Shown: positions 1 through 64,000 of the stretch, in pieces
Layout: the number at the start of each line of letters is the position of its first letter
How positions within the stretch are numbered: the first letter of the stretch is position 1
Virus record (IMG/VR): IMGVR_UViG_3300028591_000103
Location: 32,001 to 96,000 of that record
Length of the DNA stretch: 64,000 bases
Reading direction: 5' to 3' (one strand)
Origin: a virus
Taxonomy: Duplodnaviria; Caudoviricetes
The notes under the pieces: generated by a model
Seen by the model: only the letters and a program-made list of their open reading frames with translations
The model's database searches: none
Told to the model about the DNA's origin: nothing
Made by a program: the position numbers and the translations under genes

Positions 1-3000
1 AGGATCCTCACGCATATGTGCATACAGGTGAATATCTCCACCTTCGTCCTTTATCTTGACAAATGTTCCATATCCGTCGCCATATGATGTCTTTGCAGTT
101 CCTATAACTTCACCATCGGTTGTTGCAAGTATTGGAATCTCACCACCTAAAGTGAAGTCAACACCTGCGTGTACACGTCCATCATTCGTACCTTCTGCGT
201 CCTTATCGACAGGACGTCCACGCCATCTGAACGGACTTGACATCATTGTTCCTAATAACATCTTATCCATCCACTCACCCATGACGGTGTTTGGAACAGC
301 CGTATCAGTCCATCCAGTAGCATCGTTTTCAAACACTGTCGGATCATACTCATCGGTGTACAAACGAGCACCCTTATCGGAATAGAAACCACTGTCAAAG
401 TATTCATCATCATCCCAATATCCACCAGACAATTCTTCCATCATTGATTGGAAACCACCTGCTTCAACATCATCAGCAGCCTTGGTCATTGATTCGGCAA
501 AATTGTCCATGAATCCAGGATTCTCTTCACTACCCAATGTGTAGTTGATTAACTTCGTTGCACCTTCATCAGAACCGTCAGCAACGGATTTGACCTTTGT
601 ACGAACAGCTTCTGTTGCAGCCATTGTCCAGTATCTCTTCTTATTTCTCTCGAAACGTTTGTTATATTCAGCATCCGTTTCGCCTTCAAAACGAGGAGAT
701 TCTTTCTCAAATAACTCACGAGCTTTCGCATCAAGTTCCGATCTTTCTTCATCAGACAGACCGGATGCATCGATTTCAGCCTGTTTGTATTTCTCTTCAT
801 TGGTTGCTTTATCCAAGCTCTCATTGATTCTATCTGTTTCAGATCCACCGGTGAACATCGAAATGATATTACCGACAATGCTCTTCAGATTCGAGAGTGC
901 ATCTTGGACTTCGTCACTGAACTTGTATGGTGCATTATCATCACCGGCACCAATGATGTTATTGAATCCAAATGCCGGTGCTGCATTACCAGAACCATAC
1001 AGACCAAGAACAGAACTAGAAGCGAGAGAAGACATCGAGCGTCTTTCAACACGTCCTGTCATCGGATTCGATACAAATGCCGTACCACCAGAAGAACCGA
1101 CAACGTTCATGAAGTGATTATTTCCACGGCGTGTTGTATAATCTGTGCCACTACCAATGACTGTGATAGGATTGTCAGGCGTTGCTTGTCTCAAAGATCC
1201 AACCGTGACTCCGCCAGGTGTCAAATTCATACCCATACTTCTAGAAGCATTGATATAACCCTGAACAGATGTGCCTGCAGAAGGATTGTATGCACCCGCA
1301 GAACTCATAGCTGTTGCCAATCCGCGAGGATCAACAGCACTACCAGAACGTCTGGAATATGCATCTGCTAATGCAACAGGACCACAACCACGTTGAGCCA
1401 TATTAAGATAATTTCCATATCTCGATTGTGCTCCATATCCCCCATAGATGGAACTGTAATCAGCATCACCCGCACCGACCAAACCTTCCATCGGAGAAGT
1501 GTTTAATGATTCTGGTATCGGTGTCCTCTTTTCACGTGTTTCTTCTTCTTTGTCCTCTTCAGTATTTACACCAAGGACATTTGCCCAAGTTTCACCAGCA
1601 AGTGTGACACTTTTCTTCATACCGTCAACAACATTATGCGCACCGGATTTTGTCATGTTCGTACCCATATCAAATAACTTCTTACCGGTTTCAGCTGTAC
1701 TATCACTTGATGTCAACCATTTTACGATTGTTCCAACTGCCATCAATACACCACCGATAGCAGTAATGATGATACCGAGACCGACTTGTACGATACCGAG
1801 CAATATTTCAAGCGTATTTCCTATCGCTCTTAATACAGGTACAACAACTGTCTGAAGAATTGCTGTTAATGGAACAAGAAGTATTTCGACCAATCCTGTT
1901 ATCATTTCCAGAATCGGACTTAATATATCCATGATTTGTTCGAGAAGCGGTCCGATTGCTTCCAACAGAGGTTTGATGAATTCAACAACAGCTTCTACAA
2001 TCTGAACAACATACTCGATGATTTGTTTCAGAACTTTCGCAACTGTTGCCATCAGAGGTTTCAAAGCGGTATACAGTTTCTGGAATGCTTTGTTCAAAGG
2101 TTGTAAAGCTGTCTTCAAGACCTTCATACCAAGATCCATAATCTTTTTAACCGCAGCCATAGAAAGAACCACAGTCAACACAGCTTTCGCGATACCCATC
2201 AGGATACCGCTCATACCACCAAGAATTTTACCAAGATCGAAACCAATACCTTTCTTACCAGCAGATGCAGCTGCTCCTGCTGCAGCACCAGAAGTTGCGG
2301 CCGACGTTGCTTTTGCTGCGGTTATATCAGTTGCTGATATTCCTGGCATTGTCGTAGCGGAATCAATAGATGGCATTGATGGAGTTACACCTGCTGGAGT
2401 TGTAGGCATTGTACTACCATATCCTGCAGGAATATTTCGTGCAGTCAGATCCGTTCCGCCTGCACTTTCACCACCACCACCAATAGACTGCATTTCGGTA
2501 CTACCACCACTTGCTGTGGTACTTGTACCTCCACTGCTACTACCAGCAGATTTCGTTTCCAGTGATTTCACACCATTTTCGAAAACAGTCTTTAGATTCA
2601 TGATGCCTGATAACATTCTTGAGAGAACCGTTTCACCTGCACCAGATTTACCGTCTTTACTCTTTAACAGATCAAAGATTCCTTTCGTGGATTGATCTGC
2701 AAGAGTCTGTGGTTTCATTTCCCTCTTACTTTCGAAAGCTGACATGAAACCTTGACCGAATTCTGTTTGTTTGAACTTGTCTCCTAATTTGGAGAAACTG
2801 TCCATAAATCCAGAACGTCGAGCACCCTGTTGTCCAGGAACCTCAATCGATTCCATTGTTGGATTTGCTACAGTTCCGCCTTGTCCTTGTTGCGGAACAG
2901 TGATACTATCCATCGTCGGAGATGTACCTTTGCGAGCACCAATATTATGTGCAGCATTGCTTGCTTTTGCTTTCATAATATCTGCTTTTCCGATGGATTC

Positions 3001-5658
3001 CATATCATTCTCTCCAGCAGGTTCTCCGAACATATAATTCCGGAATCTACCGAAGAGACCTGCAGATTCATCAGAACCCATGAAACCTTCTTTGATCGAT
3101 TGTCCGCCACGAACAATCATATTTCCAGAAGATTTCAAACTATTGATGATAGGTGCCAACAAGGTCTTTCCGAGAGATGTAACAAACGTTTTAGCTTTAC
3201 CGATAAATCCACCAAACGCAGTCTTTACAATTCCCCAACCCCACGTCAGAATCTTACCGAGTTTTGATGAAGCCGGTTTCTTGGAATCGCTACGCTTCAA
3301 AGTTCCTTCCACAATTGCATTCAATCGTGCTTTTAACTTTGGATTCTTGATTTCGGAAATCTGTGTGGATAATGCAGCCATGTCTTCTTTCGTGTCACCA
3401 TCTGCTGCGGACGCTGTCATTGCTTGAAGAACAGCATTTGCAATGTCACGATCTTCTTGATCTGTGTCTGCACTATTCATCTCATTCTGTGCAAGAGCTT
3501 TGTTGACTTCGATGGAGGCTGTTGCTTTTCCACGATCAGCGACATTTCCAAGATCATCAAATGTTTTATTGATTTCTCCACTGATAATATCAGAAACTTT
3601 GCCCAATGGATTTGTTACCCAGTCTTTGATTTGCTGACCGGTATCAGATTGGCCCTGTCCGCCTTGTTGTCCACCACCAGTACCACCGTCATTACCACCA
3701 CCGTCATCTCCACCAGTTCCAGCAGGTGGTGTGTTGACAGTTGCACCTTTCGTGACAGTAGCAGTTGCAGATGGTTTTGATGTTCCCGTGGAAGAAATGT
3801 GTTTAACATGCATTTTGCTGAATGCTTTCTTTCGAGAACCATTCACAGCAAATACATTGATACCGCGATTCAATATCTCAAAGATTGACGCAACATAATC
3901 CAATGTCGTATCAGTAGACTTCTTGAAAGTATCACCAATGGATCCAAGAACTTCAGACTGACGCATTCTCTCCAGATCTGCTTTTCGTTCAGCTTCAGCA
4001 GAAGCACTGTCAGTTTTCTTAAATCCTTTTGGTATATCTTCTTCTTTGATGAGACCCTGCTCAATCAACTCACCATATGTGAGTGTAGATTTTCCACTCA
4101 CGTTCTTGAGATATTTATTAGCAACATCATCAATCATTTGATCCGTAATTGGACCGATGTCATGTGTATCGTGTGCATTCTGTGCATATTTTTTCAGATT
4201 GTTGTGTGATTTATCAATCTGCTGTTGTAATGTTATGACAAACGAAGTTCTCATAGACTTATCTGTCAATAATTTTGATGTAATAAAATCAACAGCTTCT
4301 TGCCATTCAGCACGAGACTTTCCATCAGTATGATTGCGAGCTAAAGCATCAACAACACGATCATTTATTTCTTGGATACCACCATCTTCAAATGTCTCTT
4401 GAGGTATTGTGACGTTGCCTTTTCTACGGAAGTGATTTATATAATAATACGTGAAAATACGTTGTGCTTTGTTAATCATCGATGAGTCAAGTTTCGTACC
4501 GGACGAAACACGTTTGCCTTCAACATACCGGGTATTGAATCCAGATGTTATAGAACCTCTCAACACATTCGCAAATCCGGATTCTCGTTCTGTGGTAAGA
4601 GTTCCTTCAGATGATACCCATAATGTTTGACCAGTAACAGCTTCGGTGATACGTCTCAAATATCCAGGGATGATATCAATGATTGTTTTTCGTGTCATTC
4701 CATCAAACACGGCTTTATCGCGATTATATTGATTTTCAATGAATAAACTATAATCTTGATTTGCTCGTCTAGATGTATGATCACCGAATAATTTCTTGAA
4801 TAGTTTATTGTTCAATAACTTCGTCAAGAAATTATTTTGTGCATTGGCTATCTTGGTATCAATATCCTCTTGGAGTTGTTCGTATGTTTTGCCACCGATT
4901 TTGATTTTATCGCCGAACATTCCAGGAATCATACCTGCTAATGAACCAAGCATCTGTGCATTTGATTCTCCACCCATAGAACCCATAGACAGAAAACTTT
5001 TGAGCATGGATATGGGCATTGCAATCATCTGTAATTTATCGCTGGCTGTGCTCTTAGCAAAATTAAATACAGATCCAAATGTCAGATTACCACTGGCATC
5101 AAATGGTCCATTGTTTCGACTTTGTTGCTTTTTCGATATTGTCGTCAGTTCAATCAACTTATCGAGTTTTGAACCAATGCTTGTCAAAGATGAATTGATA
5201 TTGCCTAAAGATGCAATAATTTCGGATGAACGAGTATTCATCGTTGAGATGATTTCAGATGCAGTCATTGCAGAAGCTTCAGTCTGTTTTCCAGCAATCT
5301 CATACATGGAACTGACTTGACTTTTTGCAATATCTTTCATGGACTCATAATCCAATACTTTCGCTTTTGGCTCATCTTCTTTTTCATCAGCACCAAATTG
5401 GAAACCTGCATCAAAATCATCATCGTCATTATCAAATGCAGAATTTTGTCCAAGCTCATCACTACGATGGAACAACGAATCTGTGACTTTCTTGAATTGT
5501 GCACTATTGCGAATTTCACGATACTTTTCGACAGCGGTTCTTCCACCAGTCATCAATGTATCTTTGATATTTTCTGCATCTGATTTCAATTCACTGATTG
5601 ATTGCGGTACCAACGATGATCCGAAACCCTTTGCAAAATCCAATAAAAGATTCGGCAT
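1..5658 (-). CDS. Giant tail-associated lysin / tape-measure-like protein with C39-like and M23 peptidase domains (runs off the left edge)
   Basis: RBS GAAAGGAG precedes ATG CCG AAT at 5658. The frame appears open to position 1, which explains its absence from the ORF track. It contains FDGMTRKTIIDIIPGYLRRI, a helical/amphipathic stretch, a papain-fold motif QRGCGP...NNHFMNVVG...VSNP (~1030-1440) and M23 motifs HAGVD...YGTFVKI...HLYAHM (~1-250). Confidence 0.8.
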   Translation of the reverse strand, partial: MPNLLLDFAKGFGSSLVPQSISELKSDAENIKDTLMTGGRTAVEKYREIRNSAQFKKVTDSLFHRSDELGQNSAFDNDDDDFDAGFQFGADEKEDEPKAKVLDYESMKDIAKSQVSSMYEIAGKQTEASAMTASEIISTMNTRSSEIIASLGNINSSLTSIGSKLDKLIELTTISKKQQSRNNGPFDASGNLTFGSVFNFAKSTASDKLQMIAMPISMLKSFLSMGSMGGESNAQMLGSLAGMIPGMFGDKIKIGGKTYEQLQEDIDTKIANAQNNFLTKLLNNKLFKKLFGDHTSRRANQDYSLFIENQYNRDKAVFDGMTRKTIIDIIPGYLRRITEAVTGQTLWVSSEGTLTTERESGFANVLRGSITSGFNTRYVEGKRVSSGTKLDSSMINKAQRIFTYYYINHFRRKGNVTIPQETFEDGGIQEINDRVVDALARNHTDGKSRAEWQEAVDFITSKLLTDKSMRTSFVITLQQQIDKSHNNLKKYAQNAHDTHDIGPITDQMIDDVANKYLKNVSGKSTLTYGELIEQGLIKEEDIPKGFKKTDSASAEAERKADLERMRQSEVLGSIGDTFKKSTDTTLDYVASIFEILNRGINVFAVNGSRKKAFSKMHVKHISSTGTSKPSATATVTKGATVNTPPAGTGGDDGGGNDGGTGGGQQGGQGQSDTGQQIKDWVTNPLGKVSDIISGEINKTFDDLGNVADRGKATASIEVNKALAQNEMNSADTDQEDRDIANAVLQAMTASAADGDTKEDMAALSTQISEIKNPKLKARLNAIVEGTLKRSDSKKPASSKLGKILTWGWGIVKTAFGGFIGKAKTFVTSLGKTLLAPIINSLKSSGNMIVRGGQSIKEGFMGSDESAGLFGRFRNYMFGEPAGENDMESIGKADIMKAKASNAAHNIGARKGTSPTMDSITVPQQGQGGTVANPTMESIEVPGQQGARRSGFMDSFSKLGDKFKQTEFGQGFMSAFESKREMKPQTLADQSTKGIFDLLKSKDGKSGAGETVLSRMLSGIMNLKTVFENGVKSLETKSAGSSSGGTSTTASGGSTEMQSIGGGGESAGGTDLTARNIPAGYGSTMPTTPAGVTPSMPSIDSATTMPGISATDITAAKATSAATSGAAAGAAASAGKKGIGFDLGKILGGMSGILMGIAKAVLTVVLSMAAVKKIMDLGMKVLKTALQPLNKAFQKLYTALKPLMATVAKVLKQIIEYVVQIVEAVVEFIKPLLEAIGPLLEQIMDILSPILEMITGLVEILLVPLTAILQTVVVPVLRAIGNTLEILLGIVQVGLGIIITAIGGVLMAVGTIVKWLTSSDSTAETGKKLFDMGTNMTKSGAHNVVDGMKKSVTLAGETWANVLGVNTEEDKEEETREKRTPIPESLNTSPMEGLVGAGDADYSSIYGGYGAQSRYGNYLNMAQRGCGPVALADAYSRRSGSAVDPRGLATAMSSAGAYNPSAGTSVQGYINASRSMGMNLTPGGVTVGSLRQATPDNPITVIGSGTDYTTRRGNNHFMNVVGSSGGTAFVSNPMTGRVERRSMSSLASSSVLGLYGSGNAAPAFGFNNIIGAGDDNAPYKFSDEVQDALSNLKSIVGNIISMFTGGSETDRINESLDKATNEEKYKQAEIDASGLSDEERSELDAKARELFEKESPRFEGETDAEYNKRFERNKKRYWTMAATEAVRTKVKSVADGSDEGATKLINYTLGSEENPGFMDNFAESMTKAADDVEAGGFQSMMEELSGGYWDDDEYFDSGFYSDKGARLYTDEYDPTVFENDATGWTDTAVPNTVMGEWMDKMLLGTMMSSPFRWRGRPVDKDAEGTNDGRVHAGVDFTLGGEIPILATTDGEVIGTAKTSYGDGYGTFVKIKDEGGDIHLYAHMREDP

Positions 5659-5709
5659 ATCATTCATCTCCTTTCATGAGAATTTGAGGTATATAAATTA
5701 ACATAGAGA

Positions 5710-5734
5710 ATGCGTGGGCCGAGAGCCCACGCAT
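5710..5734. terminator. GC-rich hairpin ATGCGTGGGC-CGAGA-GCCCACGCAT
   Basis: Perfect 10-bp stem just downstream of the 5762..6529 gene. Confidence 0.6.
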
Positions 5735-5761
5735 CATCTCTCTGTGTTGTTTTCATTGTGA

Positions 5762-6529
5762 TTAGAAGAATTGGATCAAATCTATTTCATCGAGATGGAA
5801 TGTATTTGTCCATTTTTCAACCAATGCATTTCGCGCATCTTCAGCTCCAGACCAGTCATCAATACGCAATTGAATTTCTTTGAATGCCGATCCAACATTG
5901 TTCATATTCTTCAACGTATTATAGAGAACACGTTTCACATCCAATGTCGCTAACTCCATAAAAGATTCACGACACGAGATAGGAATTGTTTCCAATGATG
6001 GATCATGATCACACTTTGCAACGAATTTCACGTATGCTTCTTTTGGGAAATCAAACAGTTGAATCTTGTTGAATCCCAACCACTTTGATGTTTGTGGACG
6101 AGATGTCACACCTGCATATTTATTAATAGCAGCTCCTGTTGCATTTGCATTCAAAATATCCTGAGGATAATATGAACCAAATCCAACAAAAGGTGTTCCA
6201 ACTGTAAATGCATTGATAGCAGCTTCTTCATCTTGGTATTTGGAATTTGCCAAATAGGCATCTGCATATTGCACCGGAGTCCTTGTCAAAGTTTCTGGAA
6301 GAATATAAATCCCCATACTCTTTGAGAAGTCATCCGGTGAACGCAGATTTTTTATGGAATCGAAAGCTTCGCGAATCCATGGTTTATATTGAGAGAAGGT
6401 GCGAACAGATGTTTGAATAATCTCCTGTAACACGATCTCGGTCGGTTTGTTGAATGGAAGCGCAATGGTTTCCAAACCCAATGACAATTTGATGTCATTG
6501 ATAACATCCGAAATATTCAATGAATTCAC
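5762..6529 (-). CDS. Virion structural protein, putative neck/head-tail connector (T4 gp13-like)
   Basis: 255 aa, GGAGG RBS. The N-terminal INDIKLSLG and C-terminal LYNTLK...IQLRIDDW pattern resemble myophage neck proteins; lies in the head/tail gene block. Confidence 0.5.
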   Translation of the reverse strand: MNSLNISDVINDIKLSLGLETIALPFNKPTEIVLQEIIQTSVRTFSQYKPWIREAFDSIKNLRSPDDFSKSMGIYILPETLTRTPVQYADAYLANSKYQDEEAAINAFTVGTPFVGFGSYYPQDILNANATGAAINKYAGVTSRPQTSKWLGFNKIQLFDFPKEAYVKFVAKCDHDPSLETIPISCRESFMELATLDVKRVLYNTLKNMNNVGSAFKEIQLRIDDWSGAEDARNALVEKWTNTFHLDEIDLIQFF

Positions 6530-6544
6530 ACCTCCTCACAACAA

Positions 6545-6730
6545 TCAATCCTTTGAAGGATCGGCCATAATACTTGCCAATGTTGGCATCGGTGGGTTAT
6601 TCTCTTGAACGGATTCGATATTACCCGAACCACGTTCTGACAGAGATTTTCCACACCAATCATCAAAAAGACAACCTGTCTCTTTGACGAATGTTGTGCA
6701 TGCTTCACATGCTTCTTGACTGAAGAGCAT
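6545..6730 (-). CDS. Small Cys-containing hypothetical protein, possible head component
   Basis: 61 aa ORF filling the gap between genes, with an upstream RBS-like GAAGGG; carries the SVQE motif. Confidence 0.45.
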   Translation of the reverse strand: MLFSQEACEACTTFVKETGCLFDDWCGKSLSERGSGNIESVQENNPPMPTLASIMADPSKD

Positions 6731-6758
6731 TTATCAACCCTTCTTTCAATCTTATTTC

Positions 6759-7823
6759 TTACGCATTATCAGCGGTAAGCTTGTCCTGATCTGCCTTGAT
6801 CTGGTCACGGAACTGCGCACGCTTGTCCATGTTCTTCATGCCCTTGTTCTTGGCATAGAACTTTTCCTCGGCAGTATCAACACGCGTGTCAACTTCCTTC
6901 CACATCTCATCAGTCTTCTTACGAAGCTCTTCGATGCGAGCAGTCTGCTTGTTGTTTGCTTCAGTGAGATCCTGAAGAATCGACTTTGATAACTGGACCA
7001 TTGTGTTGAGAACCGAAGAATTACCTGACTTCTTCAGATCATCATAACCTTCTCCTTCGGCCGCAGAATCAGCGTTTTCCTTAAGGCCTGCACACATTTT
7101 CTTGATGCGTTCTGCATTCTTGATGGCATTATCAAAAGCAAAAGAAGCCTTTCTGGTATTTGCTTCAAATTCACCGGCCTTAACAAATGATGTCTTCTCA
7201 AGAGCCTTGGACATTTTCTTTGCAGGATCATTCATGATACGCATGATTTTTCTGAGAACATCAAGTGATTCCTTTTCACGACCGTTGTTCAGCTTCTCAA
7301 CGCAATCCTCAACCATTGTTGCATACTGCTCGTATGAATCAACAGCATCGATCAGAGCTTCGAAATCAAACCACGGAATCAGAGCGGTCCAGGTGTCGTC
7401 ATCGTTACGCTCAACCTTGAAACCGGCCTTCTTGCAAGCTTTGACAACTTCAGAGTTGTTGAATCTATTCAGCTTTGCAATGTTATCCTTGCTGAACTTG
7501 GAGAAGAAACCGACAATCTTCTCTTTGATTGCTCTGAAGAATTTGCAGATAGCTGTCCAGATTGTCTGAAGAAGTTTGCCAGGCTTGGAGTTCTTAAACC
7601 GCTCACCGAGAGACGGCTTCTTTTCACCTTCGCCGCCATCTGTCAGATCTGCTGCTTCCATAATGGAATATGCAACGTCAGGATCTTCAACAGATTCCTG
7701 AATCATCACAGACTTCAGATACACGTCAGCAAGTGAAATAAGCACATTAGCTTCTGATTCAAGCACAACGTCATCAATGGCGTCGATTCTTTCGAGGATA
7801 CTTTCCTGAATCATTTCATTCAT
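6759..7823 (-). CDS. Internal head (ejection) protein with conserved cleavable leader
   Basis: 354 aa, AAAGGAG RBS. MIQE|S occurs twice plus SIME|A, followed by an amphipathic basic helix. The leader is paralogous to that of 27440..28684. Confidence 0.6.
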   Translation of the reverse strand: MNEMIQESILERIDAIDDVVLESEANVLISLADVYLKSVMIQESVEDPDVAYSIMEAADLTDGGEGEKKPSLGERFKNSKPGKLLQTIWTAICKFFRAIKEKIVGFFSKFSKDNIAKLNRFNNSEVVKACKKAGFKVERNDDDTWTALIPWFDFEALIDAVDSYEQYATMVEDCVEKLNNGREKESLDVLRKIMRIMNDPAKKMSKALEKTSFVKAGEFEANTRKASFAFDNAIKNAERIKKMCAGLKENADSAAEGEGYDDLKKSGNSSVLNTMVQLSKSILQDLTEANNKQTARIEELRKKTDEMWKEVDTRVDTAEEKFYAKNKGMKNMDKRAQFRDQIKADQDKLTADNA

Positions 7824-7841
7824 GATGTAACACTCCTTTTA

Positions 7842-8435
7842 TTATTTTGAATATGAATCGATAGCATGCATGACAGGTGTTTTCGTGTCATAGAATGCCA
7901 TTCGATTTTCGATAGATGCGATCTTTGGATTGGTCTTCGAATTACGAGTTGCCAACCAAAGATACAGAGACATATCGTCGCGATATACTCTTGCCAATTT
8001 GTTGTATTGGTTACGAGTCATTGCAACGAGCTGCTGTGATTCAATGTCAGAAAGATTTTCATTGATAGATTCCATGGTATTTTTCAATGCCAGAGATCCT
8101 TCCAGAAAAGTCTGATTCACATTCTTCATGTCTTCCAATGTATGTCGGACACGGTATGGAGACTTTTCTGACATATCAGAAAACATTCCGTCATAGTATT
8201 TCTTTGTGATTGGGATTACCTTACCGTCGTATTTTGAGGTCTGATCATCCCCGTTACGATAAGAAACATATCCTTCCAGAAATGTATTCATTTCATTCAG
8301 GATCTTACCGTAATCAAGTGATGAATACATCACATCGTCTTTCGGTCGGATGTTCGGAACGGTTTTGGCAACGTCTTCGAACATTGTCCGATATTCACAA
8401 ACGATTTGTCCAATCTCTTTTGCCATAACTTTCAT
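7842..8435 (-). CDS. Hypothetical protein (start uncertain, 8426-8465)
   Basis: ORF of about 200 aa directly following the stop of the upstream gene; no motif recognised. Confidence 0.6.
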   Translation of the reverse strand: MKVMAKEIGQIVCEYRTMFEDVAKTVPNIRPKDDVMYSSLDYGKILNEMNTFLEGYVSYRNGDDQTSKYDGKVIPITKKYYDGMFSDMSEKSPYRVRHTLEDMKNVNQTFLEGSLALKNTMESINENLSDIESQQLVAMTRNQYNKLARVYRDDMSLYLWLATRNSKTNPKIASIENRMAFYDTKTPVMHAIDSYSK

Positions 8436-8437
8436 CA

Positions 8438-9475
8438 TCACCCTTCCGGAAGTGTAGCATTGCATCCCAACGGTACCAACGGAATTCTGACTTTCAGTAT
8501 CTGTGATAACATACGACCGAGTTCCGTTTGTAACTGCACAAGATGTTCACGAGTGTGAGGTACAATATACCGACAATCTTGTGTATCAATACATGTTAAA
8601 TAGAAATTCACAAGTTCCAATTTGGAACAAGTGTATCCAGCTATCATGGATTGATCGTTGACATCTTGAATGGCTCTGGATTCCATCTCAATATAAGCGA
8701 TAATATCATCAGGAATCGGTTTAAGACGTTTCGGTTTCTTTGAGAAGAATGCTTCCTCATATGTTTCATCATCACCGTAAGAATGACGATACTCTTCGTG
8801 TTCAGTATCGCCATCACCCATATCCATGTATTCATAGTCATCGTCATCAATGACTTCTTCATCATCCAGATCATGAATCTGTTTGAGTTCTTCTTTTGAA
8901 TCACGGACTTCGGCTTTCAGATCCTTGGGTAATGACTCGTGATCTCTGGCACCGAGATAATGATCAACCAGGTCATCAACTTCCTTGTCGTCTTCTGATT
9001 TACAACATTTCAGTTGATCCATGAATTGTTGACCATTCTGGATACCAGTCAAAGATATTTCAATCGTACCATCATCAGACATTCGTCCAATGATCCCTGA
9101 CAAGATGATTTTCAGATGTTTTGGTCCTTCAATACCATGACGAGTCATTGCATTGATCGGAACATTTGTCATTGTCAAACATTCCGCTTGGCGTTCAACA
9201 TCATCCGCATCATCGAATATGGTACCTTTTGCAATTGCTTCAGCAACGCTTTCCATCTGAATCTCCGAAACATCTTTCGGATATAACAAATGAATTTCAT
9301 CGTTGTTAGAATACACACGGACATCTGACCCAGTATAGGTCGATGCAACGACACGTTTATTCTTTGACGGATGTTTGATTTTCGCATATTCAGAAATCGC
9401 TTCAACTTTTCCACTCTTCAGAAATGCTTTAACCATATCACGTTCAAAACCATTCGTTAGCACACACTTCACCAT
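8438..9475 (-). CDS. Putative virion/head protein with acidic linker
   Basis: 345 aa, GAAAGGA RBS; D/E-rich linker ending TYEE|A, followed by a compact C-terminal domain. Confidence 0.6.
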   Translation of the reverse strand: MVKCVLTNGFERDMVKAFLKSGKVEAISEYAKIKHPSKNKRVVASTYTGSDVRVYSNNDEIHLLYPKDVSEIQMESVAEAIAKGTIFDDADDVERQAECLTMTNVPINAMTRHGIEGPKHLKIILSGIIGRMSDDGTIEISLTGIQNGQQFMDQLKCCKSEDDKEVDDLVDHYLGARDHESLPKDLKAEVRDSKEELKQIHDLDDEEVIDDDDYEYMDMGDGDTEHEEYRHSYGDDETYEEAFFSKKPKRLKPIPDDIIAYIEMESRAIQDVNDQSMIAGYTCSKLELVNFYLTCIDTQDCRYIVPHTREHLVQLQTELGRMLSQILKVRIPLVPLGCNATLPEG

Positions 9476-9510
9476 CCTTTCTTGTAAATTTAATTTGGAG
9501 GTAATTTAAA

Positions 9511-10032
9511 ATGACTATTCAGATCAATAATCCGGCAATATGTATCGTGATCATCACGTTACTCGCATTATCCACAATCGTATGTGGAATCATACTATTT
9601 GTAGTATGTCGATCCATGAAACGAATTCGTCGACAATTAGACGAAACAAATCGTTTGTTGTATTTCAATCATATTGGATATCGAAATACATCACAAGCAA
9701 TCGTTGATACACAATATCAGATGGAACTGATTTATGATCAATTGGAAACATTGTCAACGAATCTTCATATACATATTGAGACCGAAGAGAATAAATCTAA
9801 TAGAAAGATTTATCCAAGACCTGATATGGTCAAACAAATCACTTCGACAATTCTCGAACAGTTCGATACATTTTGGACATTGTCCAGGAATTTGAAAGCT
9901 CCGTCGAATGATTATCTAGATACAATCACATTGAATGTGATGAATACATATCCAGAAATAGAACCTCAATACATTATAAACAAATGCATTGCAATCACGC
10001 AACAAAAGCTTGATCAAATCGGATCGGAATGA
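9511..10032 (+). CDS. Hypothetical single-pass membrane protein
   Basis: GGAGG RBS; hydrophobic residues ~9-32 followed by a basic patch and coiled coil. Confidence 0.7.
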   Translation: MTIQINNPAICIVIITLLALSTIVCGIILFVVCRSMKRIRRQLDETNRLLYFNHIGYRNTSQAIVDTQYQMELIYDQLETLSTNLHIHIETEENKSNRKIYPRPDMVKQITSTILEQFDTFWTLSRNLKAPSNDYLDTITLNVMNTYPEIEPQYIINKCIAITQQKLDQIGSE

Positions 10033-10040
10033 TAAATGAT

Positions 10041-10068
10041 TGATGGCGGGGGATATCCCCCGCCATCA
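10041..10068. terminator. Perfect palindrome TGATGGCGGGGG-ATAT-CCCCCGCCATCA between convergent genes
   Basis: Lies between the 9511..10032 stop and the capsid gene stop. Confidence 0.75.
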
Positions 10069-10100
10069 TCACTTCAGGCGTTTGTTTGCCGGAGATTATA

Positions 10101-12362
10101 TTAGTCCTTGCTGTAATACTTGTTAGCAGCCCATGCCGGAGCAACACCAGTAACTGCAGTACGCTCACCTTCCTCGGTGTCAGCGACGAAGTAGGTGCTG
10201 TACGTGGTTGCCCAGTCAGCCGGCTGAGTCTGGATTGCAGTACCACCGGTTGCAGCGGTGAAGTAGAACTTGGAGGTATCGAACTGAGGAGCAACCGCAG
10301 TCACAGCCTCCATTGCAGTGCCACCAGCGTTCAGCTGATAGTAGTTGCCATAGGTGGTTGCCCAGTTATCCGGCTCAGAAGTGGTAACGGTGTAACCCTC
10401 AGTCGGATCGACCGGAGTATCACCACCAGCGACCGGACCAGCGTTGGAATCCGGAACCAGAACAGTGTTCTTGCAGATGACGCGACCCTGGATACCCTGG
10501 ATAGCGATCGTTCTGTACTGGCTGGAAGTGGTGACGATAACTGCTGCGCCGCCAGGATTCTGAGCATCAGCATATGCTGCGTTCTCCGGAGAATTGGTGA
10601 GGTGACGAGCGAAGCGGAGGTGCTTGTAGGAGATGTGGAACTTGTCCATCGGATATGCCACGATCTTGAAGAAGTATTCGCGGGACACATCACCCTCCTG
10701 ATGCTTCTCCTGATATGCCGGAATGGTGATGTATGCATCAACACGGTTGGAGGATACAACACGGATCGGAACATCAGTATCAGTGAGCACACCGAATGCG
10801 TGGTTCATCATGACACCGCCGATTTCGGTAGACTTCTGAACAGTCCATGTGGTGAACTTCTGGAGCAGACGAGCTGCCTTCGGGTTCGCATAGATAACGA
10901 AGCCGAGGTTGTCCAGCTTGCCCTTGTCGCAGAGCTCGTAGATAACAGAAGCGATTGCGTTGTGAATTGCATTCGTTCTGTACTCCCACGGATCGCCGGC
11001 GAAGTTCGGAGAAATCGCAGTCGGATCGAGATCGACATACTCGGTAGCAGTATAGGACTCGAGAGCCCAGATGTCGGTCTCAGTGCCGTCGTACTTTGCG
11101 AACTCCTCATCGAGGTACTGGAGAATGTACTCGTCTTCGAACATTTCCTGAGCAGTTACGAGCTCCTGAACGAGACGATTGTAGAGGTTGAAGTTCAGAG
11201 AAGAATTCGCTTCAGCAAAGTCCTCAACAGTAAACGGAAGCTGGAAGCGAACGCCGTCTGCGATTGTGAACTTGCGGATTTCCGGATACTCGCGGAAACC
11301 GATGGTTCTGAGGTTGGTCTCATTGGAGACGTGACCAGATACATAGATACCGGTAATAGTACCACAGGAAGTAGCGGTAATGGTACCCTTGATGAAGTCG
11401 ATGACACCAGAGAGACGATCTGCAACGCCGGTAACAGTTTCGCCGGTAGGCTTGTTGTTTGCATCAACAACAGTCAGCTTCATATCAGCTGTGATACCAC
11501 CGTTCAGGAACACACCACCGGTCTGGATATCAATCTGGATACCACCGTGCGGCAGGCGAACCTTCTTGCCGTCGATCTCAACATACTGAATGCCGAAGTC
11601 ATAGGACAGACGAGTACGAACGTTCGGAGTGATGGTGGTCGGATCACCATTGTCATCCAGCAGCCAGTTGAAGAGAGAATACTTCTTGTTGGTTGCAGCC
11701 TGGATGGTAGAAAGCGGGAGGACAGTGTTCTCATTGAGACGCAGGCCCTTACCAGCATTCCACAGCTTCTTCCACAGCGGCTGACCATCGTCATCCTTCT
11801 GGAAGTAGATTGCCGGGGTCTCATACTCCTCACCAGTCTGGTTGTTGACCAGATACTTGATGAAGATTCTCTGCTCAATGTTCACAGAGGAAGCGGTCTG
11901 GACCGGAATGATGTCCTTACCGAGGAAACGGATGTACTGCTTGATCAGCGCCGGGAAGTCCAGGGTGGACAGCGGCAGATAGTTAGCAACGTTGTAAGAC
12001 TCCTGGATCAGGAATGACTGCTTAGAAGCATCCCATGCGTTCTCCAGCTGATCTGCAACCTGCTCGAGGTGAACGCGCATTGCCGGCTCATTGGTCGGAT
12101 AAGAACGGAGCTCTTCGAGAACCGGCTCGAGCAGAAGGGTCTTATACTCGGTCATGATCTCATCAGAATCCATCATGCGCTTTGCTTCCTTCATAACGTC
12201 GACACCCATCTTGGATCTCATTGTGCCGACGACCTGCTCGAAGTGATCATCGAATCCATCGCGAAGACCGCGGAGCTCAGACTCAGAAGCATTGTTGACA
12301 AGGCTTTGCTGTTCCTGGAACCAGCTATCGTGGGTACCAGCACCATTACGTCTGAATGCCAT
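10101..12362 (-). CDS. Major capsid protein precursor (jumbo-phage type) with C-terminal extension
   Basis: AAAGGAG RBS before MAFRRNG. A ~121 aa propeptide ends FLIQE|S, then NYLPLSTLDFPALIKQYIRFLGKDIIPVQT, resembling the T4 gp23-like capsid N-arm. Codon bias is the strongest in the window (C/G-ending codons). Confidence 0.85.
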   Translation of the reverse strand: MAFRRNGAGTHDSWFQEQQSLVNNASESELRGLRDGFDDHFEQVVGTMRSKMGVDVMKEAKRMMDSDEIMTEYKTLLLEPVLEELRSYPTNEPAMRVHLEQVADQLENAWDASKQSFLIQESYNVANYLPLSTLDFPALIKQYIRFLGKDIIPVQTASSVNIEQRIFIKYLVNNQTGEEYETPAIYFQKDDDGQPLWKKLWNAGKGLRLNENTVLPLSTIQAATNKKYSLFNWLLDDNGDPTTITPNVRTRLSYDFGIQYVEIDGKKVRLPHGGIQIDIQTGGVFLNGGITADMKLTVVDANNKPTGETVTGVADRLSGVIDFIKGTITATSCGTITGIYVSGHVSNETNLRTIGFREYPEIRKFTIADGVRFQLPFTVEDFAEANSSLNFNLYNRLVQELVTAQEMFEDEYILQYLDEEFAKYDGTETDIWALESYTATEYVDLDPTAISPNFAGDPWEYRTNAIHNAIASVIYELCDKGKLDNLGFVIYANPKAARLLQKFTTWTVQKSTEIGGVMMNHAFGVLTDTDVPIRVVSSNRVDAYITIPAYQEKHQEGDVSREYFFKIVAYPMDKFHISYKHLRFARHLTNSPENAAYADAQNPGGAAVIVTTSSQYRTIAIQGIQGRVICKNTVLVPDSNAGPVAGGDTPVDPTEGYTVTTSEPDNWATTYGNYYQLNAGGTAMEAVTAVAPQFDTSKFYFTAATGGTAIQTQPADWATTYSTYFVADTEEGERTAVTGVAPAWAANKYYSKD

Positions 12363-12430
12363 AATTGATACAACTCCTTTATTATTATTTGATTTTGGTG
12401 TTGAGTAACTCAACAAAAGTTTTGGGCTTG

Positions 12431-13018
12431 TTATTCAGAATCTTTCTGAAACTTCTTCAAAACCGAATCGATTTCATTCTGCAACAAGGTGTACAGACTA
12501 TCGAGTTTCTGATAGAAAAGCAGATTCTCGCCGTAGCCCATGTTCACAAATTTATTCAGTGCATATTCCTGACCATTTGTGAGTGCTCGTTTCAATCGAT
12601 TGATTGATTTGTCGTTCTGAACAACGACATCGTTCGGGAGTACGGGCATAATAGCTTGCAGGTTATTCAAAGTCTCCTCGATTTCAGAGTTTCGTGTCAA
12701 CAACTGTTGATACAATTGCTGATTCAATACATCATTCACTTTCTTTGTGATATGATGATTGGTCGGATCCTCTTGATCTTGTTGACCTTCATCACCTGTA
12801 GCTTCATCCTCACCCCCGGTTTCATCGAAGCTAAGATCTTCCATTTCACCACCTGCATCAGGTGGTAGATCCGTCGCCTCCATGTCTGCCGGTGGTTGTT
12901 CACCTGTTGGACCTTGTTGCTGTTCTGGCATATCAGCAGCAGGCTCATCCGGTGGTGTGAATGGTTCCAGCAAATCTCCTTCTGCCTCCATGACAGTATA
13001 GAACAAGTTCATTCCCAT
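12431..13018 (-). CDS. Acidic head protein, possible scaffold/core component
   Basis: 195 aa directly upstream of the capsid gene; TVME|A near the N-terminus, acidic disordered half and helical C-terminus. Confidence 0.55.
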   Translation of the reverse strand: MGMNLFYTVMEAEGDLLEPFTPPDEPAADMPEQQQGPTGEQPPADMEATDLPPDAGGEMEDLSFDETGGEDEATGDEGQQDQEDPTNHHITKKVNDVLNQQLYQQLLTRNSEIEETLNNLQAIMPVLPNDVVVQNDKSINRLKRALTNGQEYALNKFVNMGYGENLLFYQKLDSLYTLLQNEIDSVLKKFQKDSE

Positions 13019-13039
13019 TTAGAACAATCACCTCTCTTG

Positions 13040-16000
13040 TTAGTAAACCGTCGACGCCAAAGAGAACTTGCGTCTCTGATTATCCGTTCCCATCTGAACG
13101 AGCTTTTGACGCATACGCATCAGCTTGTAAATTTCCTCTTGTGCAGAATCGTCATCACCATAACGACTTTTCGCTTTCAGGTTCTCGATTTTATCATCGA
13201 TGATCCGAATCTCGGTTGCGATCTCAGCGTCAGCTTCCTTGCGGAGGCGTTCTTTGTCTCCATGTCTCAGCGCTAGATGTGCGCCATATGCAATACCGAG
13301 ATATGGTGAAATATACGTAAAGATTGCAAGCTTACCAGTTTTCAATGCAATACGTGCGACTTTGTACAATGCGGAACGATAAGAAGGATTCTCGGTGAGC
13401 TCTTTCTTGACTTGGTTCTCATCTCTCTTAATGAGAGAATCAATGAACTTTGTCAACCAGTTCTTTGTACGTGATACCGGTTTAGCAATTTCTCTGCCGG
13501 TGTTCGTAAGTTTCTGTACACCGCGTTCCAGTTTCTGCTTAGTAGAAACAGTGGATTGATTGTCAGACATCGCGTCTGTCAATACATCATTACCAGCAGC
13601 CGATTCGACAAATAGGGGCTCTTCAGATGTAAGAAGTGCGAACACTTCTTGGACAGATTTTCCAGTGGAAAAAGTGTTTTCATCCTTAGAATTTGAAGAA
13701 GGTCTGGTATTATCATAATTGTTTGTTGGTGTTATTTTAGCACCACTGTTTGTCCGCTTATTTGTGGACAAATCATTGCTGGTCGATGATACTTGTGAAG
13801 TATTGTTCTTAACGTCAGACTTACCAGTTGAATGATCGTCAGTGGTGACATTCGATGTATTGTGGGAATTCGTATAGTTGTTCGTAATATTGTAAACAAC
13901 CGTTCCCTTTCCACCATTGCTCGAATTATCGATATTACCATTATAACCGGCACCAAGCATATCTCCAAGAGAATCTGCATTCGGATCATTCAGACGAGTA
14001 TCAATCGAATCTGCGAGATCATCAGGATCGTTCATCGGAACATCCGGAGGAAGTTGTGCATCGGTTACTGTCGGCTTCTTCTTTTTATCACCTTTTGCAT
14101 TATCCGCTTTGATTCTGTCTTTCAGGTACGCTGGCATATCACCAGTTTCCTGTTCTGTAACAGATTCAACATCTGTATCAGATGTATCATCAGCATCGGC
14201 ATCGGATAATTCTGAATCAGTAGGAGGATCCATGTCAACACCGTCTTCGGTTTTGAAGGTTGGTGTATCTCCACATTCCTCAACATCGTCGACTTTCTCG
14301 GTTTCTTCTTCCGGTTCATCTTCTTCAGTCGAAGGTTTGCCCTCCCAATCATCGAGATGTTCCAGAAGTGTATTTGTATCCGGTTCGAATGGTTTCAAAT
14401 CAGACATAAAGAGATTATCCATATTGAATGGATTATCAGAAACGAGAATCGTGCCATCCGCCGCATTCAGCCAAAGAACGTTGATTGAATCAGGATCGGA
14501 ATCATCATATGACTTTCCGTCAGGCATATATTCTGCAAACATCAAGACTTTGTTCTGCATGGAGAACTTACCGACATCCTCGGTATATTTGATACAGGCC
14601 AGAATATCGCCCCATCCAAATACATGACCGAGGCATCCACCCTTATCATATCCGATCGAAGTTAGCTTCTTCGGTACAGAATTAATGAACTGGATGAATT
14701 CCTTCGGGAGATGTTCTTGCATGTAACGTTCAATCTGAATGATCTTCTTCTTGGAAGATTTTTCCTTCAGTTTTGAAATAACACCTTCCTGAACAAATTC
14801 CTCATCATCATCCTTGAACAGATCATGGGATTCGCCGATATATCTGTCAATCAGGATTGGTGATATACCTTTATTATACAATGCATCGCCGAGAGTTGCG
14901 ATATCATTGTATACAGCGTCTTGCAACTGTTCACAGTACATCAGATCCGAAATTGATACATCCCCGAATTCCTTCAGGGTTTCAATCACAGATTCAGCCA
15001 CCTGATCAGAGCCCTCGACCGTTTCTTTTACTTCTTTCTTCTTCTGATATGGATTTGATGCACGGGAATTCTTGTTGACTCTTGCACGAATCGCTTTCAC
15101 GAATTCATCCTCGGAAGAATATTCTTTCGAAATCGGAGAGTCCTGTGAATTCGTGGCCAAACCATACATGAGATCGAAATAAATTCTGGAATCAAAGATA
15201 TTGAATACAGTGAGAAGTGTGTTGTTCATGATCACAGCATTCTCATCATTGATCAGATTCAGTTTCAAGAAGTCTTCGATAAATTTGATTGTGCCTTCCT
15301 TATCCGTCTTGAATGTGGAGAACAAATCGATTCTTTCGAAACGCTTTGCTCCATTATTCTTCGTCGAGATTGATCTGTATGATGCCAGATAATCACTCAT
15401 TGCTTCTGTACCGAGAACTCGCTTTGGATATTTCTTGGGGTTATCGAATACACGAAGAAGAATGCACGGAATCACATTATTCGCAAGCATGTCGACATTG
15501 TAGTCTGCTTTTGAGAATAATTCCATGAGATCATCTGTTGTATCACATTTCCGAAGATCCGAGATGATCTTATTGACAAGGCTTTCGAATTTCTTGGAGA
15601 TCTTCCATTTGCAAGAACCGTTTTTCGAATGACATTCAAACTGAATTTCATTCGGGGTTCTGTTCTGGAAATAGTTTGCAGTTGCAGCTTCCTGAACAGT
15701 TTCATCCACAACAACTTCCGCATCCGGAATATCAGTGAATGTCTGGAATCTCTGCACTTCGGTTTCCTGCTGAAGATCTTCGGGAAGTTTGATCTGATCA
15801 TTATCGAAAATGCTTCCGATATAATCAGCTGCATCAAACAACTTATACTCTCCAGGGAATTTCTCAATCTGATCAAGCTCCGGAAGCGGGATCGGAGATG
15901 TGAAGAGTTGAATTGCATCACGATACTGACTCGGTTTGGTGAACAGCTCGAATGAATAAACACCATTCAGCAGCTGATCAAACTTGTCAAAGTGATCTGC

Positions 16001-17041
16001 AATGAATTGAAGGACTTTGAATCCAACAAATGCATGGAACATATCCGTTGCAACTTTGTTTTCATCAGAGAAAATCTTGGACCAAGCAGAATCTTGGTTG
16101 ACTTGTTCAACAGGCTGAATTTCTTCAGCAGCTTCTGTAGTGACTTTCTCTTCACCTTTTTCCTTCGGAGCAGAATCCTTAATCACAAGCATAAATGCAC
16201 GAGTATCTTCCTCGAACTTATCACAATACTTCTTGATGTTCTCAATTTCTTCTTTTGTGATAAATTTCTGAGTATCGTTATTCACTTCCGGAATCTCGAT
16301 CGTTTCATTGAGCTCTTTAATAGAATCAATGTACTTATCGTATTCCTGAGTGAAGGCCTCGTACACAGCAGTCTTTGCTGATTTAGATTCCTCGAGGATA
16401 TCTTTCAATTCACCGATCAGTTTCTTAAACTTTTCGATGTAACCAGTCAGATCCACCTGGTTCCAGAACCAATCATGAGATTTATCAGAATCTTCTGGTT
16501 CATCAAAACTCCATGATGATTGAAGTACCGGGCAGTTCTTAATAGTATCAACAGTTCTGGTTATCAGCTTAGCTTTTGTGAACATTCTCTTGTCGAGGTC
16601 CTTCACATGCTTTTTCTTGGAAATAGATTTTCCAATACCAGCAACAATTGCTGAACCGGCTCCGATAATAGCACATGTTGCAATCAGTTCAATCAATGTG
16701 AATTCCTGAACAACATCTTCGTCTCCACCATCATCAGAATCATCCTCTTCTTTGACAGCTTCGATAGGCTTCTCGACAGCTTCATTTCCTTTGATAAACG
16801 CTTTGAGATTCTCCAGAGTCTCAACCGCTTTTTGTGGATTTTCAACCCATTCGGGTTCCACGTTGTTCAACCACGACAATGTCCGAGAAACAATGCGATC
16901 CAATTGGAAATCATCATTCACAACCGGAAACGCCTTTGTCTTGAAACTGGATGCAAAGAAATTGTTCATTGCATCAATTGCGACACGGATATTGTCGAAG
17001 TATGTCTTTTTAATGACAATCTGCATGTTTATCATCACCAT
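13040..17041 (-). CDS. Large multidomain internal head polyprotein (pilin-like segment, SUKH-like domain)
   Basis: 1333 aa; repeated VVQE, VTTE, TVQE, FVQE, SVTE, SVQE and LFVE motifs at the ends of acidic linkers. Confidence 0.7.
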   Translation of the reverse strand: MVMINMQIVIKKTYFDNIRVAIDAMNNFFASSFKTKAFPVVNDDFQLDRIVSRTLSWLNNVEPEWVENPQKAVETLENLKAFIKGNEAVEKPIEAVKEEDDSDDGGDEDVVQEFTLIELIATCAIIGAGSAIVAGIGKSISKKKHVKDLDKRMFTKAKLITRTVDTIKNCPVLQSSWSFDEPEDSDKSHDWFWNQVDLTGYIEKFKKLIGELKDILEESKSAKTAVYEAFTQEYDKYIDSIKELNETIEIPEVNNDTQKFITKEEIENIKKYCDKFEEDTRAFMLVIKDSAPKEKGEEKVTTEAAEEIQPVEQVNQDSAWSKIFSDENKVATDMFHAFVGFKVLQFIADHFDKFDQLLNGVYSFELFTKPSQYRDAIQLFTSPIPLPELDQIEKFPGEYKLFDAADYIGSIFDNDQIKLPEDLQQETEVQRFQTFTDIPDAEVVVDETVQEAATANYFQNRTPNEIQFECHSKNGSCKWKISKKFESLVNKIISDLRKCDTTDDLMELFSKADYNVDMLANNVIPCILLRVFDNPKKYPKRVLGTEAMSDYLASYRSISTKNNGAKRFERIDLFSTFKTDKEGTIKFIEDFLKLNLINDENAVIMNNTLLTVFNIFDSRIYFDLMYGLATNSQDSPISKEYSSEDEFVKAIRARVNKNSRASNPYQKKKEVKETVEGSDQVAESVIETLKEFGDVSISDLMYCEQLQDAVYNDIATLGDALYNKGISPILIDRYIGESHDLFKDDDEEFVQEGVISKLKEKSSKKKIIQIERYMQEHLPKEFIQFINSVPKKLTSIGYDKGGCLGHVFGWGDILACIKYTEDVGKFSMQNKVLMFAEYMPDGKSYDDSDPDSINVLWLNAADGTILVSDNPFNMDNLFMSDLKPFEPDTNTLLEHLDDWEGKPSTEEDEPEEETEKVDDVEECGDTPTFKTEDGVDMDPPTDSELSDADADDTSDTDVESVTEQETGDMPAYLKDRIKADNAKGDKKKKPTVTDAQLPPDVPMNDPDDLADSIDTRLNDPNADSLGDMLGAGYNGNIDNSSNGGKGTVVYNITNNYTNSHNTSNVTTDDHSTGKSDVKNNTSQVSSTSNDLSTNKRTNSGAKITPTNNYDNTRPSSNSKDENTFSTGKSVQEVFALLTSEEPLFVESAAGNDVLTDAMSDNQSTVSTKQKLERGVQKLTNTGREIAKPVSRTKNWLTKFIDSLIKRDENQVKKELTENPSYRSALYKVARIALKTGKLAIFTYISPYLGIAYGAHLALRHGDKERLRKEADAEIATEIRIIDDKIENLKAKSRYGDDDSAQEEIYKLMRMRQKLVQMGTDNQRRKFSLASTVY

Positions 17042-17065
17042 CCTCTTCGTGATTTTAGAATGTCA

Positions 17066-17557
17066 TTAATCGTATTCATACTTGTATCTGATACGAGTAT
17101 ACAATTTTCCAAGTTGATCATAAGTGATGCCTATGATAACTGGAGACATGTCCATGTGATATTCAAGCGTTTCTGTTCCTTCCACACGGATAATCATCGC
17201 CTGTTGTCCATCTGCGGTAATATCATGAAAAACTTGAATATCGATTCCGGTATAATTTAACCGATTCAATTGATCCGTTAATTTTGACTTGATTGTCATT
17301 GGAATATTTGGATCATCTGAATACTCGTGCAAATACTGTTCAACATCGATCCCCAGTTCGGGGATCGAAGGAAATTGTCCAGGTTTCATTTTCAACAATG
17401 TAAGAATCGCGTTAATACACATTTCAAATGTGGACAATACTTTTGGTTTGTACATCTCATCAACATCGAAGGATACATCATACCCGAGGGTCTGGAAACT
17501 CCTCGGGTATTTGTATGAAACTTCTGCCAATGTGATGCCACGCGGATCTAACGCCAT
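17066..17557 (-). CDS. Baseplate wedge / sheath-initiator protein (gp25-like)
   Basis: AILTLLKMKPGQFPSIPELGIDV matches the gp25-family pattern IL.T..G..P..P.FG. Confidence 0.7.
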   Translation of the reverse strand: MALDPRGITLAEVSYKYPRSFQTLGYDVSFDVDEMYKPKVLSTFEMCINAILTLLKMKPGQFPSIPELGIDVEQYLHEYSDDPNIPMTIKSKLTDQLNRLNYTGIDIQVFHDITADGQQAMIIRVEGTETLEYHMDMSPVIIGITYDQLGKLYTRIRYKYEYD

Positions 17558-17578
17558 GATATCACCCCAATGGTAGAA

Positions 17579-18442
17579 TTAGCCAAGAAGGATGTTCAAT
17601 GCTTCACGACGAACATCACCACGAAGCGGAATCATCATTCTGCATCCATCAGATTGCTCAACAACAATCGATTCATTCTGAATACCCATCAGCTCTTCTG
17701 TAGAAATCTGGAAAGATTCACAAACAACCTTCAAGTCTTCAGATTGATCCTTGCAGTATTTTGCAAGCTCTTTCAGGAATACAACACGTCCTTCATCCAC
17801 TGCAGATTCCTGATGGATAATCGGAGCAATATCTCCGTCCGCATTCTCATGTGACGGGAAATCAACCATGTCGTATGTGATAACTTTCGTTACACGCATA
17901 TTCGGCTGATTCATTGGTGCATTCGGTATCATGGTTCCCAACAATCTTACCGAGAATGATGGGACCGAACCAAGATCCACAATTTCTTCAGTTGCACCAC
18001 GTCCACATTCAAATCCCGGATCGGTTGTGATGATTGCTTTGTAACGATCACCCACAAGACGATTTCCGCGAATCATATGTGAAGTACGAGTTTGTTCAGG
18101 AATTGTCATTCTGATATCAGAATATCGTTGTCCAGCAATATCCGGATTCGGATGATTCAATTCTCCACGCCATTTATTTTGACGCTTCAGCGTTGTGATA
18201 CGCTCATCATTGTCGATGACACTACAGAGATTGACGGGATCATATCTACGTCTCATTCTGTTATAGCAGTTGAACGTTTGCAGAGTTGCATCAAATTCAA
18301 CATACGCATGTCCGTTGACAGAACGGAATAACTTGAAACCGCGCGGATCAACCTTATAGCTTACAAGTTCACAATCCTGAGGAGACTCCTGAACAAAACA
18401 AGCAGTTTCGTACTTGTTCGTTTGTGTACTCTTCAAAGGCAT
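17579..18442 (-). CDS. Prohead maturation protease (T4 gp21 / peptidase S80-like)
   Basis: Motifs LQ...N...R.Y, GELNHP (catalytic His), FSVR (catalytic Ser) and ITYDMVDFPSH. The core is flanked by FVQE|S and IHQE|S. GAAAGGAG RBS before ATG 18442. Confidence 0.85.
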   Translation of the reverse strand: MPLKSTQTNKYETACFVQESPQDCELVSYKVDPRGFKLFRSVNGHAYVEFDATLQTFNCYNRMRRRYDPVNLCSVIDNDERITTLKRQNKWRGELNHPNPDIAGQRYSDIRMTIPEQTRTSHMIRGNRLVGDRYKAIITTDPGFECGRGATEEIVDLGSVPSFSVRLLGTMIPNAPMNQPNMRVTKVITYDMVDFPSHENADGDIAPIIHQESAVDEGRVVFLKELAKYCKDQSEDLKVVCESFQISTEELMGIQNESIVVEQSDGCRMMIPLRGDVRREALNILLG

Positions 18443-18461
18443 ATTCAAACACTCTCCTTTC

Positions 18462-19703
18462 TTAATCATCTCTTACATCATTAATTCGCTGCATGATATA
18501 TGTTGCGATATAACAAATGTAAGCTTTTACAAGTTTATCTTGTACTTCATATTTTTCACACATTGGAAGAATAATTGGTTTCCCTGCAATTGCGCGATCA
18601 ATTGCTGTTGGAAATTTGGTAATTCTTCCAATGTATTTTGAGGAGTTAATGTCATCCAATGTATTGCCTTCTTTAACAATGAATACATATAGTATGACAT
18701 CAATGATGTTTCCAATATCTCTCTTATCAACCCTTTGAGCAAATTCATATAATGCTTCTGGTGGTTTGATTACTTTCAATTCAGCAATCGCTTTGTATGT
18801 TTGATTCATACGATGATACAAATCATCTCCACCGGAAATCTTACGAACCAGATTATTCCGAATCTTTGTCAGCTCATTGGTAGTGATATTAGAAGCGTCT
18901 TCTGTGTCGGGAGCCATCTCATTACCAGCATCCAAATCGGCATAATATCGATTTGCAATCGTTTGTAAATTTTGACGGAATGTGTTCCAAACACGATTCA
19001 TGAAATCGACAAACACTTTTGGTGTTAAATCGACTGCGAGTTTTGTTCTGTGGAACGCATAACTCGTTTCCACAGATTCACCAATCCAGTTGATCATGTT
19101 TTCATCTTTGACAAGATTCCATGATCGATCCAAATGCTGGTAAGTATATTCCATGATGGATTCTTTTGGATGTGGTGATGGGAAGAACTTATTGAATGCG
19201 GATTGATATACCGTCAACCCCATCTGTTGTCGTGCGGAATCACGAATCAGATTTCGTCCATCCTTAACATGTGCAGGATCTGTTACCATGTCAGAATAGA
19301 TCAATACCATCGCATGTATAACATTTGATGGATAAGAAACAATCGTATTGAAATCAGCTTCACTCACGTGAGTCTTCAAAATCTCTTTGATTGTTTTCTT
19401 TAATTCAGGAACGGTAAAACCGAAAATGGATAAGACTTCATCAACATATTTCCGAGGAAACACAACGCGTTTTGTTGGATATTGTTTCGCCAACATTTCT
19501 GCGTTTGCATCAATGAAGTCATTACCGGCTTTCAAATATTTTTTCATTCCTGACGGTGTTTTCATTACACGAATTACAGGATCAAGAAGTTTTTCTCGCA
19601 TCATGACTTTTCCGGGATCATCGAATGATGATTCCTGAATCAGATTCCATGCTTCTTGTTCTGAAAGAATTGGTTGTTCACACATGAAGAACATGTTCAA
19701 CAC
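18462..19703 (-). CDS. Conserved jumbo-phage virion protein, candidate virion-RNAP accessory subunit
   Basis: 413 aa, helical, LIQE|S near the N-terminus. Sits next to the prohead protease and close to the RNAP beta fragment; the functional call is by synteny only. Confidence 0.45.
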   Translation of the reverse strand: MLNMFFMCEQPILSEQEAWNLIQESSFDDPGKVMMREKLLDPVIRVMKTPSGMKKYLKAGNDFIDANAEMLAKQYPTKRVVFPRKYVDEVLSIFGFTVPELKKTIKEILKTHVSEADFNTIVSYPSNVIHAMVLIYSDMVTDPAHVKDGRNLIRDSARQQMGLTVYQSAFNKFFPSPHPKESIMEYTYQHLDRSWNLVKDENMINWIGESVETSYAFHRTKLAVDLTPKVFVDFMNRVWNTFRQNLQTIANRYYADLDAGNEMAPDTEDASNITTNELTKIRNNLVRKISGGDDLYHRMNQTYKAIAELKVIKPPEALYEFAQRVDKRDIGNIIDVILYVFIVKEGNTLDDINSSKYIGRITKFPTAIDRAIAGKPIILPMCEKYEVQDKLVKAYICYIATYIMQRINDVRDD

Positions 19704-19711
19704 CCCAATTC

Positions 19712-20218
19712 TTATTCAGCATCTGTATTGTTGTAATTCCGATTCTTCTTGTTCTTCTTCTTGTAGTTGCGATATTGCTGCTGGGTTTCTTCTGCAGGCT
19801 TTTCTTCCTCAGTCTTCTCCTCAACAACTTCTTCAGTCGTTTCTTCGACAGTGACAACAGGATCCAGCTCAACTGCCGGTTCCACATATGCTTCCTTCGG
19901 AACTTCCGGAAGAGGTTCTTCTTTCAGAGCTGTCTCGGTGAAAGCCGATTCAACAAACGGCTTTTCTTCGATTTCAATCGTAACCGGTTTCGGTTGTTCA
20001 ACGACAGGAGCCGGTGCAGCTGCTTTCTTTTCAGCAGCTTTCTTCTGCTTATCCAGAATCGTCTTCTTTGAAATGAAAACGCCTGTTGCAGCATCGTACA
20101 CTCTGACATTCTTGAAGTTTGTCAGACGAATGATTTCATCGTCAGACAGTTCAACATTTCTTGCCGGGAGGAGACCGATACCCGGAAATGCTCCTCTACC
20201 ATCAATATTGACGCGCAT
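19712..20218 (-). CDS. Hypothetical protein with P/E/V/K-rich tail
   Basis: GGAGGG RBS before MRVNIDG; small folded N-terminus, low-complexity acidic tail and basic end. Confidence 0.7.
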   Translation of the reverse strand: MRVNIDGRGAFPGIGLLPARNVELSDDEIIRLTNFKNVRVYDAATGVFISKKTILDKQKKAAEKKAAAPAPVVEQPKPVTIEIEEKPFVESAFTETALKEEPLPEVPKEAYVEPAVELDPVVTVEETTEEVVEEKTEEEKPAEETQQQYRNYKKKNKKNRNYNNTDAE

Positions 20219-20238
20219 AAAATTCCCTCCTATTGGAT

Positions 20239-20982
20239 TCATCGATTGATTTCCTTCATAGAATTATGAAGTTTTTCAATGCTGTAATAAGATTCTGAGA
20301 TCAGATCTGTTTTAACGCCCATTGCTTTTAAAAACAAATCTGTTTGAAGCAATGTGGGTTTATCATATACACCAGTTTTGATGTCTTCCAGTTTGACAGA
20401 ACCAGAACGAGAAATCTCATCCAGCATATTGTCATATTCTGTGACATTGTCACCACGTGCACCAGATATCTCAGAAAGAACCGCATCTGCACCAACACCA
20501 GCAAGCAACTCGTTTTCAACACCTGTTGTAGTACCACCTTTGGATTCACCTTTGACAGCACCGGTGTTTTCATCACGATTGGTATCACTCAAAGCCAGAC
20601 CCGTCTTTTTCATGACCATTTGCTGAGGACGTTTGATGTTCAAATATCCAACAAGTACAGGTTCCTTGGTTCTTACGGGTCTGTTCGGGTCTGATGATAG
20701 ATGAGGCATGTAAACGTACTCGAATAACTTGATTCCGAGCAAGTTTGCAGCTTTTTCCAGATTCTCATATTTCAGTTTTCTGGATTCATCTCCAAACTCT
20801 TCAATGTCAACACGAATGTTTGATTTCGGATCTGCCAAGAATTTTGTGATCCAATCATTGAATTGTTGATCGGACATGACTTGAAACATCTTGCGATATT
20901 TCTCAGCATTCACTCCAGAAAGATCCATTGTTTTCAAGACATTATCGATGAGCGTTTGGACTTGTTTTCGTTTCTCATTCAA
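20239..20982 (-). CDS. Multisubunit phage RNA polymerase beta-subunit C-terminal fragment (phiKZ gp149-like, probably virion RNAP)
   Basis: 247 aa; PVLVGYLNIKRPQQMVMKK...RDENTGAVKGESKGG corresponds to the conserved rpoB C-terminal regions (V.VG..Y..KL.H...K; T.QP..G....GG). Confidence 0.75.
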   Translation of the reverse strand: MNEKRKQVQTLIDNVLKTMDLSGVNAEKYRKMFQVMSDQQFNDWITKFLADPKSNIRVDIEEFGDESRKLKYENLEKAANLLGIKLFEYVYMPHLSSDPNRPVRTKEPVLVGYLNIKRPQQMVMKKTGLALSDTNRDENTGAVKGESKGGTTTGVENELLAGVGADAVLSEISGARGDNVTEYDNMLDEISRSGSVKLEDIKTGVYDKPTLLQTDLFLKAMGVKTDLISESYYSIEKLHNSMKEINR

Positions 20983-21009
20983 TGACTGACACTCCTTTCG
21001 GTATAAAAG

Positions 21010-21022
21010 TTACAAAAGCGTT
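21010..21022 (-). promoter_or_regulatory. Candidate late promoter AAC-N7-TAA (AACGCTTTTGTAA)
   Basis: The same spacing recurs upstream of several structural operons. Confidence 0.55.
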
Positions 21023-21037
21023 TGAGACTATAAATAG

Positions 21038-21059
21038 GAGGAGGGCCGAAGCCCTCCTC
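21038..21059. terminator. Hairpin GAGGAGGGC-CGAA-GCCCTCCTC
   Basis: 9-bp perfect stem just downstream of 21073..23223. Confidence 0.7.
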
Positions 21060-21072
21060 TGTTTTGATCATA

Positions 21073-23223
21073 TTACCAACGTCTTGGGCGAGAAATCTTT
21101 GATACAAGTTTAGCAGATTCCGTGACGGTAACTCCACCGCCCTTTGCAATCTTCTGGAGATGCTCATCCAGATTTTCAGCTTCCTTTGGATCAAAGAGTT
21201 GATCGGAGAATATCTCTTTGACATTGGTCTGTTCCAATGACGAGTAATTTTCGACAATCCACTCACAATATTTCTTGACTGATGGATCGAGTTTCTCTTT
21301 ACTTTCAAGAAGAGCTTTTGCAATCTTCATTCCTGCATAAGAACGTTCTGTAGCAGATGGGTGTGGATCCATAACCAATGTGCCGAGTTCACGTTCCAAT
21401 TTTGCAAGACGATTCAAACGTTCTGTATCAACCTGATTTGGTGTTAGTTTTGAGCCCAAACCACCGACGGCGAATGCTTGAGGGAGATTATACATACCTG
21501 CAAACAAGTCTGCATAATATTCTTCCTTATTGGTTCTATTGAGATATGCTTCAACCTGTTTTGCATATTCACCACCATCGTTCGCTTTTACTAAAGCGCC
21601 TATGCATAATATGAGTCCGATTGGAGCTAATATGCCTGTACATGTCAATACGATTCCAATGATAAACATTGCTTTCGATTTAGAACCTTGACTTCTTGAT
21701 TTTTCAGAAGCTTTCTTCTTTTCATTCAATTGACTCACATAAGACTGGAGACGTTCCATATATCGATCCAGATGTTCCAGATCTTCAGGACCCGCTTTCT
21801 CCACTTCACGCTTTAATTCTTCGATAGCGTTTTCATTGTACTTTGTTGCGGCGATTGACATCAATTGTTTTACGAGTTTGCGTTTCACAAAACGACCAAT
21901 CTTCTGTTGTCCAGTAGCAGTAATCGCGTTGATTGCATTAGTCAGAACAGCACGACGGGATTTGATATTGTCTGTACTGGATGCAAGCATAACTGCGGAA
22001 GCCATGACTGCGATATATCCATCTGTCTCTTTTCTGATGGCCGCGGAGATATTATGCCAAATCTCATGAAGGATAATCGACATGATTGCTTGACCATACA
22101 TCTCACGGTCATTCTGTGCAGGATTGATTTTAACGATATCACCAGCCAGAATCACATCAATCGGAAGTCCATGCAACTGGAATCCTTTTGCTTTTGAAAT
22201 GGAAACTGGTTGTGGAACGTCGCTGTATGTCGGTGTGTAACCATCGGTGACTTTCCGACCATTCTTATCTCGGACATCAAAGAATCGAACTGCAAGATGG
22301 CAATCAAACTGAGATTCAATCAGTTTAATCGCTGATTGGAATTTCGGTTTTCTGATCAACTCTTTGAAATCAAAATCTTTTGTTTCAATTTCACTTCTCG
22401 CTTCATTGATCAACTTGACAGCACGGAAGATATTCTTGTTGTCAAACTTCATGTATCGAAGATCTTCAGCCTTTGCGGCTTTGGGCTGTTTTGCAGCTTC
22501 TTGAATCATCGTATGTGTTTTATCCACATAATCAAATCCAAGAGATTGCATTTCTTCATAACCCATGTATGTAGAACCATGATGTTTATCAAACAAATCA
22601 ACATGGAATGCACACTCATGAATGTTTTCTGAGATATCATGTGCTGCTTTCTCCAGATCAATCTTCGAATCAGATGCTGTTGGAAGATTATTCATGATAT
22701 CATCTTCATCTGTGAAGTACGACTTCGGTTTCGATGGTTCTGAAACATAATCCGGAATCAACTTTTGTGAACGGAGTTCAGCAACCTTTGCATTTGCTGC
22801 AGGTGTATTCTCCATGTCAACAAGACCGGAAGAATATACAATGATTTCATTTCCATCGGAATCAAAATGACGACTGATAACTTCACCCTTCGAAGGATCG
22901 GGTGTCTTCTGAGAAGCATTCAATTTATTCTTCTCAATCTGATCTGCCTGATAATTATCAAGCTTTTCATTTACGCGTTGAGAAATGTTATCGAGAACAG
23001 CACCAATCGCACAAACAATTGCCTTTGTATTTGCAGACGGATTTGGACGATCCGGTGCAAGGATTGTATCTCCTTGCACCTGAATCGAATTTGCTCGATC
23101 ATCAACGACAATATTCTCAGCAGGAATCTGATACATCGCAGCAACAGCTTCCAATGCAGTAATCAGCGAATCAGAATTCTTTATCGCCTTTTCTACGGCT
23201 TCTTTTGTGATTTCAGATGTCAT
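21073..23223 (-). CDS. Head protein with zincin (M48-like) metallopeptidase domain and hydrophobic segment
   Basis: GAAAGGAGG RBS before MTSEI (23223). Motifs IILHEIWHN, EEYYADLFA and DPHPSATER; flanked by MIQE|A and TVTE|S. Confidence 0.7.
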   Translation of the reverse strand: MTSEITKEAVEKAIKNSDSLITALEAVAAMYQIPAENIVVDDRANSIQVQGDTILAPDRPNPSANTKAIVCAIGAVLDNISQRVNEKLDNYQADQIEKNKLNASQKTPDPSKGEVISRHFDSDGNEIIVYSSGLVDMENTPAANAKVAELRSQKLIPDYVSEPSKPKSYFTDEDDIMNNLPTASDSKIDLEKAAHDISENIHECAFHVDLFDKHHGSTYMGYEEMQSLGFDYVDKTHTMIQEAAKQPKAAKAEDLRYMKFDNKNIFRAVKLINEARSEIETKDFDFKELIRKPKFQSAIKLIESQFDCHLAVRFFDVRDKNGRKVTDGYTPTYSDVPQPVSISKAKGFQLHGLPIDVILAGDIVKINPAQNDREMYGQAIMSIILHEIWHNISAAIRKETDGYIAVMASAVMLASSTDNIKSRRAVLTNAINAITATGQQKIGRFVKRKLVKQLMSIAATKYNENAIEELKREVEKAGPEDLEHLDRYMERLQSYVSQLNEKKKASEKSRSQGSKSKAMFIIGIVLTCTGILAPIGLILCIGALVKANDGGEYAKQVEAYLNRTNKEEYYADLFAGMYNLPQAFAVGGLGSKLTPNQVDTERLNRLAKLERELGTLVMDPHPSATERSYAGMKIAKALLESKEKLDPSVKKYCEWIVENYSSLEQTNVKEIFSDQLFDPKEAENLDEHLQKIAKGGGVTVTESAKLVSKISRPRRW

Positions 23224-23242
23224 ATAAATTCCTCCTTTCATA

Positions 23243-26200
23243 TTATGTGTTTGATGGATTTTCTGCCGGAGTTTCTGGATTAACTGCCTGATCCGCTGTC
23301 GGAGTCCCAGCTTTCTCTGCACCATTTTCTTGAGGATTAACCGTATTCACAGCATTTTCCTTTGCAGCCTTTCCAGATGTTTGTGCCTGGTATGCATCAA
23401 CAATCTTCTTATACGCTTCATAATACGTATTGAAGAATTCTTTGGTGATGGTGTTGATTGTGTTCATCTGATAATTCGCAGCAACTTCCTGAAGCATATC
23501 GAACATCTTTTGAGCATTGGACTTTCCACCCTGAGTATTGGTGTCTTCACCGCCGTTTTGTTGAGCTTTATTGGCAGCAGCTTCATCAGATTTCATCTGT
23601 GATTCAACAGCCTTCAATGATGTTTGAAGAGCCTTTGTCATACTGCGAGAAACTTCTTCAATGAGCTTCTGAGAATTCAGCAGATCAGATACGATTGAAT
23701 TCCAGATGTCTGCAGTCATCGCACCAGTGTAACTTGTTTGCTGTTCATTTGGTTCTGTTGTGCTGAAAAGAATATAATTCTTTATCAGTTTCACAGCATC
23801 TTCCTTCTGAGCCTGAGCAATCTTCGTAGCTGTTGCATCATCACCCGGATAAAGATCAGCTTTATAATTCTGAAGCTCTTCATCCGTAATTGGATTATCT
23901 TTATTCGCGCCAAGGAATTTCGCGGTCACATTTTGAACATTCGCTTCCTTGGATAACACATCCTTTGCAGGAATCTTGTACATTGGGAAATACTTCAAAT
24001 TCGGTTTGAAGTTTCCGTTTGCAATCGCCTGACCAATGCTCTTGTTAACTTTGTCATGAGTCTTGATCCAAGCGGTCTTTGCAGCATTCAATGCATTAAA
24101 CGAATTCGGAACATTCGCAAACTTTGTCTGGATCCATTTACCGAAGCTTCTGATTAATCCAGTCAATTTCGAAAGAACACCATTCTTCGGTGCTGTGTTG
24201 ACAGGTTGTCCACCGATCTCAACTTGTGGACCGCCATTATTTTCTTTACCTTCATCTGCTTCAGTAAATACGAACTGTTCGCAATATGTGAATCCGGGAA
24301 TCATTGTATCACACATATTATCATCGTATGTAATGACGGTATGTGTATTATGATACAGCTTCAGAACATTCTTTGTGAAGCATTCACCGAGCACACAGAG
24401 AATATCCGTAACAAGTTGACGATTACATGTTAATCCGACAGAATCGATTATGTGATGCATCACACCAGAAATACGAATAATATTATCTGCAATATCCGAA
24501 TTATCTTTTAATGTGCATCCACAATACATTCTATGAAGCATCTTCATTGTTTCAACAAGAGGATGACGTTCATCATTGCCGACTGCATCCAGACGATAAT
24601 TGGAATCATAGAATTGGTTACCATAAGAAATCTTATCTAACCAATTCACATCCGTGAAGAATGAACATCTGTCAGCAAGGAATCCACGACCATTGTCATT
24701 CAATCCAAAGTCTTCTTCACATTTATGGAAGTATGGGCGGAACATTTCAATGGTAGGTGCACACATTGCATATGTCGGTAATGAATCCATTGTAGAATAC
24801 TTGACAAGCATTGTGCGAATAGGCGAACGTTCCGACTTCAACATGAAATGAATTGCACTCTTTGTATCCTTGAAATTCGGGGTGCAATCTTGTAATACAA
24901 CATTTCTCATGTTGCAATCAAACGGCATCCGTGTGCTGAGATTCACATCATTGGTTTTGATAATCGCACATTCCATGACACATTCTTGCCAAGGTTTTGC
25001 AACTTTCGTACGTGCAAATGATTTCATTTTCTTGTCGACATCTTCGCCATTGTAATCCTTGGCATTTCCGTCGAATACAAGTTTGCATTGATCCGGTGTC
25101 ATTTCCGCAGCATCACGCATCTGTTGTGGAGAAGGAACGGCCTTATCAGAAAACGCCTTTCCACACATCTTAATCAGGTCATTCGTAAATGTTGTACAGA
25201 TCTTCTTGGTATCATCCTTGGAACCAGTTGTATCATCATTGAATGCCTTCTTGATCAATAATCCAATATCGAACTTGGAATTGTCCTTATCATCATAACG
25301 ACGCAATGCTTCTTGATGGATTGCTTCATGAGCATCTTTCGGAATATAGAATCCGAATACACAGATGTCTTTATCCGCAAGATTGGATGCTTGTAATGAT
25401 TCACGTTTCATACCCATCTTCTTAGGATGATCCGGATCATCTTGCAATCTTGCTCCATAAGAGAACATCTCCTTCAGACCGGCATCAAATGCAAGAGAGC
25501 AATGGGACCATTTTGATTTTGTAATCTTTTGGATCTGATGGCTCAATGGTGCAGTGCCTGACGAAAGAACGATGAACAACGGAGCATACTCTCTTCTGCT
25601 GAAAGATTCCTGGGTAATGATTTCTCCACGTCTATCTTTGGAATCAAATGTAGAACGCGGAATTGCATAAGCGATCATCTGTTCCAGAGTACATGTATTC
25701 AGAGAGCAAACAAACAGAATGAATGTCTCGATGTATTTCATAACGAGACCGCAGTCACAACAAACGATTCCATCTCTGAGAGAATCCTTCATTGTATCTT
25801 TAATAGTATTCGGAAGCGCATTGACAACTGCTTTCATTGCAGCAGGGAAATGCATACCATTAATAGTATCATAATCCTTCTTCATATCTTTTGCACGTTC
25901 CGTCAGCTCATACTTTGAATATACAGCTCTGTCAAAGAATGTGTTCTGTGCTTGTACCAGAAGATCGAGCAATGTTTCTGTACGAGGATCCATATAAGAA
26001 TCGAATCCAAGCAGATTATCTCGACACATCTTCACACCACTGTTATCAACGACAAATTGTTTCGCCAGTTCAACTGATAATTTCTCCAGATCAGGAACAT
26101 TGCATGCAACCAGTCTTTTTGATATTGCTTTGAAAAGATATGAGATGTAAGATGCAATATCTTTTGGAGTGATGTAGATCATCTGATAACGTGTATTACA

Positions 26201-26377
26201 GATACCATATGATTCCGTGAACTTTGATCCTTTTACAATGGATTCGAGTTGATCCAATGTATCATCATAGACTTTCAGAGATTCTGAAAAAGCAGTCAAG
26301 AAATCCGAACCAAACTCAAGCTTCGGCTTTCCGTCTGTCTTATTCACATCAATGATATCCATTACTTTATCGGACAT
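23243..26377 (-). CDS. Large head polyprotein containing a permuted papain-like (NlpC/P60, YiiX-like) domain
   Basis: 1044 aa; SKWSHCSLAFD...FSYG...FD...KKICTTF with His before Cys; FTE|S, ITQE|S, CVME|C and VFTE|A motifs. Confidence 0.7.
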   Translation of the reverse strand: MSDKVMDIIDVNKTDGKPKLEFGSDFLTAFSESLKVYDDTLDQLESIVKGSKFTESYGICNTRYQMIYITPKDIASYISYLFKAISKRLVACNVPDLEKLSVELAKQFVVDNSGVKMCRDNLLGFDSYMDPRTETLLDLLVQAQNTFFDRAVYSKYELTERAKDMKKDYDTINGMHFPAAMKAVVNALPNTIKDTMKDSLRDGIVCCDCGLVMKYIETFILFVCSLNTCTLEQMIAYAIPRSTFDSKDRRGEIITQESFSRREYAPLFIVLSSGTAPLSHQIQKITKSKWSHCSLAFDAGLKEMFSYGARLQDDPDHPKKMGMKRESLQASNLADKDICVFGFYIPKDAHEAIHQEALRRYDDKDNSKFDIGLLIKKAFNDDTTGSKDDTKKICTTFTNDLIKMCGKAFSDKAVPSPQQMRDAAEMTPDQCKLVFDGNAKDYNGEDVDKKMKSFARTKVAKPWQECVMECAIIKTNDVNLSTRMPFDCNMRNVVLQDCTPNFKDTKSAIHFMLKSERSPIRTMLVKYSTMDSLPTYAMCAPTIEMFRPYFHKCEEDFGLNDNGRGFLADRCSFFTDVNWLDKISYGNQFYDSNYRLDAVGNDERHPLVETMKMLHRMYCGCTLKDNSDIADNIIRISGVMHHIIDSVGLTCNRQLVTDILCVLGECFTKNVLKLYHNTHTVITYDDNMCDTMIPGFTYCEQFVFTEADEGKENNGGPQVEIGGQPVNTAPKNGVLSKLTGLIRSFGKWIQTKFANVPNSFNALNAAKTAWIKTHDKVNKSIGQAIANGNFKPNLKYFPMYKIPAKDVLSKEANVQNVTAKFLGANKDNPITDEELQNYKADLYPGDDATATKIAQAQKEDAVKLIKNYILFSTTEPNEQQTSYTGAMTADIWNSIVSDLLNSQKLIEEVSRSMTKALQTSLKAVESQMKSDEAAANKAQQNGGEDTNTQGGKSNAQKMFDMLQEVAANYQMNTINTITKEFFNTYYEAYKKIVDAYQAQTSGKAAKENAVNTVNPQENGAEKAGTPTADQAVNPETPAENPSNT

Positions 26378-26434
26378 AAGACAAATCTCCTTTTCATAAA
26401 ATTTGAAATAACAAAACCCTCTACAAGCAGAGGT

Positions 26435-26447
26435 TTAACAACTCGTT
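26435..26447 (-). promoter_or_regulatory. Candidate late promoter AAC-N7-TAA (AACGAGTTGTTAA)
   Basis: Upstream of the head-protein operon; shares TGTGGAAAACGA with the site at 52343..52355. Confidence 0.55.
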
Positions 26448-26688
26448 TTCCACATTATAATACTTCGCTTTTTAAAATGAAAAAAAAAATAAAATTTCGT
26501 ATATATTTCATTTCCATGAAATGAAATCTCATTTCATATTCATTACAAAACACTGCCAATCAACATTCCAATTATCATTGGGGATATTTTTGAAAAAATC
26601 ATAATAGAAAATTATCATGCTGATTGGACATTATATATTATCTTTTGACAAAATTTTAATCACTTGAGAAAGGAGGATACTATATATC

Positions 26689-27435
26689 ATGCGTAATACT
26701 CGTTGTCCTTTTTGTATCAAAATTTTTAATGACAAACATCAATTCTGTCATCACATAGCCAACGTTCATAATGATCAAACTCCAGAGGACGCTGATCCTC
26801 TGGAGTTTGCTTATTCTTTATTGGTTCATAAACCGATTGGAAGAATCTGTGTCATGTGTCGCAATAACAAAGTGAATTTCAATCAACAGAGTTTGAAGTA
26901 TGACAGAATTTGTTCAGATCCAAAGTGCAAAGAAGCTTATGTCAAAATGATGAAAGCTAGAATGGTGAAAGTCCATGGACAGGAGCATCTTTTAAATGAT
27001 GCCGATATGCAACGAAAAATGATTTATAATCATCCAAACGCACGGGATTTCGTTTGGGATGAAGATCACAAATTTCGGGTGATCGGTACTTATGAAGAAG
27101 ATTTCTTGAAGAAATTGAGATCTATTGGATGGAGTCCAAACGATGTAATTGCACCGTCTCCAAATAATTATTGGTACAAATGGAAAGATGGTACATTGCA
27201 TCTATATATTCCCGATTTCTATATCCCTTCTTTGTCTCTTGAGGTTGAAATCAAAGAATCAGATAATCATCATCCGAGAATGGAACATGCTCGGGAAATT
27301 GAACATCTGAAAGATCAACGTTTAAGAGATGAAGAAAAGAAAACCCATATCCATTATATCAAGATCGTTGATAAAAACTATGACGAATTCATGCGGGATT
27401 ATGTTAAATCCGATGAAAATAAACCGGAGGATTAA
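26689..27435 (+). CDS. C2H2 zinc-finger / PD-(D/E)XK endonuclease-like protein
   Basis: CPFC-x12-H-x4-H, a second CxxC...CxxxxC cluster, and YIPDFYIPSLSLEVEIKES; AAGGAGG RBS. Confidence 0.7.
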   Translation: MRNTRCPFCIKIFNDKHQFCHHIANVHNDQTPEDADPLEFAYSLLVHKPIGRICVMCRNNKVNFNQQSLKYDRICSDPKCKEAYVKMMKARMVKVHGQEHLLNDADMQRKMIYNHPNARDFVWDEDHKFRVIGTYEEDFLKKLRSIGWSPNDVIAPSPNNYWYKWKDGTLHLYIPDFYIPSLSLEVEIKESDNHHPRMEHAREIEHLKDQRLRDEEKKTHIHYIKIVDKNYDEFMRDYVKSDENKPED

Positions 27436-27439
27436 TTAT

Positions 27440-28684
27440 ATGAATGAACTTTTGCAATGCATTGATCAAATCGATCAATCTGTGAATGATGCTGAAATCA
27501 ATGTTCTCGAAGCTCTTATCGGATCATATGATAAAGCATTAATGATACTTCAAGAATGTGAAGTCTCTGATTATTCCGCCTTCGAAATTTTCCAGGAAGG
27601 TGAAAAGTGGGATAAGTTTAAGGAAGATACCAAAGCTCCCATTCTTGGAAATAAGGGTGAGAGTCTCATCAAACGTATTCTTATGATTATACCACGTTTG
27701 ATCCAAAAGATCGCTGCGCTTATAGCAAAAGCGTTTACAAGAAACAAAGCATCGAAACAAAAAATGGAAAACGATGTTCAAACATTGAAACAAGCGGTAC
27801 AAACTTCTGAACCGTTTGAAAAATTTGAACCAAATGAGTTTGAACCGAACAAATTTGAAGCTGAACCACAACAACAACCACAACAACAACCACAGCAACA
27901 ACCACAGATGCAAACAATCGAACCCCCGAAAAGAGATGAATCAGAACCACAAGCTTCTGGGAATGAAGAAACGAATTTAGAAGATGTTATTCTTCATGTC
28001 AAAGGTGCGACATTTTTCGGTCAAAAATTATGGGATCTTTCGAAGATTTTTGATAAGGATTCTGATTTAGAATCGCCAGCGATAAAAGTATCATTTTCAA
28101 TCCCAATGGAGTTATACGGCAAACAGGAAGCGAATGATAAAGTAAGGGAAGCACTTCATCAAGTTGATCAAACTATTAAACGTTTAGAGTATGAATATAA
28201 ACTTTTAGAACAGGGAAGGAAAGAAAGTCGCGAATTTCGTGTAAGAATCGGTGATGCTGTTGAAGTTTTTGAAAAAATGAAAGCGGTCTTTAATGAGAGA
28301 CATGACAAAAGAAACCAAACAATCAACACACTCAATAGTATCATTAAAGATCTTGACAAAGCAAATGCTGAATTCAAAAAGAAATACGACGCTAATGCTA
28401 TGAATTTCCTTCGTGGATTTCAAGCTAGTTCAATGGTCATGTCAGAAGAACAATGGGACGAATATAATCGTAAAGAAAATGCGTGTCTTCAGCTTTGGTT
28501 AAATTATACACAAGGAGTGTCCGAAATCGTATCATTGATGTCGAATATAACAGCTACTGAGATGAGAGTGTGGGATAATAACTACAAAGTCGTCATGGAT
28601 GCTGTCAATGAGATTAAAAATAATAATCAATCGGATTTGGGCAAAACCAAAACCATTAATTTGTCCAAACGTAATACCAACTAA
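27440..28684 (+). CDS. Internal head (ejection) protein with conserved cleavable leader
   Basis: GGAGG RBS before MNELLQCID at 27440. Leader paralogous to 6759..7823; ILQE|C and IFQE|G motifs. Confidence 0.65.
   Translation: MNELLQCIDQIDQSVNDAEINVLEALIGSYDKALMILQECEVSDYSAFEIFQEGEKWDKFKEDTKAPILGNKGESLIKRILMIIPRLIQKIAALIAKAFTRNKASKQKMENDVQTLKQAVQTSEPFEKFEPNEFEPNKFEAEPQQQPQQQPQQQPQMQTIEPPKRDESEPQASGNEETNLEDVILHVKGATFFGQKLWDLSKIFDKDSDLESPAIKVSFSIPMELYGKQEANDKVREALHQVDQTIKRLEYEYKLLEQGRKESREFRVRIGDAVEVFEKMKAVFNERHDKRNQTINTLNSIIKDLDKANAEFKKKYDANAMNFLRGFQASSMVMSEEQWDEYNRKENACLQLWLNYTQGVSEIVSLMSNITATEMRVWDNNYKVVMDAVNEIKNNNQSDLGKTKTINLSKRNTN
27813..27907 (+). repeat. In-frame short tandem repeats encoding FEPNE/FEPNK and (PQQQ)3
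   Basis: CCACAACAACAA-type 12-mers (x3) preceded by TTTGAACC 15-mers. Confidence 0.7.
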
Positions 28685-28711
28685 ATACTATTTAAAAGGA
28701 GCTGAATGATT

Positions 28712-28837
28712 ATGGCAAGACCACGTAAAACGGAAAGACCGGAAACAGTGCTTGATGCAATGGGTCCGGACATGAATGAAGAAACCTCCAACGGCAGAGG
28801 TGAAGATGAAGTAGAAGAGGAGGAAACCAAAACATGA
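28712..28837 (+). CDS. 41-aa acidic peptide translationally coupled to the endolysin
   Basis: AAAGGAG RBS; MARPRKTERPETVLDAMGPDMNEETSNGRGEDEVEEEETKT; ATGA stop/start overlap at 28834-28837. Below the ORF-track size cutoff. Confidence 0.6.
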   Translation: MARPRKTERPETVLDAMGPDMNEETSNGRGEDEVEEEETKT

Positions 28838-30867
28838 GCAACTTCACAAATTCTCCACTCGTGTCATACACACGAATTTCACCGAACAGAAACTCCCCCA
28901 GAACAGAGGACAAGATCACAAAGATTATTGTCCATCATATGGCAGGTGTTGGTTCTGTTGAATCATTTGGAGAAATCGTAGCATCAGAAGCAAGACAGAT
29001 GTCTGCAAACTATGCAATCGGAAATGACGGTCGCATCGGTCTTTATTGTGAAGAGAAAGACCGTTGCTGGTGTTCTTCTTCCAGATGGGCAGACAACCGC
29101 GGTATCGCGATCGAAGTATCCAATTCGAAACTCGGTGAACCATGGCCAATTTCTGACAAAGCTTGGAAATCATTGGTCGAACTCTGCGCAGATATCTGCA
29201 AGAGAAATGGTATTCCAAAAATGACATATACAGGAGATACCAACGGTGTACTGATGTTTCACCGTTGGTTTGCTCCAACAGGCTGTGTTCCAATTAACAC
29301 GACTGAAGTATTGACTCGTGAAGGTTGGGTTCCTGTCAGAGATATTCAAATCGGTGAAATCATCGCAACTGTATCTCCAAAGGATTTCTCAATTCATTTT
29401 GATCGGGTTGAGAATCTGGTTCCTGTTCATAAGGACACAGTATTCACAACAAATGACATGAGTGTCACAAAAGAACACAGAGTTTTGTTCTCTGACATGA
29501 CAGGATGTGGATATCGTCTGGATGAATATCAAAAGATTTGTGATCGTTCATTCACGATTCCATCAGCAGGTTCATATGGTGCAAAAGGAATGGATATCAC
29601 TTCATCTGAAATGATATTCTTACTTGAGATGCAACGTGTCGGTGTGTATGATGAAAATAAGAAGTCTCTTGAATTCACATACATCATGGAATCCAAAGAA
29701 CAATACTTCTATGGATTACTCCAGAATCTCGGATATGAATTTACGAAACATCAGGATGATTTGGGACCGGTCAGATTTTGTGTCACCGACCCAAGAGCAT
29801 GGGAGCTTTGTAAATATTATCTTTCCGGAAAAGACTTCAACTGGAAATGGTTGGAAATGAATCCAACACAATTCTCCTATTTCATTTATAAAGCAACATC
29901 TCATGTTGATACTGGATGGAGTAGAAAATACACATCGGATTCCATGGTGAATGTCGATATCGTTCAAGCACTGTGCGCACTTAATGAACGTGGAACAAAA
30001 TTCATCTCTTCTGAGAAGACATTATATATTGATAAAGCTTTCCGTATTATCGAACCTGGTAAGAAAACATCTACAGAAGATGATGTCGATGTTGCATGTG
30101 TTACCGTGAAATCCGGATGCTTCCTGATGAGACAAAACAATGTCACAACCATAACTGGAAATTGTCCCGGTGAGTATATCTTCTCACGTGCACAACAGCT
30201 CTGTGATGAAGTCAACGCATTACTCCCCGAAGTGGATCCTCCGGTTATTCCGACAGATTTTGTTCCTGGTGCATTGGTGAGCATTGCACCTGACGCAGTG
30301 TATTACAATGGTGCGGCGATTCCGGATTGGGTGAAAGCTCAAAGATGGTATATCGATAGTATCTCCGGAGATCGAGCAGTTCTCGGAAAGAATGAAACTG
30401 GTAATTCAGATATTCATTCCGCTGTCAGTACAAAGTATCTGACACTGATTCAGAATGCTGCAGCACACGAATCTGTCCGAACCGTGTCATATCTCACAAG
30501 ACTCCAGAAGGGTGAACCGATTTACTCTATTTCTCAGAACAAAGTAAAACGGATTTCGATTATCACTGTTGGAAGTATTTATACTATTATTGAAGAAAAT
30601 ACAATCGATGGTGTTAAATATGGAAAACTGAAATCTGGCGCAGGTTGGGTCAAACGCGGTGTTGACGAAAAGGTTGTTGATAAAACGATCAATGTCGGTG
30701 ATACTGTCGTACCAATCACGAACAGATTATATGGTGACGAAGGAACCTTTATAATTCTTGAGAATTCGTATAAGGTACTCCGCGTGGATGGAAACCGTGT
30801 TGTGATTTCTTCAGATGGAAAGAATGCCACGGCAGCAGTCAATGCAATGAATCTTAAGAAAATTTAA
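28834..30867 (+). CDS. Endolysin: N-acetylmuramoyl-L-alanine amidase (Amidase_2-type) interrupted by an intein, with C-terminal cell-wall-binding/SH3-like domains
   Basis: IIVHHMAG, SANYAIG, IAIEVSN, FHRWFAPTG/intein/CPGEY; C-terminal IPDWVK...GDRAVLG and YGKLKSGAGWV. Confidence 0.9.
   Translation: MSNFTNSPLVSYTRISPNRNSPRTEDKITKIIVHHMAGVGSVESFGEIVASEARQMSANYAIGNDGRIGLYCEEKDRCWCSSSRWADNRGIAIEVSNSKLGEPWPISDKAWKSLVELCADICKRNGIPKMTYTGDTNGVLMFHRWFAPTGCVPINTTEVLTREGWVPVRDIQIGEIIATVSPKDFSIHFDRVENLVPVHKDTVFTTNDMSVTKEHRVLFSDMTGCGYRLDEYQKICDRSFTIPSAGSYGAKGMDITSSEMIFLLEMQRVGVYDENKKSLEFTYIMESKEQYFYGLLQNLGYEFTKHQDDLGPVRFCVTDPRAWELCKYYLSGKDFNWKWLEMNPTQFSYFIYKATSHVDTGWSRKYTSDSMVNVDIVQALCALNERGTKFISSEKTLYIDKAFRIIEPGKKTSTEDDVDVACVTVKSGCFLMRQNNVTTITGNCPGEYIFSRAQQLCDEVNALLPEVDPPVIPTDFVPGALVSIAPDAVYYNGAAIPDWVKAQRWYIDSISGDRAVLGKNETGNSDIHSAVSTKYLTLIQNAAAHESVRTVSYLTRLQKGEPIYSISQNKVKRISIITVGSIYTIIEENTIDGVKYGKLKSGAGWVKRGVDEKVVDKTINVGDTVVPITNRLYGDEGTFIILENSYKVLRVDGNRVVISSDGKNATAAVNAMNLKKI
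29284..30162 (+). mobile_element. Intein (293 aa) with apparently degenerate endonuclease insert
   Basis: Block A CVPINTTEVLTREGW, block B TKEHRV, blocks F/G VACVTVKSGCFLMRQN...TGN, and +1 Cys. Removing it restores HRWFAPTGCPG. Confidence 0.9.
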
Positions 30868-30878
30868 AAAAAAATAAG

Positions 30879-30901
30879 GATGGGGGCGAAAAGCCCCCAT
30901 C
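30879..30901. terminator. Hairpin GATGGGGGC-GAAAA-GCCCCCATC between convergent genes
   Basis: 9-bp stem; the A-tract on its left is a U-tract on the minus strand. Confidence 0.75.
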
Positions 30902-30903
30902 TC

Positions 30904-31191
30904 TTATGATCGATATGTTATCGTCGATGATGACGTGATTACCGTCATCACGCATAAACCATGATCGGATGTATCGAATACTTTCGACCATCCAATCATG
31001 ATATGATCGAAATCATCGTGGTTTATCAATACACGATGATTCGGAGAATCTGCAAAGACCCAACCTTTTTCTGTCAGAGTCATCTGCTCTTGAATTCTTC
31101 CATACTTGATATGGACGATTTTCACGTCCGAGATTGTGAACGCGATCCCATGAATAAACATTGGGATCGTTTCCGATAATTTCTTTTGCAT
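30904..31191 (-). CDS. Hypothetical protein
   Basis: 95 aa, AAAGGAG RBS, with its own AT-rich promoter-like motif upstream. Confidence 0.65.
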   Translation of the reverse strand: MQKKLSETIPMFIHGIAFTISDVKIVHIKYGRIQEQMTLTEKGWVFADSPNHRVLINHDDFDHIMIGWSKVFDTSDHGLCVMTVITSSSTITYRS

Positions 31192-31239
31192 AATTTTTGT
31201 CTCCTTTGTTTTTTAATATTTGAATACTTCTATATCTTG

Positions 31240-31258
31240 TATTCATATTAATTATATA
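31240..31258 (-). promoter_or_regulatory. Candidate early promoter TATATAATT-N5-GAATA
   Basis: Motif recurs at 38892 and 44001 upstream of non-structural genes. Confidence 0.4.
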
Positions 31259-31351
31259 CATATGAAATTAAGCTTTTTGCCATATATACATTATTTTTTC
31301 GGATGACGGAGAACGATTGGTCAACCAATTTTGTGTCAGGAGGATTTAATA

Positions 31352-33172
31352 ATGGATGATAGAAAAATGAATTCCAGACCACCGAAACCTCTGAAGTATT
31401 CGGAGGATACTGTACTATTCGATGTACGATATTCTCGTAGTCCGGAATCTTTTGAGGTTATCACATGGAATCCAATTACAAGACAATTGGAAGTCACTTA
31501 TGAAGAACCGATTATTGATATCTGGTTTTTGAAGGAAGAATTTCGCACAAACGATTATCAGATATCCCAAGTAGAAATGGATAAATGTTATCCGTTCTAT
31601 TGTAAACCGTCCCAAGTTTCAAAAGTAATTGCACAAGAGGTTGGTGGGAAATGGGCTGATATATATGAAGAAAATAAAGAGGTAATGAGCAAAAATGATT
31701 TATCCAGAAAGATGTGCGAATGTCCATGGGTATTTAAAGCGGATTTTGATCCACCGGTATATTTCAGAATGCGGTGGTTTGAACAATACGGCAGTAAGAT
31801 TGATATGACGAAAGTCTCTGAGTCATATCTTGATATTGAGGTTGATTCCATTGATAGAATCGTCAATGCCAGAGATATCAATGATTCATCGAATCCAATC
31901 AATGCAGTTTCTTTGATTTTACCACACGTCAATATTTGCGCATTGTTAGTATTGGCTCCGCGTCCCAGACATAAACTTGATAAAAAATTCTGGGGATTGT
32001 TGGAAAAACAACAAAAAGAATATGACTGGCTTGTTGAGCATCTGGATGAATTCAAAGAGATGATTCGAAATTATGACGAAGACAATATTTATTATCTGAA
32101 AGGATTTGATATTCGGATTCACTTATTTGATTTTGATGATGAAATTAAATTGGTGAAGACGGTATTCGATTACATCAACAAATATCGTCCGATGTTTGTA
32201 GAATCATGGAATGCTACTTTTGACCATCCGAGACTGTGGCATCGTATCGAATATCTCGGATATGATCCCAAGAGCATTATTATCCCGAAAGAATTCAAAA
32301 CTGATCAGATATTCTATAAGGAAGATCAGACTGGTAACTTTGCAATGAAGACATCCAGAAACTGGTTCTTTACTTCGACATATTCTATCTATATCTGTCA
32401 AATGAGATTGTTTGCTGCGATCAGAAAATCCCAACAAGAGAGACGATCATATTCTCTGTCTTCTGTTGGTAAGGATATGTGTAAGATTGATAAGTTGACA
32501 GATACGAAATCTGGTTCATTCCGTTTATTCCCGTACACAGACTTTTTGAAGTTTCTGTTGTACAATGTTCGTGATACCGTTGTACAGTATGCAATCGGAT
32601 TGAAGACGGGTGACTGTTCTACACTGGTCAACCGTTCATTCAAGTTTGCAACGCCATATCCAAAATGCTTCCAGGAAACTCATATTGTGAGAAATGCGCG
32701 TGAGTATTATTATGAGAAATTCTCGAAGAAAGTACAAGCGTGTAGATTGATTGTAGACAACACGCAGGATTCTGCATTCAAAGGAGCATTCGTGGCACCT
32801 CCTGAGAAAAATGCTCCTACGGGTTTGGTGCTAAATGGTAAACGTCACAACAACATCATATATGGTGCACTGGATGCTGATGCTGCATCATACTATCCAT
32901 CTACCAAAATGGGAATGAATATGGATCCAATGTCATTGTTATATAAATGCATTATTCCAAATGATTCATTCCAGAATGGAACCTGTACGAATCGATCTTT
33001 GTGTCAAGAATACTTATGGTATGACACAAAGAATCGTGCGCATAATGAAGATTTGTCAGGACCTATCATCAATGCGTATAAGAATAAAAATACGTGTTCG
33101 TTGATGAATAACTGGTTTAATCTTCCAACGGTTTCTGAGTATTTTGCGTATCTGGATATGAATATGAAATAA
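31352..33172 (+). CDS. Family B DNA polymerase N-terminal part: 3'-5' exonuclease plus motif A only
   Basis: ExoI YLDIEVD, ExoII SWNATFD, ExoIII YNVRDT, FKGAFV and motif A-like DAASYYPS. No motif B or C before the stop. GGAGG RBS before ATG 31352. Confidence 0.8.
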   Translation: MDDRKMNSRPPKPLKYSEDTVLFDVRYSRSPESFEVITWNPITRQLEVTYEEPIIDIWFLKEEFRTNDYQISQVEMDKCYPFYCKPSQVSKVIAQEVGGKWADIYEENKEVMSKNDLSRKMCECPWVFKADFDPPVYFRMRWFEQYGSKIDMTKVSESYLDIEVDSIDRIVNARDINDSSNPINAVSLILPHVNICALLVLAPRPRHKLDKKFWGLLEKQQKEYDWLVEHLDEFKEMIRNYDEDNIYYLKGFDIRIHLFDFDDEIKLVKTVFDYINKYRPMFVESWNATFDHPRLWHRIEYLGYDPKSIIIPKEFKTDQIFYKEDQTGNFAMKTSRNWFFTSTYSIYICQMRLFAAIRKSQQERRSYSLSSVGKDMCKIDKLTDTKSGSFRLFPYTDFLKFLLYNVRDTVVQYAIGLKTGDCSTLVNRSFKFATPYPKCFQETHIVRNAREYYYEKFSKKVQACRLIVDNTQDSAFKGAFVAPPEKNAPTGLVLNGKRHNNIIYGALDADAASYYPSTKMGMNMDPMSLLYKCIIPNDSFQNGTCTNRSLCQEYLWYDTKNRAHNEDLSGPIINAYKNKNTCSLMNNWFNLPTVSEYFAYLDMNMK

Positions 33173-33194
33173 CAAAAGGAGGCGTTGATTCATC

Positions 33195-35474
33195 ATGAAT
33201 CAATACGAATTTACAGACGATATTCCATCTTTGGAATTGGGTGAGACATCAAAACAGTACATGATGTTGTATGGTATCAATATTATTGTACAACGAGCAA
33301 TCCCAATGTTGGTCGATGGATTGAAACCGGTTCATCGCAGAATCATGTGGGCTATGTATCGTGCGCATAAGAATAACTTTATCAAAGTTGCAGAAATTCA
33401 AGGTGATACGTTAAAGTTTTCACCACACTCTGAATTGGGTACACGATTCATTGTTGCTGGATTGGCCCAACCCTTTTCGAATAATGTACCATTCTTAACT
33501 CCGAATGGAAACTGTGGTACAGCTACTGCAGGTGATGATTGTGGTGCTGCTCGTTATTGGAGTGCACGTATTTCTGACTTTTCGATGGATGTCTTCTTTT
33601 CAGAATTCGACGCAAAGGTAAACATGAAACCGAACTATGATGGAGAATATATGGAACCAATTACATTCCCTGCAAAGTTTCCTACAATTCTTTTGAATGG
33701 TTCGAATGGTATCGCATACACAATGTCTTCTGATCTGTTACCGTATAATTTGAATGAGATTGCAGATGCAACAATCAAATTATTGAAAAATCCTGAAGCG
33801 AAAGTGAATCTGATTCCAGATTCTCCAACAGGATGTGACATTCTGAAACGAGATGATCAAACATTCGTGATGCAATCATCGTTTGATGTTGATAACTTGA
33901 ATTATACAATTACATTCAAGAATACACCATATGGAGAATACTTGAATGATATCAATAAACGACTGTGTGCAATTCAAGATGGAGAGCATCCCATCAAAGA
34001 GATCTTATCTGCAGAAGATGAATCCGAATTGTCTGAAGGAAAGATTCGGTATGTTGTTCGTTGTAAACCGTGCAACTTGTATCAAATCATCAATCAGTTA
34101 TTCAAACGAGTTCCTGGATTCCGTGTCACAGTATCGACAAAGAATGCGAAAGTCATTGACACAAAACGCAGGACTCAGCATTACAACGAACGGCAGATTC
34201 TTTGCGCATGGATTTCCAATCGTCTGAAAGAAAAGCGTTCATACTATTTGAGAAAGTTGGTTGATAAAACCACTGAACATAATATGATGGAAGCAAAAGT
34301 ATTCATGTTATCGCCAGAGAATTTGAATAAGACGATTAAGGTATTCCGCAAGTGTGAAGAATCCGATGAAATCGTACAAAGCTTGATGGAAACCTACAAG
34401 GGTAAAGTATCATCTTCTCAAGCAAACTACATATCTGATATGAAGATGAATAAATTGACCAATGGCGAATATGTAAGGACGTTAAATAAACTGAAAGAGA
34501 TTTCTGATGAGATCAAAACTCTGAAAGAAATCGTAAATGATCCGAACCGTATTCGTGATATTATCATTGATGATATCAAAGAGATCAAAGAGAAGTACGG
34601 GTGTCCGCGCCGCAGTAAGATTCTGAATCACAATACAAATGCAGCAGTTCATATTGGAATCTGTCAGATATTAACAGATGGATCTGTGTTATTCTCAGAG
34701 ACAGAGAATCCAGATCATTTCTCATCAGATGTAACACCGATTGATGGAGATGAAGTTTGTCTGATTGATAAGCATGGACGCTTCTTGTGGGTGAATGTAA
34801 ATAAGATTCCACAGGGTAAACCTATGACATTGACATCGATTGGACGTCAACAGATGGATGCATGTATTGCAGCTGTTTCAAAGTCCGAACGTTCTATTGT
34901 GATGCTTTCTAATAAAGGACGAATCAAGTTAATGCCAACAAATCGAATCCCATCTAATCAATCCAGAAAACCATTGATTCCGCTGAACGATGATGAGTAT
35001 CTCGTATCAATTCTGGAAGTAAATGGTACATCGGATGATTTGTTGATGTACACAACGGATGGATTGGGTAAACGATTCTCTGTGTCTGAATTGAACATGG
35101 TGAATTCTCCGGATGCACAAGGACAGTTCATTGTCAAAGAAGATTGTGATGCTGCCGGAATCTTTATCGTGACGAATAAAAAGCCGCTAATTTTCTATGT
35201 TACACGGCTTGGAAGAGTCCGATTGAATCAATCCAAATTCCTGGTGTCTGGTAAGAAATTCGGTGGTTTGAAACCCATTATCAAGTTATCATCGCAAGAT
35301 GATCTGATTGCAGTATTCTGCTGTGACCCCTCTCAAGCAGTTACAATGTATCATGCAGATGGAAGAGTTTCATGTGTAAATGTGAATTCATTGCAACCAG
35401 TTACAATGAATACACCTCCTGCGAAACCAAAACATGTTCCTGGTATCAAAGTCATACGAGCAACACTGTCTTGA
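33195..35474 (+). CDS. gyrA: Type IIA topoisomerase subunit A (GyrA/ParC-like)
   Basis: RAIP..DGLKPVHRRI, SPHS, NGNCG, catalytic AARY, FPTILLNGSNGIA...PYNLNE, and C-terminal beta-pinwheel-like repeats. Confidence 0.9.
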   Translation: MNQYEFTDDIPSLELGETSKQYMMLYGINIIVQRAIPMLVDGLKPVHRRIMWAMYRAHKNNFIKVAEIQGDTLKFSPHSELGTRFIVAGLAQPFSNNVPFLTPNGNCGTATAGDDCGAARYWSARISDFSMDVFFSEFDAKVNMKPNYDGEYMEPITFPAKFPTILLNGSNGIAYTMSSDLLPYNLNEIADATIKLLKNPEAKVNLIPDSPTGCDILKRDDQTFVMQSSFDVDNLNYTITFKNTPYGEYLNDINKRLCAIQDGEHPIKEILSAEDESELSEGKIRYVVRCKPCNLYQIINQLFKRVPGFRVTVSTKNAKVIDTKRRTQHYNERQILCAWISNRLKEKRSYYLRKLVDKTTEHNMMEAKVFMLSPENLNKTIKVFRKCEESDEIVQSLMETYKGKVSSSQANYISDMKMNKLTNGEYVRTLNKLKEISDEIKTLKEIVNDPNRIRDIIIDDIKEIKEKYGCPRRSKILNHNTNAAVHIGICQILTDGSVLFSETENPDHFSSDVTPIDGDEVCLIDKHGRFLWVNVNKIPQGKPMTLTSIGRQQMDACIAAVSKSERSIVMLSNKGRIKLMPTNRIPSNQSRKPLIPLNDDEYLVSILEVNGTSDDLLMYTTDGLGKRFSVSELNMVNSPDAQGQFIVKEDCDAAGIFIVTNKKPLIFYVTRLGRVRLNQSKFLVSGKKFGGLKPIIKLSSQDDLIAVFCCDPSQAVTMYHADGRVSCVNVNSLQPVTMNTPPAKPKHVPGIKVIRATLS

Positions 35475-35492
35475 TTCAGAAAGGAGTTAGTT

Positions 35493-35705
35493 ATGAAAAT
35501 CTTTAAACGTCAGCCACGTGTATCAATCGTGAAGGAAGAACCCGATGGAAAAGAAGTCCTCAGAAAAACTGAGGACTTCAAGTTGTATGTTATTCGGAAA
35601 AGCTCTGATGATTCTATACTTGGTACCGTTTTATTGACAACTGCTCAGTTTCACATTCTAAATGAATCCTGTAACGCACAAGGAATCAAATTCACGGAGA
35701 GGTGA
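35493..35705 (+). CDS. Hypothetical protein
   Basis: 70 aa, GAAAGGAG RBS. Confidence 0.65.
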   Translation: MKIFKRQPRVSIVKEEPDGKEVLRKTEDFKLYVIRKSSDDSILGTVLLTTAQFHILNESCNAQGIKFTER

Positions 35706-35744
35706 TGTAATATTTTTACCGTTACAATTCGTGCAACATCCGTT

Positions 35745-37241
35745 ATGATCACCCCGGGTTCAGAAGCGCTCATTCCTTTACAACCATTGATCAATCTTCA
35801 TGAATATGAAGATGAATATCAAGATACAGTGAATGTTCTGGGATATATGTTAGATGAAGAACATGATGTCTTGTATTTCCATAAAGGAATAGATATCAAT
35901 TATCTGAAAAGATTATTGGTGGATGTTGAGTTCAAATTCGATCCGTATGATCCCTATCAAGAAATGAGATATCAGTTTGAGGAAGTCTATGCTCCGAGAG
36001 ATGAAGATCAAGAAGATGCTATCGACTTTATATCCGGAGAACATGGACACAAATCAAACATCAATGATTCTCAAATATTCTTGGTACTTGCAACTGGCGC
36101 CGGAAAGACGTATTGTGCTGGATACGGTGCTGGTGTATTGGGTTTAAAGACTCTTATCATCATGCATCGAGATAATCTTCGATCTCAATGGAAAAAATCT
36201 CTCCATGATTTAAATGGATATACTTCTAAAGAGGTATATGAATTGACATCATCCGAAGAATTGGAAATGATTGCAAATGGTGAATTGGAATATGATTATG
36301 ATATCTATCTAATGACACATGCGACATTCCGAGCAGGATGTAATCGTATTCGAGATTGTGAAAAGATTCGTAATATCACAAAGAATCTACATATCGGACT
36401 GAAGATCATTGATGAAGCACATCTTGAATTCCGCGATACATTAATCATGGATTTCCTGTTTAATGTAAAACGGAATTTATATCTAACTGCTACTGATGGT
36501 AGATCATCTAAAGATGAGAATGCTATCTTCAAACATGTATTTGCAAATACAACATTCTATCGTCGTGCAGAGCATTCTTCAAAGAATCATCCTGATAAAT
36601 GGGTTGAATACATCACCGTTGATATCAACACACATGTTCCAATCAGTATTTATAAATACCGCGTCAATGGTGGTAGAGGAATGTCTGCAATTACCTATGG
36701 AAAATGGGTAATCCAGTATGACAAAAAGAAAACACATTTCAAAGTGTGTAAAGAAATCTTAAAAGAGATTTTTACAAATGAATCGACTGCGAAAGTAATT
36801 GTGTTTATGCCGTTGATAGATCTATGTACGGACTGTGCAGAATACCTGTCAAAAGAATTGAATGATGATGACGCATTTGATTTTTATCTTGAAATCAGAA
36901 CTGTGAATTCCCATAATTCAAAATCCGAAAATGAATATAATAAAAAAGCGGATGTAATCGTGACTACGATTCAATCACTTGGAACTGGTTCTGATATTAA
37001 AGGTATCACCGATATTATCAATTGCTCACCGATTGTATCAAAGATTGTTGTAAAGCAGGTGCTTGGTAGAATTCGTTATATTGCGAAGCCATGTCATTAC
37101 TACGACATCGTAGATCAATCTGTACAAGCAGATGTATATTGGTGGAAGTCTAGATCTCGTACATTAAAAGCATTGACGACGAAGTATACACATCTTACGT
37201 GGTTAGAAGATAAAGGAGATGAACAAAATGACTCCGATTAA
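35745..37241 (+). CDS. SF2 DExH helicase (UvsW/ResIII-like)
   Basis: LATGAGKT, IIDEAH, LTAT, LGTGSDI and QVLGRIR motifs; the true start may be ATT at 35712. Confidence 0.85.
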   Translation: MITPGSEALIPLQPLINLHEYEDEYQDTVNVLGYMLDEEHDVLYFHKGIDINYLKRLLVDVEFKFDPYDPYQEMRYQFEEVYAPRDEDQEDAIDFISGEHGHKSNINDSQIFLVLATGAGKTYCAGYGAGVLGLKTLIIMHRDNLRSQWKKSLHDLNGYTSKEVYELTSSEELEMIANGELEYDYDIYLMTHATFRAGCNRIRDCEKIRNITKNLHIGLKIIDEAHLEFRDTLIMDFLFNVKRNLYLTATDGRSSKDENAIFKHVFANTTFYRRAEHSSKNHPDKWVEYITVDINTHVPISIYKYRVNGGRGMSAITYGKWVIQYDKKKTHFKVCKEILKEIFTNESTAKVIVFMPLIDLCTDCAEYLSKELNDDDAFDFYLEIRTVNSHNSKSENEYNKKADVIVTTIQSLGTGSDIKGITDIINCSPIVSKIVVKQVLGRIRYIAKPCHYYDIVDQSVQADVYWWKSRSRTLKALTTKYTHLTWLEDKGDEQNDSD

Positions 37242-37605
37242 ATTCATAGAAGAAATCATGCATAAAAAGAATCGATTGATTGCGATTTCGTTAGTTCTGA
37301 ATATCGGTGCATATATCATCACCCGTTTAATTATGAATCGTGCATCATTATCGGAACGAACAGAAACATTGATCACAGGTGGCGTTCTCATTATCAGTAC
37401 AGCATTCGTATTGATTTCCAATAAGAAAGCTGATAATAAGATAAGAGAATCATCATATGATCGAATTGAAATGGAGAATTATGAATTCGCAAAAGCTGTA
37501 TATGAACATAAGCTATATGAGGATTCACAAATCATCCCCGTGATTAAGGCAACGCAAACAGTCATGAAAAGTAAATCAAAAGACATTCGTATTGGAGGGG
37601 CCTGA
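37219..37605 (+). CDS. Hypothetical membrane protein (2 TM)
   Basis: 128 aa with two hydrophobic segments. Confidence 0.55.
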   Translation: MNKMTPIKFIEEIMHKKNRLIAISLVLNIGAYIITRLIMNRASLSERTETLITGGVLIISTAFVLISNKKADNKIRESSYDRIEMENYEFAKAVYEHKLYEDSQIIPVIKATQTVMKSKSKDIRIGGA

Positions 37606-37616
37606 GCCCCTCCAAT
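37591..37616. terminator. Hairpin ATTGGAGGGGC-CTGA-GCCCCTCCAAT followed by T-tract
   Basis: 11-bp stem between convergent genes. Confidence 0.75.
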
Positions 37617-37626
37617 CATTTCTTTT

Positions 37627-38115
37627 TTATTTATCAGCTTCCTCTTCCGAGGACGGAGGATGTGTTTTAAAATCATGATCCTTCGGATCATAATAAAACT
37701 CCTCATCAAAGACGTTCGGAGGATCCGGGAGATCTGGGAATTCGATATCAGGATCTAACTCATGTAATCTTTTTTCAAGCCAGGAACGATAACGATGATC
37801 ATCACCAACGATCCAATTCATCAACGAAGAAAGCTTGTTATTCAAAACATCAACTTTCTTAATCAGTTTTGAATTCTCTTCTCGAAGTTCAGCAACCTGC
37901 TTCTTGGTTTCTTCGTTCAACTTCTTGGTTTCCTCGTTGACATCTTTCATTGTCTTGGTCACATATTCCATGAGATTCTTCTCATTTATGATCTGCTGTT
38001 CTTTCGCTTCCGCACGATATTTTCGATATGAGAATATTGTTGTAAGAATTGCAGACAATCCCGCGCCACCGCCGATTGCGCCAACTACGACAGCGATTGA
38101 TGTTGCTCCATCCAT
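37627..38115 (-). CDS. Membrane-anchored coiled-coil protein, possibly lysis-associated
   Basis: N-terminal Gly-rich TM helix, basic patch and coiled coil; near the holin gene. Confidence 0.6.
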   Translation of the reverse strand: MDGATSIAVVVGAIGGGAGLSAILTTIFSYRKYRAEAKEQQIINEKNLMEYVTKTMKDVNEETKKLNEETKKQVAELREENSKLIKKVDVLNNKLSSLMNWIVGDDHRYRSWLEKRLHELDPDIEFPDLPDPPNVFDEEFYYDPKDHDFKTHPPSSEEEADK

Positions 38116-38246
38116 AATAATACCACCTTTAAAATTTTATAGGACAACTTGTTGTCGTTCCTTAATCTTGAGTTTGATTTCCATATTTTCCGAAACATCA
38201 AATTAGGTGTTTTCACCAAATACATATGTGGAGGCGATTCTTTCAA

Positions 38247-38489
38247 ATGAAAAAGGGTTTAAAACTAATCAAAGTCGAAATTGATTCGGATGGAAAAATG
38301 AAGTGTTTCACAATCTCAAAATCCGGAGAAGTTGCATCATTGACGTTGACACGCACGCAACGTCATTTGTTCCGCCGTTATACAGATCATGATTTCATTG
38401 ATCAGATTGAATCGGAATTCGGTCCAAACATGTTGGATGATACATTTGTAATTACGATGAACGGCGAAACTGTGTTTTCTTTGGAATAA
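38247..38489 (+). CDS. Hypothetical protein
   Basis: GGAGG RBS before MKKGLKL. Confidence 0.6.
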   Translation: MKKGLKLIKVEIDSDGKMKCFTISKSGEVASLTLTRTQRHLFRRYTDHDFIDQIESEFGPNMLDDTFVITMNGETVFSLE

Positions 38490-38504
38490 GATTGAGTATG
38501 ATGA

Positions 38505-38532
38505 AATCATGCGGGCTTTTGCCCGCATGATT
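38505..38532. terminator. Hairpin AATCATGCGGGC-TTTT-GCCCGCATGATT between convergent genes
   Basis: 12-bp perfect stem. Confidence 0.75.
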
Positions 38533-38870
38533 CATTCATCTTTTGATTCTCCGTCTTCTGTCTTGGTTTCTTCAACCGGTTTAGAAGTAATGATGAGTTC
38601 ATCCTTATCTTTTGTCAGTTGTTTGTAAACCTGATGATATCCGGTTCCACATCCACCAGCTGCCAATCCGATAAAGATTGCTTCAACGATGTTATTCCCC
38701 ATATTAACGCTCGGAATAAAATATCCCCAGACTCCAAGGACAATTCCGAAGATCAGTGAAAGAATGGGAACATAACGATCGATCTTCAAATCAAAGCATG
38801 ATGCAATTCGTTTTGCAGCATCATCCAGAATCATGACAAATGCCGAAATCGTTACAATTGAAAACTCCAT
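38532..38870 (-). CDS. Holin (Firmicutes phage type, about 3 TM)
   Basis: AGGAG RBS before MEFSIV at 38870; RYVPILSLIFGIVLG...GLAAGGCGTGYHQVYKQ pattern with a charged C-terminal tail. Confidence 0.75.
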   Translation of the reverse strand: MEFSIVTISAFVMILDDAAKRIASCFDLKIDRYVPILSLIFGIVLGVWGYFIPSVNMGNNIVEAIFIGLAAGGCGTGYHQVYKQLTKDKDELIITSKPVEETKTEDGESKDE

Positions 38871-38891
38871 ATTTTTATCAACTCCTACATA

Positions 38892-38910
38892 TATATGATT
38901 ACATCGAATA
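38892..38910 (+). promoter_or_regulatory. Candidate early promoter TATATGATT-N5-GAATA
   Basis: Heads the 38958-41661 plus-strand operon. Confidence 0.4.
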
Positions 38911-38957
38911 TCGCAGAGCCTGTATGCGATATTACTAAAACGTGGAGGTATGTTTAT

Positions 38958-39110
38958 ATGTGCAAGAATCCAGTTGATCTCATTATCAAACATAATAAGG
39001 TGATTTTGAAACCGAATGAAGTGAATGGTATGGATCCACGGATGCTCATTGACACTGATGAGAACAATGACACAAAAATCAAAAAGGAGGAAAAGAAAAA
39101 TGGAAAATGA
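38958..39110 (+). CDS. Small hypothetical protein
   Basis: GGAGGT RBS before MCKNPVD; 50 aa. Confidence 0.5.
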   Translation: MCKNPVDLIIKHNKVILKPNEVNGMDPRMLIDTDENNDTKIKKEEKKNGK

Positions 39111-39663
39111 AAAGTTTATCGACGTAACTGAAGAAGCTGATGTGTCTGATGCAATTCTTGAGCATGAGGCAAATCCAGAACCTGCTAAGAATCTTGATAC
39201 CGTGTTGTCATCTGCGTTAATGGATAACAATGACAACACGATCAAGATCCATTCTATATCAGCGAACACGTATCTGATGGATCGTGCTACAGTTGACTGG
39301 GAGCAAACAAGTCTCCCTGAAAATCTCCAGAAGATTTATAACAACAAAGATTACATTTATCGAGTATTGCGAGATCTTATGTTTACTCGAAATGTCGATG
39401 CTGAAGATATGAAGAAATTCGCAACTGATCAGGCTATGAATTTCGTAAAGCCTTTTGTAGAAGAATTCGGAATCCGTCCGAATTATAAAATGACATATCC
39501 CGATGCAGCTGAAATCGACGTTGCAATGTGTTATTGTTTTGATGCGATCATCATTCTGATGACCATCTTGACAGAAATCGCCGTATATCGCGCAACTCAT
39601 CCGGTAACAGCATCTGAAGTAGATGTTGAAAATATTGAAACCCACGAGGAGGAACAATCATGA
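39100..39663 (+). CDS. Hypothetical acidic protein
   Basis: AAGGAGG RBS before MENEKF. Confidence 0.7.
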   Translation: MENEKFIDVTEEADVSDAILEHEANPEPAKNLDTVLSSALMDNNDNTIKIHSISANTYLMDRATVDWEQTSLPENLQKIYNNKDYIYRVLRDLMFTRNVDAEDMKKFATDQAMNFVKPFVEEFGIRPNYKMTYPDAAEIDVAMCYCFDAIIILMTILTEIAVYRATHPVTASEVDVENIETHEEEQS

Positions 39664-40478
39664 ATATCACGTTCAAAAAAATCCCAACCGCACAGATTCC
39701 CGATAATGTCATACAAATCACCGACATATTGAAGTTGGTAGAACTCCCTTCCGCTGATGCCGATGGAAAGGTTTCGTTGTCTCTGTTCTTTACAACAGAG
39801 AACAATCCGGAGACATATCTTTTTGAAGTAATTCCGGATACACAGACAGGAGCTCTCTCAGATGTCGTGAATGATATTCTGAAGAATCTGTTTGAGAAGA
39901 ATATCGAAGGTATCGATGACAATGAGCTGGGTCCGATCATTCGCGCTGTCAATATTGTCGCAGGGGATATTGCGAAGAATGAGTCATTCGATCCAACTGA
40001 TAAAATCGTCTATCACATGCTCAATGGTATGACGATCTTTTCCAATATGCGTGCACTCAATTGGGAAGATCTTATTAACCATCTGGGTGATATGGAGATG
40101 ACTGCAAACAATGTCCGTGTTCTGCTTCGTCTTCTGTTGACCGAACGTGTATTCACTCCTCCGAAGACTGATGACAATCCGGAACCGAAAGAAGTACCGG
40201 TTGAGGAATTCGTTGCAGATGAAATCAGGAAGTTCCGGGAAAACAACAAATATGACATTGATTACAGCATGTTCGACAATGACATTATTCCGACACGTGG
40301 TGTTCTGATCGCCGAGGTCATTGATATGCTGGAGATCTATAATGAATTCATCACTGTCACCAACATGATGAAAGTACAGCGTGATATCCTGAAAGCAACA
40401 CAACCGGAGATTCCGGAGAATGAGACATCCACAGAAGAAATCCCGACCACTGAAGCAGAAATTGTCAGTGAGGGGTGA
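39660..40478 (+). CDS. Hypothetical acidic protein, possible distant paralog of the upstream gene
   Basis: 272 aa, ATGA overlap, GGAGG RBS. Confidence 0.7.
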   Translation: MNITFKKIPTAQIPDNVIQITDILKLVELPSADADGKVSLSLFFTTENNPETYLFEVIPDTQTGALSDVVNDILKNLFEKNIEGIDDNELGPIIRAVNIVAGDIAKNESFDPTDKIVYHMLNGMTIFSNMRALNWEDLINHLGDMEMTANNVRVLLRLLLTERVFTPPKTDDNPEPKEVPVEEFVADEIRKFRENNKYDIDYSMFDNDIIPTRGVLIAEVIDMLEIYNEFITVTNMMKVQRDILKATQPEIPENETSTEEIPTTEAEIVSEG

Positions 40479-40484
40479 GTAAAA

Positions 40485-40667
40485 TTGAAACGGATCATCA
40501 TTGGTTCTGTTGCAATTGTTTCGGTTTCTTTCATGCTCGGTTGTATTTACCGAGCATGGGAGAATCATCAGAATAAATTAAGACGTATACAGCGTGAGAA
40601 TGAAAACGCTGCAAAATGTCCATACTATATTGAAGGGAGAAATGGTCATGTTCGTTGTGCACCATAA
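40485..40667 (+). CDS. Small membrane protein
   Basis: 60 aa with an N-terminal hydrophobic helix and TTG start. Confidence 0.4.
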   Translation: MKRIIIGSVAIVSVSFMLGCIYRAWENHQNKLRRIQRENENAAKCPYYIEGRNGHVRCAP

Positions 40668-41661
40668 CGACGATGACGGAAGATGTGCTGCGGCAATTGT
40701 ACAACGCGAATTCACATCATTTGAAACTGTTGATGAACACAATTACATCGAATATGGACACAGTGGTGAAATCGCACATGATTTCATCGAAGAACTGCGT
40801 CCGATGGGTGATAGTGTTTATATCGTTGATCTTGCTCTGGATGATGTGATTATTCAATTGATCAGAGATATTTTAGCACAAAAGCCGAATACAAAAATTA
40901 TTCATATCGATCATCATGAAACGACATTCAAACGCATGGAGAATTTATCTGACGAAGATAAAGTCATTATGTCAAATGAGAATATCACGAAATTCTATCG
41001 GAAAGATGCTTGTGGTGCTCTGTTGACATATATCTATTCATGCATGACAGAAGATGAGAGAGCTCATATCGATGAAATGTATTATGACTTTACAGAGGAA
41101 GGTAGTCATTTTGCATTCTTCCTGGATACTCCTCAGCAGAGAATCTATCGTATTCCGATGATGTTGCGATACATCAACGATTGGGATACATGGACACACG
41201 CTTTCAAAGAAACCAAGTATTTCAATCTTGGATTCGGATGTGTTGGGGATAAGCATCCAATGAATCCTGTATGGGATATCCTGTACGGAAATGATATCAC
41301 CATTATCGACAAATATCTCAAAGACGGAATGGCGATCTATTCGTACAAGGAATCTGAAAACAGACACAAGATGAAGTTTGCTCATGAATACAACATCTCA
41401 TGGGTTACAAGAGATGGGGAATTCAAGCAGACAACAATGTTGTGTCTGAATTCGAACGGCAATTCCACTGTATTCGGTGATAAGATCAATGAATACGATG
41501 TCGTGTGTTTGTACATGTATCATGGAGATACACAAAAATGGTATTACTCGATATATTCAACACGTGGCATCGACGTCTCTGAAATCGCTGAATATTATGG
41601 TGGTGGCGGACATCCGGGTGCATCTGGATTCCAGATCGATGATTTAATTTTCCTTCGATAA
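40648..41661 (+). CDS. DHH/DHHA1 phosphoesterase
   Basis: HHNDDDG, IVDL, IDHH and GGGGHPGASGF motifs. Confidence 0.9.
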   Translation: MFVVHHNDDDGRCAAAIVQREFTSFETVDEHNYIEYGHSGEIAHDFIEELRPMGDSVYIVDLALDDVIIQLIRDILAQKPNTKIIHIDHHETTFKRMENLSDEDKVIMSNENITKFYRKDACGALLTYIYSCMTEDERAHIDEMYYDFTEEGSHFAFFLDTPQQRIYRIPMMLRYINDWDTWTHAFKETKYFNLGFGCVGDKHPMNPVWDILYGNDITIIDKYLKDGMAIYSYKESENRHKMKFAHEYNISWVTRDGEFKQTTMLCLNSNGNSTVFGDKINEYDVVCLYMYHGDTQKWYYSIYSTRGIDVSEIAEYYGGGGHPGASGFQIDDLIFLR

Positions 41662-41670
41662 AAGCATTTA

Positions 41671-41700
41671 GATATATGGGGGCAGTAGCCCCCATATATC
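41671..41700. terminator. Hairpin GATATATGGGGGC-AGTA-GCCCCCATATATC
   Basis: 13-bp perfect stem 10 nt after the DHH gene stop. Confidence 0.75.
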
Positions 41701-42021
41701 CATGCGTTCCTTTGATATTGATTGCCCGCGACATTGTCTTTAAACAATATCGATGCGTGCTCGGAGAAACCAATATCTGTATATATACAATCACACTGAT
41801 GAAAACAAAACCCATCCAAAGTTCCGATTCACTTAATACAAGAGGTGGTAAGAATCAAGTGAATGATGCGCATCACAGATTCATCTCGATCATTGGTCAA
41901 CGCCGCATGAACTTATTTTTTTTTATACACATAATCTGTGTGAGATGGTTCTTAAGCAATATCGTAAATCCCGAGATTCCATTGAATGAGAATTGTCGCT
42001 CTTTTCACCAATATGATTGGA

Positions 42022-43935
42022 TCACGCCTTCACGACCTTTTCTAACGGTGTAACAGTAGGTTCTATTCCATTTAATGTTTGAGATAAGCCGACATTGATT
42101 GCTGTTGAGATATCTTGGAATAATAATCCTTGAAGGATACCTGCCCGTTGTACAGCTTCACGGAATGCAACCTTCGTATATGACAATGGATTCACATCCG
42201 GATGTTTTCCGTATACATATGCAAACGGTTTTCCGGAATGCTGACATACACGACGTGCCATGATCTCATATGTAATTGAAGGACCTGTCAGATCGATACG
42301 ATTGATTTCCAAACAACGGAACATCATTTCGACCATGATGTTATATGGGATCTGTGGTGTTTTACTATACAAGAATACTTGGTTGATGAAGAATTCCACA
42401 TTTGCAACATTCTGTCGAATTGCAACGGAACATACACGTGATCCAGTGTCATATGGAATGATATAATATTCTGGGTCTTCTTGAATATCGTCATAAATTT
42501 TGAAATCAACGGATCCAGGAATTGTTAATCTGTCGGAGTGTAATTCTTTTCCTGCATTGTCATAGAACTTGACAGGGACTACACCGAATGCGGATGCGGA
42601 CGTTGCTTCAATGGAGAATCCCTTAAAGTCTTCGAATACGCGTGGGATAAATACCTTCATTGGAACTTTGTTGACAATGAATCCTTCTTCCACATCATAA
42701 TATTTGCTATTGACTTCAAACAGATGTTTCTTATCGATGATAGCCGCCTTCATCGTCAAGTCATGTTTTGATTTCAATTTCAAGTTCAGAAGTTTCTGTG
42801 TGATGGAGGTTGTCAACAATCCGACTTGTGTAACTCCGAGATTATGGAAAACTCTTCCTGCACATTTTCCACAGATTGCATCATGTGTGCAACATTGTGG
42901 TGAATACATTTGAACCGTTTTTCCAACAAAGTTTCCAATGTTGTCATTTGTCGTCATCACAGTTTTTCCATTCCAATTAATGTTTCGATATAACATGTAT
43001 TGTTTATTGGAATCAGTAATTGTAATTGGTATCGTAACAGATGTACCACAATCAGAGTTTGGATCCGGGTCAATATGTTCTGATTGCAATAATGCAAGGA
43101 TGATCTTTGCCATGTAGCCGGCATCAGCGGTACCAACTGCAGACGGATATGCACCGGCAACAACTGAATTTGAGAATGCTGGGATGTCTTGTTTTTTGAT
43201 ACCATCCATAAGAGATGATTCAACGACATCAAATTTTCCGGTAATATTATTGTAAACCGGACCTCTCATAACATTAATGGTTTTATAGTTATTATCCAAA
43301 TTACCATCACCAGATGCATACAGATCATAACCATAGTCACCTTTCAGATTCTTACGAACCATTCCCATGAGTTCTTTCTCAATTGCACCAGATGCAAGTA
43401 ACTGTTTCGTCGGGTCATTCGATTTCAAATCCGCTTCATGTTCTTTTAACAATTCCATCTTCCGTTGTTTTACATCATTCATAGGACGAACCAATGTTGC
43501 TGAGATGGACGATGATAAGAATGAGGCTGCCTGGAATCCCAGTGTATCACGTTTATCAACAAATTTACCAAGCGTCTTTGTATCAATTTTATCCGTGATA
43601 ACGAGATTGTTTACAATTGTATTCATCTTACCGAGATTCTTGGAATTTAATTCATTATTCCAATACCCCATAAATTGAATCAATCCCGTTGATTCCAACA
43701 GAAAACGATTCATGAATAACAACCCCAGAGTTGTTTCAAGTTCTTCTTTGACATATTCATATTCGGAATGGGATAATTTAATTGTATCAGTCGCATTGAA
43801 TGGTGGTTGTACCATCTTATGTGCAGTACGATCATAATATCCAGCAAATAAACTTTCCAAGAAATCTTTATTGAATTCGGATATATCTGCAGAGAGAATC
43901 CGTTGTTTTCCGACATTCGCATTATTTTCAGCCAT
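42022..43935 (-). CDS. Multisubunit phage RNA polymerase beta'-subunit C-terminal fragment
   Basis: Bridge-helix-like AVGTADAGYMAK, zinc site DCGT...YSPQCC...ICGKCAG, and trigger-loop-like QKLLNLKLKSKH. No NADFDGD motif in this fragment. Confidence 0.85.
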   Translation of the reverse strand: MAENNANVGKQRILSADISEFNKDFLESLFAGYYDRTAHKMVQPPFNATDTIKLSHSEYEYVKEELETTLGLLFMNRFLLESTGLIQFMGYWNNELNSKNLGKMNTIVNNLVITDKIDTKTLGKFVDKRDTLGFQAASFLSSSISATLVRPMNDVKQRKMELLKEHEADLKSNDPTKQLLASGAIEKELMGMVRKNLKGDYGYDLYASGDGNLDNNYKTINVMRGPVYNNITGKFDVVESSLMDGIKKQDIPAFSNSVVAGAYPSAVGTADAGYMAKIILALLQSEHIDPDPNSDCGTSVTIPITITDSNKQYMLYRNINWNGKTVMTTNDNIGNFVGKTVQMYSPQCCTHDAICGKCAGRVFHNLGVTQVGLLTTSITQKLLNLKLKSKHDLTMKAAIIDKKHLFEVNSKYYDVEEGFIVNKVPMKVFIPRVFEDFKGFSIEATSASAFGVVPVKFYDNAGKELHSDRLTIPGSVDFKIYDDIQEDPEYYIIPYDTGSRVCSVAIRQNVANVEFFINQVFLYSKTPQIPYNIMVEMMFRCLEINRIDLTGPSITYEIMARRVCQHSGKPFAYVYGKHPDVNPLSYTKVAFREAVQRAGILQGLLFQDISTAINVGLSQTLNGIEPTVTPLEKVVKA

Positions 43936-43966
43936 AACAAAACCCTCCTTATGATTATGGACCAGA

Positions 43967-43979
43967 TTACTGTTCGGTT
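43967..43979 (-). promoter_or_regulatory. Candidate late promoter AAC-N7-TAA (AACCGAACAGTAA)
   Basis: Upstream of the RNAP beta' fragment. Confidence 0.5.
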
Positions 43980-44000
43980 TTATTTTTTATTTACCATATG

Positions 44001-44020
44001 TATATTATTATAAATGAATA
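44001..44020 (+). promoter_or_regulatory. Candidate early promoter TATATTATT-N6-GAATA
   Basis: CATATGTATAT context shared with the site at 31240..31258. Confidence 0.4.
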
Positions 44021-44132
44021 CGGGTGCAATCTACCGTATTTACATGACATTTCGAGATAGAATATGTGTAATCGTACGGATTCTCATAAGATATCCGAAA
44101 TGATCAAATTTATTTTAAAGGAGGCACACGCC

Positions 44133-44708
44133 ATGATTGTCAACAACATGATCCTAATCAGGGTCGCACAAGCGAATATGCAACAGCTGTTCGCATCAAC
44201 CCAAATCACCGTTTCTGTGAAAGAAGTAGGTGATGATCCATCATTTCGACTTCTAACCATCACATTAGATGGAAAGAAAAAAGACCAAGCAGAGGTCCAG
44301 TTGGAAATGAGGGATGGGAAGGTCATCGGTATTCAATTGAATGCAAATCAGGTTACCGATGTAACGATTGATCTTGTGAGAACCGCGAAAGCGATATCCA
44401 AGAAACTCGAAGAACTCAGAAATATAAAAACGGTTTATTATTATGATGATAACTATTTGATCTCGGATTTTAGAGAGATCGGTATCGATTCTGATGATGG
44501 AAGAAGAGATTTATTAATCAATAATAACAAAATCTATTCATTGGTCAAGTGTCGAAAGAATCGAGTAATCACAGAGCCACTGACGGAAGCACAACTGATC
44601 AATCTGATTCATATTGTGGCTAACTCGAAACATAGCGAACTGGATGTTCGCGATGCAATTGTTCATACCTTCGTCGATTATGACGAGTATGAGTGGGAGG
44701 AAGAATGA
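44133..44708 (+). CDS. Hypothetical protein
   Basis: AAGGAGG RBS before MIVNNM. Confidence 0.7.
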   Translation: MIVNNMILIRVAQANMQQLFASTQITVSVKEVGDDPSFRLLTITLDGKKKDQAEVQLEMRDGKVIGIQLNANQVTDVTIDLVRTAKAISKKLEELRNIKTVYYYDDNYLISDFREIGIDSDDGRRDLLINNNKIYSLVKCRKNRVITEPLTEAQLINLIHIVANSKHSELDVRDAIVHTFVDYDEYEWEEE

Positions 44709-44714
44709 GAGGAT

Positions 44715-44759
44715 GGATGGAGGTGGGGGCGTTTGCCCCCACTCATCCGATTTTTTTTT
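44715..44759 (+). terminator. Intrinsic terminator GTGGGGGC-GTTT-GCCCCCAC followed by T9
   Basis: Stem plus U-tract between convergent genes. Confidence 0.8.
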
Positions 44760-44760
44760 G

Positions 44761-45207
44761 TTATCGTAATCCGTGATAGAGTAATGTGTAACGTGGTTTA
44801 TCTTCATCGAAGAATTTCCAACGAATGAAATCATCCAATACAATTGCAACACCTGAAAGGAAGAACCAATAGATGGAATTCCGTAAACAGATCTGTCCAT
44901 ACAGATTGAAACATCTGTCGGAATAATCCCACACATTCCATCCAAGTTTGATGTTCACAATGTATCCGGAAATGAGTTCCATCGCAGTAATCACAAAACA
45001 ACCAATCCCCATTTGCAACAGGAATGGTGTTTTCCATGTATACCATTCGTTGAGTAATCCGATTATGACAAAACATAATCCACCAACGATGAACATAGAC
45101 CAATGTGTGAAACCACGTCCAATAATTTCCATCAACGCATAAATGATTCCACCGATAACGAATAAAATGAATTCACATATCAAGAATTTCTTGATGGATT
45201 CTTTCAT
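44761..45207 (-). CDS. CmpB-like (ABC_trans_CmpB) membrane protein
   Basis: GGIIY..MEI..RG.THWSMF.VGG...E..SG...N..LGWNVWDYS...NL.GQIC pattern. Confidence 0.8.
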   Translation of the reverse strand: MKESIKKFLICEFILFVIGGIIYALMEIIGRGFTHWSMFIVGGLCFVIIGLLNEWYTWKTPFLLQMGIGCFVITAMELISGYIVNIKLGWNVWDYSDRCFNLYGQICLRNSIYWFFLSGVAIVLDDFIRWKFFDEDKPRYTLLYHGLR

Positions 45208-45602
45208 TATTCCTCACCTGACGATTCGTTTGAAGTGCGGACACTGTCGTACACAGCAGCCATCAGATTCATGATGTATGTACGATGTTGCGGTGTATCG
45301 ATGTTGCTGTAATTTTCCTGGATAACACCGCTGGAATTGATTGTCATGGTTGCAACACGCGGAGAACCACCAATGAGAGTCCGATTGATACCGATTGTTA
45401 CGATGCCATCAAAGAGAGACTCATCCAGCATTGCAATGATTTCCCATTCATCTGTCTGAAGGATATATCTTGTGGAAGATTCAGGAGTCATCGATTCAGT
45501 GGTCTCGGTTTCGATCGCTTTGATAACATTATCGAAGATGGTGTTCTGCGTACGAATCTCTGTGATTCGTTGGTCCATACGTTCTTGGATATCGGTTTTC
45601 AT
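45207..45602 (-). CDS. Hypothetical protein
   Basis: 131 aa, AAAGGAGG RBS. Confidence 0.7.
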   Translation of the reverse strand: MKTDIQERMDQRITEIRTQNTIFDNVIKAIETETTESMTPESSTRYILQTDEWEIIAMLDESLFDGIVTIGINRTLIGGSPRVATMTINSSGVIQENYSNIDTPQHRTYIMNLMAAVYDSVRTSNESSGEE

Positions 45603-45637
45603 TTAGAAAACCTCCTTTCATTTTAATTAATTTTCTG

Positions 45638-46294
45638 TCAAACAGTGATAATGCTCTTTTCAGGATGAAGAATTCTATCATAGTCATAGGGGTCTTCAAT
45701 TTTATCGGTATAAACAACACCCGTTGTCGAAGTGATTGCTTCCATCTGTTCTTGAAGATCCGGTGACAATTCATCACCGTATTGGAATACACATATCTGT
45801 TCAAATGATGAAAGTGTTTTGATATATGCTTTCGCAAAGTTATTGTATGTCGTATGATATGTAACCCAGTTCACGGATAATTGCGCAATTGTCAGAATTT
45901 CTTCCGGTGTGTATTGACGACACAATTGTCCATCCGCATGATAGAATATTGGTATCTGTGGAAATGACATCGCTTGTGTTGCCAATTTTGATAAATTGAT
46001 CTGGTCGGTTTCTGTTAATGAATAATGATCATCACCATACTGGATACCGGATTCGATTACCGATCGACATGTTTTTGACAAAAAGGATATCTTCTCCTGT
46101 TTTGCTTCATTTGCATGTTTGTAATCGGTATCCTGCTTTCTGACGAATTGGCCGTTTATATATTTATATGAGAATATGTCTGACATGATATCATATGGGA
46201 TATTTTCCACATAAATATTTTCCGGATTATCCGGATCACCTCCAACCGTCATCAATCGAGTAATTTCATAGTTTTCATTGATGTTGATAAACAC
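45638..46294 (-). CDS. Tail-fibre accessory protein (DUF4376-like)
   Basis: HYSLTETDQINL...YHADGQLCRQY...TYHTTY; directly downstream of the long fibre gene. Confidence 0.7.
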   Translation of the reverse strand: MFININENYEITRLMTVGGDPDNPENIYVENIPYDIMSDIFSYKYINGQFVRKQDTDYKHANEAKQEKISFLSKTCRSVIESGIQYGDDHYSLTETDQINLSKLATQAMSFPQIPIFYHADGQLCRQYTPEEILTIAQLSVNWVTYHTTYNNFAKAYIKTLSSFEQICVFQYGDELSPDLQEQMEAITSTTGVVYTDKIEDPYDYDRILHPEKSIITV

Positions 46295-46306
46295 ATTATC
46301 ACCTCC

Positions 46307-49300
46307 TTAATACAGACCATATATTGTCCACAGACCACGTCCACCAATCGTATCTATTCCGCTATTATAATAGCCGATTGTGAATTTATTGTCATTCACA
46401 TATATCAGCTTCATATAATTTCTACCTGTTGGGTTATTCTCGACTGTGAATGGGAGTGGTATATGCATTTCTCCAGAGGTTCCTAATGATTTTAAATATT
46501 CCAATGGAATGATTGCTTGGAAGCTGGAGCATTCATCACCACCACCATAGATCAGACGTGTACATTGTGCCAAAAGAACTTTCCAGTTTGTGAATAAACC
46601 CGTGACTTCAATTGGCATTGGAAGCACCGATAAGTTATCCGTTGATTCAAAGATTTTTGGTTGACCACATGCTCCGTTCATGATCATTCGCCATACTGGA
46701 TAGTATGATGATCCATTACAAGTGTAGAATGCTATTGTGCTTGGTGGAAATTTCGTATATCCAGATGTCGCAGTAAAGTTTGGAGCCGGGTTTGATATGA
46801 TTTTTAATGTAAACGCACCGGCATTGTATGAAGTGGCCACACCAATATATTCAATACGAACACCGGCAAGATCCATTTCATAATTGATACCATTGACAGC
46901 CAATCGCAAAATGTCATTATCCGAATAACTCCATGTTGTTTGCAATACAACATGCTCATATATTCCGGAGTGAATATACTTTTTTGTCGTCATCAGCCAA
47001 TTCATCAAGGTTTGCAATGTAATCTTTTGTCGTTTTGACGAACCTGTTTGAATTGCAAATGGTGTAATCAGTTTTCGACCATTACACCCGATCAAACCTG
47101 TCGAAGGTTGTGCATATAGATTTGCAGAAGCGTATACTTGCTGTGTGACAGTTGTTGTTAAATCAGATGGTGTTGTCGAATTATTATAACCCAACATCAA
47201 CGCTCGAAAGTCTGTTGTTGATGAAATTGATTGTGTAACATAGGTGTTTGTATTTGTGTTATAATCCGAATGTGTCCAACGTGCGTCTGTTGTTGCTGTT
47301 CCACTAACTTTGATTGCGCCTGCTTCAAAGTATGTCAATATGATTGTTGATCCTGCCGGATAATGTGTTGTCAATCGGGTTGTGCCATTCCAGTAACAAT
47401 TGATCGCACCAGTTGTTGCACCTGTAGACAATGTCAGATTCAATGTAACATTCGTGGAAGCCGCGGATGCATATGGTAAATAATATGCAATCGTCAAACC
47501 GTTATGCAGTTTCGATGCAGGAATCGTGCCGGTCCATGCTGCTGTTGATGCGGTTTGTGTACCGATAACATAGTAGAAACCAGTTCCAGGTGCAGTGATA
47601 TCTCTCGGAATATCTAAACTTGAAACAACTGTCAATGAATCATCAACAACTGCACCATTTCCCCATGTGATATTATATGTTCCTCTAACTGTGATATCCG
47701 GATCTAACCACGTGCAATATACTGTCATACCATTATTATTCGTTGTATTATAATAGAAATCAACATATAATGTGTTTCCGTCAGAAGATTTTGTCATTCT
47801 TATTTTTGGGATATATTGTGTAGCTGCGGAATTCGATTTTGAATATAATATTTCAAAACCTTCTGTAGCATTATACAGTCCTATCATACGTACGGAAAAC
47901 ACTTCCGGTTGTCCATTATTATAATTACGGATACATGTCAATTCAATTGTTCGAACTATTCTACCGGATGCTGATGCAGAACATGGGAATGATAAGACGC
48001 GGTGCCATCCAACAGTATTCCACCCAGAAAACACATGTGCCATGTTTAATCCAATATTGTGTTGAAGTTTATTCTGGATATACGAATACAATGCAGACAC
48101 AGGTCTTCTGTGATATGTCGTTGTTGACGTTCCTCCATTTGCGTATTGTGAAATATAATAATCAGCATCGGAAGGAACGGAAGAACCCGTGGTGAGTAAA
48201 TTGATTGCAGCATTCACACCAGCATTTGTATTCGGGACGTAATCCAAAGCAGGAATATCACCTTTGGCTACGGATGCTGTGGCGGACACATGTCCCGCTG
48301 CATCAACTGTGATCTTATATAATCCAGAAGTTTTTGATGTATATGCTTTATGTGAGATCTTCACACCAGAATTGTATGTGAATGCTGCAGTACCACTGCC
48401 GACTGTCGTTGTTGTTGCAGCAACGCTCAGATACGAATCGGTTGTAACAGATGACGCTGTAAGAATGCCATTCCACGTAGACCAATTGGATGAATTTGTA
48501 CCACCAGTATCGTTCTGCCGATACATTAAACTTCCGCCACCATTCGGCATAAGTTGGAATTTATCATTACCAGCGTCGGCTTGAATTCCTACCCAGTCAT
48601 TTATATTACCTAACAGATTAACTCCTTTGAAGAAGAAGCAACCAGCTGTGTTGTTGACTGTGGTTGCATCAACACTTTTGCACGTCAATGTTTCATGTGT
48701 ATGACCTTCCAATGAGACATTAGTGCCATCTAATTTTAATATCCCTTTTCCGATATACAAACCAACATCAGTTCCCCATGGAGCGTTATTATGATGATAT
48801 GGTCTCAGAATGATAGCACCCTTATCAGTGGAATCTCCACCCGTATTATGGAATGTGATACCTGGTTTGTAAGTTGTTGATGTAGCACCATTAACATTCC
48901 ATTCAACAAGAGTAACTGCATTCGAATCACTTCTGAGATTTTGTTGTATCATCGTGTGTTGTGCAGACAGTTCATCAGTTATAGCCCCAGGTGTTAACAA
49001 TGTACCATCCGTTTGGAACTTCCAAACTCTGTGATTGTTGTTGTTGTATGTTGCGATACTTCCTGCATTCGAAATAATCTGAACTTCGGTATCGGCACCA
49101 AGATACAGCTTTTCAGTTTCTGTCGTAACGATATTGTCGTATCCAACCTGTGTTGTATTTGATGAATTTTTTCGTGCATATGCGTTAGTAGCAAACTCAC
49201 CGCCACCAATCACCATATTTCCGTCACATGAGAAAAGTGCAGTCATTCCTGATGTCGCCAACGGATACATGACGATTCCAGGTGCAGTATGTGCTTTGCC

Positions 49301-52300
49301 CGATTTTGTTGTTTGGAAACTGAGTCTAGCATAATCTTGGAATTTTATGTTAAAAATGGTATAGGTTCCATTATACGCGTAAGCAGATACCGTATTCGTG
49401 GTGGTATAGTCTAAAATGTACTTTGGTGTCGTAGCATTACTAGCGTGGAAAAAACCCACTTGTTTACCAGCATACAACATCCCATATGGGTCTATTATGG
49501 CTTTTGAATAAATCATATCACCCCACAACATATATCCTGGTTGACTGGTCAATGATGAATTCAAAAGGTATCCAGATTCTTTATAACCCTCTGGATAGTC
49601 ATTGTTACTTTCGATTATCCATCCACTTTTATTTTCTGCGAAAGTATTATGATTACCAGAATCATCACACACAACGATGTCTCTAATACGAATTTCAGGA
49701 GTATATAATGGAATAGCAGCTCGTGGTACCACAATTTGTATTTGTGCTTTAGAATTTAAAACACCAAATGAAACAGTAAAAGGATAGCAATTTGATAATG
49801 CTGTTACGGCAAACCATCCTAGAGTTGAATTGCTATTACCGATTACTCCAGCAATTGTGAGTGTGTCGCTAGTATATAGGGCTGCGGAGTAACCCCACAT
49901 GTCAACTTTGAATCCTACCTTGAAATAGTCGTCTGCTGATGTAATTGTAGATGTATCAATCGGCAGTGTTATTGTGATACAGCTAATTGGTACACTCTGG
50001 TCAAATCCGGAAAACGTACCGTCTTCCGGATATGAGACGAAACCATCTTTACCAACAGCATTACCAACAACTTCGGTTGAATGAACGGCTTTCCATTTGA
50101 AATTTGATGCTCCGATCTGACCCTTATTGTCAACAGATGGCCGGAAACGACCATCTGAATCAAACAATGCAGTCTTCACATTGGTCCAGTCTGTATGATT
50201 TGTTGTATTCAGACCATTGGCTCCTGATACAAAATAGATGGAACCATCTGATGTGATACACATCTGTTCGAGACCATAACTCCAAGCAGTTGTTCCATAA
50301 GGATTCTTGTCTGTTGACATAACAGCTGTGGTGAAGTTACTCGGTGATTCACCCGCTCCAATACAACAATAACCACCACCAGTGTGGTTAAACACCACAC
50401 CAATACCATTGACATCATAAGGGAGCATCGCGATAATGTTTCCATAACCACGAGTCGACGTTGAATATCTAAGGTATGCACCTTTATCATTTGCATCGTT
50501 GAAATCAAGTAATGCCTGTGTTGTTGAACTGCTTTTAAGTCTAATGCGTGGTGCAATGAAGTATGTTCCGTCCTGATTACCAATTAATGTCAATGATGCC
50601 GGTGAACAATAAGTATCATAATCATCCCAGATCAATTCTGCATTTTGTGAACTATCTGCATTTGTGAATCTGATTTTTGGATTGACACAACCATATTCTT
50701 TAGTAGCAGTAGTCCCACCATGCAACTCTAAGAATGAAGTGGATTTGGTATTGATTTTCAAACCTTCACTCATTGCGACCAATCCGGTTGAATTGTTAAT
50801 GCTGAATGGTCTCAGTGTACTCCAACTACCAGATTCTGCTTCACCGGAATTTGTTAATAAAATCCATGTGTTTGTACCATCGTTTCTGAACAATGCACCA
50901 TAATTTCCGTTGTAAACACGTAACTGTGTTGGAACTTTTATTTCTGCAGGGAATATCGCATTTTTGTCAACATCCCATGAATAAAGATGGTCATAACCCA
51001 TCATTGAATTTGCTGCAGCAAAAAGGCCATTTTTTCCAAATGCTTGAATATCGTGAATTTCAGAAGGTTTGTTGATATATGTTGCACTTGTATTCACAGC
51101 TGTTGTTCTGAATGTCAGACGAATCTTTGACACAGTTGTTTTCAATCGTAAGTTTGAAATGTTGACAACATTTCCACCACTCCAACCGTCGATTAGCGCA
51201 TTTTCTTTATCCATTATAAATGTGGATGGATCTGATGCATTCGCATATTCAATATCAAGTCTTGTCTGATGACCTTTTGTATTAAACCAGATGTACAATT
51301 TACAAATAAATGCATCACGATCCGTAAATGTTAATGTGATTCGTGTCTGCATCTGAGTTGTCCGATTGTCTGATGTATTTGGTCCGACTTTAATCGCGCC
51401 GGCTTGCCTCATTATAAAAAGAGAAGCTTTATCTGCTGCAGTATAACCTCCGTCATTCCATGTTGTACCACCATCTGTCGTATATTCAATTTGAATATTA
51501 TCACTTGTCATGAAAGCAAATTTATCCGCACGGTATGTATTGATGAACGGGGCTGAGATGATAGGTATACCTTCAGAAGTTCTGAAGGTGTCGTCTTTAT
51601 TCATTAACACATCACCTTCATAATGTGTATGACTGGGTAGATCTGATGAAGTTGCCGCAGATGAACCTGTGATGTGACCTTGAGCATCATATGCGAATTT
51701 CAATAATGATTCTGTAGTAACTGCAGTAACAGAATTTGAATGATTAAATGTCAAGCCGGACAATACCAATCCGGTTCCCGCGGTATATGCTGTATTAGTT
51801 GGAATAGCCCATGTTCCATCACCGCGAAGAAATGAAGTTTGTTTTCCAGCAGCCGGCGCCGGTACAAGACCTATTGAACCGGCGGTACTAGAAGTTGCAG
51901 CACCCATTGTTGTATTCGGAATGGTGACTGTTTTTGTATTTAATGTTGTGACATGACCATTTGCATCACGCGACACAGAATCAACAGCAGTAAACGTTCC
52001 ACCAAAAGCTGGAGAAGCTGTGGAAGTTGTATCTGTTGTAACAGGAATAACTGGGTGTTGTGTCAGAAATGTACTACCCAAAGTCAATGTCAATTTATTC
52101 GCATTAGCACCAGTGCCGTATGACGCTGATGTGACTGCATTTCCAGATCCAGTGACTTCAACTGTTGGAGCAGTCCATGCACTCCATGCATATAAATCAT
52201 ACCATTTGGCAATCTTACCAACAATGGTAGCTATGTTATCCAAGTTTGTTAATTCAGCTTTTGATGAGGCTTTTGTAAAAGCAACATCGAGTTGTACATC

Positions 52301-52318
52301 CGAAAACTCATATACCAT
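46307..52318 (-). CDS. Long tail fibre / receptor-binding protein
   Basis: 2003 aa, T/S/G/N-rich; GLVPAPAAG...FLRGDGTW, DAxGHV repeats and HTH metal-binding motifs. Confidence 0.85.
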   Translation of the reverse strand: MVYEFSDVQLDVAFTKASSKAELTNLDNIATIVGKIAKWYDLYAWSAWTAPTVEVTGSGNAVTSASYGTGANANKLTLTLGSTFLTQHPVIPVTTDTTSTASPAFGGTFTAVDSVSRDANGHVTTLNTKTVTIPNTTMGAATSSTAGSIGLVPAPAAGKQTSFLRGDGTWAIPTNTAYTAGTGLVLSGLTFNHSNSVTAVTTESLLKFAYDAQGHITGSSAATSSDLPSHTHYEGDVLMNKDDTFRTSEGIPIISAPFINTYRADKFAFMTSDNIQIEYTTDGGTTWNDGGYTAADKASLFIMRQAGAIKVGPNTSDNRTTQMQTRITLTFTDRDAFICKLYIWFNTKGHQTRLDIEYANASDPSTFIMDKENALIDGWSGGNVVNISNLRLKTTVSKIRLTFRTTAVNTSATYINKPSEIHDIQAFGKNGLFAAANSMMGYDHLYSWDVDKNAIFPAEIKVPTQLRVYNGNYGALFRNDGTNTWILLTNSGEAESGSWSTLRPFSINNSTGLVAMSEGLKINTKSTSFLELHGGTTATKEYGCVNPKIRFTNADSSQNAELIWDDYDTYCSPASLTLIGNQDGTYFIAPRIRLKSSSTTQALLDFNDANDKGAYLRYSTSTRGYGNIIAMLPYDVNGIGVVFNHTGGGYCCIGAGESPSNFTTAVMSTDKNPYGTTAWSYGLEQMCITSDGSIYFVSGANGLNTTNHTDWTNVKTALFDSDGRFRPSVDNKGQIGASNFKWKAVHSTEVVGNAVGKDGFVSYPEDGTFSGFDQSVPISCITITLPIDTSTITSADDYFKVGFKVDMWGYSAALYTSDTLTIAGVIGNSNSTLGWFAVTALSNCYPFTVSFGVLNSKAQIQIVVPRAAIPLYTPEIRIRDIVVCDDSGNHNTFAENKSGWIIESNNDYPEGYKESGYLLNSSLTSQPGYMLWGDMIYSKAIIDPYGMLYAGKQVGFFHASNATTPKYILDYTTTNTVSAYAYNGTYTIFNIKFQDYARLSFQTTKSGKAHTAPGIVMYPLATSGMTALFSCDGNMVIGGGEFATNAYARKNSSNTTQVGYDNIVTTETEKLYLGADTEVQIISNAGSIATYNNNNHRVWKFQTDGTLLTPGAITDELSAQHTMIQQNLRSDSNAVTLVEWNVNGATSTTYKPGITFHNTGGDSTDKGAIILRPYHHNNAPWGTDVGLYIGKGILKLDGTNVSLEGHTHETLTCKSVDATTVNNTAGCFFFKGVNLLGNINDWVGIQADAGNDKFQLMPNGGGSLMYRQNDTGGTNSSNWSTWNGILTASSVTTDSYLSVAATTTTVGSGTAAFTYNSGVKISHKAYTSKTSGLYKITVDAAGHVSATASVAKGDIPALDYVPNTNAGVNAAINLLTTGSSVPSDADYYISQYANGGTSTTTYHRRPVSALYSYIQNKLQHNIGLNMAHVFSGWNTVGWHRVLSFPCSASASGRIVRTIELTCIRNYNNGQPEVFSVRMIGLYNATEGFEILYSKSNSAATQYIPKIRMTKSSDGNTLYVDFYYNTTNNNGMTVYCTWLDPDITVRGTYNITWGNGAVVDDSLTVVSSLDIPRDITAPGTGFYYVIGTQTASTAAWTGTIPASKLHNGLTIAYYLPYASAASTNVTLNLTLSTGATTGAINCYWNGTTRLTTHYPAGSTIILTYFEAGAIKVSGTATTDARWTHSDYNTNTNTYVTQSISSTTDFRALMLGYNNSTTPSDLTTTVTQQVYASANLYAQPSTGLIGCNGRKLITPFAIQTGSSKRQKITLQTLMNWLMTTKKYIHSGIYEHVVLQTTWSYSDNDILRLAVNGINYEMDLAGVRIEYIGVATSYNAGAFTLKIISNPAPNFTATSGYTKFPPSTIAFYTCNGSSYYPVWRMIMNGACGQPKIFESTDNLSVLPMPIEVTGLFTNWKVLLAQCTRLIYGGGDECSSFQAIIPLEYLKSLGTSGEMHIPLPFTVENNPTGRNYMKLIYVNDNKFTIGYYNSGIDTIGGRGLWTIYGLY

Positions 52319-52342
52319 GGATGTGTCACTCCTTTCAAAAGA

Positions 52343-52355
52343 TTACCGAGTCGTT
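52343..52355 (-). promoter_or_regulatory. Candidate late promoter AAC-N7-TAA (AACGACTCGGTAA)
   Basis: Between the hairpin and the RBS of the long fibre gene. Confidence 0.55.
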
Positions 52356-52381
52356 TTCCACATATGTAATTAAGTAATATA

Positions 52382-52402
52382 GGGAGGGGCAATGCCCCTC
52401 CC
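52382..52402. terminator. Hairpin GGGAGGGGC-AAT-GCCCCTCCC
   Basis: 9-bp stem after the 52410..53876 stop. Confidence 0.7.
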
Positions 52403-52409
52403 ACAATTA

Positions 52410-53876
52410 TTACGATGGTAAAACAGAAGGATTTTGTGTACAATGGAGAATCAGAATATCACTTGACTGGATGCCTGTGTCCAGATCTCCAACAAGTTCG
52501 TAGTTGGTTCCGTCATATATGAATTCGTATACACGCCCAGAAGCCAATACTCCTGGGTCAGGCAGATTAGCACCGCGATATTTAATTGGAGCGCCACCCG
52601 TTGCGTTGACATTCAATTGCAGAGATGCAACCGCGCCGGTATTTGTTGCGGAGAATTTCACAATGATTCTGGAACCAGCAACTTTTGTAAAGCTGGTACA
52701 TGCAACTTCTTTTACGGGTGTTGCTGCAGCTGTTGAACATGTTCCGAAGTGAGTGATCGCTGCAGAACCATCAAATGTTACACCATCAATTGCACGACCG
52801 GTTGTCAATGCTGCAGCAGATGCGACAGATTTACTTGCATCAGCTGTGTTATCAACATTACCAAGACCCACATCGGCTTTTGTTACGTTATGCGGGTTTC
52901 CGGATGTAACCAATGAGTGTTGATATGCTGCTTCACCATAGTCACCATAGTATGCATTCGAATGAGATGTTCCTAATGCGAGATCACCTTTGATCTGTGT
53001 GTATTGTGTTCCAGACCAACGATATGTTGTATCGGAATCTTTGTCAACATAGATCTTTCCTTCTTCAGGAGTGACTGCTGTTGCGGATATGTATTGTGAA
53101 TTATCCGCATCCCATACATATGCAACATATGGTGATGTGGTTTTATCAAGATACAATGTATCTGCCGCAGGAGTAATCTCTGTTGTATGTTCAGAATCCT
53201 CATAGAACTTTCCGGATGTGGAATCATAGTAACCTTCAACTTTATTGGATTCTGTATAGAATGATGTATTGTTCTTATAACCTTCAATGACATCATCTAC
53301 ATATGACGGAAGTTGCGATGATGGAACTTTTCCGGTAGCATCCAATACAGCAACATTGTGGATATTGATTGTTTGCCAAGCCCCACCATCTTCTTGGACT
53401 TGGAATGCACCAGCAGTAGAACCTTCACGGAATGCATATGTGGATCCACCACTACCTCCACCAATCAACTCGGAGAATCCGTTTGTAGAATCCCAACGAT
53501 AAATGATGTCGGTCGTCGTATCGACATAGATCTTTCCGGTTGCTCCGGGAATTTCTGTTGTCTTAGTGGAATCCGTATAGAACTTACCTGTGTTTTCATC
53601 ATAATAACCTTCAGTGACGTTATCAAATGATGCAGGAATTGCATCTGGATTAATTTTAAATGTATGCGGTGTAACGGATGTATCGTATATGATACATTGT
53701 TGATACCAAGAATAAATCTTGGCAAGTTCAACAGCCATATTCGTTTTTCCGGATGGATCCAGATTCGATAATAAATCGACTGCATTACCATCAAGATCAA
53801 CTCGTTTGGTTGCGTCGTTCAAAACATTCAAGAACGCGAAGAATACTTGAATGTCATTCAATACCGAAGCAGGCAT
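52410..53876 (-). CDS. Fibre/appendage protein
   Basis: LDATGKVPSSQLPSYVDDVIEG, GKIYVD...YRW repeats and NPHNVTKADVGLGNVDNT are typical fibre motifs. Confidence 0.8.
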   Translation of the reverse strand: MPASVLNDIQVFFAFLNVLNDATKRVDLDGNAVDLLSNLDPSGKTNMAVELAKIYSWYQQCIIYDTSVTPHTFKINPDAIPASFDNVTEGYYDENTGKFYTDSTKTTEIPGATGKIYVDTTTDIIYRWDSTNGFSELIGGGSGGSTYAFREGSTAGAFQVQEDGGAWQTINIHNVAVLDATGKVPSSQLPSYVDDVIEGYKNNTSFYTESNKVEGYYDSTSGKFYEDSEHTTEITPAADTLYLDKTTSPYVAYVWDADNSQYISATAVTPEEGKIYVDKDSDTTYRWSGTQYTQIKGDLALGTSHSNAYYGDYGEAAYQHSLVTSGNPHNVTKADVGLGNVDNTADASKSVASAAALTTGRAIDGVTFDGSAAITHFGTCSTAAATPVKEVACTSFTKVAGSRIIVKFSATNTGAVASLQLNVNATGGAPIKYRGANLPDPGVLASGRVYEFIYDGTNYELVGDLDTGIQSSDILILHCTQNPSVLPS

Positions 53877-53896
53877 TTATAGTCCCTCCTTTAAAT

Positions 53897-56599
53897 TTAA
53901 GACGATGGATTTTGTGTACAATGTAATTCCAATTGGTTTAATGATAACACACCTTGTTGTGTAATATTCAAACCATTACCAACAATGACACCACCAATTG
54001 CTTGGGTGGTTGCTGGAGTCACATTAATCGTTTTTGTCGTTGGTCCAGTTCCGGTGATGTATTGCATTTCATCAAATTTTGATAATGTAACAACATCGCC
54101 GTATCCGTATTGTGTATTATTAATACGAACCGTAATATCCAATGATGATTTTCCGGCCGGCATTGTGTATTCATAATCGCAATCAGTATCCCAATCATTC
54201 GGATCTGAACTCTGTCCAAAATGCAATCCACCAGTTGTTGCAGTATCATTTTCATATCCATATAGATACCAATATATCGTATCATTTGGATCTGCTGGTG
54301 TGAGTTTTATTTTGAACTGTGTGCCTGGTTCAATGTGCAAGTATCTGAGTTTGAATGTTCTGGAATCAGATGTCGGTGAACGCCGACCATCATACATGTC
54401 AGCATAATTTCCCCAGTTAGCACTAGAAAGATCTGTGACTATTTGACCACCGGTGACAATTGATATACCATCACCTGCGAGATACTCTTTCGATTCACCA
54501 CCAGAAGCAGAAATAACACCGTTTTCATCAATACTGATACCATCGCCAATGATAACACCACCGAGATCATTTGCAGATGCGATTGGAAGTGTGTATTCTT
54601 GAGGGAGTGTTATTGTTGTATCGCCGGATTCTTTCGACACAACTAGATTTCCAGATGCATTTTTTGTTACATCCAAAACACCGGTGTTCACAATGTATTT
54701 GGAAGTATCATCCGAATATATGTAATTCAGAATTGCAGCGACAGTATCGGTCGCGGAAGTTTCCTCGGATTCGAAATATGGAACAACCTCGTTGACATCA
54801 CCAACAGGATCGATATCGCCCAGTGATATCATGTAACCATTACCATACCACGTGGTTCCATCAATTGTGACGGAGACCGCATCAGCTGTTGATGATCTTC
54901 CGCTGAAATGATCACTATCTAAGAAATTACACAATGTATCATTGATATTCTTGGATATGACATAAACCGTATACCAGTAATAGGGCAACCCGCTAGTATT
55001 TTTCACTCTGGATATTACAACATATGCAGGATTGGTTGTTGTTCTCGTGTAAGTTCTACGTCGTCCAGGACAATCCAAAATCGCCGAGGTTTGTGTATCA
55101 CTGTAATATGGATGAGTTGTATCATATATCGATGGATCTCCACTAGAAGCTGTTTCTATTGAAATACCTGCTCCGGCCTTATATACAATACTTCCATCAG
55201 CAGATAATATACCATCTTGATCGATGGATAGTCCATCACCAACTTTGATACCTCCTAATGTGGATGCTGATGCTGTTGGTAATGAATAAGGTGTAACAGA
55301 AATCGTACCATCGGCAGCAACAGTTACACCATTACCAATGATAACACCACCAAGTGTCAATGTTGTCGCAGGTGGTAGTTGATAACTGGAAGGAACTGTT
55401 TTCCAAGTTCCATCAGCGGCGAGATACTTTCCATCATCTGTTGTCTCTGGAGCTGGAACCAAACCATGTGTTCCAGCAGTAGATCCATCTGTACCAACAA
55501 AATCCGAATAATTTTGCAATCCAGCAAGCTTTGTTTGTTCCTCAATTGTATATGAAGCAGTGGTATTGTCCAGGACGGATTTGTTGGAATGTGTATGAGC
55601 CGATGCTTGTAATGCCGTGATATCTTGTTTTACAGATGTATCATCATATGGTGTGACAGAGATTGTTCCATCTTGTGTAACATTGACACCAGAACCAATC
55701 TTAACTCCACCAAGCGTATCCTCAGTCGCAGGTTCAATACCTCCAGCTGCAACAGATTTCCAAGTACCATCAGAAGACAAATATTTATTCGCATCTGTAG
55801 ACTGAGGTGCAGGAACCAAACCATGTGTACCATCCTCAGTACCGTCAGTACCAACGAAATCAGAATAGTTTTCTAATTCTGCTAACTTGGTTTTTTCTTC
55901 TCTAGTAAACGCTGCGGTTGTGTCATCGAGGATCTCTTTATTGACATGCACATGTGCTTTTTCTTCCAAACTGGAAACACGGCGTTGAATGGGTGCATCA
56001 TCATAATTATGAAGCGTTGTTAATTTAGACTTCTCTTCTAATGTATAAGATGCTGTCGTATTATCCAGAACAGTTTTATTTTTATGCGTATGCGCTTGAG
56101 CCTCTAACCGATCCAATCTTGGATTGACTTCACTTTTCTTTGCATAACCAGACAAATCAACCTCGGTCCAACCACCACCGACAAGAACCCATTTCTTACC
56201 ATTCCAGATATATTCGATCGGGTCTTCCAGACCTTGGTTTGGATTCTTGACAAATCGCAAATCTCCTAAACGATTTCCTGTTTTTGGTAATGTATTTCTA
56301 CTCTCATAAACAGTCGTCGAAGCGATCGACATATAATTCAGATTGGCAATGATATGATCGACTTCTTGTTTTGTATAATAATTGGATAATTCTGCATCTC
56401 CATCTATGTATGGAAGTTGGTGATAGTATTTATCACCTTCACCAACTTTCAATCGGGTATGATTCTTTGGTGTTATTTCAACACAAAGAACCCCTCTTGG
56501 GATTGGATAATTCGCGATTGCAGAATCATCCCATTCTCGAGATGTTCGAACGATATGATCATTGCTTGCAAAGAAATTATCAGTTTGATTAAATGCCAA
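53897..56599 (-). CDS. Fibre protein with Mtd/hyaluronidase-like N-terminus and A(S/T)xxxLGGV repeats
   Basis: RLKVGEG...LPYI N-terminal motif; three AHxHxNKx(V/I)LDxTTA repeats; five A(S/T)xxx(L/I)GG(V/I)x(I/V)G repeats; TTG start with AAAGGAGG RBS. Confidence 0.8.
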   Translation of the reverse strand: MAFNQTDNFFASNDHIVRTSREWDDSAIANYPIPRGVLCVEITPKNHTRLKVGEGDKYYHQLPYIDGDAELSNYYTKQEVDHIIANLNYMSIASTTVYESRNTLPKTGNRLGDLRFVKNPNQGLEDPIEYIWNGKKWVLVGGGWTEVDLSGYAKKSEVNPRLDRLEAQAHTHKNKTVLDNTTASYTLEEKSKLTTLHNYDDAPIQRRVSSLEEKAHVHVNKEILDDTTAAFTREEKTKLAELENYSDFVGTDGTEDGTHGLVPAPQSTDANKYLSSDGTWKSVAAGGIEPATEDTLGGVKIGSGVNVTQDGTISVTPYDDTSVKQDITALQASAHTHSNKSVLDNTTASYTIEEQTKLAGLQNYSDFVGTDGSTAGTHGLVPAPETTDDGKYLAADGTWKTVPSSYQLPPATTLTLGGVIIGNGVTVAADGTISVTPYSLPTASASTLGGIKVGDGLSIDQDGILSADGSIVYKAGAGISIETASSGDPSIYDTTHPYYSDTQTSAILDCPGRRRTYTRTTTNPAYVVISRVKNTSGLPYYWYTVYVISKNINDTLCNFLDSDHFSGRSSTADAVSVTIDGTTWYGNGYMISLGDIDPVGDVNEVVPYFESEETSATDTVAAILNYIYSDDTSKYIVNTGVLDVTKNASGNLVVSKESGDTTITLPQEYTLPIASANDLGGVIIGDGISIDENGVISASGGESKEYLAGDGISIVTGGQIVTDLSSANWGNYADMYDGRRSPTSDSRTFKLRYLHIEPGTQFKIKLTPADPNDTIYWYLYGYENDTATTGGLHFGQSSDPNDWDTDCDYEYTMPAGKSSLDITVRINNTQYGYGDVVTLSKFDEMQYITGTGPTTKTINVTPATTQAIGGVIVGNGLNITQQGVLSLNQLELHCTQNPSS

Positions 56600-56624
56600 T
56601 TCAAGTTCCTCCTTTCTACAGGAT

Positions 56625-56637
56625 TTAATGAAGCGTT
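56625..56637 (-). promoter_or_regulatory. Candidate late promoter AAC-N7-TAA (AACGCTTCATTAA)
   Basis: Between the hairpin and the RBS of the fibre gene. Confidence 0.55.
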
Positions 56638-56642
56638 TTTAT

Positions 56643-56670
56643 GATATGCGGGGGATATCCCCCGCATATC
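56643..56670. terminator. Palindrome GATATGCGGGGG-ATAT-CCCCCGCATATC
   Basis: The core GCGGGGGATATCCCCCGC is identical to that at 10041..10068. Confidence 0.75.
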
Positions 56671-56677
56671 TCTATCG

Positions 56678-57412
56678 TCATTCTTCTGGATCGGAGTCTT
56701 GTAACAGGAAAAATCCGTCTGTATAATAGTCGATTCCATTCAGAGTTGCGATGCCATCAAATCCCGCCAATTGTGAGAATGGCATCCAGTAAAAACCGAC
56801 AGTTGTATTTATGCCACTGGTGCCTTTGTTTGTTGGAAGCGGTACGAATGTGGTGTAATCTTTGTCGAATTTCGTGATACTCAGATCCATCTCATTCAAG
56901 GGTGCTTCTACATCACCATATGCGACAGTTATAAAGTTTCTCCACTTCATATTAGTTCCTGATGTATTTCCGTTATTTCTGCATGAGATTGCGGTTTCTC
57001 CATTTTTTGCCTTTGAGAATATCATATACTGTCTCTGCAACTTCTGGACAAATGGCGAATTTGATGACGTCAGTTCCAATATGACACCATATTTACAAAT
57101 GTATGCGCCATATATCCAGTGCGCTATATAACCAAGTGATGAAGAACCGCCACCAAACGACCAATACTCTGTTGGACTTCTATACAGATAAACCGTCAGA
57201 AATGAACTTGAATCAGTGTTACCCTCGAACTTAACCAATGGCTTATCACCGTTATAAATCGTCATAATACCATTGTTAGGATTTTGAGTCGAACTCTCTA
57301 ATTCAATTCTGTCAAATACATCGATCAATCCATTTTGAATGTATTCGTTAAGTTTGTCCGCAGCAGGTTTGTATCCGGTTGCCGCAGCGACCGAAAATTT
57401 TTCGTAATACAT
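56678..57412 (-). CDS. Putative virion appendage protein
   Basis: 244 aa, beta-rich, GAAAGGAG RBS, within the fibre module. Confidence 0.6.
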   Translation of the reverse strand: MYYEKFSVAAATGYKPAADKLNEYIQNGLIDVFDRIELESSTQNPNNGIMTIYNGDKPLVKFEGNTDSSSFLTVYLYRSPTEYWSFGGGSSSLGYIAHWIYGAYICKYGVILELTSSNSPFVQKLQRQYMIFSKAKNGETAISCRNNGNTSGTNMKWRNFITVAYGDVEAPLNEMDLSITKFDKDYTTFVPLPTNKGTSGINTTVGFYWMPFSQLAGFDGIATLNGIDYYTDGFFLLQDSDPEE

Positions 57413-57415
57413 AAA

Positions 57416-57757
57416 TTAACTCCTTTCGATTGTTGTGACAACAGTACCAGGAACGGCGGTGATTTTCGGTTTTGCAAAACCATACCATTTCGTATCTGTT
57501 GATGGAGAAGGACCCGGCCCAGGACCGGGTCCTGGTTTCTTTTCAGGGAAGTAATCGTAATAGGTTCTACCATTCACGATTTTTCCTGTGTAGCTGTCGG
57601 TGATGAAATATTTCGGGATCTGGATTAATTTGCGGGTTTGATCACTATCAGCTTCATATCCAATTACAGGATTCGGTAAATTCACGATAGCAATATTGAC
57701 TGGATTGTCAGGAGAAACACTGCGATCAACAATGTTGATCGCGATTTTATCTGCCAT
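57416..57757 (-). CDS. Small protein: shared N-terminal adaptor domain + (PG)n linker + short tail
   Basis: First ~72 aa are paralogous to the N-terminus of 57786..59798. Confidence 0.7.
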   Translation of the reverse strand: MADKIAINIVDRSVSPDNPVNIAIVNLPNPVIGYEADSDQTRKLIQIPKYFITDSYTGKIVNGRTYYDYFPEKKPGPGPGPGPSPSTDTKWYGFAKPKITAVPGTVVTTIERS

Positions 57758-57785
57758 GAAAATTCACCTCCATTTCATAAAAATT

Positions 57786-59798
57786 TTATAATGCAACCAT
57801 CTTCGCATAGACTTCCTTGCCGTTTCCGACTGTAATCGGATTTGTTTCTGCTCTGAGGTCTGCAATTGTTGCATACCATGTAAGCGAGGTTGTAGATTCG
57901 TCCGGAATTGTAGCTGGGAGTGCTGCTCCGTCTGCAAATGTATCGTAATAGGCATATGTGTAAGTGCTGGGCGATGGGTAGTTGCTTGCTGAGAGATACG
58001 CATAGGATTTAACAAGGATTGCGCAGTCTGTAGGAAGACTTGTGAATGCGTTAGAATTTTGAATGGTCGGTGGAGTTGCTTTCTCAAATTTCACACTACC
58101 GAGTGAAGCGCAGTTACCAAAAGCCAGGTTCCCAATCGATGTAACGCTGTCTGAAATTGTAACACTCCCGAGTGACCTGCAGTATTGAAAAGCATACGTC
58201 GAAATTGATGTAACACTGTCTGGAATGGTAATGTTACTGAGTGAAAGGCAATTGTAAAAAGCATACATCGAAATTGATGTAACACTGTCTGGAATGGTAA
58301 CGCTATCGAGTGAATAGCAGTACATAAAAGCATACGCCGAAATTGATGTAACACTGTCTGGAATGGTAACGCTATCGAGTGAATAGCAGTATTGAAAAGC
58401 ATACATCGAAATTGATGTAAGACTGTCTGGAATGGTAACGCTGTTGAGTGAATAGCAGTAATAAAAAGCATACTTCCCAATTGATGTAACGTTGTCTGGA
58501 ATAGTGATGCTGCTGAGTGAATAGCAGCTGTCAAAAGCATTCGACTGAATTGATGTAACGTTGTCTGGAATAGTAATGCTGCTGAGTGAATAGCAGGATA
58601 TAAAAGCAAGCGACTGAATTGATGTAAAGCTGTCGCCAATAAACATCCTCTTTATAGCATTTATATAGTTTCGCGATTCATTAGCATCGAATCCGTCTTT
58701 CATCAACAATCCACATGAATTGTTTTTTTCTAAGAAATTCGCCGTACCAGTAACCGTCAGCGTAATCACATACTCTCCACCGCTAGGATAGGTATGCGGC
58801 TGAGTGCTGACATAAGTTGACACATTCGTTCCAGTCAGCGTCGTATGCGCAGAACCATCGCCCCAGTCGATATCAACAGAACCATTCACGCCAAGTCCGA
58901 GAACAGGCTCTCTCCGGTATTCGTCAAGCTCGATAAAGATTCGCGTCTTACCGTCAGTCACTTTGTATTTCTGACCGATATCGAGCTTTCCATACTTCGC
59001 TACATACGCCTTTGCTTTTGCGAATGTTGACCACATCCACCCCTGCGCGGTCAGTCCGTCATGAGATGGATTTGTAGGCCAGTCTGTCAGCTCCGCAAAC
59101 TCTGCTGCTGTGTAACTATGGACGATTGTTCCATCATAGTCGATAAAGTTCACGGCTTTCTTTTCAGCTCCGCCGCCGCCACCTGATGGGACATTGACAG
59201 TGAGACTGCTAATCAATGTGGTATCGACATCCCCATTCTCAGTCACAGTATCACTACCCTGTGCGACTAAAGCGCCGTTAGAAACGACTTTACCTTCATC
59301 ACCCGCTGCGTATGTATTTGGTACATTGATTTCAATGCTATTGATTAGGGTTGTATCGACAGTTCCATTAGATGTAGCAGAACTGGAAGACTGTGAAACA
59401 AGTTCTCCACCAGATACGACTTTGCCCTCATCTTGTGCGGTATAGCTATTCGAAACAGAAACGCTGACAGAACTGTATCCATCAGCGTTATCATCTTTTG
59501 CTTTATATGCTCCATTTTCATTAATGGATTTGCTGATCAGTGTACTACCACCGCCACCTCCTCCTCCACCGGAAGGATCCTTGTCTGGAAAGTATTTATA
59601 GATACTTTCGCCGTTCACAACCTTTCCTGTTGCAGACTCGGTAATACGATACTGTGGAAAGTTGATCAGATATGCCAGTTGGTCGTATGTTGCAGCAAAA
59701 CCAGAAACGGGATTTGGTTGATTAATGATTGCAATGTTGATCGCACGCATCGCCGGAACGGAGATATCGACAACATCAATCACCAACGTCTCAGCCAT
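57786..59798 (-). CDS. Adaptor-domain protein with BspA-type (LRR_5) leucine-rich repeats
   Basis: Adaptor, G8 linker, two ~44-aa DEGKVVS repeats, a PKD-like IDWGDG motif and eight 23-aa IPDSVTSI..YAF..C.SL repeats. Confidence 0.85.
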   Translation of the reverse strand: MAETLVIDVVDISVPAMRAINIAIINQPNPVSGFAATYDQLAYLINFPQYRITESATGKVVNGESIYKYFPDKDPSGGGGGGGGSTLISKSINENGAYKAKDDNADGYSSVSVSVSNSYTAQDEGKVVSGGELVSQSSSSATSNGTVDTTLINSIEINVPNTYAAGDEGKVVSNGALVAQGSDTVTENGDVDTTLISSLTVNVPSGGGGGAEKKAVNFIDYDGTIVHSYTAAEFAELTDWPTNPSHDGLTAQGWMWSTFAKAKAYVAKYGKLDIGQKYKVTDGKTRIFIELDEYRREPVLGLGVNGSVDIDWGDGSAHTTLTGTNVSTYVSTQPHTYPSGGEYVITLTVTGTANFLEKNNSCGLLMKDGFDANESRNYINAIKRMFIGDSFTSIQSLAFISCYSLSSITIPDNVTSIQSNAFDSCYSLSSITIPDNVTSIGKYAFYYCYSLNSVTIPDSLTSISMYAFQYCYSLDSVTIPDSVTSISAYAFMYCYSLDSVTIPDSVTSISMYAFYNCLSLSNITIPDSVTSISTYAFQYCRSLGSVTISDSVTSIGNLAFGNCASLGSVKFEKATPPTIQNSNAFTSLPTDCAILVKSYAYLSASNYPSPSTYTYAYYDTFADGAALPATIPDESTTSLTWYATIADLRAETNPITVGNGKEVYAKMVAL
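58095..58640 (-). repeat. Eight 69-bp tandem repeats encoding the LRRs
   Basis: Scaffold codons ACA TCA ATT / GCT TTT / TGC / TCA CTC / ATT CCA GAC are near-invariant between units. Confidence 0.9.
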
Positions 59799-59800
59799 AA

Positions 59801-61036
59801 TTATTCACCACCATCCTCATTGGTTTCGTCGATTGGTTGTGTGGATGAAAGTTGAACAAGCTTTCCGATAGCGACATCTGCTTCAAAAGCTTCATCAACA
59901 GTAACGGATTCATCATCCGTTGAAGTATATGTCGCAGAAACTTGATATACATAACCGATCTCATTGTATACGAGATCACCCTTTGTATATTCCGTGTTCT
60001 TTGCGTATTCTTTGACACGCGGTTTCATCGTGATGATCTGATTTTCCAATGCAGCAACACGTGCTTGGAGATCAGATACGGCAGTTGTCAGAATCGTAAC
60101 ATCGCGTGCAAGTTCTTCGATCAAATGCTCAGTCGGATGATACAATGAATTGTATACATCAAATGTATTTCCTGTCGCGATTGTATTCGCCATATAAGCA
60201 GTGAAGTTCATCTTCAGACGAGTTGTCAGATTCAGTTGAACTGCAAATCTCTGATTGATGTTGACTGCTGCAATGAGAATGCGATTATCCGCAATATCAA
60301 TAGCATCATGCTGAACACTGATGTGGGTGTTATTATTCATCCAGATATAATACGGATTCAGATCATCCACAACATGTGTGAGTGTATCAAGAATGTCAAC
60401 ATACGCTTCCATCTTATCAATGAAAATAGTATAGATACCATTATAATCAACCTGTGGAAGATTGGTCACAATGACATTCTTGAATGATGTAATAAAGAAA
60501 TCATTGACATCGGTATAGTGGAACAAATGGTCTTTGACAATACTTTCGACTGTATTCTCATATACCACACCACCTTGTGCATCTTCCAGATGGAAATACA
60601 GTTTGAAGATCACACTAGAATGCTGGATCGGAAGATAGTTCTCCAGTGTTTCAAATTCATTTGAAATCACCTGATTCAGGAATCCATTCCATACAGCATT
60701 TGTGACAATGTCTCCACCGGTCATATCCAGACTTGCAGTCAGATTAATACAAGACGGATCGGAACGTTTGCTGATTCTGGTGTAAACATTTTCAGACACA
60801 CTCAGTTTTGTACCATATTTGGTAGTCGTATTATCGACCAGATATGGAATATTGTTCACGACCATGAATGCGTTTTCTTGCATACTTCCAGATGCAGGAT
60901 ACTTTGCTGTATTCGGTTGGTACATCTGCTGACAGCAATCACACTGGAATGATGCACCTCGTACATATGGATATGACACAAGCACCGGTTGAGAACCATG
61001 TCCACAACCACCGCAGTTGAATCCGCTTTGATTCAT
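59801..61036 (-). CDS. Putative virion protein with Cys-rich N-terminus, coiled coil and short carbohydrate-binding-like C-terminus
   Basis: AAGGAGG RBS; CGGCG/CDCC; LQARVAALENQI; EYAKNTEYTKGDLVY...VYQV. Confidence 0.6.
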   Translation of the reverse strand: MNQSGFNCGGCGHGSQPVLVSYPYVRGASFQCDCCQQMYQPNTAKYPASGSMQENAFMVVNNIPYLVDNTTTKYGTKLSVSENVYTRISKRSDPSCINLTASLDMTGGDIVTNAVWNGFLNQVISNEFETLENYLPIQHSSVIFKLYFHLEDAQGGVVYENTVESIVKDHLFHYTDVNDFFITSFKNVIVTNLPQVDYNGIYTIFIDKMEAYVDILDTLTHVVDDLNPYYIWMNNNTHISVQHDAIDIADNRILIAAVNINQRFAVQLNLTTRLKMNFTAYMANTIATGNTFDVYNSLYHPTEHLIEELARDVTILTTAVSDLQARVAALENQIITMKPRVKEYAKNTEYTKGDLVYNEIGYVYQVSATYTSTDDESVTVDEAFEADVAIGKLVQLSSTQPIDETNEDGGE

Positions 61037-61048
61037 AAGAAACCCTCC

Positions 61049-62353
61049 TTATTTGATTTTCAATGTTTGCTTGATAATGTATATGATCAACGGTGTCCAA
61101 AGAAATACTTCTTTTGACATAGAATTATCGAACAATTGGTCTCCGGTGTATAATGACAAATCCCGGATACTCCGTAAACGTCCGTGGATATAATCATGAA
61201 TCAGAGAAATGTAATCATACCGCTGCAGCTTGTAACGACGGATACATTTATCTGCACATTTACAACACTTACAATCACACAGTTTACATTGTCTCGGATC
61301 ACATTCAGCTTCCAGAATATTATACACTTCCATCGGGAAATACAGATCTTCACCTGGATTCAAACACCATGCATCACCAGGAATCATGACATCAACATCT
61401 GCACCATAATGTGCGAATGATGAATCAACGTATTCCGAAGCTTTTACTGTACGATATTTGAACGTTGATAGATATCGTAATGGTGCTTCTCGTTCAATCC
61501 ATTGATATGGTGAACGTTGATAATGGAATTCCAATTCACGATCCTTCAACTTGTTTTGAATCAACACGATATTTCCATGTGCATTATCACGAATCATGAT
61601 TCCTGTTTTTGCCATGAAATAATTGCCACATACATCAAACAGCGTTCTACCATTCAGATGTAATAAGAAACAATTGTGTGCCGGATCATAATAATTGGCT
61701 TTGTAATTATCAACCATGTCATCGATCATTTTGATCAAACGAGACCGAAGTTCATAATCCTCTTCACCGATAACAGGCGTCAAATCCTCACCACCAACGG
61801 TTTGAAGATCCATGACATACCGACCAACGACTTGTTTGTTAATTTGATCAACATCTGAAATTTGAGTCGAGTACAGACTGTATGAAATTCGATAAGAACC
61901 GTCTGTATTCAATCCATCCTGCGTTACTTCTGTGACACGGATTAAATGTGTCATTCGAATATGATTTACAATGAAGAAATCATTTTCTTTTGGCATTATA
62001 GTTCCCGGTATAATGAATGCTTCTCCATTCAAATTATAATCACGAACCGTTGTAGATCCAGCATTTCCATTTTCTGGAGATAAAGGTGACAATGCCAACA
62101 GAACCATATTCTCGATTCTCCGATAACGCAATGGGGAATCTCTTCCAATGATCTGATACACATCATTGAATCCAAGAGAATCAGTCGTTTGTTGTTCGTC
62201 GATATTAAAGTATGTCACAAGTGTTCTACCACTTCCAGTATACTTATTGATTCTGGAATGGAGGAATTTATCATACTTAAATATTTGCTCATCGACCAAT
62301 GATCGTTCATCATATATTAAACCAGACACATATTTCACCACACTTTCTATCAA
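61049..62353 (-). CDS. Conserved jumbo-phage virion structural protein (possible neck/tail completion)
   Basis: VTYFNID...SPLRYRRIEN...GEAFIIPGTIMPKENDFF resembles structural proteins of phiKZ/AR9-like phages; exact start uncertain. Confidence 0.6.
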   Translation of the reverse strand: MIESVVKYVSGLIYDERSLVDEQIFKYDKFLHSRINKYTGSGRTLVTYFNIDEQQTTDSLGFNDVYQIIGRDSPLRYRRIENMVLLALSPLSPENGNAGSTTVRDYNLNGEAFIIPGTIMPKENDFFIVNHIRMTHLIRVTEVTQDGLNTDGSYRISYSLYSTQISDVDQINKQVVGRYVMDLQTVGGEDLTPVIGEEDYELRSRLIKMIDDMVDNYKANYYDPAHNCFLLHLNGRTLFDVCGNYFMAKTGIMIRDNAHGNIVLIQNKLKDRELEFHYQRSPYQWIEREAPLRYLSTFKYRTVKASEYVDSSFAHYGADVDVMIPGDAWCLNPGEDLYFPMEVYNILEAECDPRQCKLCDCKCCKCADKCIRRYKLQRYDYISLIHDYIHGRLRSIRDLSLYTGDQLFDNSMSKEVFLWTPLIIYIIKQTLKIK

Positions 62354-62386
62354 TCTTGAAAGATACTATAAATATATCTCCCAGAG

Positions 62387-62399
62387 TTACGAAACTGTT
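62387..62399 (-). promoter_or_regulatory. Candidate late promoter AAC-N7-TAA (AACAGTTTCGTAA)
   Basis: Heads the 62353-56678 structural operon. Confidence 0.55.
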
Positions 62400-62506
62400 T
62401 TACAGCATATATTTGCGTGAAATTATTTTTTCACAAGATAAATATATCATTATTTTGCATACGGAAATCAAAATTCATTTTTCCGTATAGAAAGGAAGGA
62501 ATTTAT

Positions 62507-63130
62507 ATGGTAAGAATCAAATTAGCTTCAAGATCGGAATCAGATGTAACGAAGATGAAAGCAAAAGGATGGGTGATTAATGTTTTCAGAGAACGAAATG
62601 AACGGGATGATTTTGTCATCGCAGAAAGGGATGCAATCAATACACGATTCACATTGCAATTGGCGAAAGTGCCTCATACAGTTGAAGTGAAGAAATTCGT
62701 CAATGGTGAATTCATTGATTCGAAATTGTTCCATGATCCTGGTTGTGGATTGTCAGGGACATTATGCATCTCCGAAGGAAAGACGGTCACAACAACATAT
62801 GCATTCTTCAGAAATGAAATGCTGATGGAACTCATGGAACGATACGGATTGAAACGAATTGAATTCGCGAAAACGGATGCGGCAAAATTCGATAAGTTCG
62901 TATACGAAAACGATTTGAGTATGTATGGGAAAGGAGAAGGTAAACCAACATTGCCTCCATTCCATACGGATGGAACATACGAGGAAACAACACCGCAGCA
63001 ACCGAATATGCGGAAGTTCCTTGTATCTGGAGCAACGTATGTATATGAATACAAGACATGTACATTGACAATTCCACAACAATACGACATTTGGAAACTG
63101 GACGAGTTATTGAAACATGTAACCGATTGA
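62507..63130 (+). CDS. Hypothetical protein
   Basis: AAGGA RBS before MVRIKL. Confidence 0.7.
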   Translation: MVRIKLASRSESDVTKMKAKGWVINVFRERNERDDFVIAERDAINTRFTLQLAKVPHTVEVKKFVNGEFIDSKLFHDPGCGLSGTLCISEGKTVTTTYAFFRNEMLMELMERYGLKRIEFAKTDAAKFDKFVYENDLSMYGKGEGKPTLPPFHTDGTYEETTPQQPNMRKFLVSGATYVYEYKTCTLTIPQQYDIWKLDELLKHVTD

Positions 63131-63141
63131 GGTGATCATCA

Positions 63142-64000
63142 GTGGGAATAGAATATAATTATCCACTAGAGCAATTGGACAAACTGGTTGTGATGGTGTA
63201 TCAAGAAGGAAGGACACCATTATTGCCAGACGCACTCAAACAGGAAGTTGCATTAAGGTATCAAGAATTACAACACATGGATGATGACGAAGACGAGGAT
63301 GAAGATTATCGCACTGCGGTTCAACAACACGAAGATGCAATGCGGAAGATTGAAGAAGAACGAAGAAAATCTCATTCTCGTAATGTTATAATTCTTGAAT
63401 TGACAGAAGAGGAAAAACGGGAACTCCATGAAGGAATGTCCGCTTCATATGTAAGAAGCGATCCAAATTCCGAATATAATATGTCTGATGATGATATGAA
63501 TGCGGATGCAGAACGAAAAGCAATTTATAAAAGCTTGCGGTCTATTGGCAAGATTTATTATCATCAGGAAGATTATCGGAATGCAATCAATATTATTCAT
63601 CGAGCGATTGAATATTCTTTGCGCAATGATTATCCGTGGCTAACATTTGAAGAAGCATGTGAAGAATTCAAAGAGGGAAGAATCAAATATACATTCGCAC
63701 AACTTCCGTTGTTGTATATTGATTATAATACTCAAATTACAGATCCGAAAGTATTGGCGGGAATCGTGTCTGGTGAGATTCATCTGATTGATAAGGATCA
63801 AGAACCTGTCAAGAAGAAGAAAGTCAAATCGAAACCAGTCGATGCAGATTATACAATCATCGGACCGGAAGAACATGCGGAATATGTCAAGATTCACAAT
63901 GCTGGATACAATACTCCGATTTCCACCATTCTCAAATCTTGTTCCACAATTTACAACCGGTATGTCATTCCATCATCATTACAATTCGGATCCAGCCAAC
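63142..64000 (+). CDS. Hypothetical acidic protein (runs off the right edge)
   Basis: GAGGTGA RBS and GTG start (MGIEYNYPLEQLDK...); frame appears open to the window end. Confidence 0.7.
   Translation, partial: MGIEYNYPLEQLDKLVVMVYQEGRTPLLPDALKQEVALRYQELQHMDDDEDEDEDYRTAVQQHEDAMRKIEEERRKSHSRNVIILELTEEEKRELHEGMSASYVRSDPNSEYNMSDDDMNADAERKAIYKSLRSIGKIYYHQEDYRNAINIIHRAIEYSLRNDYPWLTFEEACEEFKEGRIKYTFAQLPLLYIDYNTQITDPKVLAGIVSGEIHLIDKDQEPVKKKKVKSKPVDADYTIIGPEEHAEYVKIHNAGYNTPISTILKSCSTIYNRYVIPSSLQFGSSQ

Follow-up and report, generated by a model that had tools for sequence, protein, structure and literature searches.

Cutting of capsid and ejection proteins after glutamate by proteases of the gp21/gp175 type is already known from T4, phiKZ, 201phi2-1 and SPN3US. 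In phiKZ, 201phi2-1 and SPN3US the enzyme (gp175/gp245) belongs to Peptidase_S80; the major capsid protein loses a long N-terminal propeptide and the protease trims its own C-terminus (PMC5694885, PMC10052503), paralogous internal head proteins have cleaved N-terminal regions with several sites each, and the genome encodes a truncated paralog of the protease at another locus. The measured cuts in SPN3US and phiKZ remove N-terminal propeptides of 111-254 residues from several head proteins, including capsid and portal, and a 64-residue C-terminal propeptide from the protease, with several sites per propeptide (PMC10052503, PMC5694885, PMC9026906). The T4 internal proteins IPI, IPII, IPIII and Alt carry a short N-terminal targeting peptide that ends in hydrophobic-x-Glu and is cut by gp21; behind it lies variable cargo, which the phage delivers to the host, and foreign proteins joined to this peptide are packaged and cleaved too (PMC9026906). 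The late or virion genes of phages and conjugative elements include those for polyvalent proteins, long chains of several domains (Iyer et al., 2017; PMC5512222); their conflict and cell-wall domains are shuffled, and the proposal is that the proteins accompany the DNA and are cut into active parts by embedded peptidase domains.

The window analysed here (64,000 nucleotides; positions 32,001 to 96,000 of IMG/VR record IMGVR_UViG_3300028591_000103) lies in a fragment (151.6 kb) from an uncultured AR9/phiKZ-type jumbo phage, and the region between positions 6759 and 28684 is its head-assembly module. The protease gene and its salient residues are listed below, a slash marking the candidate cut.

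17579..18469, minus strand: prohead protease of the Peptidase_S80 (phiKZ gp175) type, from Pfam, PHROG and ortholog conservation
18386..18394, minus strand: candidate self-cleavage site FVQE/S (E28)
17807..17815, minus strand: candidate self-cleavage site IHQE/S (E221)
18152..18154, minus strand: invariant H106
17951..17953, minus strand: invariant S173, within FSVR
within 17579..18469, minus strand: invariant H207

The first-pass annotation had placed a prohead protease here, and this is borne out: besides the invariant H106 and S173, the protein matches Pfam PF20034 (24.5 bits with a cut-off of 23.4; 23.6 bits in a second search) and phrog_3014 (head maturation protease; E = 1.5e-10) and is 24-27% identical to the AR9 and phiR1-37 proteases. 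At its N-terminus CF[VI]QE/[AS] is 100% conserved in 27 orthologs. The phage thus has a protease of the same family as gp175/gp245, together with a truncated paralog elsewhere in the genome. The capsid gene and two neighbours of the protease and capsid genes also bear candidate sites.

10101..12416, minus strand: major capsid protein, 771 aa (phrog_20655, major head protein; E = 2.3e-10)
12000..12008, minus strand: predicted capsid propeptide boundary FLIQE/SY (E139)
12431..13018, minus strand: acid-rich protein, 195 aa, in a scaffold-like position adjoining the capsid gene
12986..12994, minus strand: its N-terminal site LF..[VI]ME/A (E11), present in all orthologs
18462..19703, minus strand: head-module protein, 413 aa, just upstream of the protease
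19632..19640, minus strand: its N-terminal site NLIQE/SS (E24)

The capsid boundary (F-x-[IV]-Q-E/S-Y) is 100% conserved in 20 orthologs, and the AR9 capsid protein gp116 has ILQE/S at residues 82-84; AR9 gp115, adjoining the AR9 capsid gene, has the layout of 12431..13018, an acidic stretch followed by a helical tail. In 18462..19703, [ILV]-Q-E/[SAT] is retained in most of 19 orthologs within surroundings of 28% flanking identity to the window protein. These positions parallel the measured SPN3US and phiKZ cuts, which supports a cleavage reading; judged from its placement at the capsid propeptide boundary and both protease ends, the motif appears to behave like the cleavage site of the S80 prohead protease. 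Its P3 residue is hydrophobic and its P2 residue mostly Gln, whereas phiKZ uses S/A/G-x-E and SPN3US A-x-E.

The motif had originally been described more broadly, as hydrophobic-(Q/T/M)-E at the ends of acidic linkers in nearly every head-region protein, and all of the instances quoted are present in the sequence. Enrichment is found for the narrow form but not for T or M at P2. [ILVFMCTH]-Q-E-[SAG] occurs 13 times in the head-region proteins versus 1.4 +/- 1.3 in shuffles (z = 8.6) and 14 times in the rest of the genome versus 5.5 expected (head versus rest, Fisher odds ratio 5.5, p = 3e-5); against the clearly non-structural blocks (13 in 6987 aa versus 2 in 17388 aa) the odds ratio is 16 (p = 5e-6). 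The full pattern is weakly enriched in head proteins (32 versus 20.7, z = 2.6), and by count neither Phi-T-E alone (z = 0.4) nor Phi-M-E alone (z = 0.1) nor the phiKZ motif [SAG]-x-E (z = -0.5) is enriched there. Several T/M sites are nonetheless kept at fixed ortholog positions, among them V-M-E/A at residue 11 of 12431..13018. The copies are clumped within head proteins, and 'nearly every' was too strong, the motif being absent from 7842..8465 and 17066..17557; a location at the end of an acidic linker holds for three of 22 candidate sites (mean upstream acidity 0.21 versus a background of 0.16). Some copies, such as KSVQE/VF (residue 1132) and capsid RLVQE/L, lie inside conserved, probably folded regions and may be uncut.

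Codons for the motif vary, so that it constitutes a protein-level signal; P2 changes as well, but not the P1 Glu. At capsid E139, protease E28 and carrier E451 (see below) every aligned ortholog has this Glu, amid variable surroundings. A chance or compositional pattern devoid of biological meaning could account for the weak broad score and the unenriched T/M at P2, but is scarcely credible given the narrow-motif statistics, this conservation and the coincidence of insertion boundaries with the motif described below.

Proteins with sites in a leader are encoded at the two ends of the region.

6759..7823, minus strand: leader-plus-cargo protein, 354 aa, sharing its leader with 27440..28684
7656..7823, minus strand: its leader (residues 1-56), with MIQE/S (E7), MIQE/S (E43) and SIME/A (E56)
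27440..28684, plus strand: second leader-plus-cargo protein, 414 aa (the start given as 27329 is probably 27440)
27440..27598, plus strand: its leader, with MILQE/C and EIFQE/G

Within the 151-kb record a leader HMM matches only these two proteins, and the leader of 6759..7823 also occurs in 27 paralogs of related phages. For 27440..28684, an alignment of 40 sequences with a mean column identity of 25% shows F-Q-E-G to be nearly invariant; its family comprises 65 database clusters, and one of 40 members matches Pfam phiKZ_IP. Like the internal head proteins of phiKZ, 201phi2-1 and SPN3US, these are paralogs with several candidate sites in the N-terminal region. The leader family, about 55 residues long, shows the logic of the T4 internal proteins and a T4-like site specificity, although the protease is S80 rather than gp21 family and the leader is about five times longer. 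Also unlike T4, much of the cargo lies not behind a leader but in conserved carriers, as cassettes flanked on two sides.

13040..17041, minus strand: carrier polyprotein, 1333 aa, with blocks defined by BLAST against 30 orthologs
16703..17041, minus strand: block 1 (residues 1-113)
16133..16702, minus strand: cassette A (residues 114-303), with a transmembrane-type helix at its start
14786..16132, minus strand: conserved core (residues 304-752), with internal site TVQE/AA (E451; Q450, E451 and A452 invariant in 35 sequences)
14147..14785, minus strand: cassette B (residues 753-965), of which 753-905 look SUKH-like
13043..14146, minus strand: block 3 (residues 966-1333)
23243..26377, minus strand: second carrier protein, 1044 aa
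24971..25606, minus strand: predicted permuted NlpC/P60 (YiiX/TseH-like) cassette (residues 258-469) between ITQE/S and CVME/C
25502..25504, minus strand: its invariant His
25196..25198, minus strand: its invariant Cys
24260..24268, minus strand: further conserved site FVFTE/AD (E706)
8438..9475, minus strand: third carrier family, basal cassette-less form, 345 aa
9251..9259, minus strand: candidate site IQME/S (E75)

Across the three carrier families, cassettes with the motif on both sides are present in 0, 1, 2 or more copies. The carrier 13040..17041, whose family holds 307 clusters (745-1569 aa), has inserts at residues 114-303, the last being the final residue of VTTE, and 753-965; at the latter site the inserts range from 0 to 660 aa in 119 family members, with peaks near 150-250 and 350 aa. 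Relatives have 0, 1 or 2 copies of the NlpC/P60 cassette with junctions at Phi-x-E, and its V-T-E, I-T-E and V-M-E flanks are at fixed positions in orthologs. In the 8438..9475 protein an acidic linker joins the N-terminal to the C-terminal block, and it is in this linker that the inserts of its orthologs (327 to 865 aa) lie. In the 865-aa ortholog (from L014) a HEEGH cassette lies between YVQE/G and YVTE/S and has a homologue in the 13040-type carrier of L028, so that a related HExxH cassette occurs in two different carriers.

Among 23 insertion events with near-identical flanks, all at one insertion hot spot already holding a resident site and not phylogenetically independent, Phi-x-E[SAG] is found within six residues of the left boundary in 20 and of the right boundary in 20 (null 9.5%). 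The expectations that indels would coincide with the motif and that domains are swappable cassettes are thereby upheld: comparison with relatives indicates that cassettes have been gained, lost, duplicated and moved at the sites, which suggests a plug-in mode of loading cargo into the capsid. The carriers match no family in PHROG, Pfam or the PDB, and their capsid location is therefore argued from gene position and motif. Folded domains between two sites inside long carriers, in variable copy number, distinguish this phage from SPN3US; unlike polyvalent proteins, the carriers have conserved non-enzymatic blocks and their joints bear the site of a separate capsid-maturation protease rather than relying on embedded peptidase domains (PMC5512222).

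The joints might instead be a linker or recombination signature, uncut internally, in carriers that act as intact polyvalent proteins, with processing confined to the classical sites (capsid, protease, leaders). Phage polyvalent proteins are often packaged whole, as is the N4 virion RNA polymerase (PMC5512222), and short repeats such as ESY(D/N)IF, which flank some insertions, could drive duplication and deletion. Nevertheless, we regard this as quite improbable, since the internal joints share the P3-P1' pattern of the classical sites, the constant P1 Glu with variable P2 and codons points to selection on the peptide and each extra cassette adds one more site.

Fold models of the cassettes are of moderate quality (pLDDT 68-71, from alignments of 3-5 sequences). 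For the NlpC/P60 cassette (pLDDT 71, pTM 0.76), Foldseek gave 3kw0 at a probability of 1.0, followed by 2if6, 6v98 and 3ebq; the fold and the invariant pair, in the His-before-Cys order of permuted NlpC/P60 peptidases, agree with the original call. The SUKH call is moderately supported by a match of the cassette B model to 3d5p (Z = 6.2) and by SMI1_KNR4 profile matches in sister cassettes; SUKH modules are not mentioned in the polyvalent-protein survey (PMC5512222). The predicted folds thus match SUKH proteins (SMI1/KNR4, Syd) and YiiX, BcPPNE (3kw0) and the T6SS effector TseH, but here they appear to be internal, site-bounded segments of head proteins rather than stand-alone immunity genes or secreted effectors. 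The pilin mimicry proposed for the helix at the start of cassette A is not conserved, FTL(I/L)E being present in two of four orthologs only; a transmembrane-type helix directly after the site is common to all four.

The explanation that we favour, and consider reasonably probable as a whole, is that the S80 serine protease (His106/Ser173) would cut after Glu in hydrophobic-x-Glu, preferring Gln strongly at P2 and Ser/Ala/Gly at P1'. It would trim its own two ends, remove the 139-residue propeptide of the major capsid protein and the ~55-residue leader of a family of internal head proteins, and cut the three carrier families at internal sites. The conserved carrier blocks would bring the chain into the prohead, where the protease would free the cassettes (candidates being the permuted NlpC/P60 hydrolase, SUKH immunity-type modules, HExxH metalloproteases and a membrane-helix segment); the freed domains would stay with the DNA and exit with it at infection, the hydrolase to target the cell wall and the SUKH modules host toxins. 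Cleavage, packaging and ejection, and hence the earlier 'cocktail of injected effectors', are what we infer from these patterns. Of the 14 cuts mapped in SPN3US, 13 take off N-terminal propeptides, which mostly leave the head (PMC10052503); that internal pieces would stay in the head here is extrapolated.

The sites may also be genuine cutting sites whose products serve assembly and are not delivered as effectors, the carriers being core or scaffold proteins cleaved for clearance or compaction and the inserts acting in the producing cell or prohead (for example SUKH against host toxins late in infection) or being passengers with no post-entry role. This we hold to be unlikely, although propeptide and core fragments mostly leave the head in T4 and SPN3US (PMC5694885, PMC10052503), the 13040..17041 gene has the protease gene on one side and the scaffold-like and capsid genes on the other, and its block 3 has a long low-complexity, N/S/T-rich stretch. 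Against it, pieces that are folded and 150-210 residues long appear too bulky to exit as short peptides do, the invariant His and Cys point to retained hydrolase activity, the interior of a capsid offers a peptidoglycan-type hydrolase no obvious substrate and cassette turnover, which is fast between close relatives, fits host conflict better than assembly.

A further candidate for the cutting enzyme is encoded within the module.

21073..23223, minus strand: protein with an HExxH motif and a membrane hairpin (start probably 23223, agreeing with the first-pass annotation; residue numbers count from the ORF start at 23325)
22054..22068, minus strand: its HExxH motif, HEIWH
22498..22506, minus strand: conserved site MIQE/A (E276)
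21118..21126, minus strand: conserved site VTVTE/S (E736)

Both sites are conserved in five of five aligned sequences (the window protein and four relatives), V-T-E/S at residue 736 being another T/M-type site fixed in orthologs. Of the zincin assignment, the HExxH motif stands; the fold identity is only a lead, a weak one to viral Peptidase_M48 clusters in the protein atlas (0.83). Jumbo phages of the AR9/phiKZ-type group have a conserved head-region zincin, for which a role in the processing of virion proteins has been proposed (PMC7824862), and in AR9 one neighbour of the capsid gene, gp117, is annotated 'zincin protease'; the peptidase domains of polyvalent proteins are likewise proposed to self-process (PMC5512222). 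Cutting by this protein, by the cysteine peptidase cassette or by a host enzyme is nevertheless very improbable, as it is the gp21/gp175/gp245 family for which cleavage after Glu has been measured or reported (PMC10052503, PMC9026906), the S80 protease bears the motif at both ends in positions resembling those of known self-cleavage sites and the putative zincin is itself flanked by the motif. In one relative (L026) its C-terminal (zincin) domain follows the leader module instead.

The record from which the window derives (IMG/VR; 151,638 bases, the window being its bases 32001-96000) is about 56% complete according to CheckV; contigs of relatives reached via the capsid protein extend to 295 kb. 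The head region, 6759..28684, lies almost entirely on the minus strand and includes the following genes.

10101..12416, major head protein, 771 aa (phrog_20655)
17579..18469, head maturation protease (phrog_3014; Pfam Peptidase_S80)
20239..20982, piece of a split multisubunit RNA polymerase

A search of 50,697 cultured-phage records gave no match to the capsid protein or to the DNA of the whole 22-kb region. An RNA polymerase subunit (42022..43935) shows ~33% identity to Bacillus phages AR9/PBS1 and Staphylococcus jumbo phages, and the protease 24-27% identity to its counterparts in AR9 and Yersinia phage phiR1-37. Given these low identities and the lack of a cultured match, the phage is, by sequence comparison, an uncultured and deep-branching member of the AR9/phiKZ-type jumbo phages.

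The first-pass annotation had proposed that head proteins are polyproteins cut at a hydrophobic-(Q/T/M)-E motif standing at the ends of acidic linkers. All of the instances it quoted are present; the acidic linkers were overstated, a strongly acidic stretch preceding just three of 22 candidate sites. Counts among the 138 ORFs called across the whole record were set against shuffled sequences.

Motif counts in the head region (observed; in shuffled sequences; z)
hydrophobic-(Q/T/M)-E, the pattern first described: 32; 20.7; z = 2.6
Phi-T-E alone: 10; 8.9; z = 0.4
Phi-M-E alone: 5; 4.8; z = 0.1
[ILVFMCTH]-Q-E-[SAG]: 13; 1.4; z = 8.6
[SAG]-x-E, the phiKZ rule: 88; 92.0; z = -0.5

The predicted enrichment in head over non-structural proteins was borne out for the narrow motif [ILVFMCTH]-Q-E-[SAG] (13 in 6987 aa versus 2 in 17388 aa; odds ratio 16, p = 5e-6). 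Motifs with Thr or Met at P2 are not enriched over shuffled sequences (z of 0.4 and 0.1). Against the rest of the genome the odds ratio is 5.5 (p = 3e-5), and the excess outside the head region resides in a few proteins, chiefly a 1208-aa protein beyond the end of the window (genome 111045..114671; window scale 79045..82671). Its six copies of [VI]QE↓[SAG] (Poisson p = 7e-8; the arrow marks the putative P1-P1' bond) make it look, from its sequence, like another cleavable polyprotein. A DNA-level repeat as the source of the motif was ruled out, because the codons differ between copies.

Orthologs aligned from 32 related loci show conservation at several of these sites. The capsid site at Glu139, F-x-[IV]-Q-E↓S-Y, is identical in 20 of 20 sequences and the protease site at Glu28, C-F-[VI]-Q-E↓[AS], in 27 of 27; a second protease site, [VHY]-Q-E↓[SG], shifts in position ~75 residues before the C-terminus. 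The site D-E-T-V-Q-E↓A-A at Glu451 of 13040..17041 is present in all 30 orthologs, with an invariant Glu, while P2 may be Q, M, I, T or N and P3 V, K, L, Y or F; among 35 members of the family sampled more widely, Q450, E451 and A452 do not vary. Sites with Met or Thr at P2 hold fixed positions within their families, and the following positions are fixed.

LF..[VI]ME↓A, residue 11 of 12431..13018
V-x-V-T-E↓S, residue 736 of the 21073..23223 protein
F-x-x-E↓AD, residue 706 of the 23243..26377 protein

FTE↓S at residue 55 of 23243..26377, also quoted originally, is not conserved and is probably no site. The pooled conserved sites have hydrophobic residues at P4 and P3 (V/I/L/F at P3), Gln at P2, Glu at P1 and Ala, Ser or Gly at P1'.

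The protease matches PF20034 (Peptidase_S80) over residues 62-252 with 24.5 bits, a small margin above the cut-off of 23.4 (23.6 bits in the genome search), and phrog_3014 with E = 1.5e-10; a PDB sequence search with it gave no match. His106, Ser173 (in FSVR) and His207 are invariant in 27 orthologs, His and Ser being the candidate catalytic pair. In SPN3US and phiKZ, measured cuts remove long N-terminal propeptides (111-254 residues in SPN3US) from capsid, portal and internal head proteins, with several sites per propeptide, and the protease loses a 64-residue C-terminal piece (PMC10052503, PMC5694885, PMC9026906). The conserved sites in the window, one after residue 139 of the capsid protein and one at either end of the protease, parallel these places, and the hydrophobic-Q-E motif is on this analogy probably the S80 protease site. 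Cutting of the joints by another peptidase is a lesser alternative. The measured rules of phiKZ (S/A/G-x-E) and SPN3US (A-x-E; PMC10052503) resemble the window sites less than the T4 rule does, P1 Glu being common to all. The phiKZ-type (S/A/G)-x-E rule failed here, which marks a difference in specificity without bearing on fold membership. An S80 protease would by these sites have a T4-like preference, which matters for predicting the mature virion proteins of many uncultured jumbo phages. The major head protein gp116 of AR9 (8470..10065) carries ILQE↓S at residues 82-84, a site of the same type as that of the window capsid, so the hydrophobic-Q-E preference may, judging from sequence, be general in this branch. 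A 125-aa ORF beyond the window (genome 133092..133469; window scale 101092..101469) is similar to residues 51-113 of the protease (34% over 64 aa) and recalls the truncated protease paralog reported in SPN3US (PMC5694885).

The first ~55 residues of 6759..7823 and 27440..28684 are homologous; the latter gene starts after the endonuclease gene, and 27329 is not its start. In related loci this leader heads 27 further paralogs, which often stand in tandem groups of three or four, and the sequence behind it differs from paralog to paralog. At its end, F-Q-E-G is nearly invariant in a 40-sequence alignment with a mean column identity of 25%. The arrangement is that of T4: an N-terminal peptide common to different cargo proteins and ending in a protease site. 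One of the 40 family members matches PF12699 (phiKZ_IP, internal head proteins) with E = 3.9e-6 (precomputed hit on P0150); the two window leader proteins gave no match to this profile at E <= 0.01. At one related locus (L026) the leader is fused, with the join at MIQE↓A, to an HExxH/membrane domain that in the window follows another N-terminal part.

Three further head proteins act as carriers of domains flanked by motif copies, here termed cassettes: 13040..17041 (1333 aa), 23243..26377 (1044 aa) and 8438..9475 (345 aa). Orthologs of the first with ~900 aa consist of three blocks corresponding to window residues 6-100, ~303-745 and ~965-1333. The segments by which the window protein exceeds these blocks, together with the cassette of 23243..26377, are the following.

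13040..17041, residues 114-303: extra segment between VVQE↓F and VTTE↓A
13040..17041, residues 753-965 (site B): extra segment between FVQE↓G and VTEQE↓TG
23243..26377, residues 258-469: cassette between ITQE↓S and CVME↓C

At site B other lineages hold other inserts, and the relative L028 has three in a row, divided by FVQE↓S, VFQE↓A, VFQE↓S and MEQE↓T; in 119 database family members the insert measures 0 to 660 aa, and its length distribution peaks at about 150-250 and 350 aa. The 23243-type cassette is present once in the related loci L034 and L036, twice in tandem in L038 and not at all in L035 and L037, and relatives lacking it have at the junction either KLITE↓C or a pair of sites spaced by 12 residues. 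Orthologs of 8438..9475 range from 327 to 865 aa, the longest having YVQE↓G and YVTE↓S on either side of a HEEGH domain. The third cassette of the L028 polyprotein shares 34% identity with this domain (E = 2.5e-14), which places related cassettes in more than one carrier. Each window carrier has one or two identifiable cassettes; one of peptidase type is present in 23243..26377 and in some relatives of the other carriers, and is absent from 13040..17041. BLAST among the carriers within this genome revealed no paralogy. Neither a search by shared words for homologs of the isolated NlpC/P60 cassette nor a related-locus search with the 23243..26377 protein returned anything; relatives of the latter came from the genome search. 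Identification of the 13040..17041 carrier as a portal was unsupported, a profile of 35 members giving no PDB or PHROG match.

Whether indels coincide with the motif, a check proposed at the outset, was assessed at site B with pairs having at least 80% identical flanks and differing in length by at least 100 residues. Each alignment had one long gap, and both ends of the gap were scored by how far away the closest motif lay, a procedure that is not circular. In 23 non-redundant events, 20 left and 20 right ends fall within 6 residues of hydrophobic-x-E-[SAG], versus 9.5% for random positions; for hydrophobic-Q-E, 18 of the 23 right ends qualify versus 4.2%. These events represent one hot spot that already holds a resident site and lack phylogenetic independence; what is informative in them is that both insert ends carry a site and each cassette adds one more. 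An earlier test, a global alignment to the shortest ortholog, was set aside since it fragmented the inserts artificially. Cutting site-B inserts at the motif would make any boundary claim circular; it served only to count cassette families. A lesser alternative to cutting is that the internal joints stay uncut.

Pfam searches at E <= 1 with ten predicted fragments gave nothing for the SUKH, NlpC/P60 and zincin pieces, the sole entry being a sub-threshold N_methyl. The cassette of 23243..26377 has an invariant His35 followed ~100 residues on by an invariant Cys137 in five copies. Its model (pLDDT 71, pTM 0.76) matched, in Foldseek, the permuted NlpC/P60 peptidase 3kw0 (probability 1.0, TM 0.52-0.58, and 0.52-0.53 when normalised by query length), YiiX (2if6; 0.82, query-normalised TM 0.45), the type VI effector TseH (6v98; 0.57, query-normalised TM 0.39) and, weakly, PPPDE1 (3ebq; 0.07, E = 3.1). 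The papain-like predicted fold with His before Cys agrees with the permuted NlpC/P60 domain first suggested, of the YiiX/Peptidase_C92-like type. For segment 753-905 of 13040..17041 (model pLDDT 68), the top three fold matches are all SUKH proteins, namely 3d5p (Z = 6.2, r.m.s.d. 3.8 over 105 residues), Syd (Z = 4.6) and YobK (Z = 3.4), the next having Z = 2.4. The SMI1_KNR4 profile matches site-B cassettes of relatives with E = 5.7e-5 to 6e-3; the database members P0094 and P0098 have precomputed PF09346 hits and P0107 is named SMI1/KNR4 by NCBI. The earlier SUKH call is thus upheld as a predicted fold shared with sister cassettes, the window cassette itself lacking a Pfam match. The putative zincin in 21073..23223 has HEIWH and a weak atlas lead to viral Peptidase_M48 clusters (0.83), with no Pfam match. 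A head-region zincin is conserved in this jumbo phage group (PMC7824862), and AR9 has one beside the capsid gene. The proposed pilin-like N-terminus was not substantiated: N_methyl (PF07963) scores 14 bits against a cut-off of 21.2 over positions 7-26 alone, residue -1 is Glu rather than Gly, and FTL(I/L)E occurs in just two of four orthologs. The other two start GVI..., and in all four the opening helix is hydrophobic and has basic residues behind it.

That proteases of this family process capsid, portal and internal head proteins is already established in phiKZ, 201phi2-1 and SPN3US, as is a leader with variable cargo in the T4 internal proteins, which has been used to package foreign proteins (PMC9026906). 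Polyvalent proteins are multi-domain, with proposed delivery alongside phage DNA and embedded peptidases that cut them (PMC5512222); the survey makes no mention of SUKH. The present system differs from all of these in its S80 enzyme with a probable T4-like preference, in folded domains flanked by sites on both sides within conserved carriers and in SUKH modules as the dominant variable cargo. On the favoured reading, the S80 enzyme probably cuts these sites; carriers and leader proteins would enter the prohead, and the domains set free would be retained with the DNA and act after ejection. As the main alternative, the pieces would be material for assembly, with the inserted domains working in the producing cell. 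Tentatively, and with rather less than even confidence, we propose beyond this that the giant phages of this clade possess a natural plug-in system, in which any folded domain set between two capsid-protease sites in a conserved carrier would be packaged into the prohead, released and delivered with the DNA. Arrays of SUKH modules might then serve as pre-made antidotes to host toxin-based defences and the hydrolase cassette might aid crossing of the wall, with the protease-site flanks doubling as joints for cassette exchange between carriers and between phages. Should cutting and delivery as proposed hold true, changing enzymes and antidotes would be packaged by one short peptide on either side of a domain, and the fast diversification of internal head proteins would be explained. 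Virion-delivered immunity modules would join the known phage counter-defences, and a design rule for placing foreign proteins in large capsids would extend the T4 targeting-sequence method.

Several other features of the region were noted. The ~100 C-terminal residues of the capsid protein (670-771; window 10101..10409) contain two copies of a (N/D)WATTY(G/S)xY(Y/F) unit. They share 30-37% identity with the C-terminal end of a 1517-aa protein encoded upstream of the window, and this common region may be a surface or decoration domain. The 207-aa product of 7842..8465, conserved in the head module, lacks the protease motif and weakly matches, below the cut-off (E = 8e-4), the immunity-protein family Imm71. 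Two giant ORFs, paralogs of 2665 and 2572 aa, adjoin and have stretches of 29-68% identity in common; the latter occupies window 1..5667 on the minus strand and continues upstream of the window, which makes the short ORFs given for the plus strand of this interval probably spurious. A 677-aa protein (28834..30867) has an Amidase_2 endolysin domain at its N-terminus, and residues 493-609 in its C-terminal part share 36% identity with a portion of a 320-aa protein encoded upstream of the window. The adjacent genes 57416..57757 and 57786..59798 are 52% identical over their first 75 residues; by this sequence likeness, one N-terminal module heads both tail-region proteins.

Follow-up and report, generated by a model that had tools for sequence, protein, structure and literature searches.

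The window, a 64,000-nucleotide stretch from the genome of an uncultured giant phage (G000; IMG/VR record of 151.6 kb, estimated to be 56% complete), contains on its minus strand an open reading frame whose translation is a 1333-residue head polyprotein (P0001; 13040 to 17041). All features described below lie on this strand. The carrier gene is placed between those for an S80 protease and the major head protein. Two genes upstream of P0001, positions 17579 to 18469 encode a prohead protease of the Peptidase_S80 class (phiKZ gp175/SPN3US gp245 type), which scored 24.5 bits against PF20034 (cut-off 23.4; E = 1.8e-5) and matched the head maturation protease family phrog_3014 (E = 1.5e-10). The major head protein (10101 to 12416) matched phrog_20655 (E = 2.3e-10). 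When 50,697 phage records were searched by megablast with 13040 to 18469 and by tblastn with P0001, no cultured relative came up; PHROGs held no family for P0001, and Pfam and NCBIfam returned sub-threshold matches only. Bins of related contigs pointed to contradictory hosts (Clostridia, Spirochaetaceae, Bacteroidales and Parabacteroides MAGs) and were set aside. Shine-Dalgarno sequences, which accompany 46% of first starts but 8% of randomly chosen positions, argue only for a host that uses them.

P0001 has 63 homologues, from jumbo-phage contigs of about 260 to 277 kb, with the N-terminal start MQIVIKK. Because the homologues begin in this way, the true start of P0001 is probably Met6 at 17026, and Phe114, discussed below, would be residue 109 of the real product. 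Residues 1 to 109 (16715 to 17041; pI 4.4) comprise a conserved N-terminal domain and an acidic linker, and form a putative propeptide or prohead-targeting domain. Residues 8 to 69 are nearly invariant throughout the family, including the members that lack the cassette described here. In SPN3US, the S80 protease removes N-terminal propeptides of 111 to 254 residues (PMC10052503).

Predicted protease sites and the modules between them

Among the x-x-E tripeptides of the genome, VQE (20 observed, 6.2 expected; 3.2-fold enriched) and IQE (20 observed, 7.7 expected; 2.6-fold) rank highest. The residue after the Glu (P1') is Ser, Ala or Gly at 20 of the 40 [VI]QE sites compared with a background of 18.6% (p = 7e-6); Phe is the commonest P4 residue and is rare at P1' (2/40). 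[VI]QE recurs near the N-ends of the major head protein (predicted propeptide site FLIQE/S at residue 139; the slash marks the cut), of the protease itself (FVQE/S at residue 28) and of other head-region proteins. As read from sequence, the system has two attributes of S80 substrates, a phage-encoded S80 protease and a recurring x-x-Glu motif at the ends of predicted head-protein propeptides. The [VI]QE motif is unlike the A/S/G-x-E of the SPN3US and phiKZ proteases.

In P0001, a predicted site V-V-Q-E (site 1; residues 110 to 113; 16703 to 16714) directly precedes Phe114 (codon 16702 to 16700), the text reading ...GGDEDVVQE/FTLIELIATCAIIGAGSAIVAGIG and then KSISKKKHVK. A second predicted site, V-T-T-E (site 2; residues 300 to 303; 16133 to 16144), precedes Ala304. 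The first-pass annotation had described a unit of about 190 residues running from VVQE/F to VTTE/A, with Phe at 16702 and an FTLIELI... start, and had assigned the preceding Glu to the capsid-protease motif. The translation of 13040 to 17041 agrees with this placement, the annotated range of 16130 to 16714 takes in VVQE as well as the unit, and the predicted cuts coincide exactly with both ends of a cassette of 190 residues (16133 to 16702; 21.8 kDa, pI 5.1), defined by comparison of homologues below. The assignment of the Glu is likewise upheld by the rank of [VI]QE among x-x-E words and by the S80 gene nearby.

Both sites are kept in related copies. At site 1, orthologous cassettes of the same subfamily (group A) have F-[IV]-Q-E; at site 2, VTTE/A aligns with VIKE/A, IVNE/A and PVQE/A in other cassette-bearing homologues, and also with the single [VTI]-x-E/A site of homologues that have no cassette. 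The 15 cassettes examined (groups A and B) contain no internal [VI]QE. Seven residues upstream of site 1, an additional x-T-E/S site of more canonical form is present in most group-A copies, so the real N terminus could be there.

A further predicted site, F-V-Q-E (residues 749 to 752; 14786 to 14797), opens a second slot in P0001. It is occupied by a cassette with a SUKH/SMI1-like domain (residues 753 to 910; 14312 to 14785; AF2 pLDDT 90, pTM 0.85), for which the top Foldseek matches were SMI1/KNR4 (3d5p; E = 5e-3, probability 1.0) and Syd (3ffv), and for which Pfam gave no match. In other homologues this slot holds a two-helix membrane module (module X) or is empty. A different membrane cassette of the family contains the word x-T-L-[IL]-E-L as well, at an internal helix without a free N terminus. 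A common origin of the first cassette and module X was considered and rejected; the helix region alone aligned (hhalign 43%, E = 2.5e-4) and the bundles did not (0.7%). That the two have T-L-[IL]-E-L in common is an observation, with homology unproven.

Distribution and portability of the cassette

The cassette is present in 14 of the 63 P0001 homologues, and the remainder carry one [VTI]-x-E/A site at the same point. P0009 and P0011 have near-identical bodies and differ by the cassette alone, and cassette presence requires at least 11 state changes on the carrier tree. The cassette also changes carrier. In a relative with a complete genome of 277,583 bp (G001), a cassette 40% identical to that of P0001, with 17 of the first 22 residues identical, sits in a different, 782-residue head protein, after EFIQE/ and before IVKE/A. 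The orthologue of this second carrier in the source genome (371 residues) has no cassette, and neither does the G001 orthologue of P0001 (P0042). Residues 114 to 303 are a discrete, portable and optional cassette.

Four of the cassettes form group B, which is homologous to group A (hhalign 96.3%, E = 1.5e-9). Their sequences start GVIG, GVIK, VSFGR and GVGA; the hydrophobic helix is kept, and Phe at position 1 and Glu at position 5 (F1 and E5) are found in none of the four. The two groups follow a common plan: a cut motif, a hydrophobic stretch of 17 to 24 residues (40 to 59% Gly, Ala, Ser or Thr), a segment with net charge of +2 to +6, and a helical bundle. The theme of a cut followed by a hydrophobic stretch recurs in the 371-residue head protein, which reads TVQE/GVGAIVAKGASGIAG..., and the 782-residue carrier of G001 contains three such units in series.

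Searches for the cassette elsewhere led back to the same family. An exhaustive phmmer search of 1.84 billion representatives for a stand-alone or cellular version returned only this protein family, a word-based search with residues 109 to 310 gave two near-identical long proteins and none shorter, and in a profile-guided IMG/VR scan G001 was the only result. Two scans of IMG/VR and one of metagenomes for QE/FTLxExI gave 42 metagenome stretches, all but three of which were short chance frames; the three genuine ones all belong to the cassette family. As far as these scans can see, the arrangement does not recur in unrelated phage proteins.

Pilin-like start and predicted fold

The helix that begins at Phe114 (residues 114 to 137; 16631 to 16702) shares with type IV pilins a Phe at +1, a Glu at +5, about 21 hydrophobic residues, A-I-I-G at positions 11 to 14 and an N terminus made by proteolysis, here predicted (PMC4471445). 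On this basis the first-pass annotation had suggested a ready-matured pilin mimic and had named PF07963 as a check. By hmmscan, PF07963 scored 14.0 and 10.8 bits, under its cut-off of 21.2, and TIGR02532 scored 15.0 bits for the excised module and 11.9 bits for the whole protein against a cut-off of 16.3. A six-frame search with TIGR02532 rose above that cut-off at this sole place in the source genome (18.1 bits, E = 6.3e-4), and the same search of the 277-kb relative picked out the homologous place only (16.9 bits). Across members, 3 of 14 rows were matched at E ≤ 10; 11 rows were full-length proteins, which dilutes the score and makes this count uninformative. The pattern [FMLIVY]T[LF][IVLT]E[LMVI] matched twice among 537 open reading frames (at least 60 residues; 151.6-kb record), and the Phe114 site alone heads a hydrophobic helix. 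To judge from these scores, the pilin resemblance at motif level is real but borderline.

Conservation separates the start of the cassette from its remainder. All 11 group-A cassettes, from both carriers, have F1, T2, L3 and E5 without exception; their first ten residues vary little or not at all, and the rest is only 30 to 40% identical. A lone TIGR02532 match could be chance across the roughly 250,000 windows scanned, and the first-pass annotation had cautioned that a transmembrane helix might resemble a pilin by chance, but the conservation within group A makes the motif non-random. The conservation expected of a mimic held within group A and failed in group B, in which F1 and E5 are lost and the hydrophobic helix is kept; this combination, named beforehand as telling against mimicry, was thus found in part of the family. 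The F1/E5 letters are probably one sequence solution for burying a free N terminus, reached in one subfamily by convergence.

The context of the helix differs from that of a prepilin. A class III signal peptide is defined by a hydrophilic leader of 6 to 26 residues with Gly at -1, cut by prepilin peptidase (PMC4471445); P0001 has no such leader, and no A24 peptidase was found in G000 or in the complete G001. Instead, the -1 residue is Glu in 11/11 group-A copies and the upstream part consists of 113 residues, the conserved domain and acidic linker.

The helix has a mean Kyte-Doolittle value of 1.91 (best 19-residue window 1.71), and 50% of its residues are Gly, Ala, Ser or Thr; the uncharged stretch after the cut spans 20 to 24 residues with mean values of 1.6 to 2.1 and 40 to 52% small residues. 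The helix is followed by a basic juxtamembrane cluster (residues 138 to 158; 16568 to 16630) with a net charge of +6 over the 20 residues past the helix, and this charge is between +2 and +6 in 15/15 cassettes of groups A and B. An AF2 model built from a 14-row alignment (A2; pLDDT 79, pTM 0.78) predicts an N-terminal helix at module residues 3 to 20, a low-confidence break at 19 to 24 and a four-helix bundle (protein residues 140 to 290; 16172 to 16624) with helices at module residues 27 to 55, 77 to 108, 118 to 134 and 150 to 177, with no sheet. The model has neither the continuous alpha-1 helix of about 50 residues nor the globular head with four-stranded beta-meander of pilins. Some pilins (Flp, Com) have no sheet, and helix-only pilins exist among the Com pilins.

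Fold and sequence comparisons with known structures returned no pilin. Foldseek against the PDB gave nothing for the cassette at E ≤ 1e-3, the ESM Atlas gave no usable match, and the best hits of a wide VIA search (Z 10.9) were designed or generic four-helix bundles, below the level that would exceed a common arrangement. A PDB sequence search with the whole module and with its first 26 residues found no pilin at E ≤ 10; the sole match of the helix segment was the glycine-zipper helix of an ATP-synthase c-subunit (E = 3.7).

A candidate membrane-inserting cargo

We consider it somewhat probable that the cassette is a portable, protease-released cargo whose unmasked hydrophobic N terminus inserts in the host membrane, in the manner of SPN3US gp47. 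The 1333-residue precursor would enter the prohead through its conserved N-terminal domain, and the S80 protease would cut after [VIT]-x-E at both flanks of the cassette. This would release a 21.8-kDa protein in which a new N-terminal helix of 20 to 24 hydrophobic, small-residue-rich positions leads into a basic cluster and then the four-helix bundle. Being folded, and probably of a size that cannot pass the shell, the fragment would remain inside the head until it is ejected along with the DNA; its helix may then enter the host cytoplasmic membrane, the basic cluster lying on lipid head groups. We infer cleavage, head retention, ejection and membrane insertion alike. Several features count against such a cargo: Phe is unusual at P1', most group-A copies offer the upstream x-T-E/S site as an alternative, and the helix is only moderately hydrophobic and could be a protein-protein interface. 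In addition, F-T-L-x-E-x-I-x-x-C is more nearly invariant in group A than simple membrane anchoring would demand, so that a specific partner is possible.

A membrane-inserting cargo is the most likely reading, in preference to a pilus mimic, because past its start the cassette does not look like a pilin and the pilin letters are missing from related copies. A true mimic would present a ready-matured F1/E5 end without prepilin peptidase, and the ejected fragment would block or exploit a pilus, competence or type II secretion platform. We regard this as very unlikely, and give the same small probability to an F1/E5 end that functions pilin-style with no Gly at -1, prepilin peptidase or methylation, either plugging into a type IV filament platform or self-assembling (Glu5 to free amine) as an envelope conduit or plug. 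F1-T2-L3-I4-E5-L6-I7 and A11-I12-I13-G14 fit the pilin consensus, the predicted cut puts Phe precisely at P1', the start is far better conserved than the remainder, and the six-frame match is the sole pilin-type match in two phage genomes; the lack of an A24 peptidase in both would call for a different protease, and helix-only pilins exist. However, the hmmscan scores fall short of their cut-offs, Gly at -1 and the short leader are missing, the predicted bundle has no pilin head, and group B dispenses with F1 and E5. The basic cluster lies past the helix, where pilins have a hydrophilic leader ahead of it, and under the positive-inside rule this favours a topology the reverse of theirs; a different cassette, too, has x-T-L-[IL]-E-L at the head of a helix, one that is internal and without a free N terminus. 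The suggestion that the fragment jams or exploits pilus or competence machinery found no backing, as we found no link of the cassette to either.

The helix might instead serve during assembly, as a tether or extended propeptide that anchors the precursor and nascent prohead core to the cytoplasmic membrane of the producing cell until the cuts free the head, the cassette being degraded or left undelivered. In T4, the inner membrane is where proheads nucleate, and proteolysis precedes their release; for SPN3US, too, a release that depends on the protease has been proposed (PMC5694885, PMC10052503); the position of the cassette directly after a conserved propeptide-like domain would suit such a role. 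We nevertheless judge it unlikely. An element that close relatives can do without, and whose presence changes at least 11 times among them, fits an accessory role better than core assembly, and in G001 it also sits mid-carrier between other modules. Long SPN3US propeptides are cut into small pieces, whereas the cassette has no internal strict cut motif, and if the helix spans the membrane, the basic residues after it would put VVQE away from a cytoplasmic protease. Quite unlikely, too, is a glycine-zipper-type helix that is not membrane-active and acts as an oligomerization or packing element in the head, its transmembrane and pilin likeness being incidental. Half of the helix residues are small, its hydrophobicity is moderate, its sole PDB match belongs to a tightly packed c-ring, and the heads of phiKZ-like phages hold large internal protein bodies; but membrane anchors typically show just such an uncharged stretch, here of 20 to 24 residues, with a conserved basic cluster after it, and neighbouring cassettes in the same slots have clear two-helix hydrophobic hairpins. 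That Phe at P1' blocks the protease, leaving the helix internal to a larger fragment, is in our estimate highly improbable. The preference for Ser, Ala or Gly at P1' (20/40, with Phe at 2/40) and the canonical E/S site seven residues upstream in most group-A copies speak for it, whereas P4 to P1 (F/V-[IV]-Q-E) follow the commonest pattern, the motif is kept at the cassette border in every group-A copy and in both carriers, and group B has the usual Gly at the aligned P1'.

The membrane-inserting cargo has its nearest counterpart in SPN3US gp47, which is cut at ALE-111, has a mature N-end with a predicted transmembrane helix and is an inferred ejection protein that would interact with the host membrane; its gene slot is described as highly diverged among related phages (PMC5694885). 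Like gp47, a substrate of the S80 protease gp245, P0001 is a head protein of a phiKZ-like phage, in which removal of a propeptide of about 111 residues after x-x-E would place a membrane helix at the mature N-end. Unlike gp47, whose helix lies seven residues past the cut within the main protein, the cassette helix starts at P1' and belongs to a separate 190-residue unit with its own downstream cut site that moves between carriers. Homology to gp47 was not upheld by BLASTP (E = 2.7 with P0001, 0.09 with the G001 carrier); the architecture alone is common to them. The internal proteins and Alt of T4 carry a capsid-targeting sequence that gp21 removes by cutting after L/I-x-E (PMC5694885). They resemble the proposed cassette as cargo that is targeted into the prohead, trimmed after Glu, kept in the head and injected; they differ in being separate genes with a 10-residue tag, not embedded in large carriers between two sites, and exposure of a membrane helix is no feature of the T4 internal proteins. 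The T4 cargo set varies between related phages.

Compared with pilins, the predicted cut falls after Glu and is made by a soluble prohead serine protease, as opposed to after Gly by a membrane aspartyl peptidase; an acidic propeptide of 113 residues stands in place of a leader of 6 to 26, and a predicted four-helix bundle in place of an alpha-beta head. In adenovirus protein VI, the nodavirus gamma peptide and the fusion peptides of influenza HA2 and HIV gp41, from non-enveloped and enveloped animal viruses, a maturation protease makes a hydrophobic end rich in Gly and Ala; silent in the precursor, this end engages the target-cell membrane at entry. The group-B starts GVIGAAMG... and GVGAVIGS... 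resemble these peptides, although the proteins and hosts are unrelated and the cassette is a candidate for membrane activity.

Giant phages pack tens of megadaltons of head proteins and inject them, most without known function. The cassettes suggest a grammar for such cargo, in which folded modules lie between prohead-protease sites of large carriers, swap between carriers and slots, and are gained or lost even between near-identical phages, much as tail-fibre or anti-defence genes are. In one class of module, the protease cut itself would make the hydrophobic N terminus, the same priming as in membrane entry by animal viruses. If true, this would help to predict which of the injected proteins work at the host membrane, and the pilin-like and Gly-started forms would be natural variants with which to learn what a buried free N terminus needs. 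Were the pilin reading true, the cassette would be the first pilin mimic known to be delivered by a phage, and the pilin assembly interface would have been invented convergently.

Carrier gene and predicted cut motif

Translation of P0001, a 1333-aa carrier ORF (13040..17041, minus strand; ORF call and translation) encoding a head polyprotein, confirmed that Phe114 (codon 16702-16700, minus strand) stands directly after VVQE with a pilin-like start, as the first-pass annotation had noticed: the text reads ...GGDEDVVQE|FTLIELIATCAIIGAGSAIVAGIG, then KSISKKKHVKDLDKR, the bar marking the predicted cut. Residues 300-303 are VTTE, and the next residue is Ala. Since every homologue starts with MQIVIKK, the true start is probably the Met of that motif, Met6 (ATG at 17026), not the first ATG of the ORF (17024-17041, minus strand). 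Upstream of the Met6 ATG (17026) lies a GAGGA/GGTGAT-like sequence. Across the record, GGAG/GAGG/AGGA precedes 46% of first start codons, compared with 8% for random positions. Strong as it is, this signal shows no more than that the host relies on Shine-Dalgarno sites.

The neighbourhood is of phiKZ-like jumbo phage type. It includes a Peptidase_S80 prohead protease (17579..18469; PF20034 over cut-off, phrog_3014 E 1.5e-10) and the major head protein (10101..12416), and the source, a 151,638-base IMG/VR virus record of 56% estimated completeness, of which the window spans 32001-96000, further holds split RNA-polymerase beta subunits, topoisomerase II and other replication genes. No similar cultured relative was found at the DNA or protein level in a 50,697-record phage collection. 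Related contigs (L002-L006) were binned with mutually unrelated MAG taxa (Clostridia, Spirochaetaceae, Bacteroidales, Parabacteroides), the bins coming from ruminant guts, sheep, buffalo and other guts.

In the 118 non-overlapping ORFs of the record, over-representation among x-x-E tripeptides is strongest for VQE and IQE (20 seen versus 6.2 expected, and 20 versus 7.7), and the 40 [VI]QE sites of the whole record cluster in head-region proteins. Close to the N-terminus, the capsid protein has FLIQE|S (at residue 139) and the protease FVQE|S (at residue 28), and several further head-region proteins likewise have such a site there. Two large proteins show clusters: P0001 and one of 1208 aa past the window's end. 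The latter (79045-82671 in window frame, beyond the window's end) has five. P1' is S, A or G at 20/40 sites versus an 18.6% background (p 7e-6), and the commonest P4 residue is F. The [VI]QE pattern agrees with what is known of S80 proteases: their cuts follow the Glu of a short motif (A/S/G-x-E for SPN3US and phiKZ), and the N-terminal propeptides so removed measure 20 to 254 residues (PMC10052503, PMC5694885). The motif of this clade seems to differ, reading [F/L/M]-[VI]-Q-E|[S/A/G]. A 750-aa head-region protein (21073-23325, minus strand) combines MIQE|A (residue 276) with a helix of strong hydrophobicity (2.45 in a 19-residue Kyte-Doolittle window) that follows a basic stretch, at about residue 555.

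The proposed cut at VVQE|F draws support from the enriched motif and the S80 gene. Cleavage exactly before Phe114 is likely because P4-P1 fits, though Phe is rare at P1' (2/40), and seven residues further upstream most orthologues offer a canonical x-T-E|S as a second site. This tandem motif, x-[TQ]-E|S seven residues before F-[IV]-Q-E|F, occurs in most copies of group A, the cassettes with Phe1 and Glu5 (P0005, P0011, P0013, P0014, P0017-P0020 and the G001 locus L009), and is absent from P0001 and P0003; either a spacer peptide of seven residues or a different N-terminus would result.

A portable cassette and a second slot

Searching 5.8 billion proteins turned up 63 homologues of P0001, all metagenomic and many on contigs of 230-277 kb. 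Residues matching 114-303 are present in only 14 of the 63 when aligned; in cassette-free homologues a short linker, with one [VTI]-x-E|A site, is all that separates the conserved N-terminal domain from the conserved body. The insertion borders in this alignment are exactly the two predicted cut sites, which supports the suggestion that the unit ends at VTTE|A. A tree of the conserved body requires at least 11 changes in cassette presence, type or absence, and near-identical bodies can differ by the cassette (for example, P0009 and P0011). Judged by these alignments, residues 114-303 are a cassette, one that moves between carriers. G001, a complete relative of 277,583 bp (IMGVR_UViG_3300031993_000004), has a cassette 40% identical to that of P0001 (17/22 first residues identical) within a different, 782-aa head protein, between EFIQE| and IVKE|A. 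The cassette is missing from P0042, the P0001 orthologue of G001, and from the 371-aa orthologue of the 782-aa carrier in our genome. Protein and IMG/VR searches found no stand-alone or cellular cassette.

Behind IGESYxLF...QE| the carrier has a second slot, where inserts differ from homologue to homologue. In P0001 this slot (residues 749-961; 14159-14797, minus strand) is opened by FVQE|G and holds a 158-residue domain (AF2 pLDDT 90) with no Pfam match; its best Foldseek matches are two SUKH-fold proteins, SMI1/KNR4 (3d5p, E 5e-3, probability 1.0) and Syd, and on the predicted model the domain is SUKH/SMI1-like. Behind it, a long acidic linker ends ...VTEQE|T. Elsewhere the slot is often empty or has other SUKH-like inserts, and in nine homologues it holds a two-hydrophobic-helix membrane module, X (~170-185 residues). 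Copies of X stand in this slot in P0011, P0019, P0038, P0040, P0041, P0045, P0052 and P0062, and another lies at L009:949-1476. The second helix of X begins x-T-L-[IL]-E-L in 8/10 copies (x = H, K, G or T), a word like the pilin-like start of the cassette, at an internal place where no N-terminus is free. Alignment with the cassette is confined to the helix region (hhalign probability 43%, E 2.5e-4); the bundles do not align. The T-L-x-E-L word is not tied to N-terminal position.

In the 782-aa second carrier of G001 (L009:361-2709) three hydrophobic modules stand in series, each behind [VI]QE. In its 371-aa counterpart in our genome (G000:C1:17080-18195, outside the window), TVQE|GVGAIVAKGASGIAG... 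is followed by a clear hydrophobic helix; this carrier holds just TVQE|GVGAIVAKGASG... and one such helix, compared to three modules in G001. Because of the TVQE unit and these three units, a predicted cut site followed by a hydrophobic helix is a recurring design in the phage clade.

Resemblance to pilins

In hmmscan the excised module scored 15.0 bits with TIGR02532 (E 0.016 against the library), below the 16.3 cut-off, whereas six-frame searches gave 18.1 and 16.9 bits as the sole match in each of two phage genomes; Pfam N_methyl (PF07963) reached 14.0 bits versus a cut-off of 21.2. By these profile scores, pilin likeness at the motif level is real but borderline. F1, T2, L3, E5, I7 and C10 are invariant in 11/11 copies of group A while the remainder is just 30-40% identical, and these residues are therefore under selection. 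By contrast, and this weighs most against a pilin, F1/E5 occurs in 0/4 group-B copies, whose homology starts at residue 8 (hhalign probability 96.3%, E 1.5e-9) and which start GVIG, GVIK, VSFGR or GVGA; a helix kept without F1/E5, which the first-pass annotation had given as a refuting result, was found in this more distant subfamily only.

Further features speak against a true pilin N-terminus. Residue -1 of the predicted mature end is Glu, not Gly, and the part before Phe114 is a 113-residue conserved acidic domain rather than the 6-26-residue leader of the pilin definition (PMC4471445). Neither this phage nor G001 encodes an A24 peptidase. The AF2 model of the module (pLDDT 79, pTM 0.78) places a helix at 3-20 and, behind a break, a sheet-free four-helix bundle; it lacks a pilin head, and fold searches returned only generic helical bundles and no pilin fold. 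A segment of net +2 to +6 lies right behind the helix in all cassettes, which under the positive-inside rule favours an N-out/C-in orientation, the reverse of a pilin. The observation is confirmed and its interpretation partly supported.

Among PDB sequences the first 26 residues matched only an ATP-synthase c-subunit helix (helix 1; 4bem, E 3.7), via the G-x-G...G-x-G part. This sole match concerns the glycine-zipper-like second half of the helix, residues 124-137 (IIGAGSAIVAGIG; 16631-16672, minus strand), and is a hint that helices may pack tightly or oligomerise there.

Probable head cargo and its alternatives

The closest documented case to the cassette logic is gp47 of the giant Salmonella phage SPN3US, an essential, inferred ejection protein cut at ALE-111, with a predicted transmembrane helix at its mature N-end and a slot highly diverged among related phages (PMC5694885). 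It has no sequence similarity to P0001 or the G001 carrier. Jumbo-phage head cargo that is processed by a protease and bears a membrane helix at its mature N-end is a known kind; new are the portable cassette bracketed by two predicted cut sites and the one subfamily with a borderline pilin-type N-terminus. Animal viruses have membrane peptides primed by maturation, and the general logic of the cassette may resemble theirs.

Most likely, the cassette is protease-released, ejected, membrane-inserting head cargo. An assembly-time membrane tether or discarded propeptide, in keeping with the idea that T4 and SPN3US heads leave the membrane through proteolysis (PMC10052503, PMC5694885), is unlikely, although less so than the other alternatives. 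That the helix is purely an internal packing element we consider distinctly doubtful. A true pilin mimic is very improbable for the reasons of leader, fold and orientation, whatever its invariant F1/E5, and equally so is the absence of any cut at Phe114, for which the rare P1' residue speaks and against which the P4-P1 fit does.

As ejected cargo, the cassette would enter the prohead on its carrier, taken up via the conserved N-terminal domain. Cutting at [VIT]-x-E sites, the S80 protease would free a 21.8-kDa cassette that probably stays in the head, since it is a folded domain with no strict internal cut site. Ejected together with DNA, it would insert its new hydrophobic N-terminus into the host membrane, the basic cluster resting on the head groups. 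Glu at +5, one helical turn from the free amine, could plausibly bury the charged N-terminus; on that view one subfamily would have converged on pilin-like letters, while another uses a Gly start. Frequent gain and loss of the cassette points to an accessory, host-specific role for its four-helix bundle.
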